Shown here: one piece after another, positions 1-64,000 of the stretch
Position numbering within the stretch: position 1 is the stretch's first letter
How the letters are laid out: each line of letters opens with the position of its first letter
Translations under genes and position numbers: made by a program
Virus record (IMG/VR): IMGVR_UViG_3300021387_000075
DNA length: 64,000 bases
Source of the DNA: a virus
Lineage: Duplodnaviria; Caudoviricetes
Reading direction: 5' to 3' (one strand)
The notes under the pieces: model-generated
Seen by the model: only the letters and a program-made list of their open reading frames with translations
Database searches by the model: none
Told to the model about the DNA's origin: nothing

Positions 1-55
1 ATAAATAAACCTTATTATCGGGAGTCTTTATCTAACTAATATATCCATCAGCCAT
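1..55 (-). CDS. N-terminus of tail-associated protein (runs off window)
   Basis: RBS GGAGGTGG at 61-69; with TAG=Q reads MADGYIS[Q]IKTPDNKVYL, matching the ISQI start of the neighbouring gene. Confidence 0.6.
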
Positions 56-70
56 TTAGGCCACCTCCCT

Positions 71-1174
71 TTAACTTGGATGCGTTACCGTAATAGTAGT
101 ACTATTATTTAATCCGGCGCCGGTAGTTGGAGTACCTAAAGCAGTAATGGCATTCTTAGTGTCTTTAGAATTCCAAGCCACCCCTACATTAGTTTTTTGA
201 CTCGGAGTCGCGCCGGTAGTTACCTATACACGCCCTGTTGCAGTCGCGGAGTTAGCGGCCAGAGTGATAGCTGGGGCATTGAATGTTGCACCGGAGCCCA
301 TCGCGCTTGAAGTACTTGGTGTTCCTAATCCAGTTAGCGCATCCTTAGAAGTTTTTACGCTTACTGCGGTTACTACTGAACTTCCAGTTCCTGAAGAAGT
401 AATAGACCCAGTTGCTACTGTAGTACTGTCTGAAGCGGCAGTAGGAATTGTTAAAGTAGTAGAACCAATAGTTAATACTTCTCCAGTTACTGAGGCAGTA
501 TTCAATACGCCAGGAGAAGAACTGCCACTTACACCTTTGATTGTAGTTGTTACTAATTTATTAGTACTAGTAACATTTAATTCCTATACAAAACTGTCTT
601 TGCTAGGATTCGCATAACCAGTAACCGCGTTAAAAGCTTTATTGTCATCAACAGTAGGTTTAGCAGAAGTTGCTCCTAAGTATGTCTAAGACAAGTTATT
701 GTATGTCGGCTGGGTTACAGTAAATGTTGAATTCGCACCAATAACATCTGCTTTAGTTACATCATTGTATCCAGTTACAAAATTAGTTGTCTATTTATTT
801 AAAGTAACATCAGTTACAATAGCTGTTAGTTTAATCTAAGTATCGCCAATTTTTTCCCAACTATAAGTATAATTAGGATCAGTTCCTGCTCGGACTGTAA
901 CATATTCGTCATATATATCTAATAAAGTGGGGTCTTGTTGGGAAGAAGATTTGACTAAATAAAATTTCCCTAAGGTGCTTGCACTTGCGGTCAAAGTGCC
1001 GGTCACTGTTCCCGCGACTACTCCAGCAGGTACATTGGCTGCGACTGCTGTACCGGTACCATTCCAAGCAATTACAAAGACGCCATTTATGGCTGAACGC
1101 GCGGTTGCATCTTTTATATTATAAGTATTACCGCCGGGTAAAGTAATTTGAGAAATATCTCCGACTACTGCCAT
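71..1174 (-). CDS. Thr/Ser-rich tail fibre-like protein (367 aa, TAG=Gln)
   Basis: ORFs 836-1174 and 224-505 are in one frame, separated by TAGs where checked; ends TAA. Confidence 0.7.
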
Positions 1175-1190
1175 TGTTTTTCACTTCCTT

Positions 1191-1826
1191 TTATGAGCGA
1201 TTGAAAATAAGATTTTCATTATTTATCTCGCAGTTAATTTTATTATTCCAAAAAGTGCGCTCCGCACTTGTAATATGCCGTACTTCATCATGAACATGGT
1301 TATCTAAAGTTTTTCTAATATCGTCTCCAACAAATGGAGAATCAGTAATAGCATTTATTCCATTACTAATTTTAATACCGGGCACTACAATTGTATCATC
1401 ATTTTCATTAGTATAAGTAGATGCATCAGTATAGATACAAATCGTTCCTTCTGGCGCGACATAACTTGTATGACTTAGCCATTCCGCCGTAGTTCCAATC
1501 ATTATATTTTTACCGGTAATGTCTCCTACTAACTCCCATCTAGTACCGGTATAAATAAATGTATAGATATTACCTTCCGATAACATATTCGCGCCAATTG
1601 CTATTCCATTATAATAAATAGCTTTCGCGCCAGTATTATTAACATTTAAAGTTGCATTCGCGCCAACGGTTCCTACTTTCAAATTGACATATACACCTGC
1701 TGCCAATTCAAAATTACTAATTGCGGCGGTAAGTGCTGTGCTTGTACCGCCCGCAGTAGTAAATAAAATTGGCTCAATTAGGTGCGTGCTATTATCATTT
1801 AACTATACAGAATGTATATATCCCAT
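1191..1826 (-). CDS. tail fibre-related protein (211 aa, TAG=Gln)
   Basis: RBS GGTGAGG then MGYIHSV[Q]LND; ATLNVNNTGAKAIYY motif typical of fibre proteins. Confidence 0.7.
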
Positions 1827-1840
1827 TTACCTCACCGCCA

Positions 1841-2911
1841 TTATGGAGTTGCGCTATTATCAGGCACAACTACTGTAGTGGGTGTTACTGTTAGAGAGGG
1901 TAATGTTCCTACACTTGTTATATTAGGTACTGACCTAGCTTCATAGGCTAAAGTGGGTACTGTGCTATTAGTTAAACGTAATACTCCTTGATTTACAGTA
2001 GCATCAGAAGCGGTGCCTGCTTTCCAATCAGTGATATCATCCGCTGTGATTGCGTCTCCTAGAGTTGGAAGCGTACCTGCATTTAATGTACCGGCACTAC
2101 CAATAACAGTAGTACTAGACTTTAATGCATAGCTGCCCTCATCACCTAGTAAAATCCATTGAGAATTTGCGGCATTATTACCCTTAGAATATACATATTC
2201 CTTATCTCCTACTAATAATACATCGCCAGCTACATAATTCTCATAACTTGTTTGCGCGTCAGGCAGAATTGGATGTCCTTCTGCGTCTTGCGCTGGAGTT
2301 TCCCCAATAAAGTGCATTGGCGCAGTTAGGTCTGTTAATCCTTGTGCGATGTTATCAACATAATTCTTTGTTGCTGCGCCCATTGCAGAAGTAGGATCAG
2401 CATCTAATATAACTGGACCCGTAAATGTCCCACCGCTTTTTGGCATTGCTTGATCCGCTTTCTGTCCCTGTGCGGCAGTAGCAAAAGCACTTGTGTCCTC
2501 ATATGCGGCTGAACCTAATCCATGTACTGCGACTTCTTCGCCTGCAACTTTAATAGTACCATCAGTGGTACCTTCCTATACTAAAATACTATGATTAGCA
2601 TACCATACTGTGCCGCTGCCAGTTTGAGACAATGTAAATGCTATTACATCATCAGCTGCGCAAACGCAGTTTCCCACAACTGGGAATGGATTGGTACTGC
2701 CAACTTTCAATGTAACTCCTGTAGTAACAGAATTACCATTTTCAAATCTAACTTGTACTGTAATGCCATGCATAATAGCATCAAAGTCTGGTAGCGTTAC
2801 TTCCTTTGCGGCCTGGTTTGCCGCGACAGAACAGACGCCATAAAGTGTTGAACCTACTAGTACCTAATCACCAGTGGCTCCTATCTATACTTTACCAATA
2901 TAACTTGCCAT
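1841..2911 (-). CDS. tail fibre-related protein (356 aa, TAG=Gln)
   Basis: Joins ORFs 2576-2773 and 1841-2446; GGTFTGPVIL..AATKNYVD fibre repeat. Confidence 0.7.
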
Positions 2912-2914
2912 TTA

Positions 2915-3454
2915 TTATTCCTCCTTAGTAACGTCTGTTACTACTGTTTTCTTTTCCCAAAGTAGCTCTGGCAATAAGCCATTACTTACTTTAAACACAT
3001 TATTCTCCACAGATGCTTTGGTTGTAACCCCTGGAAGCCAGCTAACTACGCTTCCAACAGTTGTTTGCTTCACATCAAAATTGAAATTAGAAAGCTACGC
3101 ATATCCACTCGCGGGCGAATAATGATATATTCTTTTTGTCTCTAAATCCACATATAACTTATCTTCGGAACCCGGTGACGGAAACGCCGCGAAGTTTTCC
3201 TTCTTAACAATTTCAGTCTCATTTCCATTAAGGGTTCCTGCATCTATAAATGGGAGATTTACTACATTAGTATTCCCATCTCCAACCTTTAAACGAGAAA
3301 AAGGGTGAGTTGCGTCTGCACTATAGACGATCAACTCACCCGCAAGCGGTACGAAACCCGCAGACCCGTCCCTAGGACCGGCCTTATTCCAATTGGCTTC
3401 GGTATCGCTTTTCAACCGAATTCTCGTCTTTATGGTATTATTTGCTGTTGCCAT
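2915..3454 (-). CDS. Mtd_N/hyaluronidase-N-like tail protein (179 aa)
   Basis: KTRIRLKSDTEANW..GELIVY..LKVGDG motif; reads through TAG at 3095 to TAA. Confidence 0.7.
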
Positions 3455-3486
3455 ATAAAGACCTCCTTGCTATCGTTCCAAGCAAG

Positions 3487-5244
3487 TTAAATAACTTCTG
3501 TACTGTTGCCACAGTCTAGAATAACATATGTATCTGCCGTTTGTAATAAGCTACTAATATTTCCTGTTACCGCTATATGCGATAACTATAACTTTTTATT
3601 AATCTATTCTACTTCCTATTTTCCATTTCCAAGAGGTACTTGCGCGCCTTCGAGAACATTTAAATTTAAAGCCGCCTAATCTAATACTATTCTTACTTCC
3701 TTATTAGCGTTAGGCGCCCATTCAACGTTGTTTAAGAAAATAGCCTCAATTTTATTTTCATGCTCAGTATGAGGATCAGAAACAATATTTATTACCTTAT
3801 TTTCATCAGGAACAAGCTCTTCTCCGTCATACTTAATTTTTTCAATTTTATTAACTTGCGCTTCTGCTTGAATTCCTTCTAACTTCGCGCGCGAACTATC
3901 ATCAAATTCTTTTATCTATAAATCTACTGCACGATCTAAATTATTTACTGTAGCAGGAGGAACTTCATTACCATTCACTAGAATATGTTCAATAGAATTG
4001 CGTTGCGCTCCTTCTTCTATTTCATCAAGCTTTTGCTTTAATTCATCAGTAAAATCATTAGAGGTTAAAGATTTTCCTTCTACTTTATCTACTTTAGTAC
4101 TAAAAGTAGTATCTAATCCTGCAATTTTGCTCTGCTAAATTTCTGCTTCGGCATCAATATCTGCATCACGAATACTACCTTTAATAGCATAGCTGCCTTC
4201 GTCGCCTAGTAAGCGCCAATTGCTCCCAGTCCAAACATATTCTTTCTGTTCGGATAAAATTACATCTCCTGGCTACGCCTAAGAAAATAAATAACCACCA
4301 ATACGAGGATCAATACTGCTATTATTAGTAATTACAACACTTGCTTCGCCAATAAAATGCATTGCCCCAGTAATTCCAGAAGTTGCATTATCAACATACG
4401 CTTTAATTACTGAATTAGGAACTAAATAATTATTAGAAGCAATGCTGTCTGCAATAGGAATTAACCTAACCGCATCCGTACCATTACCAACTAAAACGCT
4501 ATCCTCTGTTAAGGATGAACGCCCTGTTCCACCCTAGCTCACTGCAGCAACGCCAGTTAAGTCTTCAAATGTTGGGCGAGCACGCTCTACACTAACCTAT
4601 CCATTCTCCTAGACAACGGCTGTAACAAACTAATGTTCTCGCGCGACATCTGCGTTCTAAATTAAACTTAATATATACTGTACTTGTACATATACACGAT
4701 TTAGTAAGGTAGGATAATCTTCTATATTATTGCGCCCAATCCAATTAACAACAGCAGTTAAGTCACTTAAATCAATATAATTACTAGTGTCTAAAATCCA
4801 AGGTGAATCTTCATTATTTTCTTTATAACGCAGATAATATTTATCTATATTTTCATCAGTACCCCGTGTAAGCTAATAAATTCGCGGCGCGATATTAACA
4901 TCCACATCGCCGCCAACTAAATTTTCTACGAAACTTTGTAGTCCTTCAATTTCCTACGCACTATATGATGGCTTATAGGATGCTTTCGCCCAATTATATA
5001 CATCTGCGGCGATTGCCTACACCCATGGTAATTCACTAAAATAGTGCGTACCATCACCTATTTTAATACCAATAGCAGGAGGCGTGTTTTCTGGCCTACC
5101 GTTAGAAAGAGTTTCTATAATACGATTGTTGGGGAAAGCGCATATAGCGGCTTCCCCTTGCATCAGAATAACATCACTATTCATCCACTAGCTATAAGTA
5201 CCATATCGTAGCTATATTTTAGTTTCTAGTATATGATCCGCCAT
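3487..5244 (-). CDS. Mtd_N-like tail/receptor-binding protein (585 aa, TAG-rich, absent from ORF track)
   Basis: RBS AGGAGGTG; MADHILETKI[Q]LRYGTYS[Q]W..GEAA..IKIGDG; length in frame to TAA. Confidence 0.65.
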
Positions 5245-5261
5245 TGCGCTTCACCTCCTTA

Positions 5262-5987
5262 TTATGCAGTACCTCCATAAATAACTAATGTATCTCCAGT
5301 AGGTACATATAACTTGGAGGTTGAAACTTGATCAAAAGTCATAAAACCAGTATTCTAAACTATTATGTAGTCCTGATCGGTCATTACCTTACCTTCTTGG
5401 TCCAAGGGTGCAGATTTAACTCCACCTAAACGGACGTTTGTAGCTACTTCTAAAGTAAAAGTACCAGAACCATCACCTGTTGCGCCAACCATATCCCAAG
5501 CGCCATTAATGACCATATATTCATCGTAGTGCGTACCATCAGAAGCAAGCATCATATATAATGTATTTTCATCTGCTTCTGCGGCAGGCGGCAATTCCTC
5601 AACTACTGCGCGCCTTAAGTGATTCGCGGCAAGAATCTAATCATCTACATATTGCTTATTAACAGCATCAGTAGGATTAACTGGTGGATCGGTAATTGTT
5701 AAATGTTCAATTGCATCTCCTGCAATTGCAGATATTACTTCTAGATTTTCAGTAAACTCATCGCTGAAGGTTAAGGAGCCATCCGCAAGAAGTTTAAAAT
5801 AGCGAGTGTCTAGTTTATTTAAATAGGGCAAATGGGCCCAATCTCGCACACCATCGCCTATTTTTAATAAGAAGGTATCAGACTCAAGGCCATATTCACC
5901 CGCAGCAAGGACCGGATTTCTAGTAAGCCAATCCTATGCTTCATCATGCCTAATTTGTAAAGTAACTTTTACTGTATTGGTTGCCAT
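5262..5987 (-). CDS. Mtd_N-like tail protein (241 aa)
   Basis: LQIRHDEA[Q]DWLTRNPVLAAGEYGLESDT..KIGDG; joins ORFs 5637-5849 and 5355-5594. Confidence 0.7.
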
Positions 5988-6457
5988 CAAGCCTCACCTC
6001 CATTTACAATTGTTTCTGCAATTAACATTGCATTTACTGGTATATATTCATTATCCCAATAATATAAGATCTTTTCATTAAGATCAAAATATAGCATATC
6101 TTGTTTTCCAGTAGCAGGAAATTTATCAAAGGTATCAAATAAAATTTCTTTTCTGTTGGTTTCAAGATATGAGCCAAAATATTTATAAAATTCTTCGCGG
6201 CTGCCTGTATATCCACTTCCTGCGGCGAAAGCAAATAGCCAATCGCCCATAATCGCCAAATTCTACATTTCCCAAGGATAGATTTGCGCGATAGCTGATG
6301 GATCGGGAAATGGTGGCATTAAGGCGCCACTATCATTATTATTTCCCCAAGGATAAACCATTGCAAGCCCTCCGGCGCGAGGGTGCAATGGCATTATAGA
6401 GGGCTCGTATTCGAGTAAAAGATCTCTTGTTCTATGCCGTGTGTCTATATATCTCAT
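5987..6457 (-). CDS. hypothetical structural protein (156 aa)
   Basis: ORFs 6263-6457 and 5987-6259 joined through one TAG. Confidence 0.6.
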
Positions 6458-6813
6458 GCGAATTCCCTCACTTCACAGGTTGGAAGAGAGAATGCGGAAT
6501 AGTAGGAATTTATTGATACTCCATCAATGGGGATTCCATTTTCATCAGATTTAGATGGCTCATGAAAAATTTTAACATCCCACTAATACCGATCACTTGG
6601 TTCAATTTCTATTGTATCCGCGCGCGTGAAATTGAAGTTTAATTCATTTCCCTCAACCGTCTATGATATTGATTTTAATACTTCCCTTGTTAACGGATCA
6701 TATATATAAAAGACTGCAACATCCCCTTGCTCTGTCCCGGGAAGTAAAGGAAGAGTAAATGTCCCCGTATCGCCGCGTGGTATAATTAGACGTCGCTATA
6801 TTACTCTAATCAT
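6454..6813 (-). CDS. BppU-like/Ig-fold baseplate-associated protein (119 aa)
   Basis: MIRVI[Q]RRLIIPRGDTGTFTL N-terminal pattern; in frame to TGA. Confidence 0.5.
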
Positions 6814-6825
6814 ATTATCACCGCC

Positions 6826-7362
6826 TTATTTGTATTTCTTATGCAGGTTTTCTGATATTGTAAGTACACTTCCAATATCATAACCTAATGTTTCTAACTT
6901 TATCCATTTCTTTTCGGCCCAAACTAACTCCTCATCTACATCGCAAATGAGGCATTCAATTTCTAATGCGGCCGCAACCTCGCCAATGGAACAAAGTTCC
7001 TATCTCATAGCCTAATATAAAACCTTAGTTTCTTTTTCCCAATTTACCCATTTAGTCATTAGTTCTTTTACCGCATTGCGCTTAGTGCCAATATCAACAT
7101 CAGGTGTCGTATATTTATACCAACTATCTGGTATTATTTGCGGCTAATCTAACTTATTCAACTAAATTAATTTATGATAATGTGTTGCATAGTAATGAGA
7201 AAGCTTCCTATAATTCTTAGTCTCGCAAATATGATGATAATCATGACATCGTGCGAAACCGCTTAAGCCTAGGAAATCATATGCTTTAGCCATATCATCA
7301 TGATACATGATACCTTCTACCATATGCGAAGCGAGCTTATTAAAAATCTCTTCAACTGTCAT
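6826..7362 (-). CDS. ferritin-like helical protein (178 aa)
   Basis: His/Glu-rich helices (EGIMYHDD, WEKETK, DVDEEL); extended through TAGs to TAA. Confidence 0.55.
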
Positions 7363-7379
7363 GATATGTCCTCCACTTA

Positions 7380-7793
7380 TTAACGGATTTGGGTTATAAC
7401 CACATTAATATGGGCGTCTGTTAGAGCAGTATCTCCATTCATAAATGTTAAAGTCGTTGGAGTAGTAAGATAATTACAATTACAATTATTTTCTAATACG
7501 CGGACAAAAGTCTTAAAGCCAAAAGTACGAGTATCGGTTACTGCGGCAGGAACAAATGTAGTAATAGCCTGTGGTTGCGCTACATTGTTAACTTGTAGCT
7601 AAACTGATACCTCAGTCGCAGCGTCTGGCGTAGCAAAGCCATCCATTTCTACTAGATAAATTCCACGCTTTTCAAGCGCAATAGTAGATGGGCTGCTTAG
7701 ACGCTCGCCGCATCCTTTATCTACAACTACGTTGTTAAAGACAAATGGAGCATTAGCTTCAACAGCTAAGTTACTAGAATATACTTGTAACAT
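7380..7793 (-). CDS. BclA C-terminal/C1q-like beta protein (137 aa)
   Basis: FVFNN..IALEKRGIYLV..V[Q]LQVNNVAQPQA pattern. Confidence 0.5.
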
Positions 7794-7885
7794 TGGACAT
7801 TACCTCCGTTAATAAAAAAATAAGGGCGTACTAATAGTACGCCCATTAAATCGTATATTATGGTGTACTATATACACTCTTAAAA

Positions 7886-8518
7886 TTACATATTACACCC
7901 GCCACAGAAAGGAGAATTTCCGGCGTTATAGGTCCAACCATTGGGATAACGGACTACTCCTTGTAGCTGATTTTGAAGCTCTAGCTGATTAATACGATTC
8001 TGCATAGCTTCCATCTTGTCGTCCTTAATCATGTCTTTTAGACTCTGGATCTAAGCAGTGAAGTTTGCATTGGTAGCAGCATCGCGCATTGCGGCATCAT
8101 AGTTATTCTGCATTAGCTGCGCGCGTAAGTTGCAGCAACATTCGTTCTGATTAGCTAATAAATTAGCCTGTCCAACTTGTAGAGCAGCGATATCACGTTG
8201 AAGTTCACCATACTTATCATAGATACCAGCCATAATGTCATGATATACCTGATTAGTAGTAGCTACGGCCTGAGAAGTGCCATAATTAATGGCGTTCATG
8301 ATATCACGATTCTGATCCTGAAGATCATTAAAGTTGAAACCATTCTGTACGAAATCTTGAGTAGCGTATTGAGGACGATAACCGCCGCCAAATCCAAATC
8401 CGCCGCCCATCATTGCTAAAATAGCAAAGAGCCAAATCATTCCGCCCCAGCCATTTCCGCCCATGCCATCGTTATTGAGTAGAGCTACATCAGAAGCTGT
8501 TAATCCATTTTCTCCCAT
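7886..8518 (-). CDS. Gly-rich membrane segment + coiled-coil/CCC protein (210 aa)
   Basis: RBS AGGAGG; MGENG..GWGGMIWLFAILAMMGGGFG..NECCCN..FCGGCNM. Confidence 0.7.
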
Positions 8519-8760
8519 GATACACCATCCTCCTTTTAAATTATTTTTGTAAAATGATGTTATAAAGGGATTTGATGAGAAACTTCCCATCAAAAATAAA
8601 GTGGGAGTATAATGAAAAGTTTTAGATAGTTTCTCTCAGGAGGTAAAAAAAATAAGTGCGAATTTTATTCGCACTTAAAATTAAGCAGTTCGCTTAAAAG
8701 AAAATTTATTACACAATGAATCTAGCATTAATATATGGAGTATCCATATCATAATACCAA

Positions 8761-9045
8761 TTATTGAAAATTGATAGATAATAAAATATCAATATGATCA
8801 TCTACTAAATTTTCATTAATAGATACAAGATTAGCCTAAATACTCTTTAAATCATAAATTACATCTTCATTATGTATAATTTGTATTTCAGTAATACCGC
8901 TTAGTCCAATATTCTATAATCCAGTTATATCAGTTGTAACCACCTAACAATTACAAGTACCAGTCATTGTGTTTTCACTAAAATTAGTGTACTTATTGAA
9001 GCTAATTACTTCACACTGGAAGTCATTTAATTTTAAATAATTCAT
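8761..9045 (-). CDS. hypothetical protein (94 aa)
   Basis: RBS AGGAGG; open with TAG=Q, ends TAA. Confidence 0.55.
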
Positions 9046-9046
9046 A

Positions 9047-9343
9047 TTATCCTCCTTGAAGCTTATTCATAAGCTCACTTAAATTAATTCCATTATCACG
9101 CGCCATTTGCCTAGCAACACCTTCCAGTCCATTCGGATTCATCTTCATCATTGCGGCAATTTGCGCGAATTGTGGGTTATTTTGTATCATTTGCTTCAAC
9201 ATAGCTTCCTTATTAGAAGCCATCTATAACTATTGCATCATCATGCGTGCTTGTGCCGTTGCTTGGTCAAGTTGCGGTGTCCACCCCGACTGTTGCTGGG
9301 GCATTGGTGCTCCGTTTCGCATTTGATTTATTAGATTTGGCAT
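9047..9343 (-). CDS. Gln/Met-rich small protein (98 aa)
   Basis: MPNLINQMRNG..MMMQ[Q]L[Q]M..QNNPQF. Confidence 0.65.
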
Positions 9344-9683
9344 TTATCCATTCCTCCACGGCCGCGAGACGTGCGGCTAAATCGTTAGTATCTACTGGCT
9401 ACGGCTTCTAATGTAAGCTAATATCAAAGCCAGTTATTGTTTTATTGCCATGCATATCAGTCCGAATCCACCATACCATATCTTCTATGGCATCTGGCAA
9501 CCAAATTTCACTATTTGGGCCCATAGGAAATTGCCATGCGGCATTTTCACCTTGAAGTGGATCTGCTTTATAAACGGGCAAACGGCTTGGTTGCCATTGC
9601 TATTGATATGGACTAAAATTAATACCGCCCATCTGGTATTGATTCTAATTCTAATTCTAATTCTAATTTACAAAACTATTCAT
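9267..9683 (-). CDS. Asn/Gln-rich protein (138 aa)
   Basis: RBS GGAGG; (AAT TAG)x4 AAT CAA reads NQNQNQNQNQ. Confidence 0.65.
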
Positions 9684-9686
9684 TGT

Positions 9687-9947
9687 TTAATCCTCCAACT
9701 TGTCTAGTATTTGTAAAATATCTTTTAACTTATATTTAAGTTCAGATAAATCTGTTTTAGCCTGTTCAACTAAAAACTTTGACATCATCCATCCAGTCTG
9801 CTATCCATTTATTTTAATTTCAGACCATTCCCCATCCTCTTTTAGAACATCTACAATTGTGCCCTATTTAATAGAATCAATGATGCGCCCGTTAGGATGC
9901 TCGCGCAACCTAACGGGACTATTGTTATCAGCCTTCACTATCTTCAT
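9687..9947 (-). CDS. SH3b cell-wall-binding domain protein (86 aa)
   Basis: VRLREHPNG..GEWSEI..GWMMSKFL. Confidence 0.7.
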
Positions 9948-10254
9948 TTTTCTTTTCCTTGTTCATTTCGTATACTTGCTCTTCAATGGTCGCGCTTACA
10001 ACGTCTTCATCGAAAGTAAGTTTGTACTTGGCAAGTAGCTGTTTAACTAAATCCATAGCATAGGTTTTCTTATCCTTACCTGTGGTCAATTCAATAATCT
10101 ATTCCGCGGCAGAAACTGCAATGCGAGAGAACTGACGCAACATTTGAAGTTGTTCTGGGTCTAGTTTAGACGCGATCCAAGGACGAATTACGCCCACATA
10201 AATACCGCCAAGCATGATTACGAATCCAATTATAATCCAAGTTACATCTGTCAT
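9928..10254 (-). CDS. phage holin, LL-H family (108 aa)
   Basis: N-terminal TM helix, AVSAAE[Q] and GKDKK.YA motifs. Confidence 0.8.
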
Positions 10255-10311
10255 ATTCGTAACCTCCTTTTTTCTTTTATTATATCACATTTTATTGTAA
10301 TTGTCAAATAT

Positions 10312-11106
10312 TTAAGTTATATCAAGAAACTTCGTCATCATATATCCTGATTTACCCTGATAAGTTACACGAGTCCATTCTCCCTCAATAACCTAAACAC
10401 GTTGTCCTTTATCTACGCGGGTAAGTATCGTAGCAGTAGTTGAAGGTGCAGAACGTAATGCTACTTTTGTAGCATTTACTAAGGCACTACCAATATTAAC
10501 GGAGCTTTCTTTCTCTTCTGCGGGCGTTTGTGCGGGAGTATCCTTAGAACTGGCGCTATAATTTACACCTTTAAGTTCGCCCCATTCACACCATTTTTTA
10601 TTTGTAATATCAGAAGTAATTACACCCACCTAAGTACCAGATGCTTCTATTACTTTTCCATTTCCAATATAAAGTCCTACATGGGAACGGTCAGATGTGC
10701 CTTTTAAAACAAATACGGCTGTACCTGGTTTTAATTCTTTTCCATCTGAGCGTTTTCCGCCTACTAATTTACCCTAAGCAGTACAATATTTATCCCACAT
10801 TGTATTACTACCATGATACATAAAACCGCCTAGTTCTTTAAAAGACCAAGTAAATAATCCGGAACAGTCAGTTACATAATGTCCAACCCACTTAGAGCCA
10901 TATCGTGCGGCGGAATAATACTTACTTTTCTTCGCAGATTCATTATTCATCCAACCCTCGCCATAATTAGTCATCATGTACTATACTTTTTGATTTTGTA
11001 AAGCAGTAGTCCATTTTGTATGAGTTGCGCCTAAAATATAACCCCATTTATTATCTAGGGCGTATTGAAACTTTGCAATTAAATCAGCCGTTCTGATCTC
11101 CGACAT
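10312..11106 (-). CDS. endolysin, NlpC/P60 peptidase + SH3b (264 aa)
   Basis: WGYILG, DCSGLF (catalytic Cys), SHVGLYIGNG (His), C-terminal ALRSAPS..GYMMTKFL; joined through TAGs. Confidence 0.85.
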
Positions 11107-11431
11107 CTTCTTCACCTTCCTCTTCCTCTTCTGCGTTTGAGGAAGTTAATTTTGAAATTAAACTTTTAAATCCACCCTTGTCTAACCATTTTAAGACAAA
11201 TTTATCACTATAAAGGTACTTTTCTCCAAGTGAATTTACTAGGTAAGTACCCTCATTTATCATCATAATTGTGTCTAGACCCGCAATAGTAGAAACAAGC
11301 GCTTCTGCGGCAGATGGCACTAGGGCGGCCGCAATGATTACAGAAAAACGGTACAATGCCCATACCCAACATATAAATTTACTAAGCCGCTTGCTATACT
11401 ATAATGCTGCGGCCGCAACCTTACCTGCCAT
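11084..11431 (-). CDS. membrane protein, possible second holin (115 aa)
   Basis: Hydrophobic segments, acidic tail, directly upstream of the endolysin. Confidence 0.5.
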
Positions 11432-11436
11432 ATAAA

Positions 11437-11859
11437 TCACCTCAATTTATAATGGGGTTTTTCTTCCCCTAAGAATCTCCAACGAAGCCAATCGTCTAAT
11501 AGTATACATAATGTAGAAAGTACAAGCCATATTAAGCAGAAAGGTAAGCTACATTGGCCCCAAAAGAATTCAAACTTTGTATATTGCCATATATTTAAGC
11601 GTAACAGAATGTTTAGAATTACGCCTGCAACAGCATCACTAAAAATTGCTACGCCCAGCCCAATAGTAGCTTGCTAAAAAATTGGCATTTCCCAATGAAT
11701 TTTTCCATTAATATCTCCAATTAAAAAGCCAATAATTCCGCCAAGCGCGAAAATTGTCCAATGCGCTGGCGCACCTTTCCAAATACTTTCTAGTCCATAA
11801 TAAATTAAACCAAATATGATAAATAAAATTAAGTTTTTAATAAAAATCTTAAGTTTCAT
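11437..11859 (-). CDS. multi-pass membrane protein, DUF1113/CmpB-like (140 aa)
   Basis: YYGLESIWKG..HW..LGG..IWQY..GQCSLPF motifs. Confidence 0.65.
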
Positions 11860-12587
11860 TAGCCAATCACCTTCAATACTTCAGTTTTATATTCGTCAGG
11901 AATTGGAGTACCATAAGTAATTGCGGAAATTTCCTCTATTGTTTCAAGGGAATTAATATATGCTTTTAATGCATTGTAATATGTGGTATGGTAAATTTTA
12001 TGATTATTCATTGCGGCAATAATTGTATTGATTTCAGCCGCGGTATAATAAATACATTGTTCTCCATCGGCATGGTATGGAATAATATCAGAGGTTTGTG
12101 CCATTGTACTTAGACTCATTAGATTAAGTTGATCCTAAGTTGTAAATGAGAAATGGCGTTTTTCTCCTTTGACTTCAATATCAACACCGTTTTCTATGGC
12201 TTTGCGGCATTCATAGGACATTTCGGAAAGTTTGGATTGACGTACAAAATCTATAGTCCCGTCATCCGGAATTAATGGTTCTTCATTATAATTCGGCCAT
12301 TCAGTATCTTCTTCATCAATAATAACTTCATCATGCTAAATTGCTTGCATGAAAATATTATATTCCTCTTCAGTAATTGCTGTTACCTAAACTTGAATAT
12401 AATTTTCGGGCAGTTTTGTTGGAGACATCCAAGTGTCTCGATATAGTTTATTCTAAAATGAAATATATTCACCATGTTCTTCAGTCGTATGCAAATAACA
12501 ATCTACTACAGGAGAATAGTAAATAAAGTCATTAGAACTTGCCGCCCCTACTATTTGTTGATCTTTAATTAATTTAAAATATTTCAT
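11859..12587 (-). CDS. DUF4376-like tail-associated protein (242 aa)
   Basis: YHADGEQC..YHTTYYNALKAYINSL motif; extended upstream through TAGs to RBS GGAGG. Confidence 0.65.
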
Positions 12588-12600
12588 TTAAATACCTCCA

Positions 12601-12628
12601 AAAAGGAGGCAACATTGCTGTTGCCTCC
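12601..12628 (-). terminator. intrinsic terminator after giant gene
   Basis: GGAGGCAACAGCAATGTTGCCTCC followed by TTTT on the minus strand. Confidence 0.55.
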
Positions 12629-12635
12629 TATTATA

Positions 12636-15600
12636 TTAGATTGCGATTGTATACATAATATTTAAACCGTTAGCGCTAGCGCCAGCGCCATTAACTGCTG
12701 CTGTTTCGACTTCACCATATTCATTAACATAAGCAAAATTTTCAGCATTGCTACCAGCAATTGCAGAACGTGTCCAATAGTCTTCTGCGCGAACCCAACC
12801 ACCGCGTAAACTACTATTACTAAGATTGCTTGTATTAAATTTCGCATAATCTCCAGTAGTAGGCATAATCTATATACCTAGTGCCTGTATTTCACTATTT
12901 AATACATAAATGTAAGCTTGATTAAAAGTATCAATATAAATATCTCCACTTCTAATTTCACCAGTACTAGCAATACTACTAGCAATTTGTACGTTTGATG
13001 GAATTTGAGTACTATATTCTCTGAAGACACGCATTTTGTTCGATCCGCTCCAAGTTAATGCTTTAAATGGACTACGAATATTCATATAATAAGAATTATT
13101 ATCGCTTGAATTCTAAGTCCATCCGCCAGAAGAGGAATAAGTATATGCAACAACATTATTATTTAACCATGGGAAGTTTCCATCTTCACGTTGAATATAA
13201 GCCGAGACCTTATTTGTTAAATTACCGGCGCTATACTAGAATACATAATCTTTTCCAATTAATGCAGAAGTATCATTTAATGTATAACTTTGACTACCAC
13301 TATTTTGATCATATGAATACATTACTTGAGTATAAGAAATATTCGGCTAGCACATAATTGCTTGAATCTTAGTTGGAAGTCCAGCAAAAATTCGTTTATT
13401 ACATAAAGTTCTTGCTACTGAATAATCTCTTGCACTAAAGTTAGTAATTCCCTATACTCTCGCTTGTGCAATTTTAATATGAGAAGAAGCGGTTAAGGCA
13501 GATAAATAAATTGAAGGAGATACAGCCGCGGTAGAAGAAACTCGTGTAGTACTGGTGCTACTATTCTTTAGTTGAGAAATAGCATATGTAATAGTTTCAT
13601 GCGGCCAGGCCGCTAAACGTTTACATTCTCCTACACCTAAATCTTCAGGCCAATATTTAGCCCAGAAAATAGTTCCTTTACCATTAACTACAGTATTGGG
13701 AATATCATCAGTACTATCTGTTACCTCACTTGTGAGTCGCCCAAAGTTTAAATAAGCATTAGAGTTATAATTAGACCACTCTGGCGTTTCGACTACTATA
13801 TTTTCAGGAGTATTAAGATTTCCATTTAATCCTGAATAGATATAAAGTTGATTACTTCCTTTGGGGTGACGTAATACGATTATATTGCGCTATCCTAAAT
13901 TAGTAGTATTTCCTACTATTCTAGATTGATTTGCTTGACTATACATATCTCCCCAGCCAACACGTAATCCATATATAGAACTATTCAAACCATAGAATAA
14001 ACTTAAACCATTACGAATACCTTCAGTAGTAGAGCCATAGTATACACTAGCTAATACCGCAAAAGATGCATTACTGCTATATGTAGCGTTAGGATTAAAG
14101 CAGTAGTCGATGGCTAATGTAAAGGCATCATTACCAGATTTTAATGGTTGAATTAATGGACGTCCATTGGTACCATCAAAAGCAAAACTATTATCAGTGG
14201 CACTATCGAGGCGTAATGGATTACCACTAACTAAAGTAATTCCTTCTGCTATACTATCATGTCCCATTGTATAAGTAACTCTCTTGCCTGCGGCAATTTT
14301 TTTATCAATGCCATATGTTGACTTACTGCCAGAATCCAATGCTGATAATACCAATAATTGTACTGGGGTTAAGTTATCTAAGTTATCAGCATTAAATAGA
14401 TCATCTATTACTACAGTGCCAGTATCATAGGTCGCATAAATATTATATGTTTCATCTTTGGCTGATGGCGTAATATTTGTTGGTAATTTTTCCCATCCAT
14501 TAAATATAGAATAAGTAGCTTGCCCTTCATTGATATTAATTGTACAAGTTGTCTGCCCTGCATCATGAATTTCAGCTACTGTTGGAGCTTCTAACTCGTA
14601 TCCTTCTCCATAAGCTACGGGCGCAATGCTAGTTTTTACTGGAGTTGAATCATTTTTATTCATAAACCATTTTACATAGTATTCTCTAGCTACCGTATTA
14701 AAGTGAGTTTCAATTACCGTATTCTAACGGATAACTGGAGTACCCGCTTCATATAGCGAAGTTGTAGAACCTGCTAATTGCCAACCAGAATATGGAATAT
14801 ATTTATCATTATTAAGAGCATCAGTACTACCAAATTCGTATGAAACTCTAACAGTAGCATCACGATGTGGCATCTCAGAGAGTGTTCCATCCTCATAAAT
14901 ATCTGGGGCAGGTGCACCATCATTTACATACAGCTCTTTAATAATATCGCCATTTACAATATTACCATCATTATCTTCATAGGCATCATATTTATATGTA
15001 ACCTTATGTTTTGTTTGCTTGGTTCCTGCTGATGTATCAAAAGTTAATCGCGGCCAAACAGTCATATAATTATCTCGTTCAATCTCTGACCAAGCACCAG
15101 TGACATGAATTAATCCGGTAAGATTAATACGGCTAACTGTTTCGCCAGCTTCATTCTGCATTGTACCTAATTCATCTTTTCGATTAGCAAATGAAGCTAA
15201 GCTATTAATATCAATAATACTAGCATGGTTTAAGTTAATTAATTGTAAATTAATTAAATGAGGTAATGCTGTTGCAGCGATGTCCATCCAATTGATAGTA
15301 TCTGAATAGTCACTATCATTTAGGATTATACTATTTAAGTTCGCCATACTACTCTAACCATTCTTATCAGTAAAAGAAATCTACTTTAAGCGTTTTGCCG
15401 CGACCAATACTAAATTAGTAATAGTGGTTGGTAAATATAGATTTTCTATATTGGTGCTACTTGGTAGACTAATAGAGGTTAATGCAGTACCTTGAGCTTT
15501 AATAGTCTTCAATGCTGTTGCACCGGATAGATTTAATGCACCAGTTAAACCATTACAATTCTAAATGTCTAAGACCTCTAGAATAGGACTATCTGAAGAA

Positions 15601-18600
15601 AGATTTAATGTCGTAAATTGATTATTATTATAAGTAGCATTACTAGAGCCAATAATAAGTTTACGTAATTTATGCGTATTACTAAAGCTGTTACCTCTAA
15701 AGTATAGAGAAGCTAAGCTATTAGCATCAACAATCTTTCCATCTTCATCTTTAATGGGCTTACCTGCTAACTCTTGAATATAATCAGCACCATAAACGCG
15801 AATACGAGATTCATTCATGCTACTAAACGGACATTTAATTTCAATTGGCTTTCCGGCCTTGGCGCGATATGGTCCACGTGGGGTTTCTGCGTAGTCAACT
15901 CTAATATACATATCCTAATATGGAGTAATAGTTAAATCCCAATTTGGCATAACTTCTTGGTCGCCAATGGTATAACATACCATATCAAATTGATTATTAT
16001 CAGAAATAATTGGTAAGAAATACTTACTACCAAAATAAGCTGCCTGATTTTTAATCCATTGCCTGCGTTGGTATTTCTTACGACCCTACATCATATCGCC
16101 TAAGAAACGAGTTTCTTTACGAGTTAGGTCAATCTCTTGATATGGATTAGAATCTTTGATTCCCTTATCTCCAGTAAAAGGACGAATATACTTACGTTCT
16201 ACATCTAAACGCCAGATAGCTTCTGGATAGCAACTCTAGAATCTATCGAACTGAACAATAAGATTATTTGGATTAAAGCATTCAGTAGATACGCCTGTAA
16301 AAGCGGCAGTAATATCTGAATTACAATTTTCCCGTAAACGTGACCAGAAAATAGAACCTGCTCCATTAAATACTGGCCCAGATGTTGGATCATCATCTAC
16401 ACGATAATCTGTATCTTCTTTACCATATGGGAAAATTAATTCGCCATTATTATCAATACCCGCGGCGGTATCCATATCGTAAGCCCACATATCAAATGCA
16501 TACTGAGTATAGTAAGTTTTATTGGAATCAATTACAGTATCCTCAGTAGGTTTGAATTGACCTTCCCAAACGCCAGGTTCAGTCGTCTTTTCAGTTACTT
16601 CACCATCGGCTTCTTCATATATATGAAGTAAGTTAGCAGATGGGCGAGAAACAATTCTATGTTTTCCAGTCTGAGCAAAGTGCCAGAATGTATTTTTAGC
16701 ACGGTTATCTATCATTGTATAATAATGAGTGAAGGCATAGAAGTAAGCAACAGAGGATCTAACTGCCCATTGATCTAGTTCATTAACAAATTGTTCATTT
16801 GTACTAGTAACAAGCCAAGTATAGAACTCTTGCCATACTTTTGTATTAAGTGCTAATTGAGCTTTCGCTTTTCCGGTAGTATCATTAACAACTTTACCAT
16901 CACGATAATCACCTTTGCAAGCATAACGCATTTCAAAAGAGTGATTGCCGTCAAAGCCTTCATTCATTAATGACCAATAACGCATATTCTTTGGGTTACC
17001 ATTTTCATCTAAGGCTTCCCATTCTGTTTCCTTATTGATAGGATAGAGATAATCTGTAGTTTCAACGGTAATATCAGCTTCGCTAGAATTAGCAGTAAAG
17101 CTGCCTTCTACAATTTTACCATCATCCATATCCTATTCTAATGTATATGCCTCAATAGTACGTACACCATTCTTCATATAAACACCAGACTAGAACTAGG
17201 AGTTATTGGTATTATTATCAGAAATCTCTAGTGTAAATTCATTCATATCATCTGGATTATATGCACGGGTATAGTCACTCTTTTTAGAATCACCGATATT
17301 TCCTAGTGCATAGAAGTGCCATTCTTTATCATTAAATTCTGTATGGTTCGTATAATTTACTACAGTATAATCACCCATTGTAGTAGTTGTATGTTCATCA
17401 TCATTCTCGCGCACGAAAAGAATTGCAGGAACAAATTCCATATCATTCTTAATACGATTATCGCGTAAATATGCGGGAGAAAGGTAGGGTAAATAGTCAT
17501 TATAACGCTTCTAGAACAATGCATTATTAACATTTTCAGAAGAAGCAATATTAACTTTTAAGTTAAAGAAGTTATTTGGAATTGAAGTTGAAGTTAAAGA
17601 AATCTTTCCAGAATCGCCTTTCCAATTAGTGCAATATTCTGGCTCTTCTTGTTCTTCTGTTCCATAACCTTTAATAACATAAGACTGATATCCTTCAATA
17701 AATCCTTTTCCTGGTTTTATCTTATCGGAAGGATTATGCTCACCATCACAGTTGAATAAGAAGTCAACATTGCGACCGGCATTGCCATACTTATCAGAGG
17801 TAGTACCTTGGCCTGCGTGGTATCCATTACCAAAGAACCAGTTATCTTCCTTACCACGGCTCGGATAAATCGTGCCGCCTTCTGCATGAATACAACGTAG
17901 TGTAGAATATGGAATGAAGTCCTTCTTACTAGTTGTAAAATGCGGAGTATCTAGCATTAAGATTTTAACATCTGGTAATTTCTAAGCTAGACGAACTGGA
18001 TCAAGTGTAGTATCTGGTCCTTCATATGGAGTATAAACTTCAGCCTAAGTATCATAATAAATACAGTTACGATTGTATCTATCTATAGACTCATTTACAT
18101 CTTTACCATCTGCGATAAAGTTACGTAATACTTCTTCTGTAGTTAAGGAAGAATTATAAATACGTATTCTATAAATATACACATCGCAATCATCAGAGCC
18201 AATTACAATTGGCTTAGCATCAGTTTGATATAAAGCTTCAATGTTAGAATATGGATAAGCACGACTTGGGCACCCATCTTCATAAGACATGCAATAAACG
18301 CCGTTAGGTTCAGTTTCTTTATTAATATTAATATCTAATTCAATCTTATCTTCTTCAGAATATGGGAAATATAGGTAAGATTTAGTAGAATCACCAGCGG
18401 CATCTGTCTTTAACCAACCATTATGTACATTAAGCTGAATACCAACTTCTTTAGCGGAAGTACTATCACTTGTTTTACCCATGTTGGTAAACCAAACTGC
18501 ATCTGCTTTGCGTACTGCATCTGTTTTAAAGATGATTTTAAATTCGGTACCATCACGATAAACAACACTAGCGTCAGTAGTAGTTGTACCATCATCACTT

Positions 18601-21600
18601 GACTTGGTATATTTATTAAACATATAGTAGTTAAACATTGCCCTCGTACCGGCTTTTACTAAGAAGTAATCACCATTAATATCGGAGCCGTAACCGCCAT
18701 TATACCAGTCAAAGTTATCAGAAACAGTTAAATTATAATTATCGTTGCTCCATAAACGTTTTGCGGAAGTATTAGTAATACCGGTAGGATTAAAGTCTAG
18801 TACTAAATTAGCAGTCACGGGTGCGATATCTACATTTTGTAGTTCTGTAACTACTAATCTAATGTCGATATAGGATTCTTCACATTTAATTCTTAAAGTA
18901 TGATTACCTACTACATCGGCTCTATAACTCCATGTGCCAGTATTATTATTTGTTAATGTAATTTCATTAATAGAATTTTCAAAATCATCTACATAATAAG
19001 ATACGTTATAATTTCCATTACCACCTGCGATAGTATAAGGAATATCTATTGTACTATATTGTGTTAGAGTCTCTTGATTATTACGATAAGGAGAAGCAAG
19101 TATAATAGTACTGTCTCCTGCCGCCTACCAAATAATATCTCTAAAAATAGAAGCAGATTTAACCATACCGCTATTTGCAGTAAGATAAACTTCTAATTTA
19201 TGAGCACCTGGCTCAGATTGAGCGGGGACAGTATAAGTTTGCGTCGTATTTACTCTTGCCGCTAGGACAACAGTATCAATTTCCGTGCCATCTAATTTAA
19301 AATGTACTGTCTTTTCTACATTACCACTTGGAATGTAATTAAAACTTACTGTATTTCCAGTATTTACAATTGCATTATTTGTAAAATTAGAAGTAATAGA
19401 AAGATTAAATGTATTAATATTCCAAGTTGCCGGGGCAGTAATTGCTGCATTGGAATCTAATGCTACTGTAACTGTTGCAGTATGAGTACCAATTGTAGTA
19501 CAGTATTTAGTAATATCAATAGAATAGAATCCTAATGCCGCAGCCGCTTCAGTAGAAAGTTCTTCATTATTTTCATCAACTGGCCATGTATATGCTTTAT
19601 TTACGGGATCGCCACTAGTAATATTAATTGGAGCATCAAATATACTTACTCCATCTATTGTCAATGTATAACTAGCAGGTTCATTTGCTTCACCACTAGT
19701 AAAGAAGAAACGTAAATAAGTAGCTGTATTACTATTAGCAGCCTTATAAACATTACGAGAAGGCACTTGAATTACTTTTAATGCATTTGTAACCCCACCG
19801 CCGCCACCAGTTGCGGGTAATAAAATACGGCGTAGACGTTTATTGACAATATCATTTAAATTAGTATTATCATCAATAGTATTATCTTCATCATAGTTAA
19901 ATTCATAGATACTTAAATAATTGACAGTGCCGTCATCACTTTCTACAGATTCAATATCAATATTATATTTTTTAGATTCAGGAACGCCAATTTCAATTTC
20001 TGTATCCCCTATCCAACGATAATGATGATAACCATCAGATTCCAATACATAATAATCTGTATTTTCATCTTTTTCTTCTAATGCATTATAATCTTCTAAT
20101 GTTCCTACATAACCAGAAGTATTACCTTCGCCGCTTCCGCCACTAATTAAGTTCCATGAATTATTAATCCACTTATAATAAAAATACTTGCCATCTTCAT
20201 TCGGTCCAACTAAATAATCCTTGGCTTCATCACCAGTTTGCGGCAATTCAGCCACAATTTCAGTAGCGGACTTTGGTTCGGTTTCTAAATCATAAACGCG
20301 AGTTGCTAATGTCTTTGTGTCAGTTAATTTTGCACCGCCATCAATAGCATCCAAACGTTGATCTAAAGTTGTAATATCGCCTTCAGCTGTGTCTAAATCA
20401 GTTTCTAGTACGCTAATACGTTGCTTTAATCCGTTAGGTACTTCGTCATTTTCGCCCTAGACATGGTCGATAGCAGTTTCGATGTCATCAATACGGGTTT
20501 CAGCGCCGATCAAACGTCCATTTTCGTCTTGCCCCATTGCGATTTCTGTTGCAAGTGCAATTACATCAGATGTTAGATCATCAATCTTAGTATTTGTATC
20601 CTTAATATTATGAGTAACATCATCTACCATAGCAAGTTCATTAGCAATGGTATTAATATCAGTGCGTACTTGTGCCGCAGCTGTTTCAATACTATCAAGT
20701 CTATTATCTAATGTACCATAAATTGGATCGCCGCTTTCTTCATCAGTGCCGATTTGAGGACGAGCGTCCCCGACTTCGGTTTCAATCGCGGCTAATCTAT
20801 CATCTAAAGCACTATCTGCAGTCTTGTAAGCGTTGTCCATATCATCAATTAGACCTTTTAGAACTTTACCTTGACGTGCATCTAATACTTTATTATCAGT
20901 AACATCTTGTGCTGGCTCATAAGTTAAACTATTTTCAATATCATCTTTATCAACTTTATGATTAATATTAGTTTCATCAGCATTAAAACGGGCATTTAGA
21001 CTATCATAAGCACCACGACCAGCATTTATTTCAGAAATAACATTTGGTAAAGTACGAGAGGGAGCTGAACCGCCATCAATTGCATCAAAACGCGCATCTA
21101 GCGTACTATCAGGATTTAATCTTGCCTCAGTAATTTCTTGCTATATAGCAGTAATTGTAGTAGTCTCCAATGTATTAATTGCTGATTCAATCGCGGAAAA
21201 TCTTGCTGCTAGCGTATCAGGGCTAGCGCCCTCTTCTACTGCTCTATGAGCAGCATCCACTTCTTCTTTAAGAGCAACTAATTCTTGAATACGAGTTGAC
21301 ATGGAAATTTTTTGCCCTTCAGCATCCACGCCAGTAGCATTTAAAATTGTATCTAAGCTTGCACTTATGGTTGTTAATTGCTAATCAATCTAAGTCATAT
21401 GCTAAGACATATTTGTATTAGCAATACCAGTCACAGGATCTCTGCCTATTGTAGCCGCAGAAAACACTTGTTCATTCATGCTATTAACAAGGGTACTCAT
21501 ATTAGTTAGAACCTTGGAAACAGTATTCTCATTTGTATAAATATCCTTGTATGTTTTAGTTTCCGCATCATAAATTTGCCCAAGTGCCTTTCTTAAATTG

Positions 21601-21998
21601 TCAATAAGCGTTTCATCTGCTTGAAAACGCGTACTTAAATTTGCGTAAGGCGTAGGATCAGCTGCTGTAGTTGCGTTGGTAATCTATGTCATAGCATCAC
21701 GACCAAGAGAACTATCTTGACTAATTCCACTTAATTGCTATGCAATACGATCATCTACCTATTCCTAAGTAAGTTTAGAATTGGCATTACTCTAAACAGC
21801 AGTAACAGCCTACCAAAGAGCCTAATCCTGAAATCCTGACTCTGGACGAGTACCAATGTTTGCATCTAATGCCTTAATAGCTTCTCTATTGATTCCAATA
21901 TGTTCATCAATATGCTCCATCTTCGGCTAAGTAATAGGCTAACCTGGCGCCCAATTAGATCCTGTATAGGCTTGTTTTGCTTCATCACTTATTGCCAT
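12636..21998 (-). CDS. giant (~3120 aa) virion/tail protein with LamG-like, CotH-kinase-like and LRR-like regions
   Basis: Twelve ORF-track fragments lie in one frame; the gap checked (13085-13890) has only TAG stops; motifs IDNRAKN, YDMDT, IGSDDCDVYIYRIRIY; RBS AGGAGG. Confidence 0.8.
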
Positions 21999-22122
21999 TT
22001 ATTTTACCTCCTTTTTCTCAAATTTAAAAGAGACGCCCATTGGGCGCCTCGGAAACATTTTTCCTCAAAATAAAGGGGAGACTATCACATTACTATTTGG
22101 GTTTTTATTACCCTTCCTAAAA

Positions 22123-22545
22123 TTATTTTAAGTGTTCAATTGCATATCCATCATCCGTTGTATAACAAATGGTATGAATCCCGTATTCTCTAATCAATGC
22201 CATACAACTCGCGCACGGACGAGCCAGCGCGGGTGCGCCATTCTTATATTCGCGCGCGACAAATAAAATTACTTTGGAGAAATCAATATCCAAATACTTT
22301 ATTTTACTAAGGACTGAAATTTCTGAATGAATTTTAGGCGGATAGTAACGAGTACTACGGTCTTCATCATATCGTAGATAATTATATTTGGCCTGACTGG
22401 TGTGCGTCTTATCGGTGTTGCATCCCTTTGCCAGAACAGTACCATGATATACAGCTACGCATCCTAATTTTACCTTACTCGGCCCCGTATAAGTAGCCGT
22501 TTTCGCGCAGTCATTAGCCAAATCTAAGTAGTGCTGATAGTTCAT
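22123..22545 (-). CDS. zinc-dependent cytidine/dCMP deaminase-like protein
   Basis: HSE and PCASC zinc-binding motifs. Confidence 0.8.
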   Translation of the reverse strand: MNYQHYLDLANDCAKTATYTGPSKVKLGCVAVYHGTVLAKGCNTDKTHTSQAKYNYLRYDEDRSTRYYPPKIHSEISVLSKIKYLDIDFSKVILFVAREYKNGAPALARPCASCMALIREYGIHTICYTTDDGYAIEHLK

Positions 22546-22633
22546 CTTATCCCTCCTATAAAATTATTATATCATAAATAATTATAAAAGTCAAATGCTA
22601 ATAATAATACATAATTTCGAGGAGGTGAATTTG

Positions 22634-23242
22634 ATGAAAGTCAAGATTACCACAAAAGAAAATATGAAGTATTATGGATGCGAAAAGAATACTATTATTG
22701 ATGTAGATTTAGAAGATTATGTTACTTGCGTTGTAGCGAGCGAAGTAGGTAACGCGAAGTTAGAAGCTTGTAAAGCATAGGCAGTCGCCGCGCGCACTTT
22801 CGCAATTGCGCGAGGAGTGCTTTCTGGAAAAGCGATATCCGACAGTGCCTCAGTAGCACAAGCCTATCGCGCGAATAGAATTAACTATCCAGTTGCTTAG
22901 ATGGCATCCGAGCAAACTATGGGATAGATATTAACATATAATGGGAAACCCATATCTGCGGTATATTGCGGCGCAAATGGCGGCCATACGTATTCTAGTG
23001 AGGAAGTATGGGGCACGAAGCATCCATACTTGGTTTCCTAGTAGGACCCATGGGATAAAGAAACAAAGAAAGGACACGGAGTCGGAATGAGCCAGGCCGG
23101 GGCAATCAATGCGGCAAAATGGGGCAAATCTTATAAAGAAATATTAAATTTTTATTACCCTGGCGCAAAAATAACCCTGAGCCGTCCCGCAATCTTCGAC
23201 CGAATTAGGTCAATTATAAATAAAATAATGGCGAAACTATAA
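22634..23242 (+). CDS. SpoIID/LytB-family lytic transglycosylase (202 aa)
   Basis: [14 protein letters not shown][Q][28 protein letters not shown]. Confidence 0.85.
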
Positions 23243-23260
23243 GCTTCGCCCTTTATTTTT

Positions 23261-23695
23261 TTACTTATCTAAAAGCTCTTCAATTCTATGTTGAAGTCCT
23301 TCACGATTGTCCTCAAGTCGAGTACCAAACCGATTAAAGGCATCAACCATATCACCTAGATGGTTATCTACTGTCTGAATTAGCCGATTAGCACGCTTGA
23401 AGAAACTACGATAGCACTTGTTCTTTGCGCGCGAGAAGGCAATGAGCCGTCCCGCTTCCTCGTTCCATTCATCATCCTTCGAGCATACTGCCTTACCCAT
23501 AAAGGAAGACGGCATTGTAACCATATCAATTCCAGAAGGAGCTGTAAGACCCCATGGAATATCAAAGTTAGTAAAGTGGAAATTTTCATAAATAAAATTA
23601 TATAGCATATCCCTGGTATTAGGAATCACGCATACGACTACACGCTTTTCCTCATCAACATAAAACTTACAATCTGACATCTTAATGCCGTTCAT
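23261..23695 (-). CDS. conserved phage hypothetical protein
   Basis: GKAVCSKDDEWNEEAGRLIA motif; RBS AAGGA. Confidence 0.6.
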   Translation of the reverse strand: MNGIKMSDCKFYVDEEKRVVVCVIPNTRDMLYNFIYENFHFTNFDIPWGLTAPSGIDMVTMPSSFMGKAVCSKDDEWNEEAGRLIAFSRAKNKCYRSFFKRANRLIQTVDNHLGDMVDAFNRFGTRLEDNREGLQHRIEELLDK

Positions 23696-24238
23696 TTTCC
23701 TTTTTCTCCTTTTTAATTTTTCTATTACAATAAGCACATAGAGTTACTTGTGGCGCATATACGCGCCCGCATTTAGGACAAACCCATCCATAGAGACGGA
23801 ACCATTGCTGGTTCATATAGGTTACAATATCGTCTGTCATTATATTCTCCTTATCGTTCTAACAAATTCTTGCGCCGCTTCGAGACTCTTGTACTAATAA
23901 AATCTATCATTAAAATCATCTGGTTCATCAAAGGCAAGCGGGCGCATTAGCTTACCATCCTATACTTCACATTCTTTTATAGCCCACCACTAATTATTAT
24001 GGTAGAAGATTTGACGTGCGGCTTTCTTATCGAATGAGTTATATTTATTGTAAGTATCGACTATAAAACAAGTCATTTAACTTCTTCCCAACTCCATCCT
24101 ACATGCTCCATAATGGAGTCATATACGATGTCGTCAATTTCATATTCGTTCACATCATCCGGGACTTCAATAACGTCTTCGACCGCCGTATCATCTACCT
24201 GCAAATAAACACGGATTTTCTTCATACTTATTCTCCTT

Positions 24239-25009
24239 TCATTTATGAAACACTATATCATTTATGTAATCTGGATGCTCGTGGAAGATTGGAATATTCT
24301 CATGTAGTTCCCATTTCATACGATAAACATTTTCATTAACCAAGGTAGGTTCTTGTTTCGCGCAAACGCCACGTTTTAGACCCAGTGGATAGTTATTCCA
24401 ATTAATACCTACCTGCGTGCAAAGCATATTTTGAATATCGTTACAAGATTTATGATCGAGTTCTTTATGAGAGAAATAAGCTTGGCCCACAGACTGGATA
24501 GAATTGCGCGTGCAGTCCTGCTGACGCCATTCAAAGCAATTAAGTACTTCCTCGCGTGGTACGATGAAAGCGCGCGAATCAAAGAGAGCAAGGCGCTCAT
24601 GTTCATATGCATAATTCAGGCCATCAGAAGCATGACCTTCTTGTACCACTTTTGCTACTTCGTTATTGAAGAAGTTGGTAGCCATTGCGGCGGAAACGCT
24701 TACAATTTTTTGCAGATTCTTTCCAAACCAAGCATCGGTTTCAAAGGTATCGTCATCAGTGATAAGGATAGTGATTTCATCCGACTGCGTATAAGCAAGC
24801 TTGGCGCCCATAATATTTTCACACAGGCGCAGCATTGTATTACGCATACAGGTAAGAAAACTTATGTCGAATGGGCGATCGAATCCTTTAGTGAAGCTAT
24901 GAAAATGTACTCCATCCAGTCGAACAATGAGGGGCTCGCGCCGAGTAAGATATCTCCGTTCGATGTTTTCATAAGCTTTCATGCGGTCGCCCAGCGAGGT
25001 TTTATCCAT
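24239..25009 (-). CDS. tRNA(His) guanylyltransferase Thg1-like protein
   Basis: LGDRMK.YE, RLDG..FH.FT, YTQSDEI, FDSRAF, WRQQDC.RNSI. Confidence 0.93.
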   Translation of the reverse strand: MDKTSLGDRMKAYENIERRYLTRREPLIVRLDGVHFHSFTKGFDRPFDISFLTCMRNTMLRLCENIMGAKLAYTQSDEITILITDDDTFETDAWFGKNLQKIVSVSAAMATNFFNNEVAKVVQEGHASDGLNYAYEHERLALFDSRAFIVPREEVLNCFEWRQQDCTRNSIQSVGQAYFSHKELDHKSCNDIQNMLCTQVGINWNNYPLGLKRGVCAKQEPTLVNENVYRMKWELHENIPIFHEHPDYINDIVFHK

Positions 25010-25021
25010 TTTTATTCTCCT

Positions 25022-25228
25022 TTACATAATAAATACATCGAGATAATCGGGTTCAAGGCCAAGGTCGCAGCGAAGAATATCTTCTGCCTCGTCCAGACTA
25101 CCATTCATAAAGGCCAATTCCATTGCGGCGGCCGCATCGCGCACGGCGGTGAGGGCGTCCTTATAGGTGATACCATCACGCTTAGCAATCATCATAGCAA
25201 GTTCCTCAGGTGTTCTCGGCATTTTCAT
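25022..25228 (-). CDS. hypothetical protein
   Basis: RBS-preceded MKMPRTPEEL..LGLEPDY. Confidence 0.55.
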   Translation of the reverse strand: MKMPRTPEELAMMIAKRDGITYKDALTAVRDAAAAMELAFMNGSLDEAEDILRCDLGLEPDYLDVFIM

Positions 25229-25475
25229 TCTCCTTCCTCCAAGCAATTTCATAGCAACTAGAAGTGCGGTCTTTGGAAACTTGGTAGCCATTTGATTTTA
25301 GAAAATCAATTACTCGCTGCTCGATTTCATCATCCCCGCTACCGTCCCAATAGCAGTAGTCTTCGCCATGTTTGGCGCATTCTCTAATCTCATACTCAAT
25401 ATTGCGTAAAATGGTCTTATACTTATGCTCTCGACCGCGTTCAGTTCTAAGCATTACTTGTTTAGCGCTCCACAT
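25206..25475 (-). CDS. hypothetical protein
   Basis: ORF behind TTGACT..TATAAT promoter at ~25505-25532. Confidence 0.55.
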   Translation of the reverse strand: MWSAKQVMLRTERGREHKYKTILRNIEYEIRECAKHGEDYCYWDGSGDDEIEQRVIDFLKSNGYQVSKDRTSSCYEIAWRKENENAENT

Positions 25476-25574
25476 CGTCTTACTTCCTTTCCTCTTTTTC
25501 TATATTATAGCAGAAATTTGAAAAAAAGTCAAATAAAAAAGTCCCGTATACTTAAAAAGTATACGGGATATAAA

Positions 25575-26036
25575 TTAATTTTCTTCTGCGTCTGGTTTAA
25601 CCCAACTCTCTTGCTTATGCGTGATACCGCTAACGCCAGTAATTTTCGCGGCAACAAAGGTCATATCTGGGAATTTACTATTTCCATATCCATATTCCAT
25701 ATGAGTATGATAGGAACGATTGGCATCGTCAAAGTTCTGGCATACCTCAATACCTTTGGTATAGGTTTCGCCGCTATGACGAATATAATGAACGAAGAAA
25801 TCAGAACCTTCTTCGTTAGTCCAAGTCTCGTTGTAACGAGAAACGATGTTATCATTCTCATCTGTTACCATACAGGAAACAAAAGTCGTATTAGGATATA
25901 GTGGGTTATTATACGCCATTTTCATCTGCGCGTGAAAGGACTGGATCGCGGCATCTAGGGTATCACGAACCTCAATGCCAGCCGTGTAAGTGCCATTATC
26001 CTTACGAATACGATGTAAGAAAAATTTATTTTCCAT
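25575..26036 (-). CDS. protein with internal tandem duplicated domain
   Basis: FFLHRIR..YTAGIEV repeated as FFVHYIR..YTKGIEV. Confidence 0.7.
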   Translation of the reverse strand: MENKFFLHRIRKDNGTYTAGIEVRDTLDAAIQSFHAQMKMAYNNPLYPNTTFVSCMVTDENDNIVSRYNETWTNEEGSDFFVHYIRHSGETYTKGIEVCQNFDDANRSYHTHMEYGYGNSKFPDMTFVAAKITGVSGITHKQESWVKPDAEEN

Positions 26037-26051
26037 ATTTTATTCCTCCTC

Positions 26052-27983
26052 TTAGTTTAAAAGGGCAAGCAACTATACCAACTATGCTTCGGTTAGGGTT
26101 GTATTGCCAATTGTGATTGTATTAGATGTAATTTTATCTAATTTCTATTTATCTTCTGCGGCTAAAAGGCCATCGTTGGCATCAGTCGCAAGCGTGTAAT
26201 CTATTACGCGCGAGTCTCCTAGGTTGGAGATAGTAGATGGCGCCGCGTTAAGTGTCTCCACATAAATCTACACATCGCGCTCGACCGCAGCTTCAAATTC
26301 AGGATTAGGGTTGAAGCTATCTATGGTCCAAATTGAAGTGTCCGGATCGAATAGTATAAAGACAACTGCGTTATCACGATATGAAGTAATGTAGGTTGTG
26401 GTATATGCGATGCTATTATAGCGCGAAATAGTGAAATCTGGATCACAATATAAGTTACTATATTGCTTAAAATCACCAAAGTCATATGAAACATTATCTC
26501 CATATTCTGTTGTGGTGTTGTCGTTTAAGTAACCAATTCTTGCCTAATGAATATTAGTTCCAGTACTATTACCTGATGCATCGCGCTCTGTCGTATTAAA
26601 TGTAATTTTAGTATTTTGCGCCAATGTATTAGGAAATAAGCAGAAGCCATATTTAGGACGAGAAGTTGCTGAGGTTGACCATCCTAAATAAGTTGCGGCT
26701 TCTGAGCTTGCATTACTAGCGGATATTAACCAGTTAACTGGCTTTAACCATTTGTTTGGGTCAGCCATTAGATTCTATTTTACATTAACATTTATAATTT
26801 TAACGAGGTTGCCGCATGTTACTTTCACCTGGCCCCATCCATAATTAGTGTAGGATGTTTTAGTTAATAGGCCATTACTAGTACTCGTAAATAAATGCGG
26901 GCTAAGTGATGAGAACTATACTTGGTCGGTTGCGTTCGAGGGGTTGATGAACGGCATCGGCAATTGTAAAGTGCGACTATTAAAGTCAAAAGCAAATGTA
27001 TCGTCCATAATGAGTGTATCGGCGTAAATAGTCGATGGCTCAGAGAGACTCTTTACAATTATATGATAATGGTCATCTAATAAGTATGCGCGATGTTCTG
27101 CCGTAGACTTATGTGTAGCGTTTCCGTTCTAATCAATCCAAAAATAAAAGTAAGCTGGCTCTTTTTTAGTAGTAAAAGAGTAGGAGTTGGCGCGATTCCA
27201 GTCCCAACTTGTCTTTACTACATCAGTATCAGGCTCAATGTTTCGATATACTAAGGAGTTAAGATTCGCTTTACCATCTGTGATTTCCATCGAAGCCGTC
27301 CCGTAGAACGCGGATAGACGTATTAAACTGGTGCCAGACCAGTTAATAGTAACTGAGGTATTCGCGGCCAAAGGTGCAAGATAAGTACCCCAAGCCGTCC
27401 TATCTTCGGATGAAGAGAAATAGATAGCTGCTATGTTATCCTCGTCCATTGAAGAGTTCCAACTTGCGGCAACATTCGATACATTATCCATTAAGTTCTC
27501 ATTGTCTAAAAAGATATCGGTTTCAACATTTATATTAACATACTTAACCTAATCGCCGCATTGTACTTTAACGCGGCCCCATCCATATGCTTCCGGGGTC
27601 GCGCGGGTAACGATGCCGCTTTCTGTAATAGAAATGATATTAGGCGTCATTGAAACGTATGTAAGCTGGTCCGTTGTATTGGTAGGCGTAATACTAATAG
27701 ATTGCGCGAGCTCTAATGCGCTTGTAGTGTAAGGCATTTCAATGCGGCTCGGCGCATCAATATAGACGCAGGGGATTGATATTTCTAGCTAATCCAACTT
27801 CGCCTTATCTGCTGCGCTCATAAGGCCATCAGATGATGTCGTTGCTACACCGAGGGCTCCTTGCGTGCGGAGTCCGTTGGCGGTATATAATGTCTTTCCT
27901 GTTAATACATCTGCGGCAGTAGCAGTTGTATCTGATATATCAATTAGGGTTTCATTTCCATATATAACTTTATTAACTGCCAT
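26052..27983 (-). CDS. tail fibre/decoration protein with Ig-like repeats (643 aa)
   Basis: Four ORF fragments in frame; DGLMSAADKAKLD repeats; repeated GWG.VKV.CG; C-terminal TLTEA[Q]LV[Q]LL. Confidence 0.7.
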
Positions 27984-27996
27984 TTACTATCACTCC

Positions 27997-28602
27997 TTAT
28001 GTTGGCGCAACAGTACCAATAGTTACGGTTACTCCGCCCGCGGCATTGTCGCTTTCTGTGTAAGCGATTGCCGCAACATTGATTTGCGTAATGCTATTAA
28101 AGTCGCCCAGGTCTGCTGGCGTAATAGTCTGCGCAGTAGTATAAGGAGTAACAGACGCGGCCGTAGCCTTAACGCCTTCACTGCCACTCATAGTACCAGT
28201 AACGCCAAGAACGGTAACGCCTTCGCGTATATTGGTTGCGATTATTTTTGCTTGCTCTGTCGCGGCAATACTTACTTTGCCGCTACCGTCGTGATAACCC
28301 TGGGGTACGGTATATTCGCCCGCGACAGTAGTAATAGTGCCTGCGACGGCGCCACGGTTTGGCATAGTACCTGTTAGTTTTGCGCCATTCTTATAGGCGG
28401 TTTTGCCTGTTAAGATTTCCGCGGCGACAGCAGTAGCATCGGATGTGTCTGCGTCGTAGGTGTTGGTACCAGTTGCGGGGGCGCCAGAAGGTAAGTGAAA
28501 TTTCTTGCCTGAGGCCACGTCTGCGGCGGTAACGTCATCCTACGTTAGGTCAATAAGGGTTTCACCGCCGTAGATAACTTTATTTTTATATTGATTTGCC
28601 AT
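27997..28602 (-). CDS. tail fibre-like protein (201 aa)
   Basis: NKVIYGGETLIDLT[Q]D; VPQGYHDGSGKV; NIREGVTVLGVTGT. Confidence 0.75.
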
Positions 28603-28615
28603 ATATATTCCTCCT

Positions 28616-28966
28616 TTATCCAATTATAACAGTATAGCCGCCAGCATCATTGCTGGTTTCGGCGTACGGGATTTTACTAATGGTAATATCATCAAGGAGA
28701 AGAGCGTTTGAAGTTCGTAATATCTAATCTAAATGTGCCATAGGCGTTACTTCATACTGGCCGTTGTAGCGTACTATATTACTCATCTGAGTCATAAAGG
28801 TACCAACTGCGGATTTGAAGTCTTCAAAAGAATCAGAATAACCAGTCTTTCGCGCCTATTCGTATAGTTGTAAGAATGTTAGGTTTAGATATGTTGAATC
28901 CCACGGATAAATAGAAGGCTGAATATTAGCTGGCACTGGCTATTGCGGCAACATATAACGATTCAT
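28616..28966 (-). CDS. structural accessory protein (116 aa)
   Basis: YNGQYEVTP..IPYAETSNDAGGYTVIIG, a C-terminus like that of the adjacent gene. Confidence 0.6.
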
Positions 28967-29026
28967 TTTTTCATCTCCTTTTGATACATAATTCCCATAT
29001 AATATGTTATAAGATGACAAAAGAAG

Positions 29027-29287
29027 TTAATTATTTTTTCCGGGTGGATTAAAATAAGTTGAACTTTCTATTAAATTACCGCATTTATTACAAACATAAA
29101 TGTAGTGAGTGGAGTAGCGATGACCTACTGTTTCCTTGAATTGGTAAGTTCCGCCGCAATAGGGACAGATGCCGTTGTTGTATGCGGTCGAAGAGCTACA
29201 TCCTTGTATTAGAGATAAGAGGAGGAGAACTCCTACTAAAATAAGAATTGTAATTAAAGAACCGGATGAATCTCGATTGTTATACAT
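29027..29287 (-). CDS. membrane-anchored Zn-ribbon protein
   Basis: TM helix, CPYC and CNKC. Confidence 0.6.
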   Translation of the reverse strand: MYNNRDSSGSLITILILVGVLLLLSLIQGCSSSTAYNNGICPYCGGTYQFKETVGHRYSTHYIYVCNKCGNLIESSTYFNPPGKNN

Positions 29288-29375
29288 TTAATACTCCTTG
29301 CGCCGACCCTGAGCGTAGCGAGGGGCCGCGGCGCCTTATTTTGTTTTTTATTATATTGTTATTATATGTTATGTG

Positions 29376-29516
29376 TACGGTCAACGATAATTTTTATACG
29401 TTCAACGTACACCTTTTTTAATCATTTGGCATACGTTCACCGTACAGGTGTACGTTCAACGTATACTTTAAACGCTACAAAAATATGTACGTTCACCGTA
29501 CTGTACGTTCAACGTA
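29376..29516. repeat. iteron-like array TACGTTCA(A/C)CGTA x6
   Basis: Copies at 29376 (variant), 29397, 29432, 29451, 29488, 29504; AT-rich flank. Confidence 0.8.
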
Positions 29517-29520
29517 CAGG

Positions 29521-29859
29521 TTATTCCATTATTTTTTTATAATTAATTTGAATTTTTTCATTTGGAATATATGTAATATATCCTTTTTCATTTAAGGCTT
29601 TTCGCGCTTCATTGTAGCGAGCGTGTGGCATTGCACAATACTTGCATATAGTTTCTTCTGCTGGTCTGAAAGTGCCATTTTGCTGTTGAAAAATTAGATA
29701 GAATAATAAAGTACGTTGATTCCCGGCCTTCCCTTCTATCTTTTCGTTAATTTTTTGAAATAATTCTGGATATATAATCCATATTTGTTTACCCGTATTA
29801 TAGGCTTCTTTATCTATATCGCTTGTTAAGGCGAGCGCCTTAGCATTATTTGTTGTCAT
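29521..29859 (-). CDS. winged-helix DNA-binding/initiator-like protein
   Basis: LLFYLI..PAEETICKYCAM..YNEARKALNEKGYI wHTH pattern. Confidence 0.6.
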   Translation of the reverse strand: MTTNNAKALALTSDIDKEAYNTGKQIWIIYPELFQKINEKIEGKAGNQRTLLFYLIFQQQNGTFRPAEETICKYCAMPHARYNEARKALNEKGYITYIPNEKIQINYKKIME

Positions 29860-29898
29860 ATTTATCAACTCCGTGTCAATTAGTGTAATAGTGTAAGA

Positions 29899-30063
29899 TT
29901 ATTTAGTGAGTTCCGCTACGGCTTGTCGTAACTCAGGTGTTTCTTCAAAATAATATACTATTAGATGAGTATATTTTTTATTTGGCGCCATTTTAATTAC
30001 ATTAAAACCACGCTTTTCAAGTTCACGAACAACCCGCCGCGAGAAAACAGGATATAGTGTCAT
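29899..30063 (-). CDS. DUF5659-like small protein
   Basis: VFSRRVVRELEKRGF..PN..VYYFEETPEL. Confidence 0.55.
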   Translation of the reverse strand: MTLYPVFSRRVVRELEKRGFNVIKMAPNKKYTHLIVYYFEETPELRQAVAELTK

Positions 30064-30068
30064 TAGAT

Positions 30069-30269
30069 TCACTCCCTAGTAATTGAATTTATTGTATCAG
30101 TAAAATGTTTTAATCCATCTTTAATTCCTAATGCCTTTGTACCGTTGGGAAGACTGCGTCCAATCACATAATTTTGAATACTGGTTGGAGTACAATGGCA
30201 TTCGCGCGCGAGGACTGTCATCGGAATACCAAACTCAACCAGTTGTTTTAATTTTAGGATATCATCCAT
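30069..30269 (-). CDS. XRE-like HTH protein
   Basis: GIPMTVLARECHCTPTSIQNYVIGRSLP. Confidence 0.65.
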   Translation of the reverse strand: MDDILKLKQLVEFGIPMTVLARECHCTPTSIQNYVIGRSLPNGTKALGIKDGLKHFTDTINSITRE

Positions 30270-30393
30270 TCTCCTCACCTCCAATATAATAGTGTTAATC
30301 CTAAAATAAAATTATAATAATTTCTTCTTTCCTTAAATAAAATTATTATAAAATAAAATAAAAGGATAGACTTCTTCCGTCTATCCCATTATA

Positions 30394-33300
30394 TCATAAA
30401 TTTATTTCTTTGTCAATTTTTAACTTATATAAACTCGAATCACGCGGGTCGGCGCAGGGATGTAAGGACATCTCAAAGGCAATTTGTGGTTCTGGTATAG
30501 TAAACATCTTATAATTACCCCAACCGCCATAGACATCAGTATTGTTTTGCTCCATAGTAATAGAGTTTAACTCTGGGTTCGCCCACATACTTATCATTGC
30601 CTTTTGTCCGCCAGTAATGGATGTGGGCAAATTAAGTAAAAACATAGTTGGTTCTTGCGCGTCAAAATCAAGCATAGTCAAATCGACTACGCGAGTGCCA
30701 CAAAATTCACACTTTCCGCCAAACTGAGGCAGGGCCGCGCCACAGTTAGGACAATTTGTTTTATTCATCTATTCTTTCATATGTTTCCTCAAATATATCG
30801 CCGCGGCAAGGGTAGTATTCGCCCTTAACACCGCGCACAATAAAGTTCCCGGGGACTGCGCGCATTTTACCTTCTAACGTATCAATTTCAAGATAGCATG
30901 AACGTGGTATGTAATGCGCCTTTCCTTCGCAAAATGCAATTACTTCTTCTGTATTATCTCCGAGCCATTGAATGGCTTCGATTTCTACTGGCTTCTTTCT
31001 ATACTTCATTTCCCTTGCATTCTCCATGACCTAATTGCGTTCGAGGCATCATGACCCATATCTTTTAGAAAAAGCATAAGCCATAGGCATAGACTAATAC
31101 TACTAAGACTACCTGCAATTAAGTGTAATACATGAATAGCTTCTTTCATTAGTTCTTCCATATTTCTTATCTCCATTGAGACTGCGCTCTTAGATGCATT
31201 GCTTCCATTACATCATCAACAAACTTATCGTGGACATTATATGCTGACAGCGCATTAGATACAAGACGCTCGGCCATTGACTTAATGATAGCTTCTTCGC
31301 CAATACGCCTGGCCTCTGCAACCATTTCGCGCGCACGCTGCTCCAATTTTTCCTTATTCTCTGGCTCAGCAAGTATCTTTTTAATTTCCTCGTGAAGCTC
31401 ATTCAGAAACTCTTTCTTAATATATTCTTCAAGGTCACTATCAGTAGTTTTATTCCAACCATGATTAGTAGCAGTTAGTTCGCGCCAAACCTTCTGCGCT
31501 TTGGCTTCCATTTCTTCCTGCGAAACAGAAGCGGCAAATAATTTCGCCATTTCTTGTCCGAATACCTTATTGATTTCAGCGTTAAGTTCCATACTTATCT
31601 CCTTTACTTAATATCCGCAATAGTTTCTACATAGCAATTGTAGTAAATATAGCGCTTGCCGTTCCAGTCAAATTTAATATAGCCCTGGTCCTGCTCGATA
31701 TCAATCTTACCTTCGTACTGTTTCAGGATAGTACCATCAGCCGTGTAAATAGTAATTACACGGTCCAATCCATTTTGTAATTCCGCTCGTTCATCAGTAC
31801 GCGCGCGAATACCACTCGCCGTGTTATTGTAATACCAGAATCCAACGCCAAATACAAGCGTAATTGCTACAATAATTGCGATTATTGACACAGCATACTT
31901 TTCTGTCATACAATATAGGAATACACCGCCACCAATAGCCAGCAAACTAATAAAAATACATCCAATCCATCCACTAATAGGCATTTTCTTATTCTCCTTT
32001 TACACAATGTATAATAATATGATATTCATCGTCCTTATCCAAAATAGATATGGGGACTTCCGCAATCTTATACCCTTCTCGTAAGGGTATATGAATAGTA
32101 TCAAAGCTCCAAGTGTTCTTTATAATATCAACTCTCGGCACTTTACTAAAATCGCCATCGCATCCTACGAGCACTAGCATTATAATTACAAGTAATCCAA
32201 TAAGCGCGACCTTATTCATCCGCATGATGCTGCCTCCATCGCGCGAGAGCGATATCCCGAGAGGGACTTTCGTATCCTTCATAGCCGCAATCATCACAGG
32301 AAACCCACCAGTCACCGTGTTCCTTATCATTAGGCAGGTAAGAGTGATGAATTGTATAGAAGGGACTGCCGCAATTCACACAGCACCACTTATGCCGATG
32401 GGCCTTTGCACTTTCCAACTCTTCCATCATTGTAATCTTCATATCCATTACCTCGCAATTAGTTTATAAATATCGCCTTCGTGGGATATGTACTTCCAGT
32501 TCTCTACTATATCCTGATACGATACACTATCAGGTACGCGCGCAAGCGTATACGTAATTGAGCTTTGGCCTATAAAAATAACTCCTGTAATTAAAAGTAC
32601 AGTTAGTATAAACAATACAATGCCATAAAATAGCATCAGATATTCGTGGTCGGTATAGAAGTCGATGAAGCAGAAGATAGACCCACCAAAACTTAAAATC
32701 ATAAATATCCCGCACATAACCAAAATACCGGGGTCATAATCAGGAACCACGTATTCGCATAATATCTCCATCCTTAATCCTCCAATCCAGAATGAGATTT
32801 AACCTCATCTTCCCATACATCCATATAATACTTATCCATCATACGTTCCCAGTTAGCCCAGCTGTAACCGCAGAACTCGCAGTACGAACTCTGACTCAAA
32901 TCCTCTACGCGCATCCTACAATGGCCGCAATATAACTTCCCATTCTTTTCTTTAAGAGTCGTAACCATTCCAAACATCTCCATATCGTTCTTGATAGTTA
33001 AAATTATAGCCGCAATTCAGACACTCACATACGTGCGTGGTGATATTGCCGTCTGGATTTACATTAACTCCATCTTTCCACATAGGCGGATAATACATAG
33101 CGGTTCTCGTACTGTACTTATCAATATACCACGACTCGCCGCATTTAGGACATTCAATCCTCTTCATCATCCAAATACTCACGCTCCTTTTCGCGCGCAA
33201 ACTTACAAATCATGTCCATTGCCTTCTCCGATGGATGGGATTCGGGAAAGCGCAATCCAACACTCACCAAGTCAAACTCCTTCTCTTCCGGATTCCAAAT

Positions 33301-34084
33301 TAAGTTTGCAACAGAGTAGCAATATTCCGTAATCCACTTCATCTGACCGCCGCGAGTTGTAACAAGTGTAGGCTCGCACGTATCCCATTTTACGACATCA
33401 AAGCGTCGTTCCCGCTTCTTTTCATATCCGGGAAAATAGGTAATGTTTCGTACTTCAAAGCCATCGGTTCTACTCATATTTAAGTCTCCTTTCCTTTTCC
33501 TACCTATATTATACCCTAGTTTCAGGAAATTGTCAAACCTTTATATCCCTATCCCAATACTTCTTAAAATGAAATAAAATTCAATCCCATAGGTCATACC
33601 AGTGGCAGGCTAGTATTGGGAATAGGTAGTCCCTTAGTTCCTCGAGAAACTCATATTCAAATTGAAATTGAAATTCGGCAATATCCTGCGCTCCACTTAC
33701 TAAGTCGCGTACTTCATCGTATTTAGAAAGCGGCATTTCCAATATCTTTTTGCGCGCATCCTTAATTTCCTCATCCATAAAGGAGTCAATTTGAAGTACT
33801 TCATATAGGTCCGCGAATACTCGAAGCCATTCTTCCCAACTCTCAGCTGTTGGGAACTCATCGCAACCTGGGTATCCCATACTTCTCTTACTAAGTTCGC
33901 GCATCATATTAGGAATCAGTTGGTCTAGATACACATCCATATTCCACAAATCAACCCAAGCCCATCCGTATCTCATACGATGCCAGGCGTTTTTCAGCCC
34001 AATATGCAAGTCCTTAAACCATTTCCACGGATGCGTCAAATAATATGTCTTACGATACGAAAAAAAGTATAACGGAATCTTCAT
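30394..34084 (-). other. cluster of ~12 small co-oriented genes (Zn-ribbon, KKPVEIEA family, membrane/lipoproteins, Lar-like Zn finger)
   Basis: Overlapping stop/start ORFs at 30394, 30761, 31167, 31604, 31989, 32212, 32448, 32774, 32952, 33154, 33581. Confidence 0.7.
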
Positions 34085-34299
34085 TTCTTATCCTCCTATA
34101 CGATACTTAGAATTTCCTGCGCCAATTCGCGCAATCCTCGTTCCATTAGTTGTCGCCGCTCTTCACTAATCCCACTTCCCTTCTTCATAAACGCATTCAA
34201 TTGCGGCTAAGTAACACCGCAATAAACTGCTAACGTGCGTTGCGGGATATTCGGCCCATCATTATCATTTAGTTCCCTTAATTTTTCCTATAATGTCAT
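34081..34299 (-). CDS. HTH protein (72 aa, TAG=Gln)
   Basis: MTL[Q]EKLREL..PQRTLAVYCGVT[Q]PQLNAFM. Confidence 0.6.
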
Positions 34300-34386
34300 A
34301 CTATCACCTCGATAATTATGGGATGAATAACTCACTCAGTTTATTGTAATTTATACGCACATCCTACTACGAAATAAAAGAAAGAG

Positions 34387-34550
34387 AAAAGATGGAAGTA
34401 ACCTACTCTGGTATAGTACGGGATGGCGTATACGAGAGCTCGACAAGCTCTGGCTAACATTTATGTCGGATACGGGCGAATAGGGATGTGTGCCGAAATT
34501 CAGTGAAAGTCAAGTATTTTCGGTATTTTCAAAGTTTTTCTCCATCTTTT
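34387..34550 (-). ncRNA. candidate structured ncRNA (~165 nt)
   Basis: TTGACA/TATAAT promoter at 34557-34585; terminal AAAAGATGGA/TCCATCTTTT stem with internal hairpins; no ORF in the track. Confidence 0.35.
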
Positions 34551-34613
34551 GTAATAATTATACCATAAAATTTTAAAAATGTCAAATATTTGACAACTAG
34601 TAAAATTGGTAAG

Positions 34614-34768
34614 GCGTGCCCTTCGGGCACGTAAATTATAAATTAACTTCCGTTCGGGCCTTCGGCCCTCACTCCAGTTAATTTATAATTTATATATAAA
34701 TTAAATTATAATAAAAAAAGTGAGTTTTTTTTTTACTACCTTATAGGGGGGGGGGGAGGTAGTAAAAA
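34614..34768. other. cluster of inverted repeats with G11 tract, candidate origin
   Basis: 17-bp arms 34632-34648/34676-34692; TTTTTACTACCT/AGGTAGTAAAAA around G11. Confidence 0.45.
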
Positions 34769-34900
34769 ATCGTCTCAAAAAATTTACTACAAAAAATTTC
34801 TAGTATTTTGGGGAAATTACAACAATTATTTTTTCATAAAATCAAACTCTTGATTTAAAATGAAATTCGTGTTATAATAAAGAAAAATGGGGGTATAGTT

Positions 34901-36247
34901 ATGGGCGTACCTAGTATTACTACTGTATCAGACCTATATTCCGAAGGGAAATTGAAATTCCAGAAGGGTCTGTTTAATATAATAAACTGCGGCGTTCGTA
35001 CTGGTAAAACATATTGGGCCGCGCATCATTTAGTGGATTACACCAGAGATGGCTTATACAATAGAATTTTAATTTTGACAGACACAACCGCGCTGAAAGA
35101 TTAGATTATTTAGGACTACGAAGAGTGCTGTAATGCAGATATTTTTTGGCGGCCGGGCGCAACCTGGGGTGAGGCCCCAAACCAAATAGGTATTATGTGC
35201 TACCAGAAATTCGTTTATATGCTGCTAGAAGATTCCAGCTTCTTAGACGACTTAGATGTCATATGTTGGGACGAATGTGATGCTATATTTAACTTCGCGT
35301 CCTCAGCTTTTACGCGCGCCCGCAAGACGGACTTCGCGCGCAAGGATATGTCTAACAGTGAGGTACTGGCGCACATACAAGCAGCTTCTACCAAGCCAGA
35401 GTATATGCCACTGGTCCTGTTAGGACTATGGGAGAAGATTATTCAGCATCAGGACATTTACTGTATTGGGCTTTCAGCTACGCCCGAGCGCGCCATTGCT
35501 TACTACAATGTGCTTACAGGCGCGAGCTACAAAGGAAAGATTGATGCGGGATACAGGTTTAAAGATGACATTTATTTCACTAATGTATTGGAGCATATAA
35601 AGACATTGGAGCCCGAGCAAGGGCACGGGTACTGGTGTTTCTCTCCATACATAGAACCCAACAAGGGCATAGTTGCAGCTGCTGAGCGCCAAGGTTTTAA
35701 GGCGATAGAGATTCACTCTCTTAGCAATACAGACAAGCCTATGAATGCCGAGCAGCGGCGTGTCTATGATAGCATTATCCATACCCATATCATTCCACCG
35801 CCTTACGATTTCGTGGTAGTGAATAATGCGTTAAAGACAGGAATTACAATAGAGGATACGCGCTTCGATCATCTCATTGTTAATTCCTTCCGTCCCGAAG
35901 ACAAGGAACAAGCAGCTCGTATGACCTTTCCCTATTAGCGGCATCAGCGTGTATGGTTGCCGCAAATCCCAGAAGAATACAGGGATACGTGGCTTACAGT
36001 ACAGCAATGTAGGGAGCTTGCGGAGCAGCTTGCTGTGTCCGACCTGGATAGGGCGCATAAGAATAGCGCGAAAATACTAACGTGGAACAGCTTAAAGGAC
36101 GTATTGCCGCTGGCGGGCTACACAGTGGAATGCTCGCGCAAACGCCTTAATGGCAAACAGATGCAGTGCTATAAAATTAGCGGAGAATGGCACGACATTG
36201 ATATGGTGGATCAGGAATTTGAGGAGCTTTTAGAAGCACATAAATAA
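34901..36247 (+). CDS. SF2 (DExD-like) helicase (448 aa, TAG=Gln)
   Basis: GVRTGKT, ALKD[Q], DECD, LSATP, TGITI, EQAAR; three ORF fragments in frame. Confidence 0.85.
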
Positions 36248-36277
36248 AAAGGGCAGCTTACGCTGCCCTTTATTTTT
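36248..36277. terminator. bidirectional intrinsic terminator
   Basis: AAAAGGGCAGC-TTAC-GCTGCCCTTTT between convergent genes. Confidence 0.75.
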
Positions 36278-36490
36278 TTAACACTCCACAGTCAAATCAT
36301 CGTTAATAGTGACGGGGCCACCGAAGACATCTTCCAGGTCAATCAGACGGTACGGCGTGATGTCAAAGCATTCGGGCCGCCTCATTCCAGCTCGCGCCAG
36401 CGCCGCAGCTTCCCAGCTCGCATACAGCTGACCCTCATATACCAGCTCGCACTCCTCAGAATTTACAAAGTCCAGCGCATAATACATCAT
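36278..36490 (-). CDS. small acidic hypothetical protein
   Basis: Own promoter at ~36527-36554 and RBS. Confidence 0.65.
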   Translation of the reverse strand: MMYYALDFVNSEECELVYEGQLYASWEAAALARAGMRRPECFDITPYRLIDLEDVFGGPVTINDDLTVEC

Positions 36491-36628
36491 TTCCAGCTTA
36501 CCCCTTTCTCTCTCTTTCTGTAAAAATTATACCCTAAATTTGAGAAAAAGTCAAATATGTATACTGTATACAACGGGCCGGCTTAAAAATAAGAAAGGAG
36601 CCCACTTGCGTGGGCTCCTTGTAATTAC

Positions 36629-37117
36629 TTACGCCTTCGTGTAATAGGTTTTCTTGTCGTTTTCCTTAACGGAGGGAACTAGCACGCCCTTCTCCACTAG
36701 ACGCTTCGCGGCGGAACCGACCTGCATTACGAGTACGTTATCAGCAACGGACTTGCCTAGCGCATTGCGAATGTCGGTAGCGGTGTACTCAGCGAAAGCG
36801 GGTAGAGCGGCAATCTTAGCATCTAGCTCATCACGGCGAGCCTGAGCTTCGGGATTGGGGCCCTTAGGAGCCTTTGGACGAGCAGCGCGCTCGGCAGCTT
36901 TCAGAGCAGACTCAGCTTCCCAGGCCTTATACTCAGCGACAGCAGCTTCCATATTGAAAGCAGCGTGGTTCTTGGTGTCCTTGGCTAGTGCGACCTGCAC
37001 AGAAACCTTAGCGACACCGTCTTCACAGGGGACGACGATAAAGTTAGTCTTGTTGGCGCGGGCATTCTGAGCGCCTTCGATACCGGTTAGGATGGTTTTC
37101 AGTTCATTAATAGTCAT
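36629..37117 (-). CDS. protein with C-terminal winged-helix domain
   Basis: YTATDIRNAL..VGSAAKRLVEKGVL..TYY; own promoter and terminator. Confidence 0.7.
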   Translation of the reverse strand: MTINELKTILTGIEGAQNARANKTNFIVVPCEDGVAKVSVQVALAKDTKNHAAFNMEAAVAEYKAWEAESALKAAERAARPKAPKGPNPEAQARRDELDAKIAALPAFAEYTATDIRNALGKSVADNVLVMQVGSAAKRLVEKGVLVPSVKENDKKTYYTKA

Positions 37118-37612
37118 TTTTTACTCCTTTTTACTCTTGGGTTTAGTTACGGCAGACCCACCTGCACAAATTTTTTATTTCGTTCTCTTGGAACACTTAT
37201 ATTATATCAGAAATTTGCGGAAAAGTCAAATGTTTGGTTCGAGAAAACTTGGAATCCAGTAGTAAATTTTTCCAGCATTTGCAGCTTCGAGGTCTAGGCA
37301 CATTTGTTCAGCTTGCGCCAAACTTAAAGTTACACATTCAATTCCAGTTTCTGGGGAATCTTCCAGCTCCCAGACGATAACATAACATCGTTCCATTTTC
37401 CAGCTCCTTTCTCTTTACACTATAATTATACACGAAATTTGCGCGAAAGTCAAATACTTGATAAATGTTTTTTGGATACAATCCGCAGCTTTCCAAATTT
37501 TGCCTCGAATTTTCACGCCGACGGAAATTCAGCTTGCGGCGGGTCCTTATGTTCCAATATGTGGGCCGAATATCGCAGCTCGCCGCAGGCCGAAAATCGG
37601 TGGAATCGATTT

Positions 37613-37714
37613 TTCCAGCTTCCAGCTCGTATAGAGTTTCCAGCTTCCAGCTGCTCCGTTGATTTCTCGGGGCAACTTCCAGCTTCCAGCTTCTTCCAGC
37701 TTCCAGCTTGCAGC
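37613..37714. repeat. TTCCAGC heptamer repeats
   Basis: Eight perfect copies as four tandem pairs plus one variant. Confidence 0.85.
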
Positions 37715-37785
37715 TTATTATACTAGGGGCCCACGTAAGTGGCCTGGCGCCTTATGGGATAAGGCTCGGGCGCAGACTCGGTGCC

Positions 37786-37850
37786 GTAACACTTGTGTAA
37801 CAGGGTCGTAACACTTCTGTAACAATTTCGTAACAAAAATTTAACAATTG
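37786..37850. repeat. 11-bp phased GTAAC repeats x6
   Basis: Units start at 37786, 37797, 37808, 37819, 37830, 37841. Confidence 0.85.
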
Positions 37851-37954
37851 CGAGGGCTTGACTTGCGCTCGGCGGTGTGATAGAATATAATGGGGGAGAA
37901 GAGGGGTTGGACGGGCCGGCTAAAAATTGGCCGGCTAGTCGGGCCGGCCCGAGG

Positions 37955-38146
37955 TTAGCTTGCGCTAACCTCTTCGATAATAACGTTGGTAAGTTTATAT
38001 ACTTTAGTCATATCAAATTTACATCCGCACTTATCACAAGTACAAGTCCACCACTGTTCGCCACCGAATTGGTCGAAGCTATCGCCATAGTCATTTACCT
38101 CATAGTCTTCACACCCGCATTTTGGGCAAGTTTCACTGTACGCCAT
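37955..38146 (-). CDS. Zn-ribbon small protein
   Basis: CPKC..CDKC. Confidence 0.7.
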   Translation of the reverse strand: MAYSETCPKCGCEDYEVNDYGDSFDQFGGEQWWTCTCDKCGCKFDMTKVYKLTNVIIEEVSAS

Positions 38147-38483
38147 TTTCTTTTTCCTCCTTTTCCTTCGCTCTACGTTCCTTATCCTTCCGTGCCTTTT
38201 CGGCACGAGCCTTGGCATCGGCTTCCTTCTTCGCCTGCTTAGCGTTGTACTCGTCAATTTCCTTCTGCATAAGCTCTTCGGCGGTCATGTCCTCACGCTC
38301 TTCGGCAACAATAGCGCCGATACGCACGTAGCGCTGGACGCCATTCAAATCGGTCAGGAGAACGCCATACTGACGATCATTGACTTTGGTATAAGCGTAG
38401 TCAGTCGGATATCCGTGGAAAATATCCGCAAAGACTTTATCACGCAGTTCCTGATTGACAACAGTAGTAGAAATCTTAGCCAT
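38133..38483 (-). CDS. hypothetical protein with charged C-terminal helix
   Basis: Promoter plus conserved leader; resembles 43473-43880. Confidence 0.75.
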   Translation of the reverse strand: MAKISTTVVNQELRDKVFADIFHGYPTDYAYTKVNDRQYGVLLTDLNGVQRYVRIGAIVAEEREDMTAEELMQKEIDEYNAKQAKKEADAKARAEKARKDKERRAKEKEEKENGVQ

Positions 38484-38539
38484 CTCAATTCCCTTTCTGG
38501 TTTGGGGTGTTTTCCTTCACCTTTCATAAGTATTATATA

Positions 38540-38773
38540 TCATTCGGTTAGGCTTGTCAAGTCTTTTTTCACATTTTCTAATAATTTATAGAAGAAATTT
38601 CGGTTGTGCCATTTAAGTTGAAATTGCTTCGGGTCTATAAAGCTCTGTTCGGCACATTGATAATTAGTACACCAGTAAAGTTTTTTAGTCTCCTCATAAT
38701 ATATCCAGTCATAACCATGCGCTTTAACCCAAGCATCGGGGCATCCTACCCCTTTGTATCCATATGTTATCAT
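38540..38773 (-). CDS. hypothetical protein
   Basis: Own promoter at ~38808-38836 and RBS. Confidence 0.55.
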   Translation of the reverse strand: MITYGYKGVGCPDAWVKAHGYDWIYYEETKKLYWCTNYQCAEQSFIDPKQFQLKWHNRNFFYKLLENVKKDLTSLTE

Positions 38774-38972
38774 AAGTTTCCTTTCTTTCTCTTCATCTTT
38801 CATATATATTATAACCTAAAATTTGTTACAAGTCAATAGTTAATTGTGTTACAATTCTGTTACAAATTCGCGGGCCGGCGGGCGAAAACTTAACACATTT
38901 GTAATAATTTTGCTATTGATTCGTAATTGCTTTTCTGCTATAATAAGAGCGTGGAAAGGAAGGTGCTAAGAG

Positions 38973-39473
38973 ATGCGTAACACTTACGAAGTTCGGGCTG
39001 AGAAGTTCATCCATCAGATTTTTAACTATATCTGGGAGTGCGAAAATGTTGATGACTATGAGTGGGCGGTAAATCACTTCAATTTCGAACACCACCGCAA
39101 CGTGAAGGTGGTCCACGGCCTGACTCGGGTGGCGCTGATTACCTCTGACTATGTGGTGAAGATTGATTGCGGTCGTGCCCACGATCTGGATACGTTCGGC
39201 GGTTGTGCCAACGAGTTCGATATCTACGCACAGGCCGAAGAGGATGGCTTCGCCTACCTCTTCGCTAAGCCCACAGAGGTTGTATATAATGGCCTGACCT
39301 TCTGCGTGATGCCCCGTATCCGTGGCATTGAGCGTGAACCTAATGACGCTGATTGGTATATGAGCGCCGAAGAGTGCGACTGGGTTTGTGAGCGGGTGTT
39401 TGATCTCCATAATGGAAATTATGGTTGGAAAGATGGCCATCCTGTACTGATCGACTATGCGGCGAATTGCTGA
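38973..39473 (+). CDS. minimal protein-kinase-like protein (166 aa)
   Basis: G..R.A..YVVKI, NE, DLHNGN catalytic loop, LIDY metal-binding motif. Confidence 0.75.
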   Translation: MRNTYEVRAEKFIHQIFNYIWECENVDDYEWAVNHFNFEHHRNVKVVHGLTRVALITSDYVVKIDCGRAHDLDTFGGCANEFDIYAQAEEDGFAYLFAKPTEVVYNGLTFCVMPRIRGIEREPNDADWYMSAEECDWVCERVFDLHNGNYGWKDGHPVLIDYAANC

Positions 39474-39574
39474 TGTTAGCTTCGGCTAACATTGGCCGGC
39501 GCGCCGTTGGATACTGTATACAATAGAAGCGCAAAGAAAAATCCCCACGATTGCCTGCGTGGGGTCAGTCTCCA

Positions 39575-39646
39575 TCTCGTTTATTGTTTGCCCAACGAGA
39601 AAGGGCATTCTGGAAAGGGGCTTTAAGGTTCAACCCCTTAGAACCT
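39575..39646 (-). ncRNA. two tandem H-type pseudoknots in 3' UTR
   Basis: AGGUUC/GAACCU with AAGGGGUU/AGCCCCUU; UGCCC/GGGCA with UCUCGUU/AACGAGA; terminator at 39537-39564. Confidence 0.65.
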
Positions 39647-39652
39647 CGGGCA

Positions 39653-39973
39653 TTAGCCCTTGAGGGTGTAGGCGTTGACCTTGCCCTCAATCTTCTCGAC
39701 CTCATTGGCCCAGTAGTTCCGCAGACCGTAGACGATCTTGCCCTTGGCGTAACCAGTCTCGTCCGCCAGTTCCTGAGCGGTCACGGGAGCGGTAGCGGAC
39801 TTCAGAGTCTCGATGACCGCATCGTGAATCTCCTCGTAGATTGCCCGATTCGCCTGCGCCTTAGTCTCACCCTTGGCCAGTTCGGCAACGATCTCGTCAT
39901 AAACATTCATCAGTTCGGCGATGTTGTGGTCGTTGATGTAGGAAGCGATGGTCTGCATAGTGGATTTCTTCAT
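39653..39973 (-). CDS. winged-helix protein, paralog 1
   Basis: PVTAQELADE..KGKIVYGL..W..EVEKIEGKVNAY. Confidence 0.8.
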   Translation of the reverse strand: MKKSTMQTIASYINDHNIAELMNVYDEIVAELAKGETKAQANRAIYEEIHDAVIETLKSATAPVTAQELADETGYAKGKIVYGLRNYWANEVEKIEGKVNAYTLKG

Positions 39974-40091
39974 TGTATAATTCCTTTCTGGTTTTTTAAG
40001 AGTTTTCCTTCTCTTCATCTTTCGTAGTTATTGTATCATAAGTTTGGAAGTTTGTCAAGAGGTTTCCGAAAATTTTCTCCCTTTTATTTTC

Positions 40092-40160
40092 GGTCAAGAG
40101 AATCATCGGGTCTTGCGTTTCCATGGAGATTTGTTTCCGCTCCCGTTCTCCCTCTCAACA
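40092..40160 (-). ncRNA. candidate promoter-driven hairpin ncRNA
   Basis: Own consensus promoter; GUUGAGAG/CUCUUGAC and CGGG/CCCG stems; no RBS-led ORF seen. Confidence 0.45.
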
Positions 40161-40744
40161 TCCTTATTATATCAGATTTCGGGGAGTTTGTCAAGGGTTT
40201 TTTCAACTTTTTTTCAAAGTTTTTTTCGCCCTCGGGAAGCTCGCTCCCTTCACCTGACATATATAATTATACTCGAAATTCGGAAAAAGTCAAGCACTTT
40301 TTTTGAAGAATACTGTATACAATCGCGGGCCGGCCAAAATGGACCGAAGTCCATTATAGCACGAATCGAACAATCGGACGATCTTTCTTAGAGTACCGAG
40401 CAAACACCATAAACCGCAACCAGAGGGCTTTCATTATGGGAAGATAGCGGACAGTCTGTTCTCCTTCAAGGTTTTTCAGATACACATTCATTTTGATGTT
40501 CCTCCTTCAAGAAAAAGCTGAAATCATTCATAATACATTCATAAGCGAAAAAGCAACTTTCGTCCGCATGGCACAGGGCGCATTTCCTGCACTTGCTTGA
40601 ATTGGCTACGACTTCCCACAAGTAGGCATTGAGTGTTTCCATAGTTTCCATCTCCTTTCAACATAGACATTGTATCATAGAAAAGGAAAACTGTCAACAG
40701 GAAAATTATTACAAAAGTATTAAATCGTGCCGGCGCGAAAGGGC

Positions 40745-40978
40745 TTACGCCCTTTCGTCATACAAAGTAAAATCATCAACCTCACGCACAAAGCCGCAAG
40801 CATTGTCAATGAAGGTAAAGCCATTATCTTTGGCTTTGAGAATCAAATCATTCATATCCTTGCGAAGGATCGCTTCTTCACGCTTACGGGTGCGGATAGC
40901 ACGAAGATTGTTAATAATGGTAGTCAGTTCCTCATCACTCATGTTGTCTGTGTCAATCATAATCTTGCCAATTCTCAT
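40745..40978 (-). CDS. hypothetical protein
   Basis: Single-gene cassette with promoter and terminator. Confidence 0.7.
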   Translation of the reverse strand: MRIGKIMIDTDNMSDEELTTIINNLRAIRTRKREEAILRKDMNDLILKAKDNGFTFIDNACGFVREVDDFTLYDERA

Positions 40979-41078
40979 TCGGGGTACCTTCCTTTCCTTT
41001 CGATACTTATATTATACTCACTTTTGCGCCAATGTCAATAGGAAAATTATTACAATTCTGTTAAATGCGCCGGCGGCC

Positions 41079-41744
41079 TCACTTGGAAGCCTTGGCACGC
41101 AAGGCTTCCAAGCATTTAGTAAAAATCTCTTTTTCAATTTCTACATCTTTAAGTCCTGTATGTGATTCAACAAAGTCATTGTTCTTACTAATATATCTCC
41201 AAAGCACTTCTGCGGTGAAGCGAGGGCGAGGGGTGGCGTGGTTTGTCATGTATCCGTTTTCCTTACAGAACGCAATATATTGTGGGTCATTACCAAATAC
41301 TTTCTTAGACAGTTTCAAGCTGTCAATAACTTTCATCCCATAGGGCAAGAAATACCGCTTTCGGGATTTAGTCTGGTAACGCATAGTGGCGTTAAGGGTT
41401 TGGATATCAAATCTGGAATTGTGTGCCACCACCGCCTGAACGTTGTACTTTTCGCACAGTTCTTTTACCGTATTATACATGCCCCACGTATCCACGATTT
41501 TGTGATTACCCATCCGCATGTCTTCAATGTATTTCGGGATTTTTTCGGCATAATATGCATCCTGCATCTGTTCGGGCATCCGAAAGAAAACATCCTCATT
41601 AATGACGCTGAAACGTGCTTTCTCCTCCCCATACTCATTGATTACCGCACCGCCGAGATCATAGACCTGACCGTTTTTTACATCCAGTTGTCCATCTACT
41701 ACGGGAGTGTTACAAGTTTCGCTATCAAATACCAAGAAGTTCAT
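41079..41744 (-). CDS. DEDDh 3'-5' exonuclease, paralog 1
   Basis: FDSET, AHNSRFD, HTGLKD. Confidence 0.88.
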   Translation of the reverse strand: MNFLVFDSETCNTPVVDGQLDVKNGQVYDLGGAVINEYGEEKARFSVINEDVFFRMPEQMQDAYYAEKIPKYIEDMRMGNHKIVDTWGMYNTVKELCEKYNVQAVVAHNSRFDIQTLNATMRYQTKSRKRYFLPYGMKVIDSLKLSKKVFGNDPQYIAFCKENGYMTNHATPRPRFTAEVLWRYISKNNDFVESHTGLKDVEIEKEIFTKCLEALRAKASK

Positions 41745-41880
41745 TGGAGTTACCTTTCTGGTTTGCGTTGTTTTCCTTCAACTTTCAAGTATGATTATAC
41801 CACGGAAAATAGAAATGTCAATAGGTATTTTGTTACAAAAGTATTAAATCTGCGGGCCGGCCGAGTTAGCGAGTGCTAAC

Positions 41881-42150
41881 TCATTTGAGAAAGCACTCAT
41901 ACCAAGCATAGTCGCCCCACGTGCCATTATTTACTACCTCGGTCTTATAGTCTTCCCACGCCTGCTCTTCGCCCTCTTCGGTGTTGGGGTAATCTCGATC
42001 TTCAACCCAAGAGTTGAAGTCCCGTTCTACAAACCAACCATAACGGCGCTCATCCAACCATTTGAAACATTCGTCCATAACTTTATCGAAATCAGTATAG
42101 GCAACCTGCGGTTCGCCTTCAAGAGTAATGACATAAATACGAGTAGCCAT
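41881..42150 (-). CDS. acidic aromatic-rich hypothetical protein
   Basis: RBS AGGAGG. Confidence 0.65.
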   Translation of the reverse strand: MATRIYVITLEGEPQVAYTDFDKVMDECFKWLDERRYGWFVERDFNSWVEDRDYPNTEEGEEQAWEDYKTEVVNNGTWGDYAWYECFLK

Positions 42151-42161
42151 ATTATCCCTCC

Positions 42162-42419
42162 TTAGCAATCATCGGTATACATTCCAAGATAAGGGTCAAA
42201 GCCCATATCATAGTCTTCATCATAGTTATCATCGGGAGTATCATCATAGGAAAGCCATTCGTCCCACGAGTCGAAGAACATTGCGAAGTCCTCGCAATCT
42301 TCCATTGGGTCATCAATGTGGCACACGTTGCACTGGTCGCAATAGGGGCAAGCGCCATAAGCATTGACAGTGCAGTAAGTGGTTTCACCGTTGTAAGTTC
42401 CCTGTTTTGCGTCTCTCAT
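42162..42419 (-). CDS. Cys-rich, very acidic small protein
   Basis: CPYCDQCNVC; Asp-rich tail. Confidence 0.65.
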   Translation of the reverse strand: MRDAKQGTYNGETTYCTVNAYGACPYCDQCNVCHIDDPMEDCEDFAMFFDSWDEWLSYDDTPDDNYDEDYDMGFDPYLGMYTDDC

Positions 42420-42669
42420 ACTAATACTCCTTTCAATCTGGCTCTGGCCTGTTTCCGTAAGCGCTTTTTCAGTTTCCGCATAGAGGGTGTGCTCTGGTTA
42501 ATCCACTTGCGGCATCCTTTATCTAAATCCCAAGCGGCGAGTTCATCAAACTTCTTGTATCTCGCTCTCTGCATCTCTCATCCCTCCTGACACTATTTAT
42601 TATACTCAGATTTGAAAAAAAGTCAATAGGTAAAATTGTTAAGTTTTTGTTACGCGCCGGCCGCCCGCC

Positions 42670-43359
42670 TCACTCCTCATCGAGTTCGGCAAGGCGTGCC
42701 ATTTTCTTATGCCTGCGGACGCACTCTGCGAAAATCTGCGCTTCAATTTGTACATCCTCTAACCCCGTGTGACTTTCTTCAAAGTCATTGTCGTTGGTCA
42801 GAAAGCGCCACAGAATTTCGGCAGTCTTACGCACCTGAGGGGTCTTGTGGTTGGTCATATATCCATTCTCTACACAGAACCGCCGATAGTTGGACTGCTT
42901 GCAAATGGTATCATTCGCCATAGTCATAGTATCCCAAATCGGGATACCATACGGGAAGAAAAATCTACGCTTGCTCTTGGTCTGATACCGAAGGGTTGAG
43001 TTTAAAACCCTCACATCAAATCTGGCATTGTGGGCAATGAAAGCCTTGATTTCATACTGTGCCACGAGTTCCCGCACAATCTTATACAGTTGCCAAGTAT
43101 TGACGATCTGGCGCTTGCCCATCCGAATATCGGTTAAGTACTGGGGAATTTTATCCGCAAAGTATGCTTCACGCATAGCTTCGGGCAGTCCGAAGAATAC
43201 ATCTTCATTCACAAAGGACATTTCCTTATACACAAAGCCCTCATTGTCTACGATTTGAAGGCCGAAGTCATAAACCTGACCGCAAGTCGTGTCTAACTGT
43301 CCGTCTACCTTCGGGGTGTTACAAGTCTCAGTATCAAATACCATATACAGATTCTTCAT
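42670..43359 (-). CDS. DEDDh 3'-5' exonuclease, paralog 2
   Basis: FDTET, AHNARFD, HTGLED; alignable end to end with 41079-41744. Confidence 0.88.
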   Translation of the reverse strand: MKNLYMVFDTETCNTPKVDGQLDTTCGQVYDFGLQIVDNEGFVYKEMSFVNEDVFFGLPEAMREAYFADKIPQYLTDIRMGKRQIVNTWQLYKIVRELVAQYEIKAFIAHNARFDVRVLNSTLRYQTKSKRRFFFPYGIPIWDTMTMANDTICKQSNYRRFCVENGYMTNHKTPQVRKTAEILWRFLTNDNDFEESHTGLEDVQIEAQIFAECVRRHKKMARLAELDEE

Positions 43360-43472
43360 TGCGTTTCGCTCCTTTCAACATAGCCATTATATCACTTTAT
43401 AGGATGCGTGTCAACCCCTTTTTGAAAAAAATTTTCGCGCCGGCCCGTTAGTCACGACTAACAAGAAAAGGG

Positions 43473-43880
43473 TCACGCCTGGGGCGTGACCTTAATCTTG
43501 CGGAGTTCCTTCAACCCCTTGTTTGCTTCCGCAAGGGCTTTCTTTTCCTCACGGGCTTTCTGGTCTTTGGCAATCTTGGCCTGCTTCTTCTCTTCGGCCT
43601 TGGCTTTCTTCTGCGCCTTTTCTTCAAGGTCAATCTGGTAATCTTCGGCGACAGAATAGCCATCATAAGGGATGTATCCACCGTTGCCATCACGAGCGCC
43701 ACGAGGGATAGACACCTTAATCACCGCCCACGTTTCATTGCCATCGGGATCAAGGCAAGGCACCGCAATCTCGTTGGCGCTCACCGCAAGCGCATCCGTG
43801 GCCTTTTCGGTTTCAATCGCCTTAGCAATCAGGGACAGGAAGTCGTTACGAATCGTGGTTTCCATCTGGGCTTTAGTCAT
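43473..43880 (-). CDS. hypothetical protein with Lys/Glu-rich C-terminus
   Basis: Own promoter; resembles 38133-38483. Confidence 0.75.
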   Translation of the reverse strand: MTKAQMETTIRNDFLSLIAKAIETEKATDALAVSANEIAVPCLDPDGNETWAVIKVSIPRGARDGNGGYIPYDGYSVAEDYQIDLEEKAQKKAKAEEKKQAKIAKDQKAREEKKALAEANKGLKELRKIKVTPQA

Positions 43881-44129
43881 CTAACATCGCTCCTTTCGTT
43901 CTTACAGGAAGATTGTATCACACTTTGTCGGGGTTGTCAAGGGGTTCTTGAAGATTTTTTTCGATCTTCTTTCCTCTTGATCTGGATATATTATACTATA
44001 AATTTTGAAGTTTGTCAAGAATTTTTTTAAAAGAATACTGTATACAATTTTGGCGGGCCGGCTCCAGTTAGCTATGGCTAACTAGCGCCGATAAGAAAAG
44101 CCCACCTTGCGGTGGGCGATAGGTCAGGA

Positions 44130-44462
44130 TTAGCGCCGAGTGTAGGAATTAACCTTGCCCTCGTGCTTGACCACATCCTTATCCCAGTAGTGGCCCAGAG
44201 CGTACTGAACCTTGGCCTTGGTGAAGCCATCAGGGAGAGACTCCTTCACAGCTTCATAGATCTCAGCGACCGTGGCGGGATACTCCGTATCCAGAGCGCC
44301 ATAGACTACATCCCAGGCGGTCTCATACAGCTCACGGTTGGCCTGAGCTTTCTCAGCTCCTTTGCTCAGCTCAGCTTTCAGCTCGCTCCGCACCGCTTCG
44401 GCTTCGGGAGTCTCGATGGTGGCAATCAGGGACAGGATGGTGTTCATAGTGGTCTTCTTCAT
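44130..44462 (-). CDS. winged-helix protein, paralog 2
   Basis: PATVAEIYEAV..TKAKVQYAL..W..VVKHEGKVNSY. Confidence 0.8.
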   Translation of the reverse strand: MKKTTMNTILSLIATIETPEAEAVRSELKAELSKGAEKAQANRELYETAWDVVYGALDTEYPATVAEIYEAVKESLPDGFTKAKVQYALGHYWDKDVVKHEGKVNSYTRR

Positions 44463-44712
44463 AGTGGTAACCCTTTCTGGTTTGTGGGGTTTTCCTTCCC
44501 CTATTTCGTATTTATTGTACCACGGTTTCGGGAGTTTGTCAAGAGGTTTTTTGAACTTTTTTCAAAGTTTTTTTTGACCTCTGGGATTCTCTCCCGTTCC
44601 CCTTGGAACAATTATATTATAGCAGGAATTAGGAAAAAGTCAATAGTTTTTTTGAAAAAAAGATTGTTAAGTTTTTCACAAGCGGCGGGCCGGCACGAAA
44701 GTAGACCGAAGT

Positions 44713-44973
44713 CTACTTGTACAGAAGGGAAAGGAAGTAGAGATTGAGAACAACGCTTGATAAATGCATCATAACATCGTTGATGTGTCGATGCTGGGAG
44801 AGGTCTTTACATACGCCGAACACCGCCACAGCAAGTCCAAACCACGAAACTTGAAGGCCGAAAAGCATAATCAGAGCCACGTTTAAGATTGTAATTCCGC
44901 AACGAACATCATTCCATTCGAAGCGATAGGCGGTTTCAATTCCGAACCAATTCTTAATCGTCTGCATTTTCAT
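44713..44973 (-). CDS. small membrane protein ending in TAG
   Basis: Hydrophobic segments; terminal TAG lies inside the terminator hairpin. Confidence 0.65.
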   Translation of the reverse strand: MKMQTIKNWFGIETAYRFEWNDVRCGITILNVALIMLFGLQVSWFGLAVAVFGVCKDLSQHRHINDVMMHLSSVVLNLYFLSLLYK

Positions 44974-45184
44974 TTCTCCTTGCCCATTCAAGATATTGCT
45001 TGCTCATCTTTTTAATATTATCAGGGGTAAAACCATTGTTAATATTATACCAAGTGGAAACATAAAAGGGGATACCATGACGAGTTGCACAATTCGCAAC
45101 CGCATTGACAAGGCGAGTAATTATCAGACGAAACCAGACATATTTCCACAATCCGTGGAAATCATTACCATAGAACATTCTCAA
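44954..45184 (-). CDS. hypothetical protein
   Basis: First gene behind promoter at ~45217-45244. Confidence 0.55.
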   Translation of the reverse strand: MRMFYGNDFHGLWKYVWFRLIITRLVNAVANCATRHGIPFYVSTWYNINNGFTPDNIKKMSKQYLEWARRNENADD

Positions 45185-45348
45185 TCCATCCTTTCCGTTC
45201 CTCTTGGAACAATATCATTATACCACGTTATATAAGAATGTCAATAGGAAAATTGTTACAATTCCATTAACAAATTTGTGCCGGCCCGAGTTAGCGGCGG
45301 CTAACTGGCGAGAAAAGAAAAGCCCTCCTCAAAGGGAGGGCTTTTCTA

Positions 45349-45675
45349 TTAAGCCTTGCGAGAGTAGGTATTAACCTTGCCCTCGATCTTGTCGATGTCG
45401 TCCTTCCACAGGCGGGTGATGGCATACTGGAGGTTGCCCTTCGTGAAGCCCTCGGGCAGGGTGTCCTGCACCGCCTCGTAGATTTCGGTGATGGTCGCAG
45501 GGGCATCCATCACGGCGAGGACAATATCCTTCGCCTGAGCGTACAGAGCGTCCTTCGCCTGCTTGGCTTCGGAGTTGCGGTTGATTTCCTTCTGGAACTC
45601 AGCGAGGATTTCGGCATTGTCGAAGCCCTTGGCGGTCAGGAAAGCGTAAACAGTGGCGTAAGTGGTGTTCTTCAT
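45349..45675 (-). CDS. winged-helix protein, paralog 3
   Basis: PATITEIYEAV..TKGNLQYAI..W..IDKIEGKVNTY. Confidence 0.8.
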   Translation of the reverse strand: MKNTTYATVYAFLTAKGFDNAEILAEFQKEINRNSEAKQAKDALYAQAKDIVLAVMDAPATITEIYEAVQDTLPEGFTKGNLQYAITRLWKDDIDKIEGKVNTYSRKA

Positions 45676-45780
45676 GGTGATAATTCCTTTCTGGTTTGTG
45701 AGGTTTTCCTTCCTCTGTTTTCATAAGTATTATATCATGGGGTTTCGGGTTTGTCAAGGGTTTTTTTAAATTTCTTTTTT

Positions 45781-45872
45781 GTTCTTCGGGAGCCTGTTTC
45801 GTGTGCGTCCACACAGGGTTGTGCGCCCATCCCATGAAGGCTTGCCTTGGTTTCTCCTGTCTCCCTCGGAAC
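45781..45872 (-). ncRNA. candidate multibranch ncRNA
   Basis: Own promoter; GGGAG/CUCCC closing stem with several internal hairpins. Confidence 0.45.
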
Positions 45873-45968
45873 AATTATAGTATATCACAATTTTAGGAAA
45901 AGTCAAGCACTTTTTGAAAAAAAGATTGACAACTTTTTAACAATCCGCGGGCCGGCTTGGGAGTTAGC

Positions 45969-46406
45969 TTACGCTAACTCCTTCAAGATTTCAATCATTT
46001 TGTCAGGGGTGAAAGCCTGTCCGTGCCATGCCTTGCGGTTCGGGGCTTCATCATCGAAGAGGATATCATCATCGGAATGTTTGAACTGGTATTTTGGAAC
46101 ACCATATCCGACAATCTCAATCTCATCGAACCGAACGCTTGCGAGGTGACGCCGAAGCCAATTCAGTTTGGCGGTGGCAATCTCATCACAGTAAGCTTCG
46201 GGCGCATTTTTGGCAGTCCAACTAATGATTCCCAACTTACAACCTGCCTTCTGTGCCTTATTCATCAGGCGAGCAAGATAGCTCATATTCCACATGACTT
46301 TGGCGTTTTCGTAAGGGGTAGTCTCACGAGCGAGAAGCATATCAAGCCAACCATCAACCCCATACAGGTCAGCAATCGTTCCATCCATATCCCACCAAAT
46401 CGTCAT
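45969..46406 (-). CDS. HAD-family 5'(3')-deoxyribonucleotidase-like, paralog 1
   Basis: DMDGTIADLY, ISWT, K, LFDD. Confidence 0.85.
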   Translation of the reverse strand: MTIWWDMDGTIADLYGVDGWLDMLLARETTPYENAKVMWNMSYLARLMNKAQKAGCKLGIISWTAKNAPEAYCDEIATAKLNWLRRHLASVRFDEIEIVGYGVPKYQFKHSDDDILFDDEAPNRKAWHGQAFTPDKMIEILKELA

Positions 46407-46514
46407 TCGATCAACTCCTTCCGTTTCTGTACCTGTATTATAGCATAGAGTTTCGGGAAAGTCAATAGTTTGATGTTACATTTTTCTGACATCGCTGGCC
46501 GGCGCGAAACCGAA

Positions 46515-47114
46515 TTAGGTTAATTCGGCCTGCTCTAGAATGGCTAAACTGTTTGGAAGTTTTTCTGCTAAATCCTGAACATCAATTTTTACCTTAAAAC
46601 GATCTTTGGAAATAAAATTTTTTAAGGTATATTTCTTTACTAAGTAGTTACGAGCAACACTTTCGAGAGAAGTAGCATCCACTTTGTGCGTGTCAATCGT
46701 GTAAAGAATTTTTCCATGATCAACTGACGGGTATTTATTAAGATGCTGTTTCATTCTCCGTTCTACATCAACCGAAGTTCCAATTTTGTCAAATACGTGC
46801 TTATTATCTTTATCATAAAAGCGCATGATATAAAAATAATCATGGTAATGTAAAATGTTTTCAATAGCTTCAACTACCTGTTGAGTAATCCGCTTAATAA
46901 ATTTAGCTGTATATCTTAATGCTTCTTTTACATATTCCCAAGTCTCACGAACAATAGGGAATTTGTCATAGATATCAAGCATGTGTTCAAACCGTGTTTT
47001 TCTGGTTTCAGTAGTTTCGGCTTCCATCATTTTGCCATACTGATAATTCATTTCTTCTTTTGCCTGTTCATCAGAAGAAATCCTATTCACGTTGAACCGT
47101 CCCCGCATTGCCAT
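46515..47114 (-). CDS. GIY-YIG/T5orf172-like protein
   Basis: FYIMRF..KIGTSVDVERRMKQH..LE. Confidence 0.7.
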   Translation of the reverse strand: MAMRGRFNVNRISSDEQAKEEMNYQYGKMMEAETTETRKTRFEHMLDIYDKFPIVRETWEYVKEALRYTAKFIKRITQQVVEAIENILHYHDYFYIMRFYDKDNKHVFDKIGTSVDVERRMKQHLNKYPSVDHGKILYTIDTHKVDATSLESVARNYLVKKYTLKNFISKDRFKVKIDVQDLAEKLPNSLAILEQAELT

Positions 47115-47303
47115 TGTCCTGTCCCTCTCTGGTTTGTAAGGTATCCTTCCTTTTCTTTCGTTCCCCTTGGAACAATATAATAATACCACTATATTATAAT
47201 CTTGTCAACCCCTTTTTTAGGATTTTTTCAAAAAAAATGCGCCGGCCCGTTAGCCGTGGGTAACAGAATGAAATAAAAAGACCGCCCGAAGGCGGTCAAG
47301 GGC

Positions 47304-47633
47304 TTACGCCCTCCGATAGGTGTTAGGCTTGCCCTCGATCTTCACGATCTCATCCTGCCACAGATGGGTCAGGGCATACTGAACCTTGCCCTTGGTGATG
47401 CCATCGGGAACGTTCTCCTCGATGGACTCCCACAGTTCGCCACAGGTGACAGGGGTATCAGACAGGGCTTCCACGATCAGAGCGTGAATGGACTCATACG
47501 CTTCGGCGTTCTTGTCCTTCTGCGCCTGTCCCTTAGACAGTTCGGCGGTCAGTTCCGCAATCTCGTTAGCGTACTTTTCGGGGTCGATAGCGGTCAGAGC
47601 GGTCAGGATGGTGTTCATGGTAGCTTTCTTCAT
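47304..47633 (-). CDS. winged-helix protein, paralog 4
   Basis: PVTCGELWESI..TKGKVQYAL..W..IVKIEGKPNTY. Confidence 0.8.
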   Translation of the reverse strand: MKKATMNTILTALTAIDPEKYANEIAELTAELSKGQAQKDKNAEAYESIHALIVEALSDTPVTCGELWESIEENVPDGITKGKVQYALTHLWQDEIVKIEGKPNTYRRA

Positions 47634-47744
47634 GGTAAGTTTCCTTTCTGGTTTGGGAGGTGTCCTTCCTCTTTGTGTATTCATTATATCACTTTCGTGA
47701 TCTAATGTCAAGGGTTTCGGGAAAATTTTTTTTGATATTACGTT

Positions 47745-47835
47745 CGGGAAAGTCGCCACTTGCGCCTGTGGGATTGGGGGATCAGTCCCGACCTTCCCGT
47801 TCTTTCAGAGGGTGATCCGCTCTCCCTCTGACATT
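47745..47835 (-). ncRNA. candidate ncRNA (hairpin + 3-way junction)
   Basis: Own promoter; UCAGAGGG/CCCUCUGA and CGGGAAGGUCG/CGACUUUCCCG. Confidence 0.5.
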
Positions 47836-47899
47836 GTCATTGTATCACACCCCGTGGGGTTTGTCAAGGGGATTTTCAAATTTCTTTGAAAATTTGTTT

Positions 47900-47958
47900 C
47901 GTTACCGTGTGTCCGCAAACAGGAGTGCCTTTCGGCTTATCTCCTGTCCCCTTGGAAC
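47900..47958 (-). ncRNA. candidate ncRNA
   Basis: Own promoter; ACAGGAG/CUCCUGU with GCC-GAAA-GGC; 5' end resembles the 45872 unit. Confidence 0.45.
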
Positions 47959-48055
47959 GATATAAGTATATCACAGATTTCATATTGAGTCAAGCATTTT
48001 AGGAAAAAAAGATTGATAACTTTTTCACAAAGTCGGGCCGGCGCGCAGAAGGAAA

Positions 48056-48283
48056 TTAGATTTCCTTTGCGTAATACACCAGACTCATACCAGTTTCGGG
48101 AGAACAGTTGTAATAATGAATCGCATTACACATCTGCTCGAAGGAAACGGAATTGTCTTCGGGCTTTTCAATCCATCCTGCCAAAGAGCTTGCGGTGTTA
48201 ATACGGTTCGGGAGAACCATAATTTCTTTTCCTTCGTTATAGAGCTTTCGGGCCATACCTTTCGTGATTTTAATCATGATCAT
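48056..48283 (-). CDS. hypothetical protein
   Basis: RBS AAAGGAG within cassette. Confidence 0.65.
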   Translation of the reverse strand: MIMIKITKGMARKLYNEGKEIMVLPNRINTASSLAGWIEKPEDNSVSFEQMCNAIHYYNCSPETGMSLVYYAKEI

Positions 48284-48481
48284 TCTCTCCTTTCAATTCG
48301 TTGAGAAACTTTTCCAAATTCCACTCTTCATTCTTCATTCGCTGAAGGATTTCCTGATTCTCCAGAAGTAGTTCATCAATCGTCATCGCGCACCCTCACT
48401 TTCTGAATGTATTATATAATAGAATTATAGAAAAGTCAAGTAGAAAATTATTACAAAATTGTTAATTTGCGCCGGCGCGCC

Positions 48482-49134
48482 TTAGCGGTCGCGCTCCGCA
48501 TAAGCGTCTAAGAAGGTTTGAACGTATGCTGATGCCTTATAACCGCTTTCCAATAACTCACAATAATGGTCGTCTTCACGCACAATGTTTTCTAACTCTT
48601 CACAAATGTCATCGAGCAAAGATCGCACCGCTTCGATCTTATCAAGTGCGCGGTTATCAATACGTATTGACTTTGAGACTTCTACCAGTGACATTTTTAT
48701 TTCTCCTTTCACATTACATCATACATTTTAAGAATACGCTCAACCTTCGGAACATCCTGCGCCCGACATGTTACCACAAAGCGGATAGTATCGGATTGCC
48801 GATTGATCTTGAAGTCTCCAACGCTACATCCGACCCGCTCGATAACCACGTTCATAATGTGGTGCCCTACCCGATTGCGAGGAACATAATAAATGCGTGT
48901 AACCATCATTCATCACTCCTTTTAGTGTCATTAATCCCATTCTCTTCCAATGTTTGAAGCGAGAAACCTGTTTTCATATTTGACATCAACAGAGAAGTTA
49001 TATCCACCTTCAGTAATAGCCTGCTGATGGCGCTTCTCTAAATCTGCTTTACTATCACAATAGTAAGCATGGCTTTTTTGATATTCATCATCAAATGGGT
49101 CATCAGTAACCCAATTTAGTTTATAGCGAGTCAT
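48482..49134 (-). other. three small co-transcribed genes (48482-48694, 48709-48909, 48931-49134)
   Basis: Each has an RBS; one cassette between GCCGGC at 48471 and 49377. Confidence 0.65.
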
Positions 49135-49386
49135 TCATCAAATTCCTTTCCCTTGTGTTTCGGTTTCTTAAACCGCTTGTCGGGGATAATGCGAGTGACG
49201 CAATACCCCTGTGGAAACTCTTTACGCTCGGACTGGAAGACTTCCACCCAAGTTTTCGGTTGCTGTTTCTTCGTGCGCTTACTCATCGTCTCACATCTCC
49301 TTTCGACATTGTTATTATAACAAATTGTGTGTTACAAGTCAATAGCCAAATTGTTACAATTCTGTTAAATTGGCGGGCCGGCACGG

Positions 49387-49623
49387 TTACTCCCGTGCCA
49401 TTACTTCCTCATAGTCAAGGCCTAACCATTCACACACAATTTCAAAGTCAAAGCGCATGAAGTCGTTAATCTCCTCAACGGACCACGGTTCATCGCCATT
49501 CCTGACTTCTTCCATCATGCTTTCAAGAACATCCAATTCCTCAGAGGTAAGCTTAGCGGCATTAGTTGCGGCCGCGCTCCAAAAGTCAAAGTCCCTCAGA
49601 CTCTTTTCAATCGTCATTGTCAT
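49387..49623 (-). CDS. acidic small protein
   Basis: FDFWSAA..LTSEELD..INDFMRF; RBS. Confidence 0.7.
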   Translation of the reverse strand: MTMTIEKSLRDFDFWSAAATNAAKLTSEELDVLESMMEEVRNGDEPWSVEEINDFMRFDFEIVCEWLGLDYEEVMARE

Positions 49624-49889
49624 GATACATACTTCCTTTCATTAATTCTCATCAAAGGCTATACCGAAACCGCCGAGAACAAGGCCAGGGACACAGCCCC
49701 AAAGCCATTGATTCCCCATAAAGAAACCGACCAGAAAGAAGAAACCAGTGAGGAACAACCCGAAACCGCAAGCAACCTTTTCCATAAGCTCCCCTCCTTT
49801 GATATATAAAGTATATCATAATTTTAAAAAAATGTCAAGCATAAAATTTGGGCCGGCCCGTGTTAGCCGAGACTAACAGAGGATCCGAA

Positions 49890-50123
49890 AAAAAGCCACC
49901 CATTCGGGTGGCGATGGGGATGGTCTTCACGAGATGAATCCCTGCCTCTTTCAGATCCCCGCAGGTGCTGCCTCGACATTTGAACCCTTTCGGATCCCAG
50001 TGCTCGCCACACTGTATACCGCACCATCTCGCTCTTTCGGCGTGCGGTTGGTTCATCGGGAATGGTCTTACTGACTCTCGTGGGTCTCACCCGCTTTGGG
50101 CTTTGCCTTCCCTCACCCTGTGC
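49890..50123 (-). ncRNA. candidate ~235-nt highly structured ncRNA
   Basis: TTGACA(50151-56)-N17-TATAAT(50128-33); several GAAA-capped stems; terminator at 49888-49912. Confidence 0.6.
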
Positions 50124-50177
50124 CTGTATTATATCACAGGCGGTCGGTCGTGTCAAGTACTTTTTGAAACTTTTTTT

Positions 50178-50290
50178 GAGGCTGAGCGCTCTCCGAAATA
50201 GCGGGCGCTCATTTGATGGTCTTATGCGGTCTACCTGTGACCTTGGCAGTCTCACTCTGGTTTCTCACAGCGAGCCTTCCGCCAACCTCG
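50178..50290 (-). ncRNA. candidate multibranch ncRNA (~110 nt)
   Basis: Consensus promoter 50296-50324; GAGGUUG/CAGCCUC closing stem and three arms. Confidence 0.55.
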
Positions 50291-50344
50291 GGGCTATTAT
50301 ATCACGGTCGGTCGTGCTTGTCAAGGGGTTTCCGAAACTTTTTT

Positions 50345-50455
50345 TCGGAGAGTGCGGTGGGGTTGAGGACATTCCGAGTCTCGCCATACTGTCTCGGAAC
50401 TTAGTTTTTTACATGGTCCCTCGGTCCACCGCTGGAAGGGTTTCCCCTCCTGACA
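50345..50455 (-). ncRNA. candidate long-hairpin ncRNA
   Basis: Own promoter; nested GCGGUGG/CCACCGC and UUCCGAG/CUCGGAA stems. Confidence 0.5.
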
Positions 50456-50568
50456 TGATTATAATACCACAAGAGGGGAGAAAAGTCAATTACGAAAGTC
50501 TAAACTAATTGTCATACTTTCGTAACATTTTCGGGCCGGCTCGGCCCACCCGATGGGTGGGCTTTTGC

Positions 50569-50853
50569 TTATTCTTCGGGCATGAATCCCGCATAATGGG
50601 CGACAACAATTTCATCATCATAGATCGATTCGGTTTCCATATCGTCCATCAGCAGAGCGCCAATGTCTCCAATGAACCAGTCTTCGATTCCTTCCATTAC
50701 CCACAGGTCTTGGTTACAATCTTCGAAGATAACCAGATCGTTTTCATAGTCCAGATCAGTAACTACGCCAACAGCGGGATACACATCAGCGCAGGCGCTT
50801 ACAGCAGTCAGCAGGGCAATCAGGGTCAGGGTCAGTGCAATCAGCTTCTTCAT
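50569..50853 (-). CDS. secreted acidic small protein, paralog 1
   Basis: Signal peptide; similar to 53665-53949. Confidence 0.75.
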   Translation of the reverse strand: MKKLIALTLTLIALLTAVSACADVYPAVGVVTDLDYENDLVIFEDCNQDLWVMEGIEDWFIGDIGALLMDDMETESIYDDEIVVAHYAGFMPEE

Positions 50854-50951
50854 TTCGGTTTACCTTCCTTTCTTTTCCCTCTTGGGATGGCTTCATTATA
50901 TCACAGCTTCGCTCAGCTGTCAAGCCCTTTTTTCGGGGCTGGCTGGGCTTT

Positions 50952-51395
50952 TTAGCCCAGCCGAGCCAGCGTCCGCTCGTTGGTGAGCTCAGCCCCATCG
51001 AGCTTGACCTGAATCTCAACCCCGTCCACCCGGATGTCGCCAGCTACCCAGAAGGGGACGCTGTCCTTGACCCAGGTCTCGGAGGTCCAGCGCTCGGTCA
51101 GCTCCCGCTCGAAGTTTTCGCCCTTGTTGTGGTCGGGGTCAGCGGTCAGCAGGTTCTCGGATCCCAGCAGCTCCGCCGTGGCGCTCAGCTCAGCACGGTC
51201 CTTGGCGGTCAGCTTGATCCGGATCTTGGCGAACCCGCCCCGCTTGGAGCTGGCCCGGTCCAGCTTGAAGAAACGGCTCAGCTCCTCAAAGCTCATACGC
51301 TGGGCGTAAAGGTTGCCGTTGGCTACAAAGCCCAGAGCGTAAGTGTGGGCGCCCGCCCGCTCGTTGTACTTGGTCATCATTTCGGTCATCGTCAT
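50952..51395 (-). CDS. PD-(D/E)xK/Mrr-like fold protein, paralog 1
   Basis: GENFE..GDI..IQVK. Confidence 0.6.
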   Translation of the reverse strand: MTMTEMMTKYNERAGAHTYALGFVANGNLYAQRMSFEELSRFFKLDRASSKRGGFAKIRIKLTAKDRAELSATAELLGSENLLTADPDHNKGENFERELTERWTSETWVKDSVPFWVAGDIRVDGVEIQVKLDGAELTNERTLARLG

Positions 51396-51689
51396 CGTGG
51401 TCAACCCCTTTCCTTTACTGTACCTGTATTTTACACCATAAAGCCGGAGTTGTCAACCCCTTTTTGAAAAAAAGTTATTACAATTTTCTTAACTAATTGC
51501 CCGCCGGCTGTAACAATTTGTTTAGACTTTTGTAACAATTTTCCTCTTGACAGCGCGCCTTCGGCGTGCTAAAATGTTAGTGGTGGAAGAGGGGCCTTTT
51601 ATATATACTTTAGTATGCTAAAGCGGTGCCCGGGCCGGTCCAGTTACTTTCGTGCTTTAGCGTGCTAAAGTGTGGCCGGGCCGGCAAGT

Positions 51690-51770
51690 TTGACTTTCTT
51701 TGACTTTCAGAAAAGATAGGCAGGTTCGCCGTGGGTCCCAGTCTTCTTTTGCCTCCCCTGATCTGATTAT
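51690..51770 (-). ncRNA. candidate ncRNA, paralog of 54590-54645
   Basis: Own promoter; shared GCAAAAGAAG-N4-GGACCNACGGC core. Confidence 0.45.
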
Positions 51771-51889
51771 ATTATAACAGACCCGGGTCGGGATGTCAAC
51801 CCCTTTTTGAAAAATTTTTTTTACTATTTTTAGGGCCGGTCGGATCCCTGCGCTGATCCCGTCTGCCGGATCGATCCGAGGGTAAAAAA

Positions 51890-51965
51890 AATAAGGCTGT
51901 TTTTTCTGGTGGGCCACCTCTTGCCTTTCGGCGCCCTTTAGGAGTTGCCTTATCTCTCCCACTGA
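51890..51965 (-). ncRNA. candidate ncRNA
   Basis: Own promoter; AUAAGGC/GCCUUAU closing stem, GCC-GAAA-GGC, U-tract. Confidence 0.45.
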
Positions 51966-52100
51966 TGATATGATATCATAAGTGGGTGAAAATGTCAACC
52001 CTTTTTTGAAAATTTTTTTCAAAAAAAAGTTTCGCCGGAGGGGTTGACAATTCCATATAAATGTGGTATATTATAGTCACAGAAAGGGAGGTGCTACCGA

Positions 52101-52529
52101 ATGAGGATTTGGTTCGACATGGACGGAACAATCGCTGATCTGTATGCGGTGAATGGATGGCTCGATGATATTATCGCCGAAAATACCCGCCCGTATGAGT
52201 GCGCTAAGGTGCTCCACAATATGGCTCATCTGGCGCGGTTGCTGAATAAAGCCCAGAAAAACGGTCACGAAATTGGGATCATCTCATGGACGGCGAAAAA
52301 CGGCAAGCCCGAATACAATCGGGCGGTTGAGATGGCAAAAAAGGCTTGGCTGAGAAAGCATCTTCCTTCTGTTCATTGGAATGAGATTAAGGTTGTCGAA
52401 TATGGTACCAATAAGTACAACGCCTGCGGTGGTGGTATCCTGTTTGACGATGAGGAGGAAAACCGTGAAACCTGGGGCAAGGGCGCTCATGAACCGAAAG
52501 AAATTATAGAAATTTTGAAAAAGATTTGA
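52101..52529 (+). CDS. HAD-family nucleotidase-like, paralog 2
   Basis: DMDGTIADLY..LFDD; similar to 45969-46406. Confidence 0.85.
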   Translation: MRIWFDMDGTIADLYAVNGWLDDIIAENTRPYECAKVLHNMAHLARLLNKAQKNGHEIGIISWTAKNGKPEYNRAVEMAKKAWLRKHLPSVHWNEIKVVEYGTNKYNACGGGILFDDEEENRETWGKGAHEPKEIIEILKKI

Positions 52530-52594
52530 AAAAGGGGTTGACACCCGGCGCAATCTGTGATACACTTATATCATCAAAGAGGGAGGTTAAGGCA

Positions 52595-52723
52595 ATGACT
52601 TACAAGGTGCGAGAGCTGGTAAATGGGCGGTTCGGGGTTTATGAGTGCTCTGAGTGGCGGGAGACTCTGGTAAAGACCTTCAAAACCCGTCAGAGTGCGG
52701 AAAAGTGGATCAGCAAGCGCTGA
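52595..52723 (+). CDS. 42-aa protein, paralog 1
   Basis: Promoter and RBS; MTYKVRELVNGRFGVY..KTFKTRQSAEKW. Confidence 0.7.
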   Translation: MTYKVRELVNGRFGVYECSEWRETLVKTFKTRQSAEKWISKR

Positions 52724-53520
52724 TCCACCCGCCGAAAACTTTTTTCAAAAAAGTTTGAAAAAAGGGTTGACAAATCCGGCAAAATGATATATACTTATAT
52801 CATCAAGAGGGGGAAACCCCAGAAAGGCGGTACCAAATGAAGTACGTTGAGAACACCATGGAAGCCCTGATTGAGAAGGCCCTGCGGGAGATGGAAGAGA
52901 AGGGCGAAAAGCTCCCCGAGATCCGGTACGACGAAGGGCGCTAAGCCCTTCGGCCGGATCGGGCCGGTTATATGATACAAAAATGCTGTTTTTTTGTTAG
53001 CCATGGCTAACAAGTACTCGCACTCTCCCCTGTCCCTCCCCTCGGTGCAATTGTATTATAGCATACCGGCCCGAGATTGTCAACACTTTTTTCAAAAAAA
53101 ATTAAGCCGTGATCCTTAGTGGATCACGGCCACCACGATTCCCGTGGTATCGGTTTCAAGGTGGATCACCTCATCCCAGAGGTCGCGCGCCTCGATCCAT
53201 CTAATGGCCTCGCGGATATCGGTTCCGATTACTTTATCGCTCTCATGCATTGCTTCTCGCTCCCTTCTTTTGATAGTTATATTATAGCATAAAGTTGAAA
53301 AAAGTCAAGACTTTTTTATAATGGAAAAAGCCCTTTTTCTTTTGATCCGGGACTTTAGCAAACTAAAGTATCGGACCGGGCCGGCTACATTAACGTTAAT
53401 GTAACTGGGATCCCGGGCATTAACGTTAATGTAAAAAAGTAAAATAAAATTGAAAAAAGGTGTTGACAGACCGGACGAAAGGTGATATACTTATATCATC
53501 AAAGAGAGGAGGACACCGAG

Positions 53521-53610
53521 ATGATGGACTGGTACATGAACCCCGAGATTCACGAAGAAGACTACGAAGAGCTGATGGCTCTTCTGGCCGAGGAGGAAGA
53601 GGAGGATTGA
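53521..53610 (+). CDS. 29-aa acidic peptide
   Basis: Promoter, RBS AGGAGG; MMDWYMNPEIHEEDYEELMALLAEEEEED. Confidence 0.55.
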   Translation: MMDWYMNPEIHEEDYEELMALLAEEEEED

Positions 53611-53664
53611 CTCCTCTTCTTCCCCCTGAGAAGGACTTGACAGATAACGAAGGAGGACAAGACA

Positions 53665-53949
53665 ATGAAGAAGGCAATGATGATTCTGGTGGCGCTGATC
53701 CTGACGATGGTGGCTTTAACCGCAAGCGCTGAGATTTATCCCAAGACCGCTAAGGTGATCGAGGTAAATTATGATGAAGATCTGGTTACTATTGAGACCT
53801 GTACAGGAATAACCTACACTTTCGAAGGATGCGAAGATTGGGTTGAAGGTGATGGCGTTTCCCTGATAATGGAAGACAACGGAACAGAGTCAATTCTTGA
53901 CGATTGTATCCTAATGGCTGAATATACTGGATGGACTCTTGAACACTAA
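53665..53949 (+). CDS. secreted acidic small protein, paralog 2
   Basis: Signal peptide; YP..V..YDEDLV..G.EDW..GD..LIMEDN.TESI.DD. Confidence 0.75.
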   Translation: MKKAMMILVALILTMVALTASAEIYPKTAKVIEVNYDEDLVTIETCTGITYTFEGCEDWVEGDGVSLIMEDNGTESILDDCILMAEYTGWTLEH

Positions 53950-54109
53950 GGGCCAAAGGCCCTTTTCTTTATGTGTATGTGTTACCTATGACTAACAAGG
54001 CCGGCACATTAACGTTAATGTAAAAAGCTCACTTTTTTTCATTTACCCTATTGACTTTTTTCGCTTTATCGTATATACTTATATCATCAAAGGACGGAGG
54101 TACGAGAGA

Positions 54110-54238
54110 ATGACTTACAGAATTTATGAACTGGCTAACGGACGGTTTGGAGTATATCAGATGACCGAGTCCCTGATGGTGCTGGTGAAAACCTTCAAGA
54201 CTCGGAAGAGCGCCGAAGGATGGGTTAGCAAGCGCTGA
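54110..54238 (+). CDS. 42-aa protein, paralog 2
   Basis: MTYRIYELANGRFGVY..KTFKTRKSAEGWVSKR. Confidence 0.7.
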   Translation: MTYRIYELANGRFGVYQMTESLMVLVKTFKTRKSAEGWVSKR

Positions 54239-54589
54239 CCCATCCCGAAAAAAAGTTGTTGACAAACCCGGCAAGATGTGATACTATATAGTCACAGGGA
54301 GGAACCCTGAAACGAAAGGAGACCGAAAAATGTACGAGATCATCAACCTGACCACCAAGGCCACCGAGGGAATCTTTGCCACCTATGAAAGCGCTGTGAA
54401 TTGGGTCAAGGCCCACGGCGACGCCAAGAACTTCCGGATCCTTCCGTGGTGATCCGGAAGCCGATCCGGCGCACAGTACTAACTAAGCCGGCTGGACCGG
54501 CCCTAACATTAACATTAACGTTAATGTAAAAAGTTGATTTTTTTTAAAAAAAGGGCTTGCATTTTTCCCTAACTTGTGATAATATAAAG

Positions 54590-54645
54590 ACAGATGGGAG
54601 GAAGCAAAAGAAGGTCCGGACCAACGGCAGAAGACCCCTTTTTTA
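54590..54645 (+). ncRNA. candidate ncRNA, paralog of 51690-51770
   Basis: Promoter-like region upstream, U-tract end, shared core. Confidence 0.4.
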
Positions 54646-54776
54646 AGATGTCGGATCCGGTACCAAAATTCACATCAAAAAAATTCAAAAAAAGTGTTGA
54701 CAAACCGGAATATATGAGTATAATAGTGTATGTAAGGAAGAGGTACGGAAAGTACCTGATGAAGGAGGAAGAAACA

Positions 54777-54995
54777 ATGGAAATTATCGAAATGCTGGAC
54801 AACTACGGATTCATCACTGTTGACGGTCTGGAAATCACCGTGGCGGACTTTGTCGGATTCGATGATGACTGGTCTGAAATCTACGATGAAGAGTATGAAG
54901 CGCTTGATGATGATGATCTGGATACCCTGTATATGATTCTGGAAGATCTGGAAGCGCTGGGCTACACCATCCACTGGACTCATGAGGATATCTAA
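54777..54995 (+). CDS. extremely acidic 72-aa protein with no Lys/Arg
   Basis: Consensus promoter, RBS AGGAGG, composition. Confidence 0.7.
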   Translation: MEIIEMLDNYGFITVDGLEITVADFVGFDDDWSEIYDEEYEALDDDDLDTLYMILEDLEALGYTIHWTHEDI

Positions 54996-55147
54996 TCCTC
55001 ATGAGCCCCCGGTACTTTCACTTACTAAAGTGTCCCGATCCGGAGAACAGCGGTAAAATTTTTCAAAGAAATTTCAAAAAAAGGGTTGACAAACCGGCAC
55101 AAAGGCGTTATAATCTATCTGTAAGATGAATCAAGGAGGTAACCACC

Positions 55148-55597
55148 ATGACCGCTGAAATGATGAAAATCCTGTACAACGCCCTCTCCGCTTCTCACCT
55201 CTACATCCTCGGGTTCATGGTTCAGAATGTTCTGTATTACACCATGATGGACTTCGAAAAGCTCGCCGGGTTCATGAAGATGGACAGAATGAGCACCGCA
55301 AAAGGTGGATGGGCAAAGCTCCGGATAAAGCTCACCACCGCACAGAAGGCCGAACTGCTCAAGATCGCCACAAGGTGCGGAACGGTGGAAGATCTCACCG
55401 CAATGGAGAAGTACAACAAAGGTGAGAACTTCGAAAGGATTATCACCGAACTTCTCACCGGGGAAAGATGGGTAAAGGATAGCGTCCCCTTCAATGTGGC
55501 CGGAGACATTGTCCTAAACGGTGAGAACGTACAGATAAAGTTTGACGGCGCAGAGATAACGAATGAACGGTTACTAACAAAGCTCACCGCAAGGTGA
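55148..55597 (+). CDS. PD-(D/E)xK/Mrr-like fold protein, paralog 2
   Basis: GENFE..GDI..VQIK; similar to 50952-51395. Confidence 0.6.
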   Translation: MTAEMMKILYNALSASHLYILGFMVQNVLYYTMMDFEKLAGFMKMDRMSTAKGGWAKLRIKLTTAQKAELLKIATRCGTVEDLTAMEKYNKGENFERIITELLTGERWVKDSVPFNVAGDIVLNGENVQIKFDGAEITNERLLTKLTAR

Positions 55598-55619
55598 GTT
55601 TTCTTTATGCCCATTATAT

Positions 55620-56080
55620 TTGATCAAAGGTATTGCGCTTTACTATACTAAAGTGTTCAAAACATATGTTTTGATCACTTCATCATGCTAAAGTGCGTAA
55701 AACATACATTTCATTCACTTGAACACTTGAACAACTGTTCAACTGTCCTTTGACGCTTTAGTGTGTTAAAGTCGTTCATTTGAACAATTGTTCAACTGTT
55801 AATTGTGACAAAAGTCGGTCCGGATCGTAACAATTTTGTAACAATTTTTCGTCATACTTCTGTAACAATTTCGTGATACTTTTGTAACATTTAATTATTA
55901 CAAAATTATGACATAATTGTAATAGTTTCGTAACAATTTCGTGATATTTTTGTAACATTTAAATTATTACAAATGTGTTACATAATTGTAATACTTTCGT
56001 AACAATTGGGGGTACTTTCACACTTTAGCGTGCTAAAGAGAGGCCCCCGGTTTAGATGTTACAAAATTGTTACAAAATCG
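55620..56080. repeat. gene-free block of palindromes and phased GTAAC repeats
   Basis: CTTTAG-N4-CTAAAG-like x4, GAAC-N4-GTTC x2, ~68-bp tandem duplication at 55862-55998. Confidence 0.8.
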
Positions 56081-56468
56081 CGACACCCCCGGGTCAGATT
56101 TCGAATACCAAATTGTACATGCCGGGGTGGGGTGGTCGGTCAAGTTTTTGAAAATGATGTACGATCTGGTATGGCGCCCGACGCAAACCAGAATTGACAT
56201 GCCCGCGCGCCTTATTTTTCAACGGTTCTGGGCCGCACCAGCGCAGCCCAGCGCTCAGCAGCCCAGGTCCCAGCAGCCGGGGGCCTAGCTTTCGGGAAAT
56301 TCTAGCTCGAGATGTACAATCTGGTGGGCGCGTCCTCATTTTCCACCGTAGCCCGGATTTTTGAACCTAGCCTAAATTTTCAAACAAACTAAAATTTCCC
56401 AAACTCAAACATTTGACAAACCCTAACCCCATATGTTAAAATAATAGCAAAGGAGGTGTTGAAATACA

Positions 56469-57761
56469 ATGAAAAAACCATATTCATTGGATTACACCAT
56501 CGAACGAGACACTGACCGCCTTCACCTTGTCGAAGGCATTTTAGACACATTGGAACACGACCCATCCGAAACCGACTTAGAACAAATGGCCACCTATATA
56601 TTGTATGGGAAGGATGAAGACGGGAATTCCTCCTTGCGTCGCGGCGAAGTTTATGACAACGCGAAACGTTACAACAGTTTCAAAACTTCGGACGACTATG
56701 TGATTTCGTTGGATGAGATATTAGAAAATCCTGCAACAGACGAACAGGAATTTAGAAGTGCGTATAAGCGCGATATTTATAAGAAGCAGGTACCGACCAT
56801 TTAGCGCCCCAAGTATGATAAGAAGACAGGCGAATTACTTGACCCGGGCGATTCCGACATACCAGGAATGGTGGAACTATGGGAGCGTCTAGACCATTTC
56901 GACAAATGGATTCATATCCTATAGGGTAAATTGCCGCCCGACCCCAACTTCCTAATGTTTGAAGATGACTATCGTCTTTACCGTCTCAAACATAACTTAA
57001 TTGATATGAAGAGAACCCAATACTACTTAAAAGATGCCTATAAGCCGCAAATACATTTCCAAAAGTTAGACCACCCCAAGCCGCAATTCTACGACTGGGA
57101 TGGCGCATCCGCTTACTGGCTTCCGTATAACAAATGGTAGTATCGTGTCACTCATTCCTATACCTCCAAAGTCTCCTCTAATATAGAAGACTATGAGACC
57201 CGTGGGGAAGGGGATTAGTTAGAGGTAAAATGGGTCATTTGTAACCACTAGTTTGACTGGGAAAATTATAAGCATATCTATTTTTTACTCCTAAACTATC
57301 TCCCCATTAAGGAATAGTTGAAGGAGAAATTAGATACCTACGGCCGCACTCTTATCTGGGACCTCGAACGCTACATCCAAATGACCCCATTAACACCCGT
57401 GCGCCGCGCCATTGTCGATAAAGTACTAATACAAATGCCGCGCGACCAAATATGCGAAGAACTTATGTAGGAGTTTGGCTTCACATATAATGCCTACTAC
57501 CTAAGCACCCTAATCGCCAACGACATTCCAAAGGAAATTGCGCGCGAAGCCCTTCGCAATCGCCTATTATGCGAGACTCCGAAAGAAGAACTAAAAATGT
57601 GTAAGGAATGCGGCAGGTTGCTACCCAAGCATCCCCTATTCTATACAAAGAATTCGGGCCGCAAAGATGGTTTCCAATCTCGCTGCCGCGAATGTGAGCG
57701 CAAGCGCCGTATTCAGCGTGGGGAGGTGAGAGATATAGATGGAAGACAGAAAACCTCGTAA
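56469..57761 (+). CDS. conserved phage protein with C-terminal Zn finger (430 aa, TAG=Gln)
   Basis: Translated continuously through TAGs to TAA; CKEC..CREC. Confidence 0.75.
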
Positions 57762-58680
57762 ATGCCTGCGCTGTAAGCAAGAAAAGCCAATTGAGGCATT
57801 CGCGCATACTCCATCTCGTTTCTTCCCAGCGCATCGCTCCCTTATTTGTACTGCGTGCTTAGAGGCAACTACGCCGCAAGATAATTTGGGAGAAGTTGAT
57901 AGGGTCCTCCGTTGGCTAGACCTACCATTCGACCTTAATAAATGGACGCAACTTTATGCCCAACATTAGGATAGGACATTTACCGCCTACTTCAATATGC
58001 TATATGACGACCATTATTCAGCCCTAACCTGGTAGGAGGAAAATGCGCGATGGGAGCTCGCGCGAAAAGAGGGCACCATTGATGATGAGATTAAGGCTAT
58101 TTCTGAAGCCCGTATGAAGTCCCTCAAAAAAGTATGGGGCCCAACCTATAAGCCCGCGGAGCTCCTATGGCTTGATAATTTCTATAATGAAATTGTTGCC
58201 ACTCAGAACGTCTCAACTCCCATTCTTTAGGAAAAGGCGCGAGACTTTTGCGAACTTCAATGGCATATTAAGTAGGGCCTGCGCGAAAATATGGATGTTT
58301 CTAAGATGATGAAATAGGCCGACGACATTGTAAAAACCTATCACTTTGAAGCCTCCAATGCCAAAAGCGCAGCTGACTTTGAGTCCGTTGGAGAACTTAT
58401 GGTCTATTATGGAAAGAAGGGATGGCATCCCAATTGGCACACCGAGCCGCAAGATTCTATTGACTTTATGATGGAAAATATCCAAAACTATCTATAGCGC
58501 CTAGTTCGTAACGAAGGCAATTTCGCCGAATAGGTTGAAGACAAGCGCGCAAAGTATAATATGACTGAACGTCTGGAAGAAATTGAAAACGAGAAAGTCG
58601 AATTCGATGAAACCGCAGACGTGGAGTATGAAGGTGATAGCGACCTTGCCGCAGAGCTATAGGGGGGATTAGATGAGTGA
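57739..58680 (+). CDS. Zn-finger protein, putative terminase small subunit (313 aa)
   Basis: CLRC..CTAC; overlaps the large terminase start; translated through TAGs to TGA. Confidence 0.65.
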
Positions 58681-60454
58681 AGAAGTCCTCTTGCGCGATG
58701 GCATACCAATTGAGAAGGGAGTTACACTTACTCGTACTTTTCTTGATAACAACTAGGAACTTATTACTAAGTATTTAAATCTTTGGATACTGTATCCAGA
58801 CCTTTTTCTGGATGTAATACAAGATTAGACGGATGCTAAGCATTTTCATTTAATGCCCTTTTAGCGCATTGAATTGCGCGCGGCTATGCGCTACAGATAC
58901 ACTTTCTGGACTGCTACGCGCGCGACCTCCAAATCTTTTACAGCCTATCTGAGCGCATTAGTAAGAGCAGTATTATTGCCCGGCTCCACAATCATGATTG
59001 CCTCTGATGTTAAGGGGACAGTTATTAAAATCGCAGAAGCCAAGTTTGAAGAGATATTCAGGCACTGGCCTCTTCTGCGCAAGGAGCTTAAAACGCGCGC
59101 AGATGACGGAAAAACTGGCGTTAAATCCAGCTCTAACTACTATGAAATTTTCTTAAAGAATGGTTCTATGATTTCTGTCGTCTCCAAAGACACAAGTCGT
59201 GGATTGCGCGCAACCTCTGCAATCCTAGAAGAAGCCGCGCTAATTGAAGAAGTAGCATTTAACGAAGTCCTATGGCCGCAAATGAACATTGCGCGCAGAG
59301 AAGTAGATGGAACCTTAAATCCAGATGAACCTTCTGCTTCCCAGGTCTTCATCACTACTGCCGCAGAGCGCACTGTATTTATGTATTAGAAGCTAATTGA
59401 AATTACTGTCAATGCTGTCTTGCGCCCGAAGGAATACTTCTCATGGGGTCTTTCCTATGAAGTCCCGTTACATTATGGGCTATTAGATAAAGCAACCTTA
59501 ATGGATTAGCGTTATTCTAATACCGTAAGTGAAGAATCATTTGCGCGCGAATCTCTATCAATATGGAGTGGTAATAATGAGGATGCTTGGCTTGACTCAC
59601 GTCGTCTAAATAAACATCGGTCGTTATTAAAATGTGAACGTCAAGCTTACTACAGTGACAATTGTCCAAATGCTTGGTACCTTATTGGTGTTGACGTTGG
59701 TCGTTATAGCGCGAATACCGCTATCATGGTAATTAAAGTCCTACCAAATGACTAGCGTTATAGAAAAAATGTAGTATATACCGAAGTTATAAATGGCGCC
59801 AACTACATTACAGATTAGGCGCCCCGTATCAAAAAACTTATTTAGTTATATAATCCTCGTGAGGTTGTCATTGACGGTAACGGCCCAGGTATTGGTCTTA
59901 TGGACGCAATGGCGGTTCCATCCTTTGATTCAAAAACTGGTGAATAGTTCCCAGCCTATTATACTTTTAATAATGAGAATCATTTGCCGCCAGAATTAAA
60001 GGTAGAGCAAGATGAGCCTGCGCCCGCTTATAATGCTATTCTTTATGATATTAAAGCTGGTTCTTCTAATGAAGACGCCATTCATGCGGCGTTCTTAACC
60101 GCGGTGAATACAGGTTCCGTTTCATTCCTCGCGCACGAACGCATCGTAAAGGACAAGTTAATGAAAACTAAAAAAGGACAAAAAATGACACCTTACGATA
60201 GACGAGTTTTCTTATTACCCTATGAAATGACTTCTCGTCTAATGGATGAACTTAATAATTTGCGCCTAAAGCCTACAGGGGTGGAAAATAAATATAAGGT
60301 GGAAAGAATTTCACGATCTATCGAAAAAGACCGTTTTAGCGCATTAGAATATTCTCTTTATAGAATTAAATATTATGAAGATAAAGAAATTTTTAAAAAA
60401 CGGAAGAAAAAGATAAATCAATATGCTTTCTTCAGTCCTAAAAGTAGGGGGTGA
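58673..60454 (+). CDS. terminase large subunit (593 aa, TAG=Gln)
   Basis: PF[Q]R, TRATSKS Walker A, ILEEA Walker B, IGVDVGR, IDGNG.G, KDRFSA. Confidence 0.92.
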
Positions 60455-60459
60455 GGTTT

Positions 60460-61989
60460 ATGAAATCTTCGTTTAAACCATATATTCAATTTGCTCAAAA
60501 TAATCGTGTTTTTTCTGTACCTATAGATAGCTATCGAATCGGTCGCTACGGTTCAAATGCGCGATCTAATTCAGTTGGAGATCACGATTTCTCGCTAGAA
60601 GAAATTGAAGATATAATTCGTTCTGGAGATTTAGATTCGTTGCGGTAGTTATCTCGCTATTATTATCGCACGAACAGTGAATATCGAGAGAATATCGATT
60701 ACCTAGCCACCTTACCTTTTTATGATACTATTGTCACCCCCGTGTTTGAAGAAGGCAAAGGTTCAAAGGCTTAGATTATAAAAGCATTTTACAATGCATG
60801 TGATTTTGTTGATGGACTAGATGTACGCAATACATTTATTCGCATTACAAAATCTTGGTTAATCAATGGAATGTATAATGGTATATTGCGCGAATTAGGC
60901 GATAAAAAATCCATTTAGGATTTGCCACTTGAGTATTGCCGCACGAGATTCAAGGATTATAATAATTTAAACATTCTTGAATTTAACGTAACCTATTTTG
61001 AACGCCGTTTTTCTGATGAAACTGAAAGAGCACGTATGCTTGCAACTTTTCCAGAAGTTGTTAAAAAAGCGTGGAAAAATTGGAAAGATAAGAAAACGCA
61101 GGATCCATGGGTTATGATTTCATCCGCCGACGGCGGCATTAACTTTTGTTTCGCAGACGATTAGACACCATTACTCATTGCGGCGATACCTCAATTACGT
61201 AAGCTGAAAGATGCAGTTAGCCGTGAAGAAAAGCGGGACGAAAATGAACTATACAAATTACTAATTCAACGCATGCCAATAGATAGCAATGGCGAATTAG
61301 TATTTGAGTTAGAAGAAGTTGAAAATATCCACGCAGGAGTAGCGCAAATGCTGCAAGATTTAGACACAGTAGATGTACTGACCACCTTTGGTGAAACGAC
61401 ATTGGAGAGTCTCCAGGACTCCTCTGCCGCGTCTTAGTCTGCCGATCGTATTGATAAATATGCTAAAAATGCTTGGAATGCTCTAGGAAGAGGCTCTATT
61501 CTATTTAATGCAGAGAACAGTTCGACTCTAGCATATAGTATTAAAAAGGATGAAAGTCTTATGAAAAGTTATTTGAATATGTATAGTACGTGGATAAGAT
61601 TTCAGATCAATCAGCGCTTTTCACGCACTGGGCTATCATTCGACTTTGAAATCTTACCCACTACTATGTTCAATATCAAAGACTATCAGAGCATGTACTT
61701 CTAGGGTGCACAGTATGGTTATTCCAAAATGAGAGCTGGTGTAGCCAGCGGTATTAAGCAATTAGCTTAGCTAAGCTTAATGAACTTTGAAAACGACTTC
61801 CTACATATGGCTGATAAGATGATTCCATTGCAATCAGCTTATACTACTCCTGGCGGTGGCGAAGGTTCCGGCGGAGCAGGTGGGAAGTAGAAAACATCAG
61901 TAACAGTGGGCAACAAAGGTGGCCGCCCTGAGTTACCTGATGAAGAAAAATCTGAGAAAACTCAGGCCAATATTGCGGCCATGGGTTAA
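60460..61989 (+). CDS. portal protein (509 aa)
   Basis: Position after terminase, size, LPLEYCR, C-terminal GGRP. Confidence 0.8.
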
Positions 61990-62000
61990 GGAGATTCATT

Positions 62001-63272
62001 ATGGATAAACAAATACCTATTTATTTTGATAGTGTTGTTATCGCTTCTCCTACGACGCCAATATCTAGCACAAATCCGGAGCTGGGCCGTCTCAAGGTCG
62101 GGGTTTTCACCAAATATGGCAACCGTAATGGCTCTTACATTACGGATGAGATTGCAGAACAATTAATTGCCAGTGCAACCACGGGAAATACCCCAGTTGT
62201 TGGATTTTTTGACCCAGAATCCAAAACCTGGGCTGGGCATACTGGCCCACTACTAGCTAGCGCTTATGGCTACGTAGAATCATTTGAGGGGTGGCAGCCT
62301 TTCAAAGATACAGATGGAATTGAGCGTGAATACGCCGTTTTCTCTGTAATATTATTTAACAAATATTTTAATGAAGCTAATTTGGTTGTTGGTTCGCATC
62401 AATCTATGGAATTGGATAGAGCATCTATTGAAGGCGATTGGGCGAACATTGGAGATGCTGAATACTTCGTTTATACAAAGGCGTCTATAATGGGGCTATG
62501 CATTATAGGCAACCATGAACCTTGTTTTTCCGTATCTACTTTCTTTTCTAACGAAGATAAAAATTATGCTTCATAGTATGAAAAGTTCTCTTCACTTTTA
62601 TCCGGCTTGAAGGAATTAGTCGAAGAGACGGAAAATAATAAAGAGGGAGGAGAACAACCTATGGATGAAAATTTTGAAAATAACCTAGGCACTCCCGCAG
62701 AAGAGCCTGTAACTGAACCAGTTGCAACTGAACCAGAACCTGTTTCTGCTATTGAACCAGAATTACCATTAGTAGATGATCCTGCGTTAGCAGAGCCAGT
62801 AGCTGAAGAACCTGCGGCTGAGCCGATTGATTTTGAAGCTCTTCAAAACTCTATTACGGAATTAACTAATGCTAATGCTGAGCTAACTGCTAATTACGAG
62901 AATGCTCAGAATCGGATCGCAGAGCTAGAGCAAGCACTCGCTGCTGCTACTGCCGCGACTGAAACCGCAAACAATCGCATTACTGAATTAGAAGGATCTA
63001 TTGCTCAGTATGAAGCTAACCAGGCCGCGATTGAAGAAGAGAAGAAAAATCAACTAATTGAAAAATATGAAAAAGTTATTGACGAGGAAGAAATTGCTAA
63101 AATTCGTGAGGAGGTTTCTAACTTCTCCTATAGCGAGCTAGAAAGCAAACTTGCCATTAGCTTTGCGAATAAACAAATGGCTGGCAGTGAAAATCATATC
63201 GAAGCTATTCCACTACCAGAACCACCCGTAAATCAATTTGCACTTCTCATGGAGAAGTACCGCAAGAATTAA
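62001..63272 (+). CDS. prohead protease-scaffold fusion (423 aa)
   Basis: NRNGSYI, QSMEL, GLCIIG..EPCF, then acidic coiled coil; single TAG at 62574. Confidence 0.75.
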
Positions 63273-63285
63273 GGAGGAAAACGTT

Positions 63286-63891
63286 ATGGCGATGAAAAGA
63301 TTCCCAATCACCAACCCAGTTGGCGATATGGTAGAAAAGTATCGTGATCCTGACGAAAAGCTATATGCCAGCCTCGAACTAAATCAGGTAGCTTTCCCAA
63401 AGACTGGTATGGTAGTTTCTCAGGTACCACTAGGCGCCGCATTTACCAAAAATGCTCCTTGTGAGAATGGTATGTGGCTAGTCGGGGACAAGGCTGCTGG
63501 TGCTCTAAATGCTCCTGCTGCTGCTACAGATTCCCCAATTGGTATTGTTTATACCACAGAAAAAGAATATGATATGATGCATTATGGTCTACAAAGGTTT
63601 GGCCGCAAGGTTGCTGGCGATTATCCTCGTCTAGGTCTATTTGGTCTAGGTGATACAGTCACCACAAATTGCCTACAGTATGATGATACCGAGTTTGCTA
63701 CTTTTGCTAAACTAGAGGAAGCTCTAGCTGATATTGCTACCACGCCTCTATATGTAAAGGTAGCTGCTGGATCTCCAGTTCCTCAGATTACCAAGACCAA
63801 GCCCGCTTCTGGCACATATGCCAAAGTTGTAAAATACTACACTATACCTAACGGCGGAAAAGGCGTTAAGTATCAGATTGTAAGTCTATAA
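63286..63891 (+). CDS. head decoration/structural protein
   Basis: RBS AGGAGG; between scaffold and capsid genes as in SPbeta-like head modules; ENGM motif. Confidence 0.65.
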   Translation: MAMKRFPITNPVGDMVEKYRDPDEKLYASLELNQVAFPKTGMVVSQVPLGAAFTKNAPCENGMWLVGDKAAGALNAPAAATDSPIGIVYTTEKEYDMMHYGLQRFGRKVAGDYPRLGLFGLGDTVTTNCLQYDDTEFATFAKLEEALADIATTPLYVKVAAGSPVPQITKTKPASGTYAKVVKYYTIPNGGKGVKYQIVSL

Positions 63892-63909
63892 TAAGGAGGT
63901 GCGAACGTT

Positions 63910-64000
63910 ATGGATAATCTACACATTTTAATGAACGGCGTATTTGGACGTAAAGTTCCTGCTGAGTTCGCAGCCGCCGATTATGATTATGAAGCTGCTC
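63910..64000 (+). CDS. probable major capsid protein, N-terminus
   Basis: RBS AGGAGGT; gene order only. Confidence 0.5.
   Translation, partial: MDNLHILMNGVFGRKVPAEFAAADYDYEAA

Follow-up and report, generated by a model that had tools for sequence, protein, structure and literature searches.

The window analysed here, a 64 kb stretch of phage DNA, contains an early-gene block of about 25 autonomous cassettes written in the standard genetic code (Table 1). The block is read from the minus strand between 36.3 and 51.5 kb and from the plus strand between about 51.5 and 55.6 kb. It is an early region whose cassettes are driven by near-consensus promoters of the host sigma-70/sigma-A type: 105 sigma-70-like matches are found in the block against 29.6 ± 4.3 expected, and many of its promoters score 12/12 with an extended −10. 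Directly to the right lies a TAG-recoded sigma-factor-like gene, followed by the large terminase and portal genes. TAG is read as an amino acid in the late genes and the early genes have kept the standard code; when TAG is translated as sense a 3120-aa ORF opens outside the block, and the block itself is little changed. The phage is about 180 kb in size and infects ruminant-gut bacteria, probably Clostridia. Most of the cargo genes gave no family match, and the host-takeover or anti-defence role proposed for them in the first-pass annotation is putative. Among the remainder are a DnaQ-like exonuclease-related gene, an NT5C-like deoxyribonucleotidase gene and a T5orf172/GIY-YIG-like gene, and paralogs are spread over different units of the block, as the first-pass annotation had described.

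Table 1. Features of the early-gene block and its surroundings (positions in the 64 kb window)
Feature	Position	Strand	Remark
Early-gene block	36278..55614	.	standard code, ~25 cassettes
GCCGGC junction hexamer	36577..36582	.	exact match
Three tandem GCCGGC	37915..37948	.	starts 37915, 37930, 37943; spacers 9 and 7 nt; two of the three able to pair as terminator-like hairpin
GCCGGC	38874..38879	.	common to two divergent promoters
Promoter of inverted unit	38916..38944	+
Gene of inverted unit	38973..39473	+	166 aa, no family match
GCCGGC	39495..39500	.	3' of plus-strand unit's hairpin, no promoter downstream
GCCGGC junction hexamer	40329..40334	.	exact match
GCCGGC junction hexamer	40729..40734	.	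exact match
GCCGGC junction hexamer	41069..41074	.	exact match
DnaQ-like exonuclease-related gene	41079..41744	-	paralog 42670..43359
Promoter TTGACA-16-TATAAT (example)	41794..41821	-	extended −10
GCCGGC junction hexamer	41856..41861	.	exact match
GTTAG-N6-CTAAC 3' hairpin (example)	41865..41880	-	beside a hexamer
Other GTTAG/CTAAC hairpins	starts 37954, 39475, 43447, 44067, 45290, 45963, 49862, 52996
GCCGGC junction hexamer	42656..42661	.	exact match
GCCGGC junction hexamer	43439..43444	.	exact match
GCCGGC junction hexamer	44057..44062	.	exact match
GCCGGC junction hexamer	44689..44694	.	exact match
GCCGGC junction hexamer	45280..45285	.	exact match
GCCGGC junction hexamer	45951..45956	.	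exact match
NT5C-like deoxyribonucleotidase gene	45969..46406	-	paralog 52101..52529 (+)
GCCGGC junction hexamer	46498..46503	.	last base is one deletion edge in runs X4, X10
T5orf172/GIY-YIG-like gene	46515..47189	-	cassette 46504..47234
GCCGGC junction hexamer	47241..47246	.	second X4/X10 deletion edge 6 nt before
GCCGGC junction hexamer	48037..48042	.	exact match
GCCGGC junction hexamer	48471..48476	.	exact match
GCCGGC junction hexamer	49377..49382	.	exact match
GCCGGC junction hexamer	49852..49857	.	−35 box 13 nt on (shortest spacing class)
GCCGGC junction hexamer	50535..50540	.	exact match
Paralog A (P0003)	50952..51404	-	150 aa, candidate hexamer reader
GCCGGC	51503..51508	.	divergence point; promoters 51456 (-) and 51547 (+) either side
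GCCGGC	51680..51685	.	follows CTTTAGC..GCTAAAG-type hairpin
GCCGGC	53380..53385	.	plus-strand unit, then ACATTAACGTTAATGT palindrome
GCCGGC	54000..54005	.	plus-strand unit, then ACATTAACGTTAATGT palindrome
GCCGGC	54487..54492	.	plus-strand unit
Paralog B (P0004)	55148..55597	+	149 aa, last block gene
Sigma-factor-like gene	56469..57761	+	TAG-recoded, directly right of block
Large terminase gene	58583..60454		after sigma-factor-like gene
Portal gene	60451..61989		after sigma-factor-like gene

The cassettes are punctuated by the palindrome GCCGGC. The 28 intergenic copies reported by the first-pass annotation, with none elsewhere in the window, were all recovered at the same coordinates (36577–54492); with a Shine-Dalgarno-aware ORF call every site is intergenic and the units between them hold 1–3 small genes each. 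Dinucleotide-preserving shuffles of the window contain a mean of 9.1 copies and a maximum of 16. Outside the block no copy is observed where a Markov estimate expects about 2.3, so that the signal is one of enrichment within the block and not of significant avoidance outside it. A count also bore out that the hexamer is not common genome-wide.

The grammar of the junctions was drawn from 16 related arrays with 438 hexamer sites. In order, a junction consists of a 3' hairpin, 0–6 nt, GCCGGC, an UP tract or operator and a sigma-70 promoter. The hairpin is often GTTAG-loop-CTAAC with a 4-nt loop (6 nt between the arms in the example of Table 1); 243 of the 438 sites could be oriented, and 172 of these have a hairpin ending 0–11 nt before the hexamer. 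The spacing from hexamer to −35 box peaks at 12, 23, 34 and 45 nt, the A/T-rich UP-like tract and/or palindromic operator between hexamer and promoter being added in steps of roughly 11 nt; the example promoter in Table 1 lies 34 nt downstream of hexamer 41856 with a AATTGTAACAA-type operator in between. The repeating unit plan proposed in the first-pass annotation is readable on the minus strand between 36.5 and 51.5 kb and, from 53.4 kb onwards, on the plus strand, but no hexamer precedes 21 of the 38 strongest promoters of the block; most of these 21 are internal and lack an upstream hairpin.

The hairpins at the 3' ends of the cassettes may act as terminators. Their arms covary in the manner of a folded stem (pairing 72% against 32% expected at the inner pair), and the hexamer follows closely, oriented with transcription. 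Hairpin and hexamer might thus form an RNA-level 3'-end signal for termination, processing or stabilization, with the DNA palindrome incidental, and 29% of junction hairpins carry a T-run here, compared with 42% in hexamer-free relatives, although the difference is small. However, in at least six junctions of the window the GTTAG hairpin and hexamer come after a canonical terminator with a T-run, so that both would lie mostly beyond the transcript end. Nor is it obvious what a palindrome would mean in a single RNA, and a contig from an RNA library spans two junctions, albeit that such contigs cannot show transcript ends. An RNA signal is therefore considered very unlikely.

Conservation of GCCGGC at the junctions is all-or-none. 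At junctions that have both hairpin and promoter, 138 exact hexamers were counted and, for all 18 one-mismatch variants together, 22, of which 14 differ at the outer positions; across the junctions of related arrays the six hexamer bases alone are invariant. The flanks of the hexamer are G/C-rich, as might suit an insulator separating hairpin from UP tract, but a physical clamp would need no six exact bases amid 242 different spacers, nor does it predict lineage-specific exact palindromes.

Relatives differ by gain, loss and reordering of cassettes, and cassette-sized homology blocks lie in different order among related phages. The prediction that breakpoints would fall at GCCGGC failed in all four recent crossovers resolved to the base, which come from contigs 96–99% identical and from one lineage, not that of the window: each lies in the UP/−35 region or the Shine-Dalgarno leader, 20–150 nt from any hexamer or with no hexamer close by. 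The resolvable recent indels arose by homologous recombination between repeated promoter/leader sequences. What stands of the proposed cassette shuffling platform is that order and content differ and that the differences end in junction elements; its hexamer-specific, integron-like mechanism is not supported, since the crossovers are off the hexamer, every cassette has its own promoter, and a search of a complete array-bearing relative for the recombinase supposed to lie behind the array turned up neither tyrosine nor serine recombinases, nor a Y1 transposase.

The possibility that GCCGGC is the joint of a cut-and-rejoin system, integron-like without attC, in which cohesive ends allow excision, insertion and inversion, draws on several features of the arrays. 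The palindrome flanks every full unit, a CCGG core is common to GCCGGC and to the CCCGGG found in other phages (see below), a candidate endonuclease-like protein co-occurs with the arrays, and 51 tandem hexamer pairs were counted, which resemble truncated units. Ends of homology blocks are about 3-fold enriched within 5 nt of a hexamer, with a sharp promoter-side boundary, but this is confounded, as the promoters are mutually alike and alignments reach the last conserved element wherever the crossover was. One unit (38880–39494 in the first-pass annotation, 38874–39500 with both hexamers) does, as claimed there, lie inverted exactly between two hexamers and is served by a plus-strand promoter of its own; since two relatives also show it in the opposite orientation to its neighbours, the arrangement is old and not a recent flip. 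The cassette of the T5orf172/GIY-YIG-like gene, present in just 1 of 15 related arrays, is absent from contigs of two other samples (X4 and X10), and one edge of the deletion coincides with the last base of a hexamer, with three filler letters and no shared homology. However, the empty site retains two hexamers 9 nt apart, where simple cutting and ligation predicts one. Together with the four resolved crossovers and the lack of a detected recombinase in the complete relative, this makes cut-and-rejoin at the hexamer improbable.

The array works like PeSL cassettes and not like an integron. PeSLs (promoter-early stem-loops) are described from hyperplastic regions of T4-type phages as small composite elements in which a stem-loop is combined with an AT-rich tract and an early promoter of sigma-70 consensus. 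They lie on either side of small orphan genes in an early region that is hypervariable, and indels and replacements between close relatives are attributed to homologous recombination between the elements (Arbiol et al. 2010, PMC2839356; Comeau et al. 2014, PMC4122927). Similarly, the junction elements here flank small early genes and mediate the four mapped indels. Unlike in the accessible parts of those accounts, an invariant palindromic hexamer lies between stem-loop and promoter. It is lineage-specific, other phages having CCCGGG or GCATGC in its place, and a dedicated protein family is inherited along with it. The array phages are also unrelated to the T4-type phages, being TAG-recoded, about 180 kb in size, from the ruminant gut and equipped with Gram-positive-style promoters. 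With integrons (IntI, attI/attC) the array shares small mobile gene units and a recurring junction with a hairpin-forming inverted repeat. It differs in that no tyrosine recombinase was found in the complete array-bearing relative, that the junction is a 6-bp palindrome with a short simple hairpin where attC measures 57–141 bp, that no common Pc reads the cassettes, and that the mapped crossovers are homologous and not site-specific.

Two genes of the block, paralogs A and B, belong to a family of about 150 aa that is essentially phage-only, with 2–3 paralogs per phage. The contigs that encode the family are precisely the 16 in which a large array was found; it is missing from all 25 others, 8 of them at ≥ 93% completeness. 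No other array gene shows such a distribution, with presence in 13 of 15 positive arrays and in none of 19 negative flanks. In a MAG-binned contig that encodes a 66%-identical member, 23 sites lie within 12.4 kb where 1.9 would be expected. Where members are 30–43% identical, the phages have CCCGGG in the equivalent place of the junction, or clusters of GCATGC in the corresponding intergenic regions. Hexamer labels follow the phylogeny of the protein, as expected from shared ancestry alone, and since the early module passes on as one unit, co-occurrence with the hexamer would be expected of every core gene in a module of this type; the candidate link between protein and hexamer is thus one of co-occurrence. 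Several loci with family members have no obvious hexamer, and in one of them (L112) the hairpin is joined directly to the UP tract. Conversely, four clustered sites occur in G026, which has no family gene, and eight at a contig end in G035, which has none in its available part.

The loci with family members but no obvious hexamer, the G/C-rich flanks and the block-wise inheritance would all fit a host factor that reads the hexamer, or the GC-rich insulator mentioned above, the protein family having an unrelated job. The hexamer is, however, absent from sister phages with near-identical terminases, hexamer-positive and -negative phages forming sister tips on the terminase tree; with late regions 92% identical such phages probably share the same hosts, yet differ in the hexamer. 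This explanation is regarded as unlikely.

Across 25–52% identity N93, E99, D123 and K134 of the family are invariant and Q132 nearly so, giving the signature E..D..QxK, which could, speculatively, indicate a small restriction-endonuclease-like enzyme. By language-model features, almost every one of the named clusters closest to it consists of PD-(D/E)XK restriction enzymes (scores 0.81–0.87). A model of the protein (pLDDT 95) has no solved-structure match (Foldseek E ≥ 0.28, VIA Z ≤ 3.0), so that the PD-(D/E)XK reading rests on the motif and a sub-threshold feature search. Small type IIP PD-(D/E)XK enzymes are exemplified by PvuII, of about 157 aa. The candidate reader resembles them in size, signature and association with exact 6-bp palindromes, the word varying by lineage. 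It differs in lacking a solved-structure match and a cognate methyltransferase, in being essentially phage-only and in having its putative sites clustered in the early region of the phage itself. Neither C5 nor N4/N6 methyltransferases were found to co-occur with the arrays, so that an active cutter would attack the phage's own genome at 28 positions, barring some other modification of the DNA. GCCGGC, CCCGGG and GCATGC are all classic type II recognition sequences, and the strong avoidance of other palindromes outside the block (TCGCGA 1 observed against 16 expected, TGCGCA 3 against 16) indicates a phage under restriction pressure. That the sites are decoys or methylation targets of a host or phage restriction-modification system is nevertheless highly improbable, given the missing methyltransferases and the non-significant avoidance of GCCGGC outside the block; a decoy role also leaves the fixed position between hairpin and promoter unexplained.

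The best explanation, to which we assign a probability of roughly 0.55, is that GCCGGC is a boundary mark read by the phage's ~150-aa protein, in early cassettes that are PeSL-like and exchanged by homologous recombination. Dense groups of small early genes near late genes or the genome end are known from the SPO1 host-takeover module and the T5 pre-early and early regions, where a strong host-type promoter and a terminator serve each group. The block resembles these as a dense run of small early genes beside late genes, and we know of no invariant hexamer punctuation or co-inherited reader protein in either. Each full cassette boundary is a composite of hairpin, GCCGGC, UP-like tract and/or operator and promoter, and the recent exchanges that could be resolved went through homologous recombination in the repeated promoter/leader sequences, as in PeSL cassettes. 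We infer that GCCGGC is not the crossover site but a strict recognition site marking cassette boundaries, with the putative reader, in its 2–3 paralogs, inherited with the module and its divergent relatives accompanying CCCGGG or GCATGC instead. The first-pass alternative of a nicking or protein-loading signal gains support from this co-inherited family, at the level of co-occurrence. The protein may bind tightly at GCCGGC as a boundary or roadblock, or it may nick or cut there, in which case boundary breaks would promote recombination in the repeats on either side, where the exchange is seen.

The block (36278-55614) belongs to a large ruminant-gut phage with a recoded stop codon and is its early region, driven by the host polymerase, as follows from the coding of the surrounding sequence, the neighbouring genes, the sizes of related contigs and the places where the stretch occurs. 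In the standard code the largest ORF of the 64 kb is 443 aa; with TAG as a sense codon a 3120-aa ORF and many others open, all outside the block. The genes at 1-36250 and 56400-64000 require TAG as an amino acid (the terminase has 10 TAG codons), and no suppressor tRNA was found in the window. Reading TAG as sense changes the block itself little, its genes being written in the standard code. To the right, beyond a sigma-factor-like gene, lie the large terminase and then the portal. The terminase matches only the general phrog_2 family, and a search with it retrieved 98 related IMG/VR contigs; the longest reach about 190 kb, and some have terminal repeats. The stretch occurs in metagenomes of the ruminant gut that come from several studies. 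Matches of a block protein to bacterial genomes were few and all on MAG contigs, three of them Acutalibacteraceae, and neither the block nor the late region matched any deposited phage by megablast. The C-terminal ~50 residues of the sigma-factor-like protein also match HNH/endonuclease VII-type zinc-binding modules, and the recoding phage carries a Thg1-like gene. Most cassette cargo has no Pfam or PHROG match; the proteins with a family likeness include DnaQ-like, NT5C-like and T5orf172/GIY-YIG-like ones. Host takeover or anti-defence, suggested for the cargo in the first-pass annotation, is a conjecture.

Table. Coordinates of features in the window
Feature	Position	Strand	Remarks
ORF of 3120 aa, TAG as sense	12636-21998		34 in-frame TAG codons
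tRNA-His guanylyltransferase (Thg1-like) gene	24239-25009	-	phrog_4717, E 1e-86; no TAG codon
Inverted unit	38874-39500		
~150-aa family, paralog A	50952-51404	-	
Divergence zone	51680-53380		few called genes; several consensus promoters
~150-aa family, paralog B	55148-55597	+	
Sigma-factor-like gene	56469-57761	+	phrog_5767, E 5e-16; contains TAG; immediately right of the block

A recount of GCCGGC returned the same 28 copies as the first-pass annotation, all inside 36577-54492 and none elsewhere in the window. Dinucleotide-preserving shuffles of the window contain 9.1 copies on average and at most 16. As only ~2.3 copies are expected in the remaining 44.7 kb (Markov estimate), the pattern is one of enrichment within the block and not of avoidance outside it. 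The earlier description of the sites as intergenic, with a near-consensus promoter in each unit, also held: a Shine-Dalgarno-aware ORF call places 28/28 sites between genes, and sigma-70-like promoter matches number 105 in the block where 29.6 +/- 4.3 are expected, many being perfect (12/12) with an extended -10. The units had been described as carrying one to four small genes or RNAs. Small genes are present, at 1-3 per unit; the RNAs are unsupported, since neither tRNA genes nor Rfam families were found in the 64-kb window. The divergence zone, which contains repeated CTTTAGC-N-GCTAAAG hairpins between GGCCGG-type arms, may nevertheless encode small RNAs, although it too is without an Rfam match. 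Two palindromes are strongly under-represented outside 36400-55700, TCGCGA with 1 copy against 16 expected and TGCGCA with 3 against 16, an avoidance that suggests restriction pressure; GATC and CATG are each about two-fold low there.

The junctions read along the minus strand at 36.5-51.5 kb and along the plus strand from 53.4 kb. After the preceding gene comes a simple hairpin of 16-20 nt, sometimes with a true T-run terminator ahead of it; the hairpin, which often has the form (N)GTTAG(N)-4 nt-(N')CTAAC(N'), is followed after a gap of 0-6 nt by GCCGGC and a few G/C bases. An A/T-rich UP-like tract and/or a palindromic box comes next, then a promoter of the form TTGACA-17-TGnTATAAT, a leader, a strong Shine-Dalgarno site and the start codon. 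The boxes, which correspond to the operator-like motif described earlier after the hexamer, belong to several classes (AATTGTAACAATT, which repeats, TGTATACAGTATACA, ACATTAACGTTAATGT, TTGTGAAAAAGTTATCAATC and others), occur across 38800-51600 and 53380-54560 and are added in ~11-nt steps. Downstream of the -10 box and before the Shine-Dalgarno site, many leaders (44590-44610, 45210-45230 and others) have a GTTCCAAGGGGAAC hairpin in common. Contigs from RNA libraries of the probable source sample cover the block unevenly, and one spans two junctions; such contigs cannot show transcript ends.

Junction statistics were taken from 438 GCCGGC sites in 16 arrays of related contigs. Of the 243 sites that could be oriented, 172 have a perfect hairpin whose end lies 0-11 nt ahead of GCCGGC. 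The two arms show covariation: at the innermost variable pair 72% are Watson-Crick against 32% expected, spread over T:A, A:T and C:G. An impression that hairpins of hexamer arrays lack T-runs came down to a weak difference (29%, against 42% in hexamer-free relatives). The distance from hexamer to -35 box is multimodal, with peaks at ~12, 23, 34 and 45 nt and the strongest periodicity at 10.5-11 nt, and the modules added at these steps are a proximal A-tract, the complete UP-like tract, an operator and one further element. The spacers themselves comprise 242 different sequences among 243, and across the 16 arrays invariance is limited to the six bases of GCCGGC, the flanks being merely G/C-rich. 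The unit proposed earlier (hexamer, operator, promoter, genes, hairpin) is found at full boundaries; it does not extend to every promoter, as 21 of the 38 strongest in the window have no hexamer upstream. Because these are mostly without an upstream hairpin as well, and because the hexamer at 39495 follows a hairpin but has no promoter downstream, the hexamer marks full cassette boundaries and not promoters as such.

At such boundaries the hexamer is all-or-none. Among hairpin-plus-promoter junctions the exact GCCGGC was counted 138 times and all 18 one-mismatch variants together 22 times, 14 of these at the two outer positions, while 107 junctions have neither. Descent or gene conversion alone would have kept the flanks too, and the flanks are not kept. 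Counted beyond the window, the hexamer stays local: 32 of 36 sites lie within 16.6 kb of the 94.6-kb contig G002, 29 of 31 within 14 kb in G004 and 38 of 40 within 15.4 kb in G037, and eight complete or nearly complete array-less relatives have only 4-13 sites in 164-190 kb. CGCGCG/GCGCGC, considered as another GC-rich word in close relatives without GCCGGC, was set aside as mostly intragenic and due to Arg/Ala codon usage.

The hexamer belongs to one type of early module. Array-positive and array-negative contigs stand next to each other as sister tips in the terminase tree, and as far as the array edge such sister pairs are collinear and 92% identical. Inside the array they match only in gene-sized patches of 70-83% identity in shuffled order; the array is far more divergent than its flanks. 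The array-negative sisters keep the cassette layout with another junction, a terminator followed by one 19-bp operator, TTAGATGTaatACATCTAA. This palindrome keeps a fixed distance, about 9-10 nt, upstream of the -35 box at almost every early promoter (L108-L111 of G007 and G008, for example the L110/L111 promoters) and is a candidate operator of a module-specific repressor. The GTTAG hairpin is specific to the array-positive type (3-45 copies against 0-3; permuted control 0-1).

Cassette shuffling, as had been proposed, is real. Homology between arrays consists of cassette-sized blocks in varying order, and four cassette indels separate G001 and G020, the only close set of relatives (96-99% identity). 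The expectation that rearrangements break at GCCGGC failed here: three-way alignment of the two flanking copies with the hybrid copy assigns two of the four crossovers to the UP/-35 region, two to the conserved leader (CCTTTCTGG, also given as CCAGAAAGG) and 0/4 to the hexamer, which is not even nearby in two of the events. Ends of homology blocks are about 3-fold enriched within 5 nt of the hexamer (7.5% against 2.8%), with a sharp boundary on the promoter side. As a sign of crossover at the hexamer this was rejected, because promoters that are alike extend alignments to the last conserved element wherever the crossover lay. One event differs: contigs from two other samples are without precisely the T5orf172 cassette. 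The edges of this deletion are the last base of hexamer 46498 and a point 6 nt before hexamer 47241, with three filler letters and no shared homology. The 51 tandem hexamer pairs, separated by UP-like fragments of 5-15 nt, look like truncated units similar to this deletion site. The inversion of one unit between two hexamers, pointed out in the first-pass annotation, is real but old, as two relatives also carry this unit in the opposite orientation to its neighbours.

An integron-like platform with recombination specific to the hexamer, the earlier interpretation, is not upheld by these crossovers. Integrons have an IntI-type tyrosine recombinase, promoterless cassettes read from a common promoter and an attC site at each cassette end. 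Here, by contrast, each unit has its own near-consensus promoter, the boundary is a simple hairpin with a 6-bp palindrome, and the crossovers map elsewhere. That no recombinase is visible in the window was correct and extends further: searches whose controls gave matches found no tyrosine recombinase (PF00589) in G001, a complete genome with an array, or in four other relatives, and no serine recombinase was detected in G001. The Y1 HUH transposase (PF01797) that accompanies hairpin-plus-cleavage-site elements of the IS200/IS605 or REP/RAYT type is likewise absent from G001 and the four relatives.

A closer likeness is found in the promoter-early stem-loop (PeSL) cassettes of T4-type phages, where exchange takes place between elements as in the G001/G020 indels (PMC2839356, PMC4122927). 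Shared features are a consensus sigma-70 early promoter with an A/T-rich UP-like tract upstream, elements that flank orphan genes in a hypervariable region, and indels between close relatives with crossovers in the UP/-35 or leader repeats of the elements. The PeSL stem-loop upstream of the promoter acts as a terminator; here a hairpin is present at 172/243 oriented sites, and only 29% have a T-run. The shuffling is PeSL-like in its working; membership of PeSL is not claimed.

One protein family follows the hexamer closely. The paralog pair of ~150 aa is the sole gene family found in most positive arrays and in no negative flank. Among 41 contigs, the 16 with large arrays are exactly those that have the family, at 2-3 copies each; the 25 others, eight of which are at least 93% complete, have none. 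Contig G035 has eight GCCGGC sites running into the contig end, and G026, with four sites, lacks the family. Of the viral contigs that encode a family member, those with copies at least 46% identical to the window's have GCCGGC arrays. CCCGGG is carried by L164-L166 (30-32% identical), L148, L152 and L157; in the inspected contexts of L164 and L165 it occupies the junction position of GCCGGC, often after the same GTTAG hairpin. The phasing of CCCGGG relative to the -35 box is not significant (n=16). L145 has GCATGC(ATG) clusters: its 6600-19500 region contains 27-32 GCATGC, mostly as GCATGCATG runs in tandem intergenic clusters that are less regular than the GCCGGC/CCCGGG arrays. Several low-GC family loci have no obvious hexamer, GCCGGC is absent from the short contigs with distant members (L112-L116), and in L112 the hairpin joins the UP tract directly. 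On the protein tree the hexamer labels follow phylogeny, which fits co-evolution of protein and hexamer; shared ancestry alone would give the same agreement.

The ~150-aa protein has no match in Pfam, in PHROG or by sequence profile search of the PDB. Its AlphaFold model is confident (pLDDT 95, pTM 0.87), and fold searches (PDB by Foldseek and VIA-align, BFVD, ESM Atlas) returned only its own viral hypothetical family, the PDB comparison giving Foldseek E >= 0.28 and VIA Z <= 3.0. The family has 556 cluster representatives, of which nearly all stand alone and are close to 150 aa long, and is almost absent from bacterial genomes. Members 25-52% identical share the invariant polar residues N93, E99, D123 and K134, with Q132 nearly so. 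The resulting E..D..QxK pattern, on a helix-strand-strand-strand-helix segment in the C-terminal half of the model, resembles the signature of PD-(D/E)XK nucleases, E..(P)D..(D/E)XK, but with Q132 at the middle acid; the core fold of that superfamily is alpha-beta-beta-beta-alpha-beta. In a language-model feature search the nearest named clusters were almost only restriction enzymes and Hjc-type nucleases, with scores (0.81-0.87) below the reliability line. The nuclease-like reading is a lead and no more. Homodimer prediction scored 0.00, which is evidence neither way. Type II restriction-modification has an exact short palindromic site, comparable to the 138 exact against 22 one-mismatch junctions here with CCCGGG and GCATGC in other lineages, together with a cognate methyltransferase; no co-occurrence of methyltransferases (PF00145, PF01555) with the arrays was found, and both families are missing from G001.

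From the sequence comparisons, the hexamer is most likely the recognition site, at cassette boundaries, of the co-inherited ~150-aa protein, which may insulate, block read-through, nick or cut there. If that protein makes breaks, repair by annealing or recombination would be expected in the flanking promoter and leader repeats, and the hexamer's position would then no longer be at odds with the mapped crossovers. The fullest reading is that these are small, phage-only, restriction-like endonucleases with their own hexamer at every early-cassette boundary, whose programmed nicks or breaks drive exchange through the flanking promoter repeats, or by direct cut-and-rejoin, and that enzyme and hexamer co-evolve, switching between GCCGGC, CCCGGG and GCATGC across phage lineages. 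Taken whole it is a speculative proposal, with a probability of roughly one in five; if true, these phages would have a natural system of modular gene shuffling that is 'restriction-site-delimited' and self-targeted.

Unknown genes for host takeover and counter-defence are found chiefly in phage early regions, whose fast turnover is only partly understood. The arrays carry the PeSL principle, shuffling via repeated promoter-terminator elements, beyond T4-type coliphages into a large group of TAG-recoded phages from the ruminant gut that are uncultivated. What has not been described before is an exact, lineage-specific palindromic boundary mark that is swapped with a whole early module and a dedicated protein of unknown fold. 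The ~150-aa family could supply new sequence-specific DNA-binding or DNA-cutting proteins, and if its members read or cut the hexamer they would give a testable molecular handle on programmed plasticity, or on the insulation of dense promoters, in these phages.

Follow-up and report, generated by a model that had tools for sequence, protein, structure and literature searches.

Seven genes on the minus strand of an uncultured gut or rumen phage share a single layout in an RNA leader of about 40 bases, which raises the question of what this leader folds into and what it would do for the genes behind it. In the window, the whole 64-kb stretch of DNA that was analysed, a consensus TTGACA-17-TATAAT promoter is followed by a 4–5 bp stem, a loop AAGGA(AAA/CA/UA) and the closing stem, and then by an A-rich linker, CC, AGA(A/G)AGG, 8–10 nt and the ATG. 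Comparison of related leaders indicates that the structure is very probably a tiny H-type pseudoknot set against the ribosome-binding site, not a CsrA-type hairpin. In the proposed fold, stem 1 would comprise 4–5 bp of free sequence and loop 1 would be AA; stem 2 would pair GG of the loop with the CC immediately 5' of the Shine-Dalgarno (SD) sequence; loop 2 would be A(A/C/U)A(A), and loop 3 an A-rich linker of ~5 nt (..CAAA), sufficient in length for the groove of stem 1. The SD, AGAAAGG, would come directly after stem 2 with zero gap.

Seven leaders in one region

The sequence AAACCAGAAAGG occurs in the window six times exactly and once with one mismatch; with up to two mismatches there are 19 matches against 5.9 expected, a count reached in none of 100 shuffles. 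Covariance model R1, trained on related viral contigs only, recovers exactly seven sites across the 64 kb (38.8–58.7 bits, E 2e-8 to 8e-14), the next match scoring 14 bits. These are the seven hairpins of the original prediction, all of which exist with the stems it listed, its numbers being plus-strand positions of the 3' stem arm.

All seven lie on the minus strand. Leader 1 (38481–38521; 58.7 bits) precedes a family B gene of 116 aa: stem 1 pairs GGUG (38521–38518) with CACC (38509–38506) around the loop AAGGAAAA (38517–38510, stem 2 GG at 38515–38514), and loop 3, CCAAA, leads to the stem 2 CC (38500–38499), the SD AGAAAGG (38498–38492) and the ATG (38483–38481), with a promoter-like TTGACA-17-TATAAT (38532–38560) whose -10 ends 10 nt before stem 1. 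Leader 2 (39971–40015; 40.8 bits), on a family A winged-helix paralog of 106 aa, has AAGAG (40015–40011) paired with CUCUU (40002–39998), loop AAGGAAAA (40010–40003, GG 40008–40007), linker AAAAAA, CC 39991–39990, SD 39989–39983 and ATG 39973–39971, behind TTGACA-17-TACAAT (40030–40058; 14 nt from -10 to stem 1). Leader 3 (41742–41782; 52 bits) serves a DnaQ-like exonuclease of 221 aa through GUUG (41782–41779) and CAAC (41770–41767), loop AAGGAAAA (41778–41771, GG 41776–41775), linker GCAAA, CC 41761–41760, SD 41759–41753 and ATG 41744–41742; its site TTGACA-16-TATAAT (41794–41821) ends 11 nt before stem 1. For leader 4 (44460–44501; family A paralog, 110 aa; 56.9 bits) the parts are GGGG (44501–44498) with CCCC (44489–44486), loop AAGGAAAA (44497–44490, GG 44495–44494), linker ACAAA, CC 44480–44479, SD 44478–44472, ATG 44462–44460 and TTGACA-17-TACAAT (44514–44542; 12 nt). 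Leader 5 (45673–45715; family A paralog, 108 aa; 57.7 bits) combines GAGG (45715–45712) and CCUC (45703–45700) with loop AAGGAAAA (45711–45704, GG 45709–45708), linker ACAAA, CC 45694–45693, SD 45692–45686, ATG 45675–45673 and TTGACA-17-TATAAT (45729–45757; 13 nt). The loops of the remaining two differ from the AAGGAAAA found in five. Leader 6 (47112–47152; 38.8 bits), before a T5orf172/GIY-YIG-like endonuclease of 199 aa, has AAGG (47152–47149) with CCUU (47141–47138), loop AAGGAUA (47148–47142, GG 47146–47145), linker ACAAA, CC 47132–47131, SD AGAGAGG (47130–47124) and ATG 47114–47112, and its TTGACA-17-TATTAT (47180–47208) ends 27 nt before stem 1. Leader 7 (47631–47671; family A paralog, 109 aa; 42.8 bits) has GAGG (47671–47668) with CCUC (47660–47657), loop AAGGACA (47667–47661, GG 47665–47664), linker CCAAA, CC 47651–47650, SD 47649–47643, ATG 47633–47631 and TTGACA-17-TATAAT (47683–47711; 11 nt). 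Between promoter and pseudoknot of leader 6 stands a 5'-proximal hairpin (47158–47175, minus strand; GUUCC-AAGG-GGAAC core). Hairpins of this type also begin several other transcripts in the window.

All seven genes would be one-gene units, each under a predicted host-type (sigma-70/sigma-A-like) promoter. A reading at the level of transcription, in which a boxB/nut- or put-like RNA lets polymerase read through the terminators after each cassette, could draw on the promoter-proximal hairpin, the conserved A-rich loop and linear element, and the terminator-like hairpin that closes every cassette. It is nevertheless highly improbable, since the units look monocistronic, only 7 of the ~40 promoter units of the region carry the element, and the element is locked to the SD and the ATG distance, not to the promoter: the distance from the -10 to the knot varies over 7–12 nt, and 27 nt is possible with an intervening hairpin.

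Beyond the window, at least 170 copies were found in IMG/VR contigs, and complete relatives of 170–188 kb carry 4–9 copies each, all inside one region of 10–12 kb. A scan of bacterial genomes returned the motif, among the matches listed, only on phage-like Clostridia MAG contigs, and no Rfam family matches the leader. The genes downstream encode winged-helix proteins, a small protein without an assigned role, a DnaQ-like exonuclease, a GIY-YIG-type nuclease and others; 106 of 208 copies stand before family A or B genes, and ~60 other unrelated gene clusters carry the element as well. The four family A genes of the window are paralogs (36–46% identity), all with the leader, as had been predicted, and the family A structure model has a confident winged-helix fold (pLDDT 94.8). 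Plain leaders without the element precede 21 of ~146 family A genes and 34 of ~85 family B genes.

The claim that differing stems always pair holds in a larger alignment. In a gapless alignment of 61 sequences from relatives, stem 1 has a covariation score of 0.593, far above the 0.17 of shuffled alignments and reached in none of 500 shuffles, while every slid register scores 0.13 or less. The inner 4 bp take 32 distinct forms among 209 leaders. The unpaired bases, by comparison, hardly vary, even between phages with no more than 12–50% identity in the downstream proteins.

Pairing between loop and linker

The evidence for stem 2 comes from compensatory changes in IMG/VR, which show GG of the loop paired with the CC that directly precedes the SD. 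Four exhaustive scans were run with a leader defined by a hairpin of at least 4 bp and an ATG 4–12 nt after AGG. The common form, loop AAGGA with linker AAACCAG, is present in at least 172 leaders, and the double change to AACGA with AAACGAG in 37. The two single changes are nearly absent: AACGA with AAACCAG occurs in one leader, which has no promoter, and AAGGA with AAACGAG in none among 56 matches. Similarly, loop AGCCG is found with AAACGG|AGAAAGG (CCG:CGG) in eight leaders with five different stems, and the wild-type loop with this linker in no leader among 11 matches. A U:A form (loop AAUGGCA with ..AAAACA|AGAAAGG) and a CUG:CAG form (loop AGCUG) are likewise compensated. In a search by structure only, loop bases 3–4 were complementary to the two bases before the SD in 217 of 230 leaders. 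Wild-type and swapped forms stand side by side in nine loci, which fits pairing within one molecule.

GG is thus replaced by CG, UG, CCG or CUG only together with a complementary change in the two or three bases immediately 5' of the SD, so that the loop is best seen as contributing a strand to a pseudoknot helix, rather than as a sequence read for its GGA. This bears directly on the CsrA-type architecture suggested in the original prediction, in which host CsrA would bind the AAGGA loop and the SD as a two-site target and repress the genes, or be titrated by the leaders. The common form does place AAGGA in a hairpin loop ~20 nt upstream of a purine-rich, often GGA-containing SD, much as in CsrA/RsmA two-site targets such as the B. 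subtilis hag leader, with a hairpin-loop A(N)GGA and a purine-rich SD site ~20 nt away. The resemblance does not extend further. The loops AACGA, AAUGG, AGCCG and AGCUG lack GGA and are kept together with compensatory changes for which CsrA binding offers no explanation; as long as the loop can pair with the linker, GGA can be lost, and at the nine loci mentioned one and the same phage carries both GGA-less loops and the common form. Nor is the GGA of the predicted ribosome-binding site conserved: among 209 leaders, AGG is followed by A 120 times, by G 57 times, by C 17 times and by T 15 times, and about 15–20% lack GGA at the SD. No CsrA gene was found in four complete relatives and one partial one, and the motif is absent from host genes outside phage-like contigs among the matches listed. 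A CsrA target is therefore very unlikely.

Stability has to be considered with this pairing. Stem 1 alone is marginal (MFE -4 to -10 kcal/mol, z-scores near 0) and stem 2 has only 2 bp in its common form, so the knot may need Mg2+, the ribosome, a protein or a ligand in order to form.

The last of these could point to a very small ligand-sensing riboswitch. In the preQ1-I aptamer, P1 has 5 bp, the 3' tail pairs to form a P2 of 2–4 bp, an A-rich tail occupies the groove of P1, and the SD is at the 3' end. The leader resembles preQ1-I (RF00522) in size (~34–40 nt), in its first stem of 4–5 bp, in a 3' tail that makes a very short second stem, in an A-rich tail able to line the first-stem groove and in an SD at the 3' edge; the short stem 2 and 3–4 nt loop 2 would leave ligand room at the helix junction, and a fold that is marginal alone is what a switch would have. 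The reading is improbable all the same. Rfam riboswitch models, preQ1-I included, give no match even at E up to 5, and the conserved loop bases are other ones. Stem 2 does not include the SD, which would stay accessible on folding; no queuosine or other metabolic theme unites the downstream genes, and 4–9 copies per genome on unrelated genes would be unusual.

The Shine-Dalgarno contact and its possible partner

In every variant the SD directly follows the 3' strand of stem 2, and the spacing from AGG to ATG is 7–10 nt (mode 8). The SD itself is of a distinct type: only 3 of the 209 pseudoknot leaders have GGAG, whereas 318 of the 745 remaining promoter-driven genes in the same loci do, and GG lies ~3 nt nearer the ATG (mode 8 against mode 11). 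AGAAAGG is the reverse complement of CCUUUCU-3', the final seven bases of a Firmicute-type 16S rRNA, a host and 3' end to which the phage's own AGAAAGGAG-type sites and the MAG names point; substitutions within the SD are almost all A to G, which retains pairing with U. On the sequence evidence, the element, its pseudoknot pairing, the fixed SD contact, the confinement to one region in a phage clade and the distinct SD type and spacing can be regarded as established.

Since the unpaired bases are nearly invariant and no CsrA, S21 or S1-domain gene, the only three RNA-binding families sought, was found in the four complete relatives and the partial one, the element probably has as its partner a host component that evolves slowly. 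The main rival of a cis-acting module is an operator, i.e. a pseudoknot that serves a phage-encoded protein as translational operator or cleavage tag for coordinated shut-off of early messages or for autoregulation. Nearly invariant unpaired loop bases beside free stems are typical of an RNA recognised by a protein; the element is phage-specific and confined to a single region with several target genes per genome, and its frequency before families A and B would fit autoregulation, with the small winged-helix proteins of family A, or the proteins of family B, as candidate factors. As the knot touches the SD, a bound protein would block the ribosome. Models exist in T4: gp32 targets the pseudoknot in the gene 32 leader, RegA the ribosome-binding sites of early messages, and RegB early SD sequences. 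gp32 binds the 5' pseudoknot and then spreads across the ribosome-binding site (PMC3014915). Like the present leader, the T4/T2/RB69 gene 32 operator is a small H-type pseudoknot that precedes the ribosome-binding site in a phage 5' leader; it is linked to control over the translation of a small protein that binds nucleic acid, and its message is unusually stable (PMC3014915, PMC535899). The T4 knot, however, lies ~40–67 nt upstream, followed by a long unstructured A/U-rich tract for gp32 polymerisation, and serves one gene, whereas the knot described here touches the SD, stands on 4–9 unrelated genes per genome, has a stem 2 of only 2–3 bp and has a partner in candidate form only; there is zero sequence similarity between the two. 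A phage partner should moreover co-evolve with its site, and this site is almost invariant beside proteins 12–50% identical. Family A matches only generic winged-helix folds of DNA-binding proteins, the fold search with family B gave no match, the relatives lack the three RNA-binding families sought, and the ~60 unrelated gene clusters also count against it. The operator is on balance somewhat unlikely.

Protection of the 5' end alone, by a terminal hairpin or by a loop acting as a STAB-SD that holds the 30S subunit against RNase J1, with no pseudoknot or initiation role, would suit the position of most copies, which begin 7–12 nt past the -10 and so 1–5 nt from the predicted 5' end. The Gram-positive stabilisers work by 5' protection, namely the aprE leader with its 5' stem-loop plus ribosome-binding site, cryIIIA STAB-SD and ermC; in common with the leader they combine a structure a few nt from the 5' end with a strong SD, and the gene is highly expressed in a setting of Firmicute type (PMC3997798). 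They consist of simple hairpins or SD-like sequences and have neither a pseudoknot nor conserved loops, unlike the repeated, sequence-conserved module seen here. A 4-bp stem with an 8-nt loop would be a weak barrier, and the SD likeness of the loop is lost in the compensated stem 2 variants, which argues against reading it as a second SD. What stays invariant is contact with the SD, and contact with the 5' end does not: in leader 6 and many relatives another 5' hairpin precedes the knot. Stabilisation as the sole function is accordingly quite improbable.

Proposed mode of action

In the preferred reading the element would work in cis, at the ribosome-binding region of the early phage messages that carry it. 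The knot would keep the SD exposed and offer a helix end that lets the SD/anti-SD helix stack or dock on the 30S platform, making initiation efficient and uniform; standing so near the predicted 5' end in most copies, it may also block 5'-end-dependent decay. Leader pseudoknots that act at 30S binding, by docking on the 30S platform or as standby sites, are known from E. coli rpsO and from the tisB 5' pseudoknot (PMC7708055). Those are single-gene, host-encoded, larger and S15- or S1-dependent, whereas the present element would be a phage-wide module beside an exposed SD. Three observations weigh against action in cis: host genes would be expected to use the leader if it were simply best for host ribosomes, and the listed matches are phage-like only; near-invariant loops on a multi-gene "regulon" are also the look of an operator for a trans-acting protein; and some family A and B genes have plain leaders. 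Pseudoknot structure and a cis-acting function in translation initiation or mRNA protection, claimed jointly, are consequently advanced as tentative, falling a little short of an even chance. It is from sequence comparison that we infer that the host's ribosome or RNases mediate such an action in cis, and which way it would work.

The undescribed translational regulon or enhancer of the original prediction survives in part: its CsrA-type lead falls away, and what stands is an undescribed, shared element tied to the ribosome-binding site. The comparisons support an RNA element that is carried on the mRNA, common to a set of genes, covarying and apparently restricted to phages, and which probably governs the translation of early phage messages.

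Leaders in the window and among related phages

The 36-53 kb part of the window carries a dense minus-strand array of short transcription units, each with a near-consensus TTGACA-17-TATAAT site; about 40-45 such sites lie between 33500 and 55100. Across this stretch minus-strand units extend up to ~53.3 kb and plus-strand units begin at ~52.5 kb, forming divergent one-gene cassettes reminiscent of an early region, each terminated by a GC hairpin followed by GCCGGC. No tRNA was detected in the window by ARAGORN. Seven minus-strand units, with start codons at 38483, 39973, 41744, 44462, 45675, 47114 and 47633 (leaders 1-7), share one layout, in which the -10 element is followed by a gap of 10-14 nt (27 nt in one unit), a stem of 4-5 bp (stem 1) and a loop of AAGGAAAA, AAGGACA or AAGGAUA, while 3' of the closing strand stand a (C/A/G)(C/A)AAA linker, CC, AGA(A/G)AGG, 8-10 nt and ATG. 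These leaders are present as originally described, and a covariance model built only from related viral contigs recovered exactly the seven sites in the window at 39-59 bits, the next match reaching 14 bits.

The genes behind the seven leaders encode four paralogs of ~108 aa (family A), a 116-aa protein (family B), a DnaQ-like exonuclease and a T5orf172/GIY-YIG-like nuclease. All four winged-helix paralogs had been said to carry the hairpin, and family A, whose members in the window are 36-46% identical, bears this out, being confidently modeled as a winged helix with generic structural neighbours only (Foldseek, best E 0.013). Family B (38136-38483, minus strand), which ranks second in frequency among the genes that follow the leader in the window and its relatives, is predicted to consist of a helix, a beta-hairpin and a highly charged K/E helix of ~45 residues (pLDDT 89.6), and Foldseek returned no structural neighbour in PDB. 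As modeled, neither fold points to RNA binding or decides between mechanisms. Winged-helix, DnaQ-like exonuclease, GIY-YIG-like nuclease and small unknown-fold protein genes are joined by about 60 other clusters downstream of the leader. The window also holds two exonuclease paralogs, both assigned to phrog_20187, one with the leader (41079-41744, minus strand) and one with a plain GAAAGGAG leader (42670-43359, minus strand); since the second lacks the element, the leader is a module and no by-product of gene duplication.

The element is widespread in uncultured viruses. A degenerate pattern (AAGGA, 6-10 nt, AAACCAGARAGG) matched at least 119 IMG/VR stretches; among 194 listed matches, 173 had a stem of at least 3 bp round the loop and an ATG, and 153 of these 173 also had a promoter-like site. 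The pattern was also run over 596 Gb of genomes from bacteria and archaea, whose matches provided the background for the hairpin criterion. Those listed were mostly single and came from all phyla, with the full architecture in ~20 of them, nearly all on Clostridia-type MAG contigs and often several per contig, which argues that the motif belongs to a phage clade and not to bacterial genes. The search of phages and hosts proposed with the original prediction was rewarding for phages, where at least 172 leaders of the common form were found, but, among the matches listed, not for host genes. In each of four complete relatives (170-188 kb, three with terminal repeats) there are 4-9 copies, all grouped inside one stretch of 10-12 kb. 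Megablast of the 38-48 kb region against INPHARED phages gave no match, and a 42-nt leader query in sensitive mode returned only MT839743.1, an unannotated 4-kb human faecal fragment, along with chance matches; no cultured phage was seen to have the leader.

Two helices with compensatory changes

Covariation in a larger alignment had been set as a test of the hairpin, and it holds: in a gapless alignment of 61 sequences stem 1 scored 0.593 against 0.17 in shuffles, a value reached by none of 500 shuffles, and slid registers of the stem always stayed at or below 0.13. Gapless sets replaced a MAFFT alignment of 150 leaders in which about a quarter of the rows were out of register, and a cmsearch alignment was left out of the analysis, most swapped-loop copies having been lost to its filters. 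Thermodynamic folding of the leaders gave no signal (z-scores -1.2 to +0.7), and the case consequently rests on covariation.

A second helix emerged from the loop. In a relaxed search, every leader with an AACGA loop had the linker AAACGAG in place of AAACCAG, as though the loop GG paired with the CC 5' of the Shine-Dalgarno (stem 2). When the four loop/linker combinations were scanned in IMG/VR, requiring a hairpin of at least 4 bp at the loop and an ATG 4-12 nt past AGG, the matched combinations AAGGA/AAACCAG and AACGA/AAACGAG gave at least 172 and 37 passing leaders, whereas AACGA/AAACCAG gave a single one, without a promoter, and none of 56 AAGGA/AAACGAG matches passed. First stems of the swapped form are varied (including AGGG/CCCU, AGUC/GACU, AGGAG/CUCCU, GGAG/CUCC and AAGAG/CUCUU), and in nine loci it occurs together with the common form. 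Upstream regions of family A genes, gathered by protein homology and hence blind to leader sequence, yielded three further versions of stem 2: loop AAUGGCA with linker ..AAAACA and AGAAAGG (a U:A pair), loop AGCCGA(A/UA) with ..AAACGG and AGAAAGG (three pairs, CCG:CGG), and loop AGCUGAUAAA with ..AAACAG and GGAAAGG (three pairs, CUG:CAG). A dedicated scan for the CCG:CGG class found 8 leaders with five different first stems, and none of the 11 matches combining the wild-type loop with a CGG linker was a leader.

Among 230 leaders found by promoter, hairpin, purine-rich Shine-Dalgarno and ATG only, loop bases 3-4 are complementary to the two bases 5' of the Shine-Dalgarno in 217. Both the Shine-Dalgarno-adjacent pair and the second pair occur as G:C, C:G and U:A, always compensated, which makes the leader an H-type RNA pseudoknot, with compensation seen in each of its helices; classes with a single change are all but missing. 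The existing U:A form has the loop AAUGG, and a scan for A:U/U:A swaps in an otherwise wild-type loop (AAWGA..AAACWAG) gave chance-looking matches only. Another scan, aimed at the second pair with a pattern that also matches wild type, contained no real variant among the matches listed. Pairing of the CC with the Shine-Dalgarno GG as a mini-hairpin was rejected, as the swapped forms would set CG against GG. Many swapped copies precede family A genes, and independent events must be fewer than copies; the sequences still require at least four different stem 2 switches. The deduced knot has a stem 1 of 4-5 bp, a loop 1 of two bases (AA or AG), a stem 2 of 2-3 bp, a loop 2 of 3-4 bases and a loop 3 of mostly five A-rich bases.

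These variants bear directly on the proposed CsrA-type architecture, in which a hairpin-loop GGA is combined with a second GGA at the ribosome-binding site. The leader can do without a GGA in its loop, which reads AACGA (37 leaders), AGCCG (8), AAUGG or AGCUG in other versions, all with compensatory linker changes; about one sixth of leaders lack the second GGA, the base after AGG being C or T in 32 of 209 (in the window, AGGUA at 41753), and among the genome matches listed the motif does not sit on host genes. A CsrA/RsmA site pair is not supported on these grounds. Genes for CsrA (PF02599), S21 or S1-domain proteins were absent from four complete and one partial relative. Reading the loop as an additional Shine-Dalgarno that would hold a ribosome (STAB-SD) was likewise set aside, its GGA being dispensable if complementarity is kept. 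The broader expectation of an undescribed element acting on the translation of a gene set survives the loss of the CsrA model.

Geometry at the ribosome-binding site and neighbouring transcript starts

No version leaves a gap between the 3' strand of stem 2 and AGAAAGG, and the distance from AGG to ATG is 7-10 nt with a mode of 8. The distance to the promoter is looser: in most copies the knot lies 7-12 nt past the -10 element, or 1-5 nt from the predicted 5' end, in others at least 20 nt, and in leader 6 and several relatives a GUUCC-AAGR-GGAAC hairpin is placed between promoter and knot. Because this distance varies and an extra hairpin may intervene, the obligatory partner of the knot is the ribosome-binding site and not the 5' end. 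An antitermination signal would be at odds with the coupling to the start codon.

The Shine-Dalgarno itself is special in type and spacing among those of these phages. GGAG is present in 3 of 209 knot leaders against 318 of 745 other promoter-driven genes of the same loci, the modal GG-to-ATG distance is 8 against 11, and AG directly follows AGAAAGG in 3 of 209 knot leaders against 43 of 219 non-knot AGAAAGG sites. Almost every substitution within the Shine-Dalgarno changes A to G, so that pairing with U is kept. AGAAAGG complements the last seven bases of Firmicute-type 16S rRNA (3'-UCUUUCC.., established in B. subtilis), and the frequency of AGAAAGGAG sites at the phage's other genes would indicate a host 16S with such a tail. 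Two plus-strand leaders of the window also have a plain hairpin immediately before the Shine-Dalgarno: in the one at 52796-52836 GGGG-GAAA-CCCC stands directly against AGAAAGG, its helix end abutting as stem 2 does, and in the one at 54288-54331 CAGGG-AGGAA-CCCUG is followed by AAACGAAAGGAG.

The GUUCC-AAG(A/G)-GGAAC hairpin directly after the -10 element is a second conserved transcript start, shared by three relatives (L010, L041 and L085). In the window it follows promoter-like sites of the minus strand at 37201-37229, 44616-44643, 45217-45244, 45877-45906, 47180-47208 and 47965-47993, standing 5' of the leader 6 knot, of a plain Shine-Dalgarno (gene at 45184) and of units without an obvious ORF. 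Each family A gene has one or two extra upstream consensus promoters driving ORF-less stretches of 70-150 nt (40060-40293, 43941-44018, 44545-44643, 45760-45906 and 47715-47993, minus strand), which are candidate small RNA genes or decoy promoters. A different type of leader precedes family A genes at L097:3691-3753, L098:524-586 and L090:8188-8250, combining the GUUCC hairpin with a second hairpin that has CC in its loop (AACCAAUA or ACCUAC) and a Shine-Dalgarno directly after it; here the loop CC could pair with the Shine-Dalgarno GG, which would give a variant that hides it.

Possible mechanism and relation to known leader elements

Stem 1 alone is weak (MFE -4 to -10 kcal/mol, z-scores near zero), and the fold therefore probably needs its own tertiary contacts and perhaps also a partner. 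Between phages whose proteins share no more than 12-50% identity the unpaired bases hardly vary, which argues for a partner that evolves slowly, the ribosome for example. Since the knot is fixed to a Shine-Dalgarno of special type and spacing, a cis-acting role at the ribosome-binding site is favoured, with protection of the 5' end as a frequent bonus. According to a review (PMC3997798), mRNA protection in Gram-positives depends chiefly on the 5' end and the initiation region. The Gram-positive 5' stabiliser (aprE/STAB-SD) lies a few nt from the 5' end and lengthens mRNA half-life, and most copies of the present leader are predicted to lie 1-5 nt from it, but others at least 20 nt away.

In the main rival model a phage protein would bind the knot as its operator, as with the T4 gene 32 pseudoknot, RegA and RegB (PMC3014915). 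In its favour, the copies are distributed like a regulon, are restricted to phages and in more than half of cases precede families A and B. In the T4 gene 32 operator the pseudoknot precedes an unstructured tract to which the product of the gene itself binds cooperatively; the present knot directly adjoins the Shine-Dalgarno, and a long A/U tract is missing. Its topology makes a preQ1-I-like riboswitch attractive, but no Rfam model, including preQ1-I (RF00522), matched at gathering score over the 64-kb window, the leaders (38400-47800) had no match even at E up to 5, and the genes downstream have no metabolic theme.

Within the favoured cis-acting role, stem 2 abuts AGAAAGG, which is complementary to the Firmicute-type 16S end, and the 3' end of 16S rRNA would then pair up to the very edge of stem 2, so that both helices could stack. 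It is tempting, if rather unlikely, that the knot is a new ribosome-recruiting device, with the Shine-Dalgarno/anti-Shine-Dalgarno helix stacking end-on and docking the knot on the 30S platform. The 2-3 bp stem 2 would end where the 3'-terminal U of 16S rRNA starts pairing with AGAAAGG, the Shine-Dalgarno would be truncated and ~3 nt nearer the start codon than in ordinary genes, and early phage messages would gain privileged initiation.

A topical full-text search found no published description of the leader. In kind, it is kin of the 5'-leader pseudoknots that act at initiation, and as a very small, well-supported RNA motif it would join the few phage leader elements that act at the ribosome-binding site, with natural copies in the hundreds and stem 2 in at least five compensated versions. 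The carrier clade comprises large uncultured phages, from gut and rumen, that probably infect Clostridia. The 40-nt size suits direct structural and reporter work, and the modularity of the leader, with about 60 unrelated clusters downstream, might allow its use as a portable element for expression in Firmicutes.

Follow-up and report, generated by a model that had tools for sequence, protein, structure and literature searches.

The major early promoters of coliphage T7, A1, A2 and A3, are arranged in tandem with a non-coding leader. Stable small non-coding RNAs are encoded in the tRNA region of T4, and early non-coding RNAs of phiKZ have reportedly been mapped by dRNA-seq. Decoy RNAs that act by mimicry are also used by phages, some as solitary repeat units (RNA anti-CRISPRs), others as pseudo-ToxI antitoxin repeats. 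The large ornate phage-associated RNAs ROOL, GOLLD and HEARO are all Rfam families, and cassettes without an ORF exist in integron arrays.

Here we analysed a 64,000-nt stretch of phage DNA (the window), whose early region contains ~13 ORF-less units in 15 kb, all in a uniform promoter-plus-RNA format. As in T7, an early gene is preceded by strong host-polymerase promoters at ORF-free intervals of ~100-150 nt, and these promoters are predicted to fire at the start of infection. Unlike T7, which has one such stack, the window has at least six; the intervals belong to RNA families whose helices covary, phages trade the modules with one another, and some units stop at a terminator of their own without leading into a gene. 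The units share with the T4 and phiKZ RNAs, which are expressed during infection, that they are non-coding RNAs encoded in a phage genome, but show no sequence or Rfam relationship to them and differ in their unusual density and modular uniformity. Like the decoy RNAs they are small phage RNAs, mimicry being the idea of the original prediction, and a similar mode of action is possible; unlike the decoys, they have no repeat structure and match no CRISPR-DR model. One family, family A, resembles ROOL, GOLLD and HEARO as a complex-fold phage RNA that sometimes lies beside tRNAs (the copy in relative L073), but is far smaller (~210 nt) and gave no Rfam match even at E ≤ 10 (581-nt query, 49880-50460); on these model searches it appears to fall outside every Rfam family, the nearest large phage RNA classes included. 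As with the ORF-less integron cassettes, non-coding cargo has the same modular format as protein cassettes; unlike in integrons, every module has its own promoter, and neither an integrase nor attC sites came to light.

TAG is read as an amino acid in the late genes of the phage, and the early region (~36.5-56.4 kb) uses the standard code. The early region carries ~45 near-perfect sigma-70/sigmaA consensus promoters of host type. The interval 37000-56500 contains 103 sigma-70-like sites where shuffled sequence gives 30.3 +/- 4.7, which confirms the near-consensus promoters of the original prediction; 16 are perfect 12/12 matches, most with an extended -10 TG. In a separate scan of the window, promoters were nearly confined to 36-56 kb. 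They lie on the minus strand up to ~53.3 kb and on the plus strand from ~52 kb, and ~13 of the ~45 head short non-coding segments without a gene. Palindromes and GCCGGC-rich joints are present between cassettes. A unit was defined as the interval from a predicted transcription start site to the next promoter. All ten segments of the original prediction and its four shorter ones are present as such intervals, and so is the tandem triple at 49890-50490 (Table 1).

Table 1. Positions of the ORF-less units and associated features in the window.
Feature	Position	Strand	Promoter	Remarks
E1, winged-helix gene	39653..39973	-		
E2, paralog of E1	44130-44462			
E3, paralog of E1	45349-45675			
E4, paralog of E1	47304-47633			
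u40159	40059..40159	-	40194-40166	stacked before E1; homologs in L102, L080, L099, L106, L086
u40259	40195..40259	-	40293-40266	short; top of E1 stack; cluster 12, with L086, L087
very short interval	43941..43983	-	44018-43990	43 nt; next promoter 43940-43912; before gene 43473-43880
u44609	44543..44609	-	44643-44616	short; stacked before E2; cluster 1
u45872	45758..45872	-	45906-45879	stacked before E3; homologs in L001, L083 (~93%), more distant in L067
u47832, family B	47712..47832	-	47867-47839	two hairpins; before E4
u47958	47868..47958	-	47993-47965	top of E4 stack
Family A RNA	49888..50121	-	50156-50128	~210-nt multi-helix RNA + intrinsic terminator
Family A terminator	stem 49895-49912, T-run to 49888	-		7-bp GC stem + T7
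u50289	50157..50289	-	50324-50296	no terminator; no SD-led ORF
u50454	50325..50454	-	50489-50461	top of three-unit stack
Family C copy 1	51711..51764	-	51799-51771	~54 nt; U-run at end
Family D RNA	51884..51963	-	51998-51970	~80 nt; T8 end in window copy
Short unit	52950..53048	-	53083-53055	antisense into plus-strand cassette 52767-52950
Family C copy 2	54590..54645	+	TTGCAT 54557-54562 / TGaTAATAT 54577-54585	U-run at end
RNA-library contigs, gene + unit	39678-40168, 44214-44633, 45551-45857, 47299-47856			

The units were said to lack an ORF led by a ribosome-binding site, and this proved correct: none contains a frame of at least 8 aa with a Shine-Dalgarno (SD) core 4-16 nt upstream, with the sole exception of an 8-aa TTG frame in u44609 that extends beyond the unit end. 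The proposed self-complementary structure applies to the set, the mean folding z of 13 units being -1.55 and that of 40 coding segments taken as controls from this region -0.16 (p = 0.004, Mann-Whitney), and not to u40259, u45872 and both family C copies, where z ≥ 0. Three units are too short for judgement; the 43-nt interval does not permit an RNA-gene call at such length. Many units are rich in GGA motifs. No antisense target turned up within the window. Like the protein cassettes, the units open with an SD-like purine run, and in most of them this purine-rich start pairs with a downstream pyrimidine run; such pairing would keep ribosomes off and close the 5' end of the RNA. The absence of SD-led ORFs, together with non-triplet indels and covarying helices, supports the segments as non-coding RNA modules with their own promoters.

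Family A combines its own promoter, the lack of an ORF and an intrinsic terminator, all three features of a free-standing sRNA gene. It occurs in 19 distinct copies in IMG/VR loci and in further copies in MAG contigs, and in 19/19 copies the RNA starts 7 nt past the extended -10 box TGnTAnnnT. Copies elsewhere match the window copy at 82-85% identity even where the sigma factors of the two phages share only ~51-53%. Pairing is kept in 95.4% of all cells. The alignment scores 0.222 for covariation, compared with 0.083 for shuffled versions (0/500) and no more than 0.085 once the partners are slid; the covariation check in homologs proposed with the original prediction was thus positive for family A, as it was for family B. 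Long unpaired blocks are invariant across phages with ~50% protein identity. A variable hairpin differs in length among copies by non-multiples of 3, a 1-nt insertion directly follows the ATG of the only long frame in one copy, and G-U pairs lie on the transcribed strand, as fits RNA. In the window a terminator follows family A. Its place is taken by another promoter in three loci (L010, L110, L111), by tRNAs in L073, and in L128 by an SD and ATG. A riboswitch or other cis-regulatory leader was considered and rejected for family A, as the settings vary and the neighbouring gene is never constant; no partner protein consistently adjoining the RNA was found. RNA-library contigs, assembled and without ends or strand, cover family A, and one extends upstream beyond the promoter of a relative.

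Family A is the lowest member of the three-unit stack (49888-50454, minus strand). The two units above it fold stably (z -2.5 for u50289, -2.7 to -3.0 for u50454), and a single RNA-library contig at 50357-50555 lies over u50454. Since neither has a terminator, both probably read into family A, and transcription of the stack would yield nested transcripts of ~565, 400 and 230 nt with a common 3' end. Together with u47958, in which a hairpin buries an SD-like AGGAG (z -3.5), these units have no homologs in ~1.3 Mb of related DNA; there is therefore no sign that these three are conserved.

Besides family A, with its intrinsic terminator, both copies of family C and family D are putative free-standing small RNA genes, four in all. 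In the window none of these families has a gene directly behind it, and each ends at a terminator or U-run. The ~55-nt family C RNA has 18 copies in relatives besides the two in the window; promoter and U-run are found in all 18, and the block GGACCNACGGCG is invariant in an 18-sequence alignment. A fold signal is absent (z > 0 for copy 1), and a 3-bp helix swaps between two clades, a comparison of few sequences or clades. Family D has two homologs, in L037 (97% over 71 nt) and L078, with two compensatory pairs and one extended hairpin. No Rfam match was obtained at E ≤ 10 in 51690-51970, which covers family D and family C copy 1. The terminator stem of both families is weak or not kept in relatives. 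The definition of a tandem stack given below does not apply to C and D. By alignment and model searches, several units fall into conserved families of structured RNA that Rfam lacks.

The remaining units mostly lie before a family of winged-helix genes, E1-E4, whose product was modelled by AlphaFold2 (pLDDT 93) as a long helix plus a winged helix. Repeat analysis and alignment show each paralog to be preceded by a promoter stack and by a conserved hairpin in the 5'UTR. Tandem early promoter stacks, defined as at least two strong co-directional promoters less than 200 nt apart, ORF- and terminator-free between, ahead of an early gene, are found before E1 to E4 and in 24/28 related loci, where the layout recurs with different cargo each time. 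Seven units abut the gene's own promoter upstream, with no intervening terminator. The original idea that the promoters carry RNA instead of a gene stands for the interior of the units, which hold no SD-led ORF, and requires qualification for these seven, which lead into one. From the stack layout in 24/28 relatives and the lack of terminators, it is probable that the seven before the winged-helix paralogs serve both as RNAs and as leaders. Like the two units that feed into family A, they are most likely transcribed as nested leaders, not separate genes; transcription by host RNA polymerase from the seven should give long-leader mRNAs of the winged-helix genes. Metatranscriptome contigs from at least three studies cover the winged-helix genes and cross the proximal promoter into the upstream unit; they are assembled contigs without 5'/3' ends or strand, in which DNA carry-over is possible.

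Evidence of structure among these stacked units is uneven: weak for u40159, absent for u40259 and for u45872 (z 0.1-0.2), and present for u44609 (z -2.5), which consists of ~40 nt followed by the A-tract of the next promoter. Family B has a folding z of -3.4 and a covariation score of 0.656 versus 0.26 (0/500). In a six-sequence alignment, few sequences for such a score, 11/18 pairs are changed on both sides, including 9/10 in helix 2.

These stacks admit a rival explanation, in which the units are only spacers between tandem strong early promoters that boost the gene behind, and the hairpins serve solely in cis by hiding SD-like starts, stabilising the 5' end or insulating promoters. It accounts for the 7/13 terminator-free units before winged-helix paralogs and for the same rule in relatives, for the extreme, mainly singleton diversity of the cargo, for the joining of unit and gene in RNA-library contigs, and for family B, where base pairs persist although the sequence varies freely, as a purely structural cis role predicts. 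It does not account for families A, C and D, which stand before no gene, for the invariant unpaired blocks of family A, which exceed the needs of a spacer, or for the recurrence of the same families at unrelated positions. We regard stacking as the whole explanation as somewhat unlikely.

Among relatives, 182 distinct ORF-less units fall into 121 clusters, most of them singletons. The same RNA families lie in differing neighbourhoods among phages, which agrees with the proposal that the RNAs are handled as cassette cargo; the singleton-rich composition is equally compatible with weak constraint and with an arms race.

The original prediction also named specific decoys, that is, mimics of CRISPR repeats, type III antitoxin repeats or tRNAs, or CsrA-like protein sponges. 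Early, abundant, variable and shuffled RNAs are the pattern expected of counter-defence cargo, and the abundance of GGA motifs in many units also speaks for this proposal. Searches for known classes gave no support. The proposed Rfam scan (Rfam 15) returned zero matches at the gathering score in the whole window and no meaningful match on 36-57 kb at E ≤ 5; six related loci with other family A subtypes gave tRNAs only. Models of CsrB/RsmZ, 6S and CRISPR-DR had no match inside units even at E ≤ 10, repeat mimicry being judged against these Rfam models. ARAGORN detected no tRNA or tmRNA in the window, and the T-loop pattern GGTTCRAnTCC occurs there at chance level (7 versus 5.4 expected), never within a unit, so that tRNA mimicry finds no support in the window. 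A tRNA T-arm-like hairpin with this pattern is borne by some units of relatives (cluster 10, L067), a point in favour of decoys. Tandem Repeats Finder found no ToxI-like repeats (~34-36 nt) inside units, nor any of 30-40 nt, which speaks against antitoxin mimicry; its output consisted of A/T-rich promoter upstream elements and GTAACA iterons. Decoys of these specific kinds are improbable.

It is very unlikely that the units are decayed protein cassettes that lost the gene and kept the promoter. The SD-like purine start common to both and the three orphan units fit such an origin, but families A and B show selection on RNA through their compensatory changes and invariant loops, the GC-rich units surpass coding sequence in folding, no unit resembles any cassette protein gene in an all-against-all comparison, and no relative was seen with an intact, recognisably similar gene at a unit's place. 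Even less can be said for DNA-level elements such as operators, iterons, recombination sites or attC-like ssDNA hairpins: the palindromes, the joints and the shuffling of cassettes among phages would suit them, but the conserved segments open exactly at predicted start sites, their G-U pairs would be A-C on the opposite strand, and the palindromes sit upstream of promoters, distinct from the units. Translation of micro-ORFs or leaderless peptides is the least likely, since the two candidates, a 42-aa frame from ATG 40124 in u40159 (ATG kept in 4/5 homologs) and a frame from an ATG 4 nt from the start of the family C copy at 54590 (ATG missing in the other copies), both lack a correctly spaced SD and cross the next promoter, and in most units no open frame follows a start codon.

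We therefore favour the reading of the units as genuine early transcription modules without ORFs, some acting as their own RNAs and others as leaders, with a probability of about 55%. That they are transcribed non-coding modules at all is highly probable. Each combines an A-tract UP element with a near-consensus promoter of the host sigma-70/sigmaA type and a non-coding RNA of 30-230 nt, and they are interspersed with ordinary small-protein cassettes in the early region. The RNAs would be produced abundantly as soon as infection begins and act via their folds, with family-specific conserved unpaired blocks remaining available to a partner; binding of a host or phage protein would be their likeliest action. 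The stacks would, in addition, give the winged-helix genes a multiplied promoter dose. For families A to D at least, a function in its own right, over and above a cis leader role, is an even call, and that such a function is decoy- or sponge-like is a tentative suggestion, itself doubtful.

More speculatively, and at rather long odds, the phage clade may maintain a fast-changing, horizontally shuffled early-RNA library as a second cargo, in which each RNA disables or captures a different factor and family A represents a new complex-fold class. If so, these modules would constitute an RNA-based take-over and counter-defence arsenal against host or rival factors, and family A would be a ribonucleoprotein scaffold or ribozyme able to be inserted as a gene, as a leader or at the head of a tRNA operon.

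The longest ORF in the 64 kb under the standard code has at most 443 codons. Reading TAG as an amino acid opens a 3120-codon frame, and its flanks tile into long genes; the late and structural genes at both ends of the window are open only in this reading. The segment from ~36.5 to 56.4 kb shows a raised G+C content and short ORFs that are intact under the standard code, with weak matches to exonuclease, nucleotidase and GIY-YIG/T5orf172 families. The phage is large and TAG-recoded, and this segment is its early region. Because the early region is intact in the standard code whereas the late genes need TAG recoding, the genome uses two codes that are divided by expression timing. A megablast search of 40-55 kb against 50,697 GenBank phages gave zero matches. 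In IMG/VR, we found 62 loci encoding a related sigma factor, on contigs up to 188 kb. The C-terminal stretch of the sigma-factor-like protein (residues ~366-423) matches HNH/endonuclease VII-type zinc-finger families.

Coordinates of features in the window
Feature	Coordinates	Strand	Remark
Long frame with TAG as amino acid	12636-21998	-	3120 codons
Late/structural genes	1-34000	-
Late/structural genes	56469-64000	+
Sigma-factor-like protein	56469-57761	+	7 in-frame TAG codons
Large terminase	58583-60454
Portal	60451-61989
Paralogous early genes	41079-41744, 42670-43359	-	hit PHROG 20187; weak matches to DNA polymerase exonuclease subunits
Winged-helix paralogs	39653-39973, 44130-44462, 45349-45675, 47304-47633	-	promoter stack before each
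5'UTR hairpin module	38489-38526, 41750-41787, 44469-44506, 45683-45720, 47124-47158, 47640-47677		before winged-helix paralogs and several unrelated early genes
RNA family A	50121-49888	-
RNA family B	47832-47712	-
RNA family C, copy 1	51764-51711	-
RNA family C, copy 2	54590-54645	+
RNA family D	51963-51884	-
150-codon ORF	50952-51404	-	no family match
GTAACA iteron arrays	37785-37851, 55825-56100		11/22-nt; both edges of the early region
Perfect palindromes	51560-51660, 53355-53440, 54000-54030, 54495-54530, 56015-56040		types CATTAACGTTAATG and CTTTAGCnnGCTAAAG
Weak PrrB/RsmZ match	36150-36276	+	27 bits, E = 0.009, gathering score 44; outside the units

A consensus scan of 37.0-56.5 kb revealed 103 sigma-70-type sites, compared with 30.3 +/- 4.7 in shuffled sequences. 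Sixteen of them are perfect TTGACA-16/17-TATAAT promoters, and most carry the extended -10 TG. High-scoring promoters lie almost all within the early region, pointing leftward up to ~53.3 kb and rightward from ~52 kb. UP-element-like A-tract repeats (repeat families D1, D6 and D15) lie upstream of each promoter, and most promoters are followed within 20-30 nt by a Shine-Dalgarno (SD) sequence and a start codon. The GTAACA arrays, which include a 69-nt unit repeated 2.2 times, may be a replication origin or regulator binding sites. The palindromes adjoin GCCGGC-rich joints between cassettes immediately upstream of promoters, and relatives carry different ones, such as AAGTTGTACGTACAA, at equivalent places; they look like operator or recombination sites.

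The original prediction held that about ten of these promoters are followed by structured RNA instead of a gene. When the intervals between predicted starts and the next -35 box downstream were listed, every one of the units named was recovered, and no SD-led ORF of at least 8 codons (SD core 4-16 nt upstream) was present in them, with the sole exception of an 8-codon TTG frame in u44609 (units are named by predicted start coordinate) that extends beyond the unit end. As a set, the units fold more stably than coding sequence: mean z is -1.55 for 13 units and -0.16 for 40 coding segments drawn from that region and strand (p = 0.004). The values vary by unit: six or seven units are at -2.5 or lower, u40159 and families A and D fall in the range from -1 to -2, and u40259, u45872 and both family C copies are at zero or above. 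Most units open with purine-rich sequence resembling an SD (GAGGGAG or AGGAG, for example), which is paired with a downstream pyrimidine run in the predicted fold. The phenomenon extends past one window. The related loci together hold 182 distinct ORF-less promoter-to-promoter units falling into 121 clusters. Non-coding RNA modules behind early promoters are a habit of the whole clade, and we put the probability that the units are transcribed non-coding modules at roughly 0.85.

Family A combines a perfect promoter, an RNA of ~210 nt and a clean intrinsic terminator. Its copies, found by blastn against the sigma-factor loci, are 82-85% identical in phages whose sigma factors are only ~51-53% identical. 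Scanning IMG/VR with a 23-nt invariant block gave 19 distinct copies on 16 contigs, and a covariance model of the 5' domain matched once in the window and 20 times in ~1.2 Mb of loci. Two of seven genome-contig hits for the motif (L112 and L113) were false and came from bacterial genomes, because the degenerate block, once its two variable positions are written as N, can also encode the Walker A motif GPTGVGKT of Clp-type ATPases. The adjacent units u50289 and u50454 were considered as hidden members and ruled out, the model matching a single window copy. Further, more diverged copies occur on contigs binned into Clostridia/Bacillota MAGs, six of them in one bin; such bin labels are the sole pointer to Clostridia as hosts.

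In every family A copy, the start lies 7 nt past the TGnTAnnnT box. All copies share the 5' domain of ~107 nt, and the 3' half splits into at least three subtypes. In one copy, a single inserted nucleotide disrupts the only long frame through the RNA, and a variable hairpin of 13-24 nt differs in length by non-multiples of three. When the covariance-model hits were aligned, 95.4% of cells were paired; the covariation score was 0.222, whereas shuffles gave 0.083 (0/500) and sliding the partners gave no more than 0.085. Compensatory changes were seen in three helices. The central arm of the model is a hairpin with a GAGA tetraloop (GNRA) and an invariant internal loop, which is putatively loop-E-like. 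A terminator follows the RNA in the window, L001 and L046 (L numbers denote retrieved loci and contigs); another promoter comes directly after it in L010, L110 and L111, and an SD and ATG in L128. On the IMG/VR contig L073 (971-1288), the 5' domain stands immediately upstream of two tRNA genes, which replace the usual 3' half. No constant neighbor protein was found among 23 copies; the best candidate, a 150-aa protein, lies within 1.5 kb of six of them at varying distance and side. The window ORF of this type is unusually G+C-rich (0.62 for the promoter-to-promoter segment at ~50.9-51.4 kb). Rfam returned nothing for family A, even when only 581 nt were searched at E <= 10.

Covariation, as expected of functional folds, was found for at least two RNA families. 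Family B has six members that share the order hairpin 1, purine-rich linker, long hairpin 2 and GAACG; 11 of its 18 pairs are altered on both sides, including nine of ten in hairpin 2. Family C is a ~55-nt RNA. Relatives carry 18 distinct copies of it, with no more than three at any locus; a consensus promoter always precedes it, and a U-run always ends it. It contains an invariant GGACCNACGGCG block; covariation is confined to a single 3-bp helix that switches between two clades, and there is no thermodynamic signal. A second, terminator-like helix was proposed and found unsupported on testing. Family C looks more like a sequence-constrained small RNA than a structured one. Family D has two homologs and shows a few compensatory changes; one homolog, 97% identical, comes from a phage whose sigma factor is 50% identical. 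Three to five homologs exist for u40159 and u45872, with no convincing common fold, and RNAalifold detected almost no shared structure in either group. The units u50289, u50454 and u47958 have good folds; nhmmer and blastn identified no homologs of these, or of u44609, u40259 and u43983, in the related loci.

Seven of the units precede a set of four paralogous genes, which are 106-110 codons long. In the AlphaFold2 model of the product (pLDDT 93), a long helix leads into a winged helix; generic winged-helix domains were all that a Foldseek search of the PDB returned, none of them at E <= 0.001, and Pfam and PHROGs yielded nothing significant. We compared 28 related loci encoding this protein. 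In 24, the gene has a proximal promoter, a conserved 5'UTR hairpin and one or two extra upstream promoters, each with 60-170 nt of ORF-free sequence behind it; in two others, the distal promoter is visibly weaker. The 5'UTR hairpin has a covarying stem that encloses a AAGGAAAA loop; ACCAGAAAGG and then the start codon come after it. The module may be a translation enhancer or regulator site. The RNA cargo before the gene varies from phage to phage. Identical cargo, shared by u40159 and L102, precedes distantly related copies of the gene, which argues that the RNA and the winged-helix gene do not travel as a pair. In L001, the closest relative, the ORF-less unit before family A likewise differs from that of the window. 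Such shuffling of units between phages favors the idea that the RNAs are carried as cassette cargo.

No hairpin and U-run follows the stack units, so transcripts from distal promoters should read through the proximal promoter into the winged-helix gene. Read-through would likewise be expected in the stack of units 50454, 50289 and 50121, with the family A terminator common to all three. Public runs matching the window include metatranscriptome libraries, and the assembled contigs of four were placed on 39.5-56.5 kb. They cover all four winged-helix genes and extend through the proximal promoter into the upstream unit (39678-40168, 44214-44633, 45551-45857 and 47299-47856), ending within ~25 nt of the predicted distal start. 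Family A is also represented, by a contig that extends upstream into the promoter region of a relative. Coverage is scant or absent in many bins of the early region, most of 50.3-56.5 kb among them; such gaps carry no meaning. The contigs give no transcript ends, strand or level, and may include DNA carry-over; they agree with early transcription and read-through and prove neither.

The observation of promoters without a gene is correct. It is solely in families A, C and D that the RNA stands in place of a gene; all remaining units serve at least partly as leaders in promoter stacks of the T7 type. We consider it about as likely as not that families A to D, at the minimum, have their own function, and a decoy or sponge-like function for them is doubtful. 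The specific mimics that had been proposed receive no support: the window has no tRNA or tmRNA and T-loop motifs at chance frequency, the units contain no ToxI-like antitoxin repeats, and an Rfam scan matched no family, including CRISPR repeats, 6S and CsrB/RsmZ. The weak PrrB/RsmZ match is probably due to chance. Within the window, the invariant blocks of families A and C have no antisense targets beyond the genes themselves. Some ORF-less units of relatives (L041, L050, L052 of unit cluster 10, and L067:11484-11570) carry a perfect T-arm-like hairpin (GGTTCAAnTCC or GGTTCGAATCC), a hint that some cargo RNAs there are tRNA-derived.

Phage early regions are read almost wholly as lists of small proteins. 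Here, about one quarter of the early promoters in a large uncultured phage clade drive RNA rather than protein; none of the families is in Rfam, and a literature search found no description of these RNAs. Family A is compact and rich in invariant unpaired bases, has a GNRA loop and a putative loop-E-like internal loop, and would suit structural work. Should the RNAs work solely in cis, the conserved association of structured leaders with a winged-helix gene family would still be an unusual phage expression architecture, and would supply strong, well-defined promoters and leaders as parts for use in Gram-positive hosts. If they act in trans, they would constitute a new pool of host take-over or anti-defense effectors that is invisible to gene callers.

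Follow-up and report, generated by a model that had tools for sequence, protein, structure and literature searches.

The window analysed here is a 64-kb stretch of viral DNA. Under the standard code it contains almost no long open reading frames (ORFs). Reading TAG as a sense codon raises the coverage by ORFs of at least 150 aa from 0.44 to 0.88, and opens an ORF of 3120 aa (12636-21998, minus strand). PHROG matches in the window include a large terminase subunit, a portal protein and a phage sigma factor. Given the gain in ORF coverage and these matches, the window belongs to a large phage in which TAG serves as a sense codon in the late genes. The late genes lie at 1-31000 on the minus strand and at 56400-64000 on the plus strand. 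The sigma factor gene (PHROG 5767; 56469-57761, plus strand), itself TAG-recoded, opens the rightward late block and is followed in order by a 313-aa ORF (57739-58680), the terminase gene and the portal gene. ARAGORN finds no tRNA or tmRNA gene in the window; thus, any suppressor tRNA must be encoded elsewhere in the genome.

The early region, at about 31-56 kb, consists of short cassettes that use the standard code. It is rich in promoters: 23 promoter-like sites are found between 48.5 and 53 kb, compared to 5.2 ± 2.3 in shuffled sequences. Several of the sigma-70 promoters at 48500-53000 match the consensus at 12 of 12 positions and carry a TG extension, with a short cassette after each. The gap at 51450-52100 holds the minimum of the cumulative GC skew, as well as repeated CUUUAGCA...CUAAAG palindromes and AAUUGUUACA repeats, and the strand of the genes changes from minus to plus at about 52 kb. 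This gap could be an origin or a control region. Near the RNA gene described below, Pfam assigns only an NT5C-like nucleotidase (52101-52529) and a T5orf172/GIY-YIG-like protein (46515-47189). A 150-aa protein (50952-51404, minus strand) has no Pfam match and is conserved at 52-87% identity across 13 related viral contigs. In about one third of the loci, a similar gene is found no more than 3 kb from the RNA, at no fixed distance.

The original prediction had proposed an RNA of about 235 nt with its own promoter and terminator at this locus, and both signals are indeed present. The RNA gene occupies 49888-50121 on the minus strand and spans about 232 nt, its limits being given by the promoter, the terminator and the alignment of relatives (the form found in the window is referred to as type A). 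The promoter (50128-50156, minus strand) is of the sigma-70 type, with TTGACA at 50156-50151, a 17-nt spacer and a TG-extended TATAAT at 50133-50128; it agrees with the consensus at all 12 of 12 positions, and its position predicts a transcript start at about 50121. At the other end, a sequence scan identified an intrinsic terminator (49888-49912, minus strand) in which GCCACCC, a GAAU loop and GGGUGGC form a stem spanning 49912-49895, with U7 after it. The gene downstream has a promoter of its own. Taken as they read in the sequence, these signals show an independent phage gene for a non-coding RNA of about 232 nt, whose promoter should suit an RNA polymerase of the host type.

The RNA is classed as non-coding because, of 23 close relatives, 11 have stops or frameshifts in the 73-aa cysteine-rich reading frame that overlaps it. 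A small protein gene can practically be dismissed: both this ORF (49835-50056, minus strand), with its CxxxC...CxxxxC spacing, and one of 130 aa (49863-50255, minus strand) do exist in the window, but there is no ribosome-binding site, the shorter ORF crosses the terminator and the longer one the promoter, insertions and deletions in the type-A alignment do not come in multiples of three, and substitutions in the helices are compensatory. When the window sequence is folded by itself, the result is no better than chance (z = -1.82, with 10 of 200 shuffles as good). The case for a structured RNA therefore rests on its relatives and not on folding energy.

Among the INPHARED phages, there is no DNA match, whether near or distant. 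The neighbouring 150-aa protein led to 13 loci in IMG/VR, six of which carry a similar RNA. Comparison of these revealed an invariant 23-nt motif, GACCCAYGWGAGUCNGUAAGMCC, which occurs once in the window against an expectation of 0.00. A scan for this motif identified 15 viral loci, nine contigs in metagenome bins of Clostridia and their relatives and, in metagenomes, more than 120 loci among the matches listed, which amount to about 118 distinct members after duplicates are removed. A covariance model of the core (R1, from helix P0 to helix P3) finds a single copy in the window (50013-50125, 88.6 bits, E = 2e-23) and, among the relatives listed, 101 matches in 100 sources. In 79 of the 118 distinct members listed, a near-consensus promoter ends 39-66 nt before the invariant motif, most commonly 41 nt, and 77 of these 79 promoters have the TG extension. 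From this spacing, the folded RNA would begin within a few bases of the transcript start.

The fold of type A was derived from an alignment of 23 distinct sequences (A1), in which position 1 of the RNA corresponds to window base 50122. From the 5' end, the comparison of these sequences shows a predicted order of P0, a kink-turn signature, a three-way junction containing P1 and P2, and then P3, P4, P5 and P6, with two pseudoknots that would lock the fold. P0 (within 50049-50118, minus strand) pairs positions 5-8 with 71-74 (50118-50115 with 50052-49), and its pair 7/72 changes from GC to UA. Next to it, in the same interval, GA (50114-50113) faces GAUGA (50057-50053) in the internal loop G9-A10 opposite G66-A67-U68-G69-A70; together with P0, this element surrounds P1. 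The arrangement fits a kink-turn signature in sequence: the C-stem, P1, ends with an invariant G11-C65 pair, the bulge is G66-A67-U68, the tandem G.A pairs would be made by G69-A70 and G9-A10, all four of which are invariant in the 23 relatives, and the NC-stem, P0, has one covarying pair. The GA/NNUGA pattern is kept in about 55-60 of 96 family members. We take the local GGUGAGGG...CCCGAUGAA to resemble the SAM-I kink-turn.

The three-way-junction module (50058-50112, minus strand), supported by covariation, is made up of P1, a CAAAG strand, P2 and an invariant strand. P1 pairs positions 11-17 (GGGAAGG) with 58-65 (CCAUUCCC), and four of its pairs are changed on both sides, for example from GGGAA/UUCCC to GCGCG/CGCGC. 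P2 (positions 22-25 with 31-34, GCCC with GGGU) covaries across the whole family, where it appears as GCCC/GGGU, UCCC/GGGA, CCUG/CAGG and GCGUG/CACGU. The invariant strand, GNGACCCAYGNGAGUCNGUAAGACC (positions 35-57), contains a small hairpin of two pairs closed on GNGA, with a GAGA, GUGA or GCGA loop of the GNRA type. Two likenesses of the junction were considered and set aside. As a mimic of the sarcin-ricin loop it fails because the GNGA loop may have A, U or C as its second base; the resemblance to loop E of 5S rRNA is one of sequence only, and covariation favours P2 over the GGGU/ACCC hairpin. An antisense role was rejected as well, the reverse complements of the invariant strand and of the AAAUGUCGAGGCAGCA junction having no second site in the window.

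Downstream of the junction are four hairpins, all on the minus strand. P3 (50019-50047) pairs CCGCAC at positions 76-81 with GUGCGG at 99-104 around a 17-nt loop; it is 100% paired in A1, and in the wider family 61 members have AU and 22 have GC at its pair 183/247. P4 (49998-50014) pairs CAGUG at 109-113 with CACUG at 121-125, is likewise 100% paired, and has double changes in three of its five pairs. P5 (49982-49997) pairs GGAUCC at 126-131 with GGGUUC at 136-141 across a GAAA loop and is supported by covariation, including AU versus GC at 163/179 and insertions that preserve pairing; its length and loop vary among relatives. P6 (49941-49965) pairs CCUGC at 158-162 with GCAGG at 178-182, is invariant and 100% paired, and supplies from its loop the 5' strand of the first pseudoknot. 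A competing GCAG/CUGC hairpin that RNAalifold proposes in place of P6 is broken in three sequences with no compensation.

Pseudoknot 1 (49916-49960, minus strand) joins the P6 loop to the 3' tail by pairing GGGGAU (49960-49955; positions 163-168) with AUCCCC (49921-49916; positions 202-207). Five of its six pairs are double-changed, and the variants include GGGGAU/AUCCCC, AGGGGA/UCCCCU, GAGAGG/CCUCUC, GGGAGA/UCUCCC and AAGGGA/UCCCUU. Pseudoknot 2 (49930-50031, minus strand) joins CGAGAUG in the P3 loop (50031-50025; positions 92-98) to CAUCUCG (49936-49930; positions 187-193). It is 100% paired in A1 and three of its pairs are double-changed; one relative, L134, has CUUGAUG/CAUCAAG, and in another, L005, a G-C pair becomes U-G. 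In the other types of the family, the P3 loop is again complementary to its own 3' domain with different letters: UCCUAC/GUAGGA, UCAUGC/GCAUGA, UCAUAC/GUAUGA, GUCCUG/CAGGAC, GUAGG/CCUAC and GCCACGU/GCGUGGC. Pseudoknot 2 is therefore a trait of the family. A simple shuffle across all types gives only a weak signal for it (7.1 versus 6.1 complementary bases), so that its support comes from the set of differing complementary pairs rather than from the shuffle statistic.

The predicted pairs were evaluated against controls. In A1, 96.3% of cells fall in standard pairs and 18 of 50 pairs are double-changed, and none of 500 shuffles matches the observed paired fraction, double-change counts or covariation score. 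When the 3' partners are slid by 1-3 columns, 34-48% of cells are paired and 1-5 pairs are double-changed. RNAalifold, run blind, recovered P0-P5 and pseudoknot 1 independently. It should be noted that P3 and P6 never vary in A1 and are thus neutral as evidence there. For the core, an alignment of 96 distinct sequences shows double changes in 19 of 21 pairs; this alignment was fitted to the model and so leans towards it, and one made with MAFFT only gives 16 of 23.

Most of the helices drawn in the original prediction are found in this fold. Its ACCGCAC/GUGCGGU (P3), CAGUG/CACUG (P4) and GGAUCC-GAAA-GGGUUC (P5) arms are kept in the 23 relatives, the last two with compensatory changes, and its CCUGC/GCAGG arm corresponds to P6, which is retained as an invariant helix that carries no covariation information. 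Where three GAAA loops had been proposed, the one in P5 is a tetraloop, replaced in relatives by GUAA, UGAG or longer stems, and the other two GAAA sequences lie in larger conserved loops.

The long-range GAUGAA/UUCAUC helix that had been drawn around all of the arms does not stand, and a fold enclosed by it now appears very improbable. Its strands can pair in the window and in the majority of type-A relatives (97.4% of cells paired), but the helix shows no covariation and its only departures, three unpaired cells, break it. Both strands have other assignments: GAUGA, which is also conserved in types B and C where there is no UUCAUC, matches the bulged strand of the kink-turn, while CAUCUCG pairs with the P3 loop with compensation in L005 and L134, the change in L005 sitting where the enclosing helix would break. 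Accordingly, what the original prediction observed is partly confirmed, its interpretation is supported, and its topology alone needs correction.

The RNA had also been described as a complex fold of no recognizable class, such as tRNA or tmRNA, and this description agrees with our searches. Among the 4227 models of Rfam 15, no family reaches its gathering score anywhere in the window, and at E<=10 nothing overlaps the RNA within 49300-51000. In 26 related loci, only tRNAs reach the gathering score and no weak match recurs on the RNA; ARAGORN likewise returns nothing for it. Full-text literature searching, with one 2026 preprint outside its scope, found no description of the family. The two checks proposed with the original prediction, for a known Rfam family and for covariation, were thus both run: no family matches and no frame is conserved, and the covariation of a multi-helix, doubly pseudoknotted structure is strong.

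A transcriptional riboswitch is unlikely on the sequence evidence: no gene under its control is seen, and from one relative to another the terminator sequences differ while no competing helix is conserved. In the window, the terminator comes directly after pseudoknot 1, and a separate promoter serves the next gene. The RNA does share conserved junction nucleotides, variable helices and tandem or duplicated modules with the SAM-I and c-di-GMP-II riboswitches, which combine a kink-turn and a pseudoknot. Unlike them, it is free-standing and terminator-ended, and lacks an expression platform or a regulated downstream gene.

The family has a modular design. At least three different types of 3' domain are found downstream of the common core, and the module made of P1, P2 and the invariant strand also occurs alone, as a tandem pair or immediately ahead of small ORFs. 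In this last position, as a 5' leader, the module alone is seen at 2296-2395 (minus strand) in L001, at 2153-2570 (plus strand) in L142, and at 3136-3553 and 3835-4252 (minus strand) in L054; both L054 and L128 have two tandem copies of it. Two of the larger phages have an RNA of type A and one of type B in tandem, and the loop of each copy, judged by eye, fits its own 3' domain and not that of its neighbour. Some relatives have no terminator, and their RNA runs into the next cassette. In many relatives, an extra conserved module, CCUCUGAAACGNACUUCUGAAGAAARCGUCCCUCAAG, lies between the body of the RNA and the terminator (L001 3556-3600, L011 11350-11400, L004 11520-11560 and others); it is absent from the window. 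Its GUCCCUC could pair with GAGGGA of P1, or with the P3 loop in the L004 type.

At the same locus, close relatives of the window phage have a type-A RNA, one of another type or none, which gives the RNA the character of an accessory gene. Two promoter units devoid of ORFs lie immediately upstream of it on the minus strand, at 50160-50290 and 50326-50458, with promoters at 50324-50296 and 50489-50461, respectively. Both units fold better than shuffled sequences (z = -3.3 and -3.6). They were considered as paralogs of the RNA and rejected, since the core model does not match them and none of the fetched loci contains a relative of either; a likeness of 'unit 2' to the junction strand was seen by eye alone, and there too the core model gives no match. 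In one related locus, L104, the promoter that belongs to the upstream 'unit 3' in the window drives the type-A RNA, which suggests that cassettes are swapped.

Five related phage genomes of 97-177 kb (G001-G005, loci L158-L191) each contain 1-2 copies of the RNA. They have in common a giant protein of 3000-5000 aa and carry 1-20 tRNAs, including one with a CUA anticodon in G003. TAG recoding is found in four of the five; G004, which carries the RNA too, appears to use the standard code, and this speaks against a tie between the RNA and recoding. A tie to tRNA arrays is not consistent across the five genomes either: the RNA directly adjoins a tRNA gene in G005 only and is more than 65 kb from any tRNA in three. 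Among the other loci, an odd tRNA-like sequence follows the RNA in L023 (1136-1291; Rfam tRNA at 29.7 bits, not called by ARAGORN) and is itself followed by tRNA-Lys, and in L106 a tRNA-Glu comes after the RNA. In the loci compared, no family of neighbouring proteins stays at a fixed position relative to the RNA. These comparisons of genomic context identify the RNA as a free-standing accessory gene, tied neither to recoding nor to tRNA arrays. The family, as judged from its sequence matches, is shown to sit in phages of about 95-180 kb from rumen and gut samples, a rumen origin being presumed from the sample numbers in the contig names. The hosts are probably Clostridia, as indicated by metagenome bins and by the style of promoters and ribosome-binding sites only.

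What the RNA does can be addressed from its architecture and setting. The best explanation overall, which we hold with about even confidence, is an independent non-coding RNA gene of an uncatalogued family, for which we propose a role in trans. A more specific mechanism, a trans-acting folded RNA that binds a conserved factor or ligand in early infection, is put forward tentatively. Abundant expression would come early in infection, and the folded RNA would act in trans, its invariant junction serving as the binding surface for one conserved partner, which might be a small ligand or a protein of the host or the phage. Its role might be that of a decoy, a sponge or a scaffold for a ribonucleoprotein that aids host takeover or blunts defence, and, where some phage mRNAs begin with the junction module, those transcripts would recruit this partner as well. 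Binding of one conserved partner fits best because the junction is invariant amid variable helices, the early promoter is strong, the location is accessory and no protein is linked to the RNA. That location is the early region, which is made up of small cassettes and densely supplied with promoters.

For the kink-turn, a host homologue of the L7Ae family is a possible partner. No L7Ae-type gene (PF01248) is found in the five related phage genomes, and the Bacillus subtilis control does match. Among known phage RNAs, the RNA anti-CRISPRs and pseudo-ToxI decoys bind a host defence protein and mimic the repeat units of a host system. Like the present RNA, they are small, have their own promoters and lie in accessory regions; here, in contrast, no repeat mimicry or target was found. 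It is less likely, and still speculative, that the invariant junction is an aptamer or catalytic pocket, which would make the RNA a phage 'sponge' or a new ribozyme class built on a portable module of about 70 nt.

Among the competing explanations, the one that survives best, rather unlikely as it is, is a cis-acting 5' element in which the promoter-flush junction module acts on its own transcript. It might, like the HK022 put RNAs, modify RNA polymerase so that terminators further downstream are read through, or form a nuclease-resistant, cap-like 5' structure against 5'-to-3' decay by RNase J. In most members, a fixed distance of about 41 nt separates the end of the -10 from the invariant motif; in L001 (minus strand), L054 and L142, small ORFs are preceded by the module alone; relatives with no terminator abut the next cassette; and the short cassettes of the region form a chain in which each has palindromes resembling terminators. 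Indeed, the promoter-flush module and its copies in mRNA leaders would fit a cis-acting 5' element as well as they fit a binding site. The module also follows directly on a phage early promoter and is of a size similar to the put RNAs (about 60-90 nt). However, put is made of two simple stem-loops, where the present RNA has a three-way junction and a large 3' domain; the copy in the window is closed by a strong terminator and followed by a separate promoter for the next gene. Action in cis also leaves unexplained about 140 nt of further conserved, covarying structure with two pseudoknots and swappable 3' domains, and there are only 1-2 copies per genome for dozens of promoters.

A new class of ribozyme, self-cleaving or otherwise catalytic, with an active site formed by the invariant junction strand and the double pseudoknot, is improbable. 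Self-cleaving ribozymes are common in phages, and invariant junction nucleotides and a double pseudoknot are typical of ribozymes; the compact, doubly pseudoknotted architecture, with its invariant junction of about 23 nt and variable peripheral helices, would be in keeping with this. Nevertheless, none of the known self-cleaving families (hammerhead, twister, twister-sister, pistol, hatchet, HDV-like, glmS and hairpin) gives an Rfam match, the sequence bears no mark of a cleavage site, and the junction module works as a unit apart from the rest of the RNA. A hammerhead-like CCGAUGA was examined and discarded, as it is not conserved (GUUGA, CAUGA and AAAGAC are found in its place) and is accounted for by the kink-turn.

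Quite improbable, too, is a self-assembling architectural RNA such as ROOL, GOLLD or the phi29 pRNA, in which the loop-to-tail pairings would be made between molecules to form an oligomer. ROOL (RF03087) and GOLLD (RF01998) are large ornate RNAs of roughly 580-800 nt from phages and prophages of Firmicutes, and ROOL is known from rumen samples (PMC12286853). The present RNA resembles them in being phage-borne and intricate, with pseudoknots, support from covariation and no linked protein, and its relatives appear to come from rumen samples, as ROOL does. It differs in being far smaller (about 230 nt), in matching neither model, in having an invariant junction motif of its own and in not being consistently adjacent to tRNA genes. 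With the phi29 pRNA (RF00044), it shares a phage origin, a strong promoter of its own, a three-way junction and loops that are free for pairing. The pRNA model does not match, however, and the phage is not of the phi29 kind, being a large TAG-sense phage with a terminase and a portal, of which the window alone covers 64 kb. The two loop-to-strand pairings could in principle form in trans, and two of the larger phages do carry tandem copies of types A and B, but the pairings look intramolecular, each tandem copy being suited to itself.

Taken together, the comparisons define a well-supported class of RNA that is in no catalogue. Its distinct members number more than 100, and it is marked by a kink-turn signature, a three-way junction with a 23-nt invariant strand and two covarying pseudoknots. 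Judged by sequence, the RNA is new by family, fold and modular design, a claim that rests on the absence of any family match, and by its broad kind it joins the orphan structured RNAs of phages such as ROOL and GOLLD. Its design is unusual in that swappable 3' domains are attached to a single portable core module, and its place is the accessory early region of large, mostly TAG-recoded phages of the gut and rumen. Functions in anti-defence and host takeover tend to cluster in regions of this kind. As the RNA is small and sharply bounded, it is directly testable. If its core is an aptamer, a ribozyme or a specific handle for a protein, it would be a new RNA tool in the biology of phages and their hosts. 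If the junction is an aptamer or catalytic pocket, these phages would be using a module of about 70 nt alone, in tandem, on the 5' ends of mRNAs or fused to interchangeable 3' domains; and if the RNA is a sponge, it would be the first RNA-based phage 'sponge', for a host immune signal or a conserved host factor.
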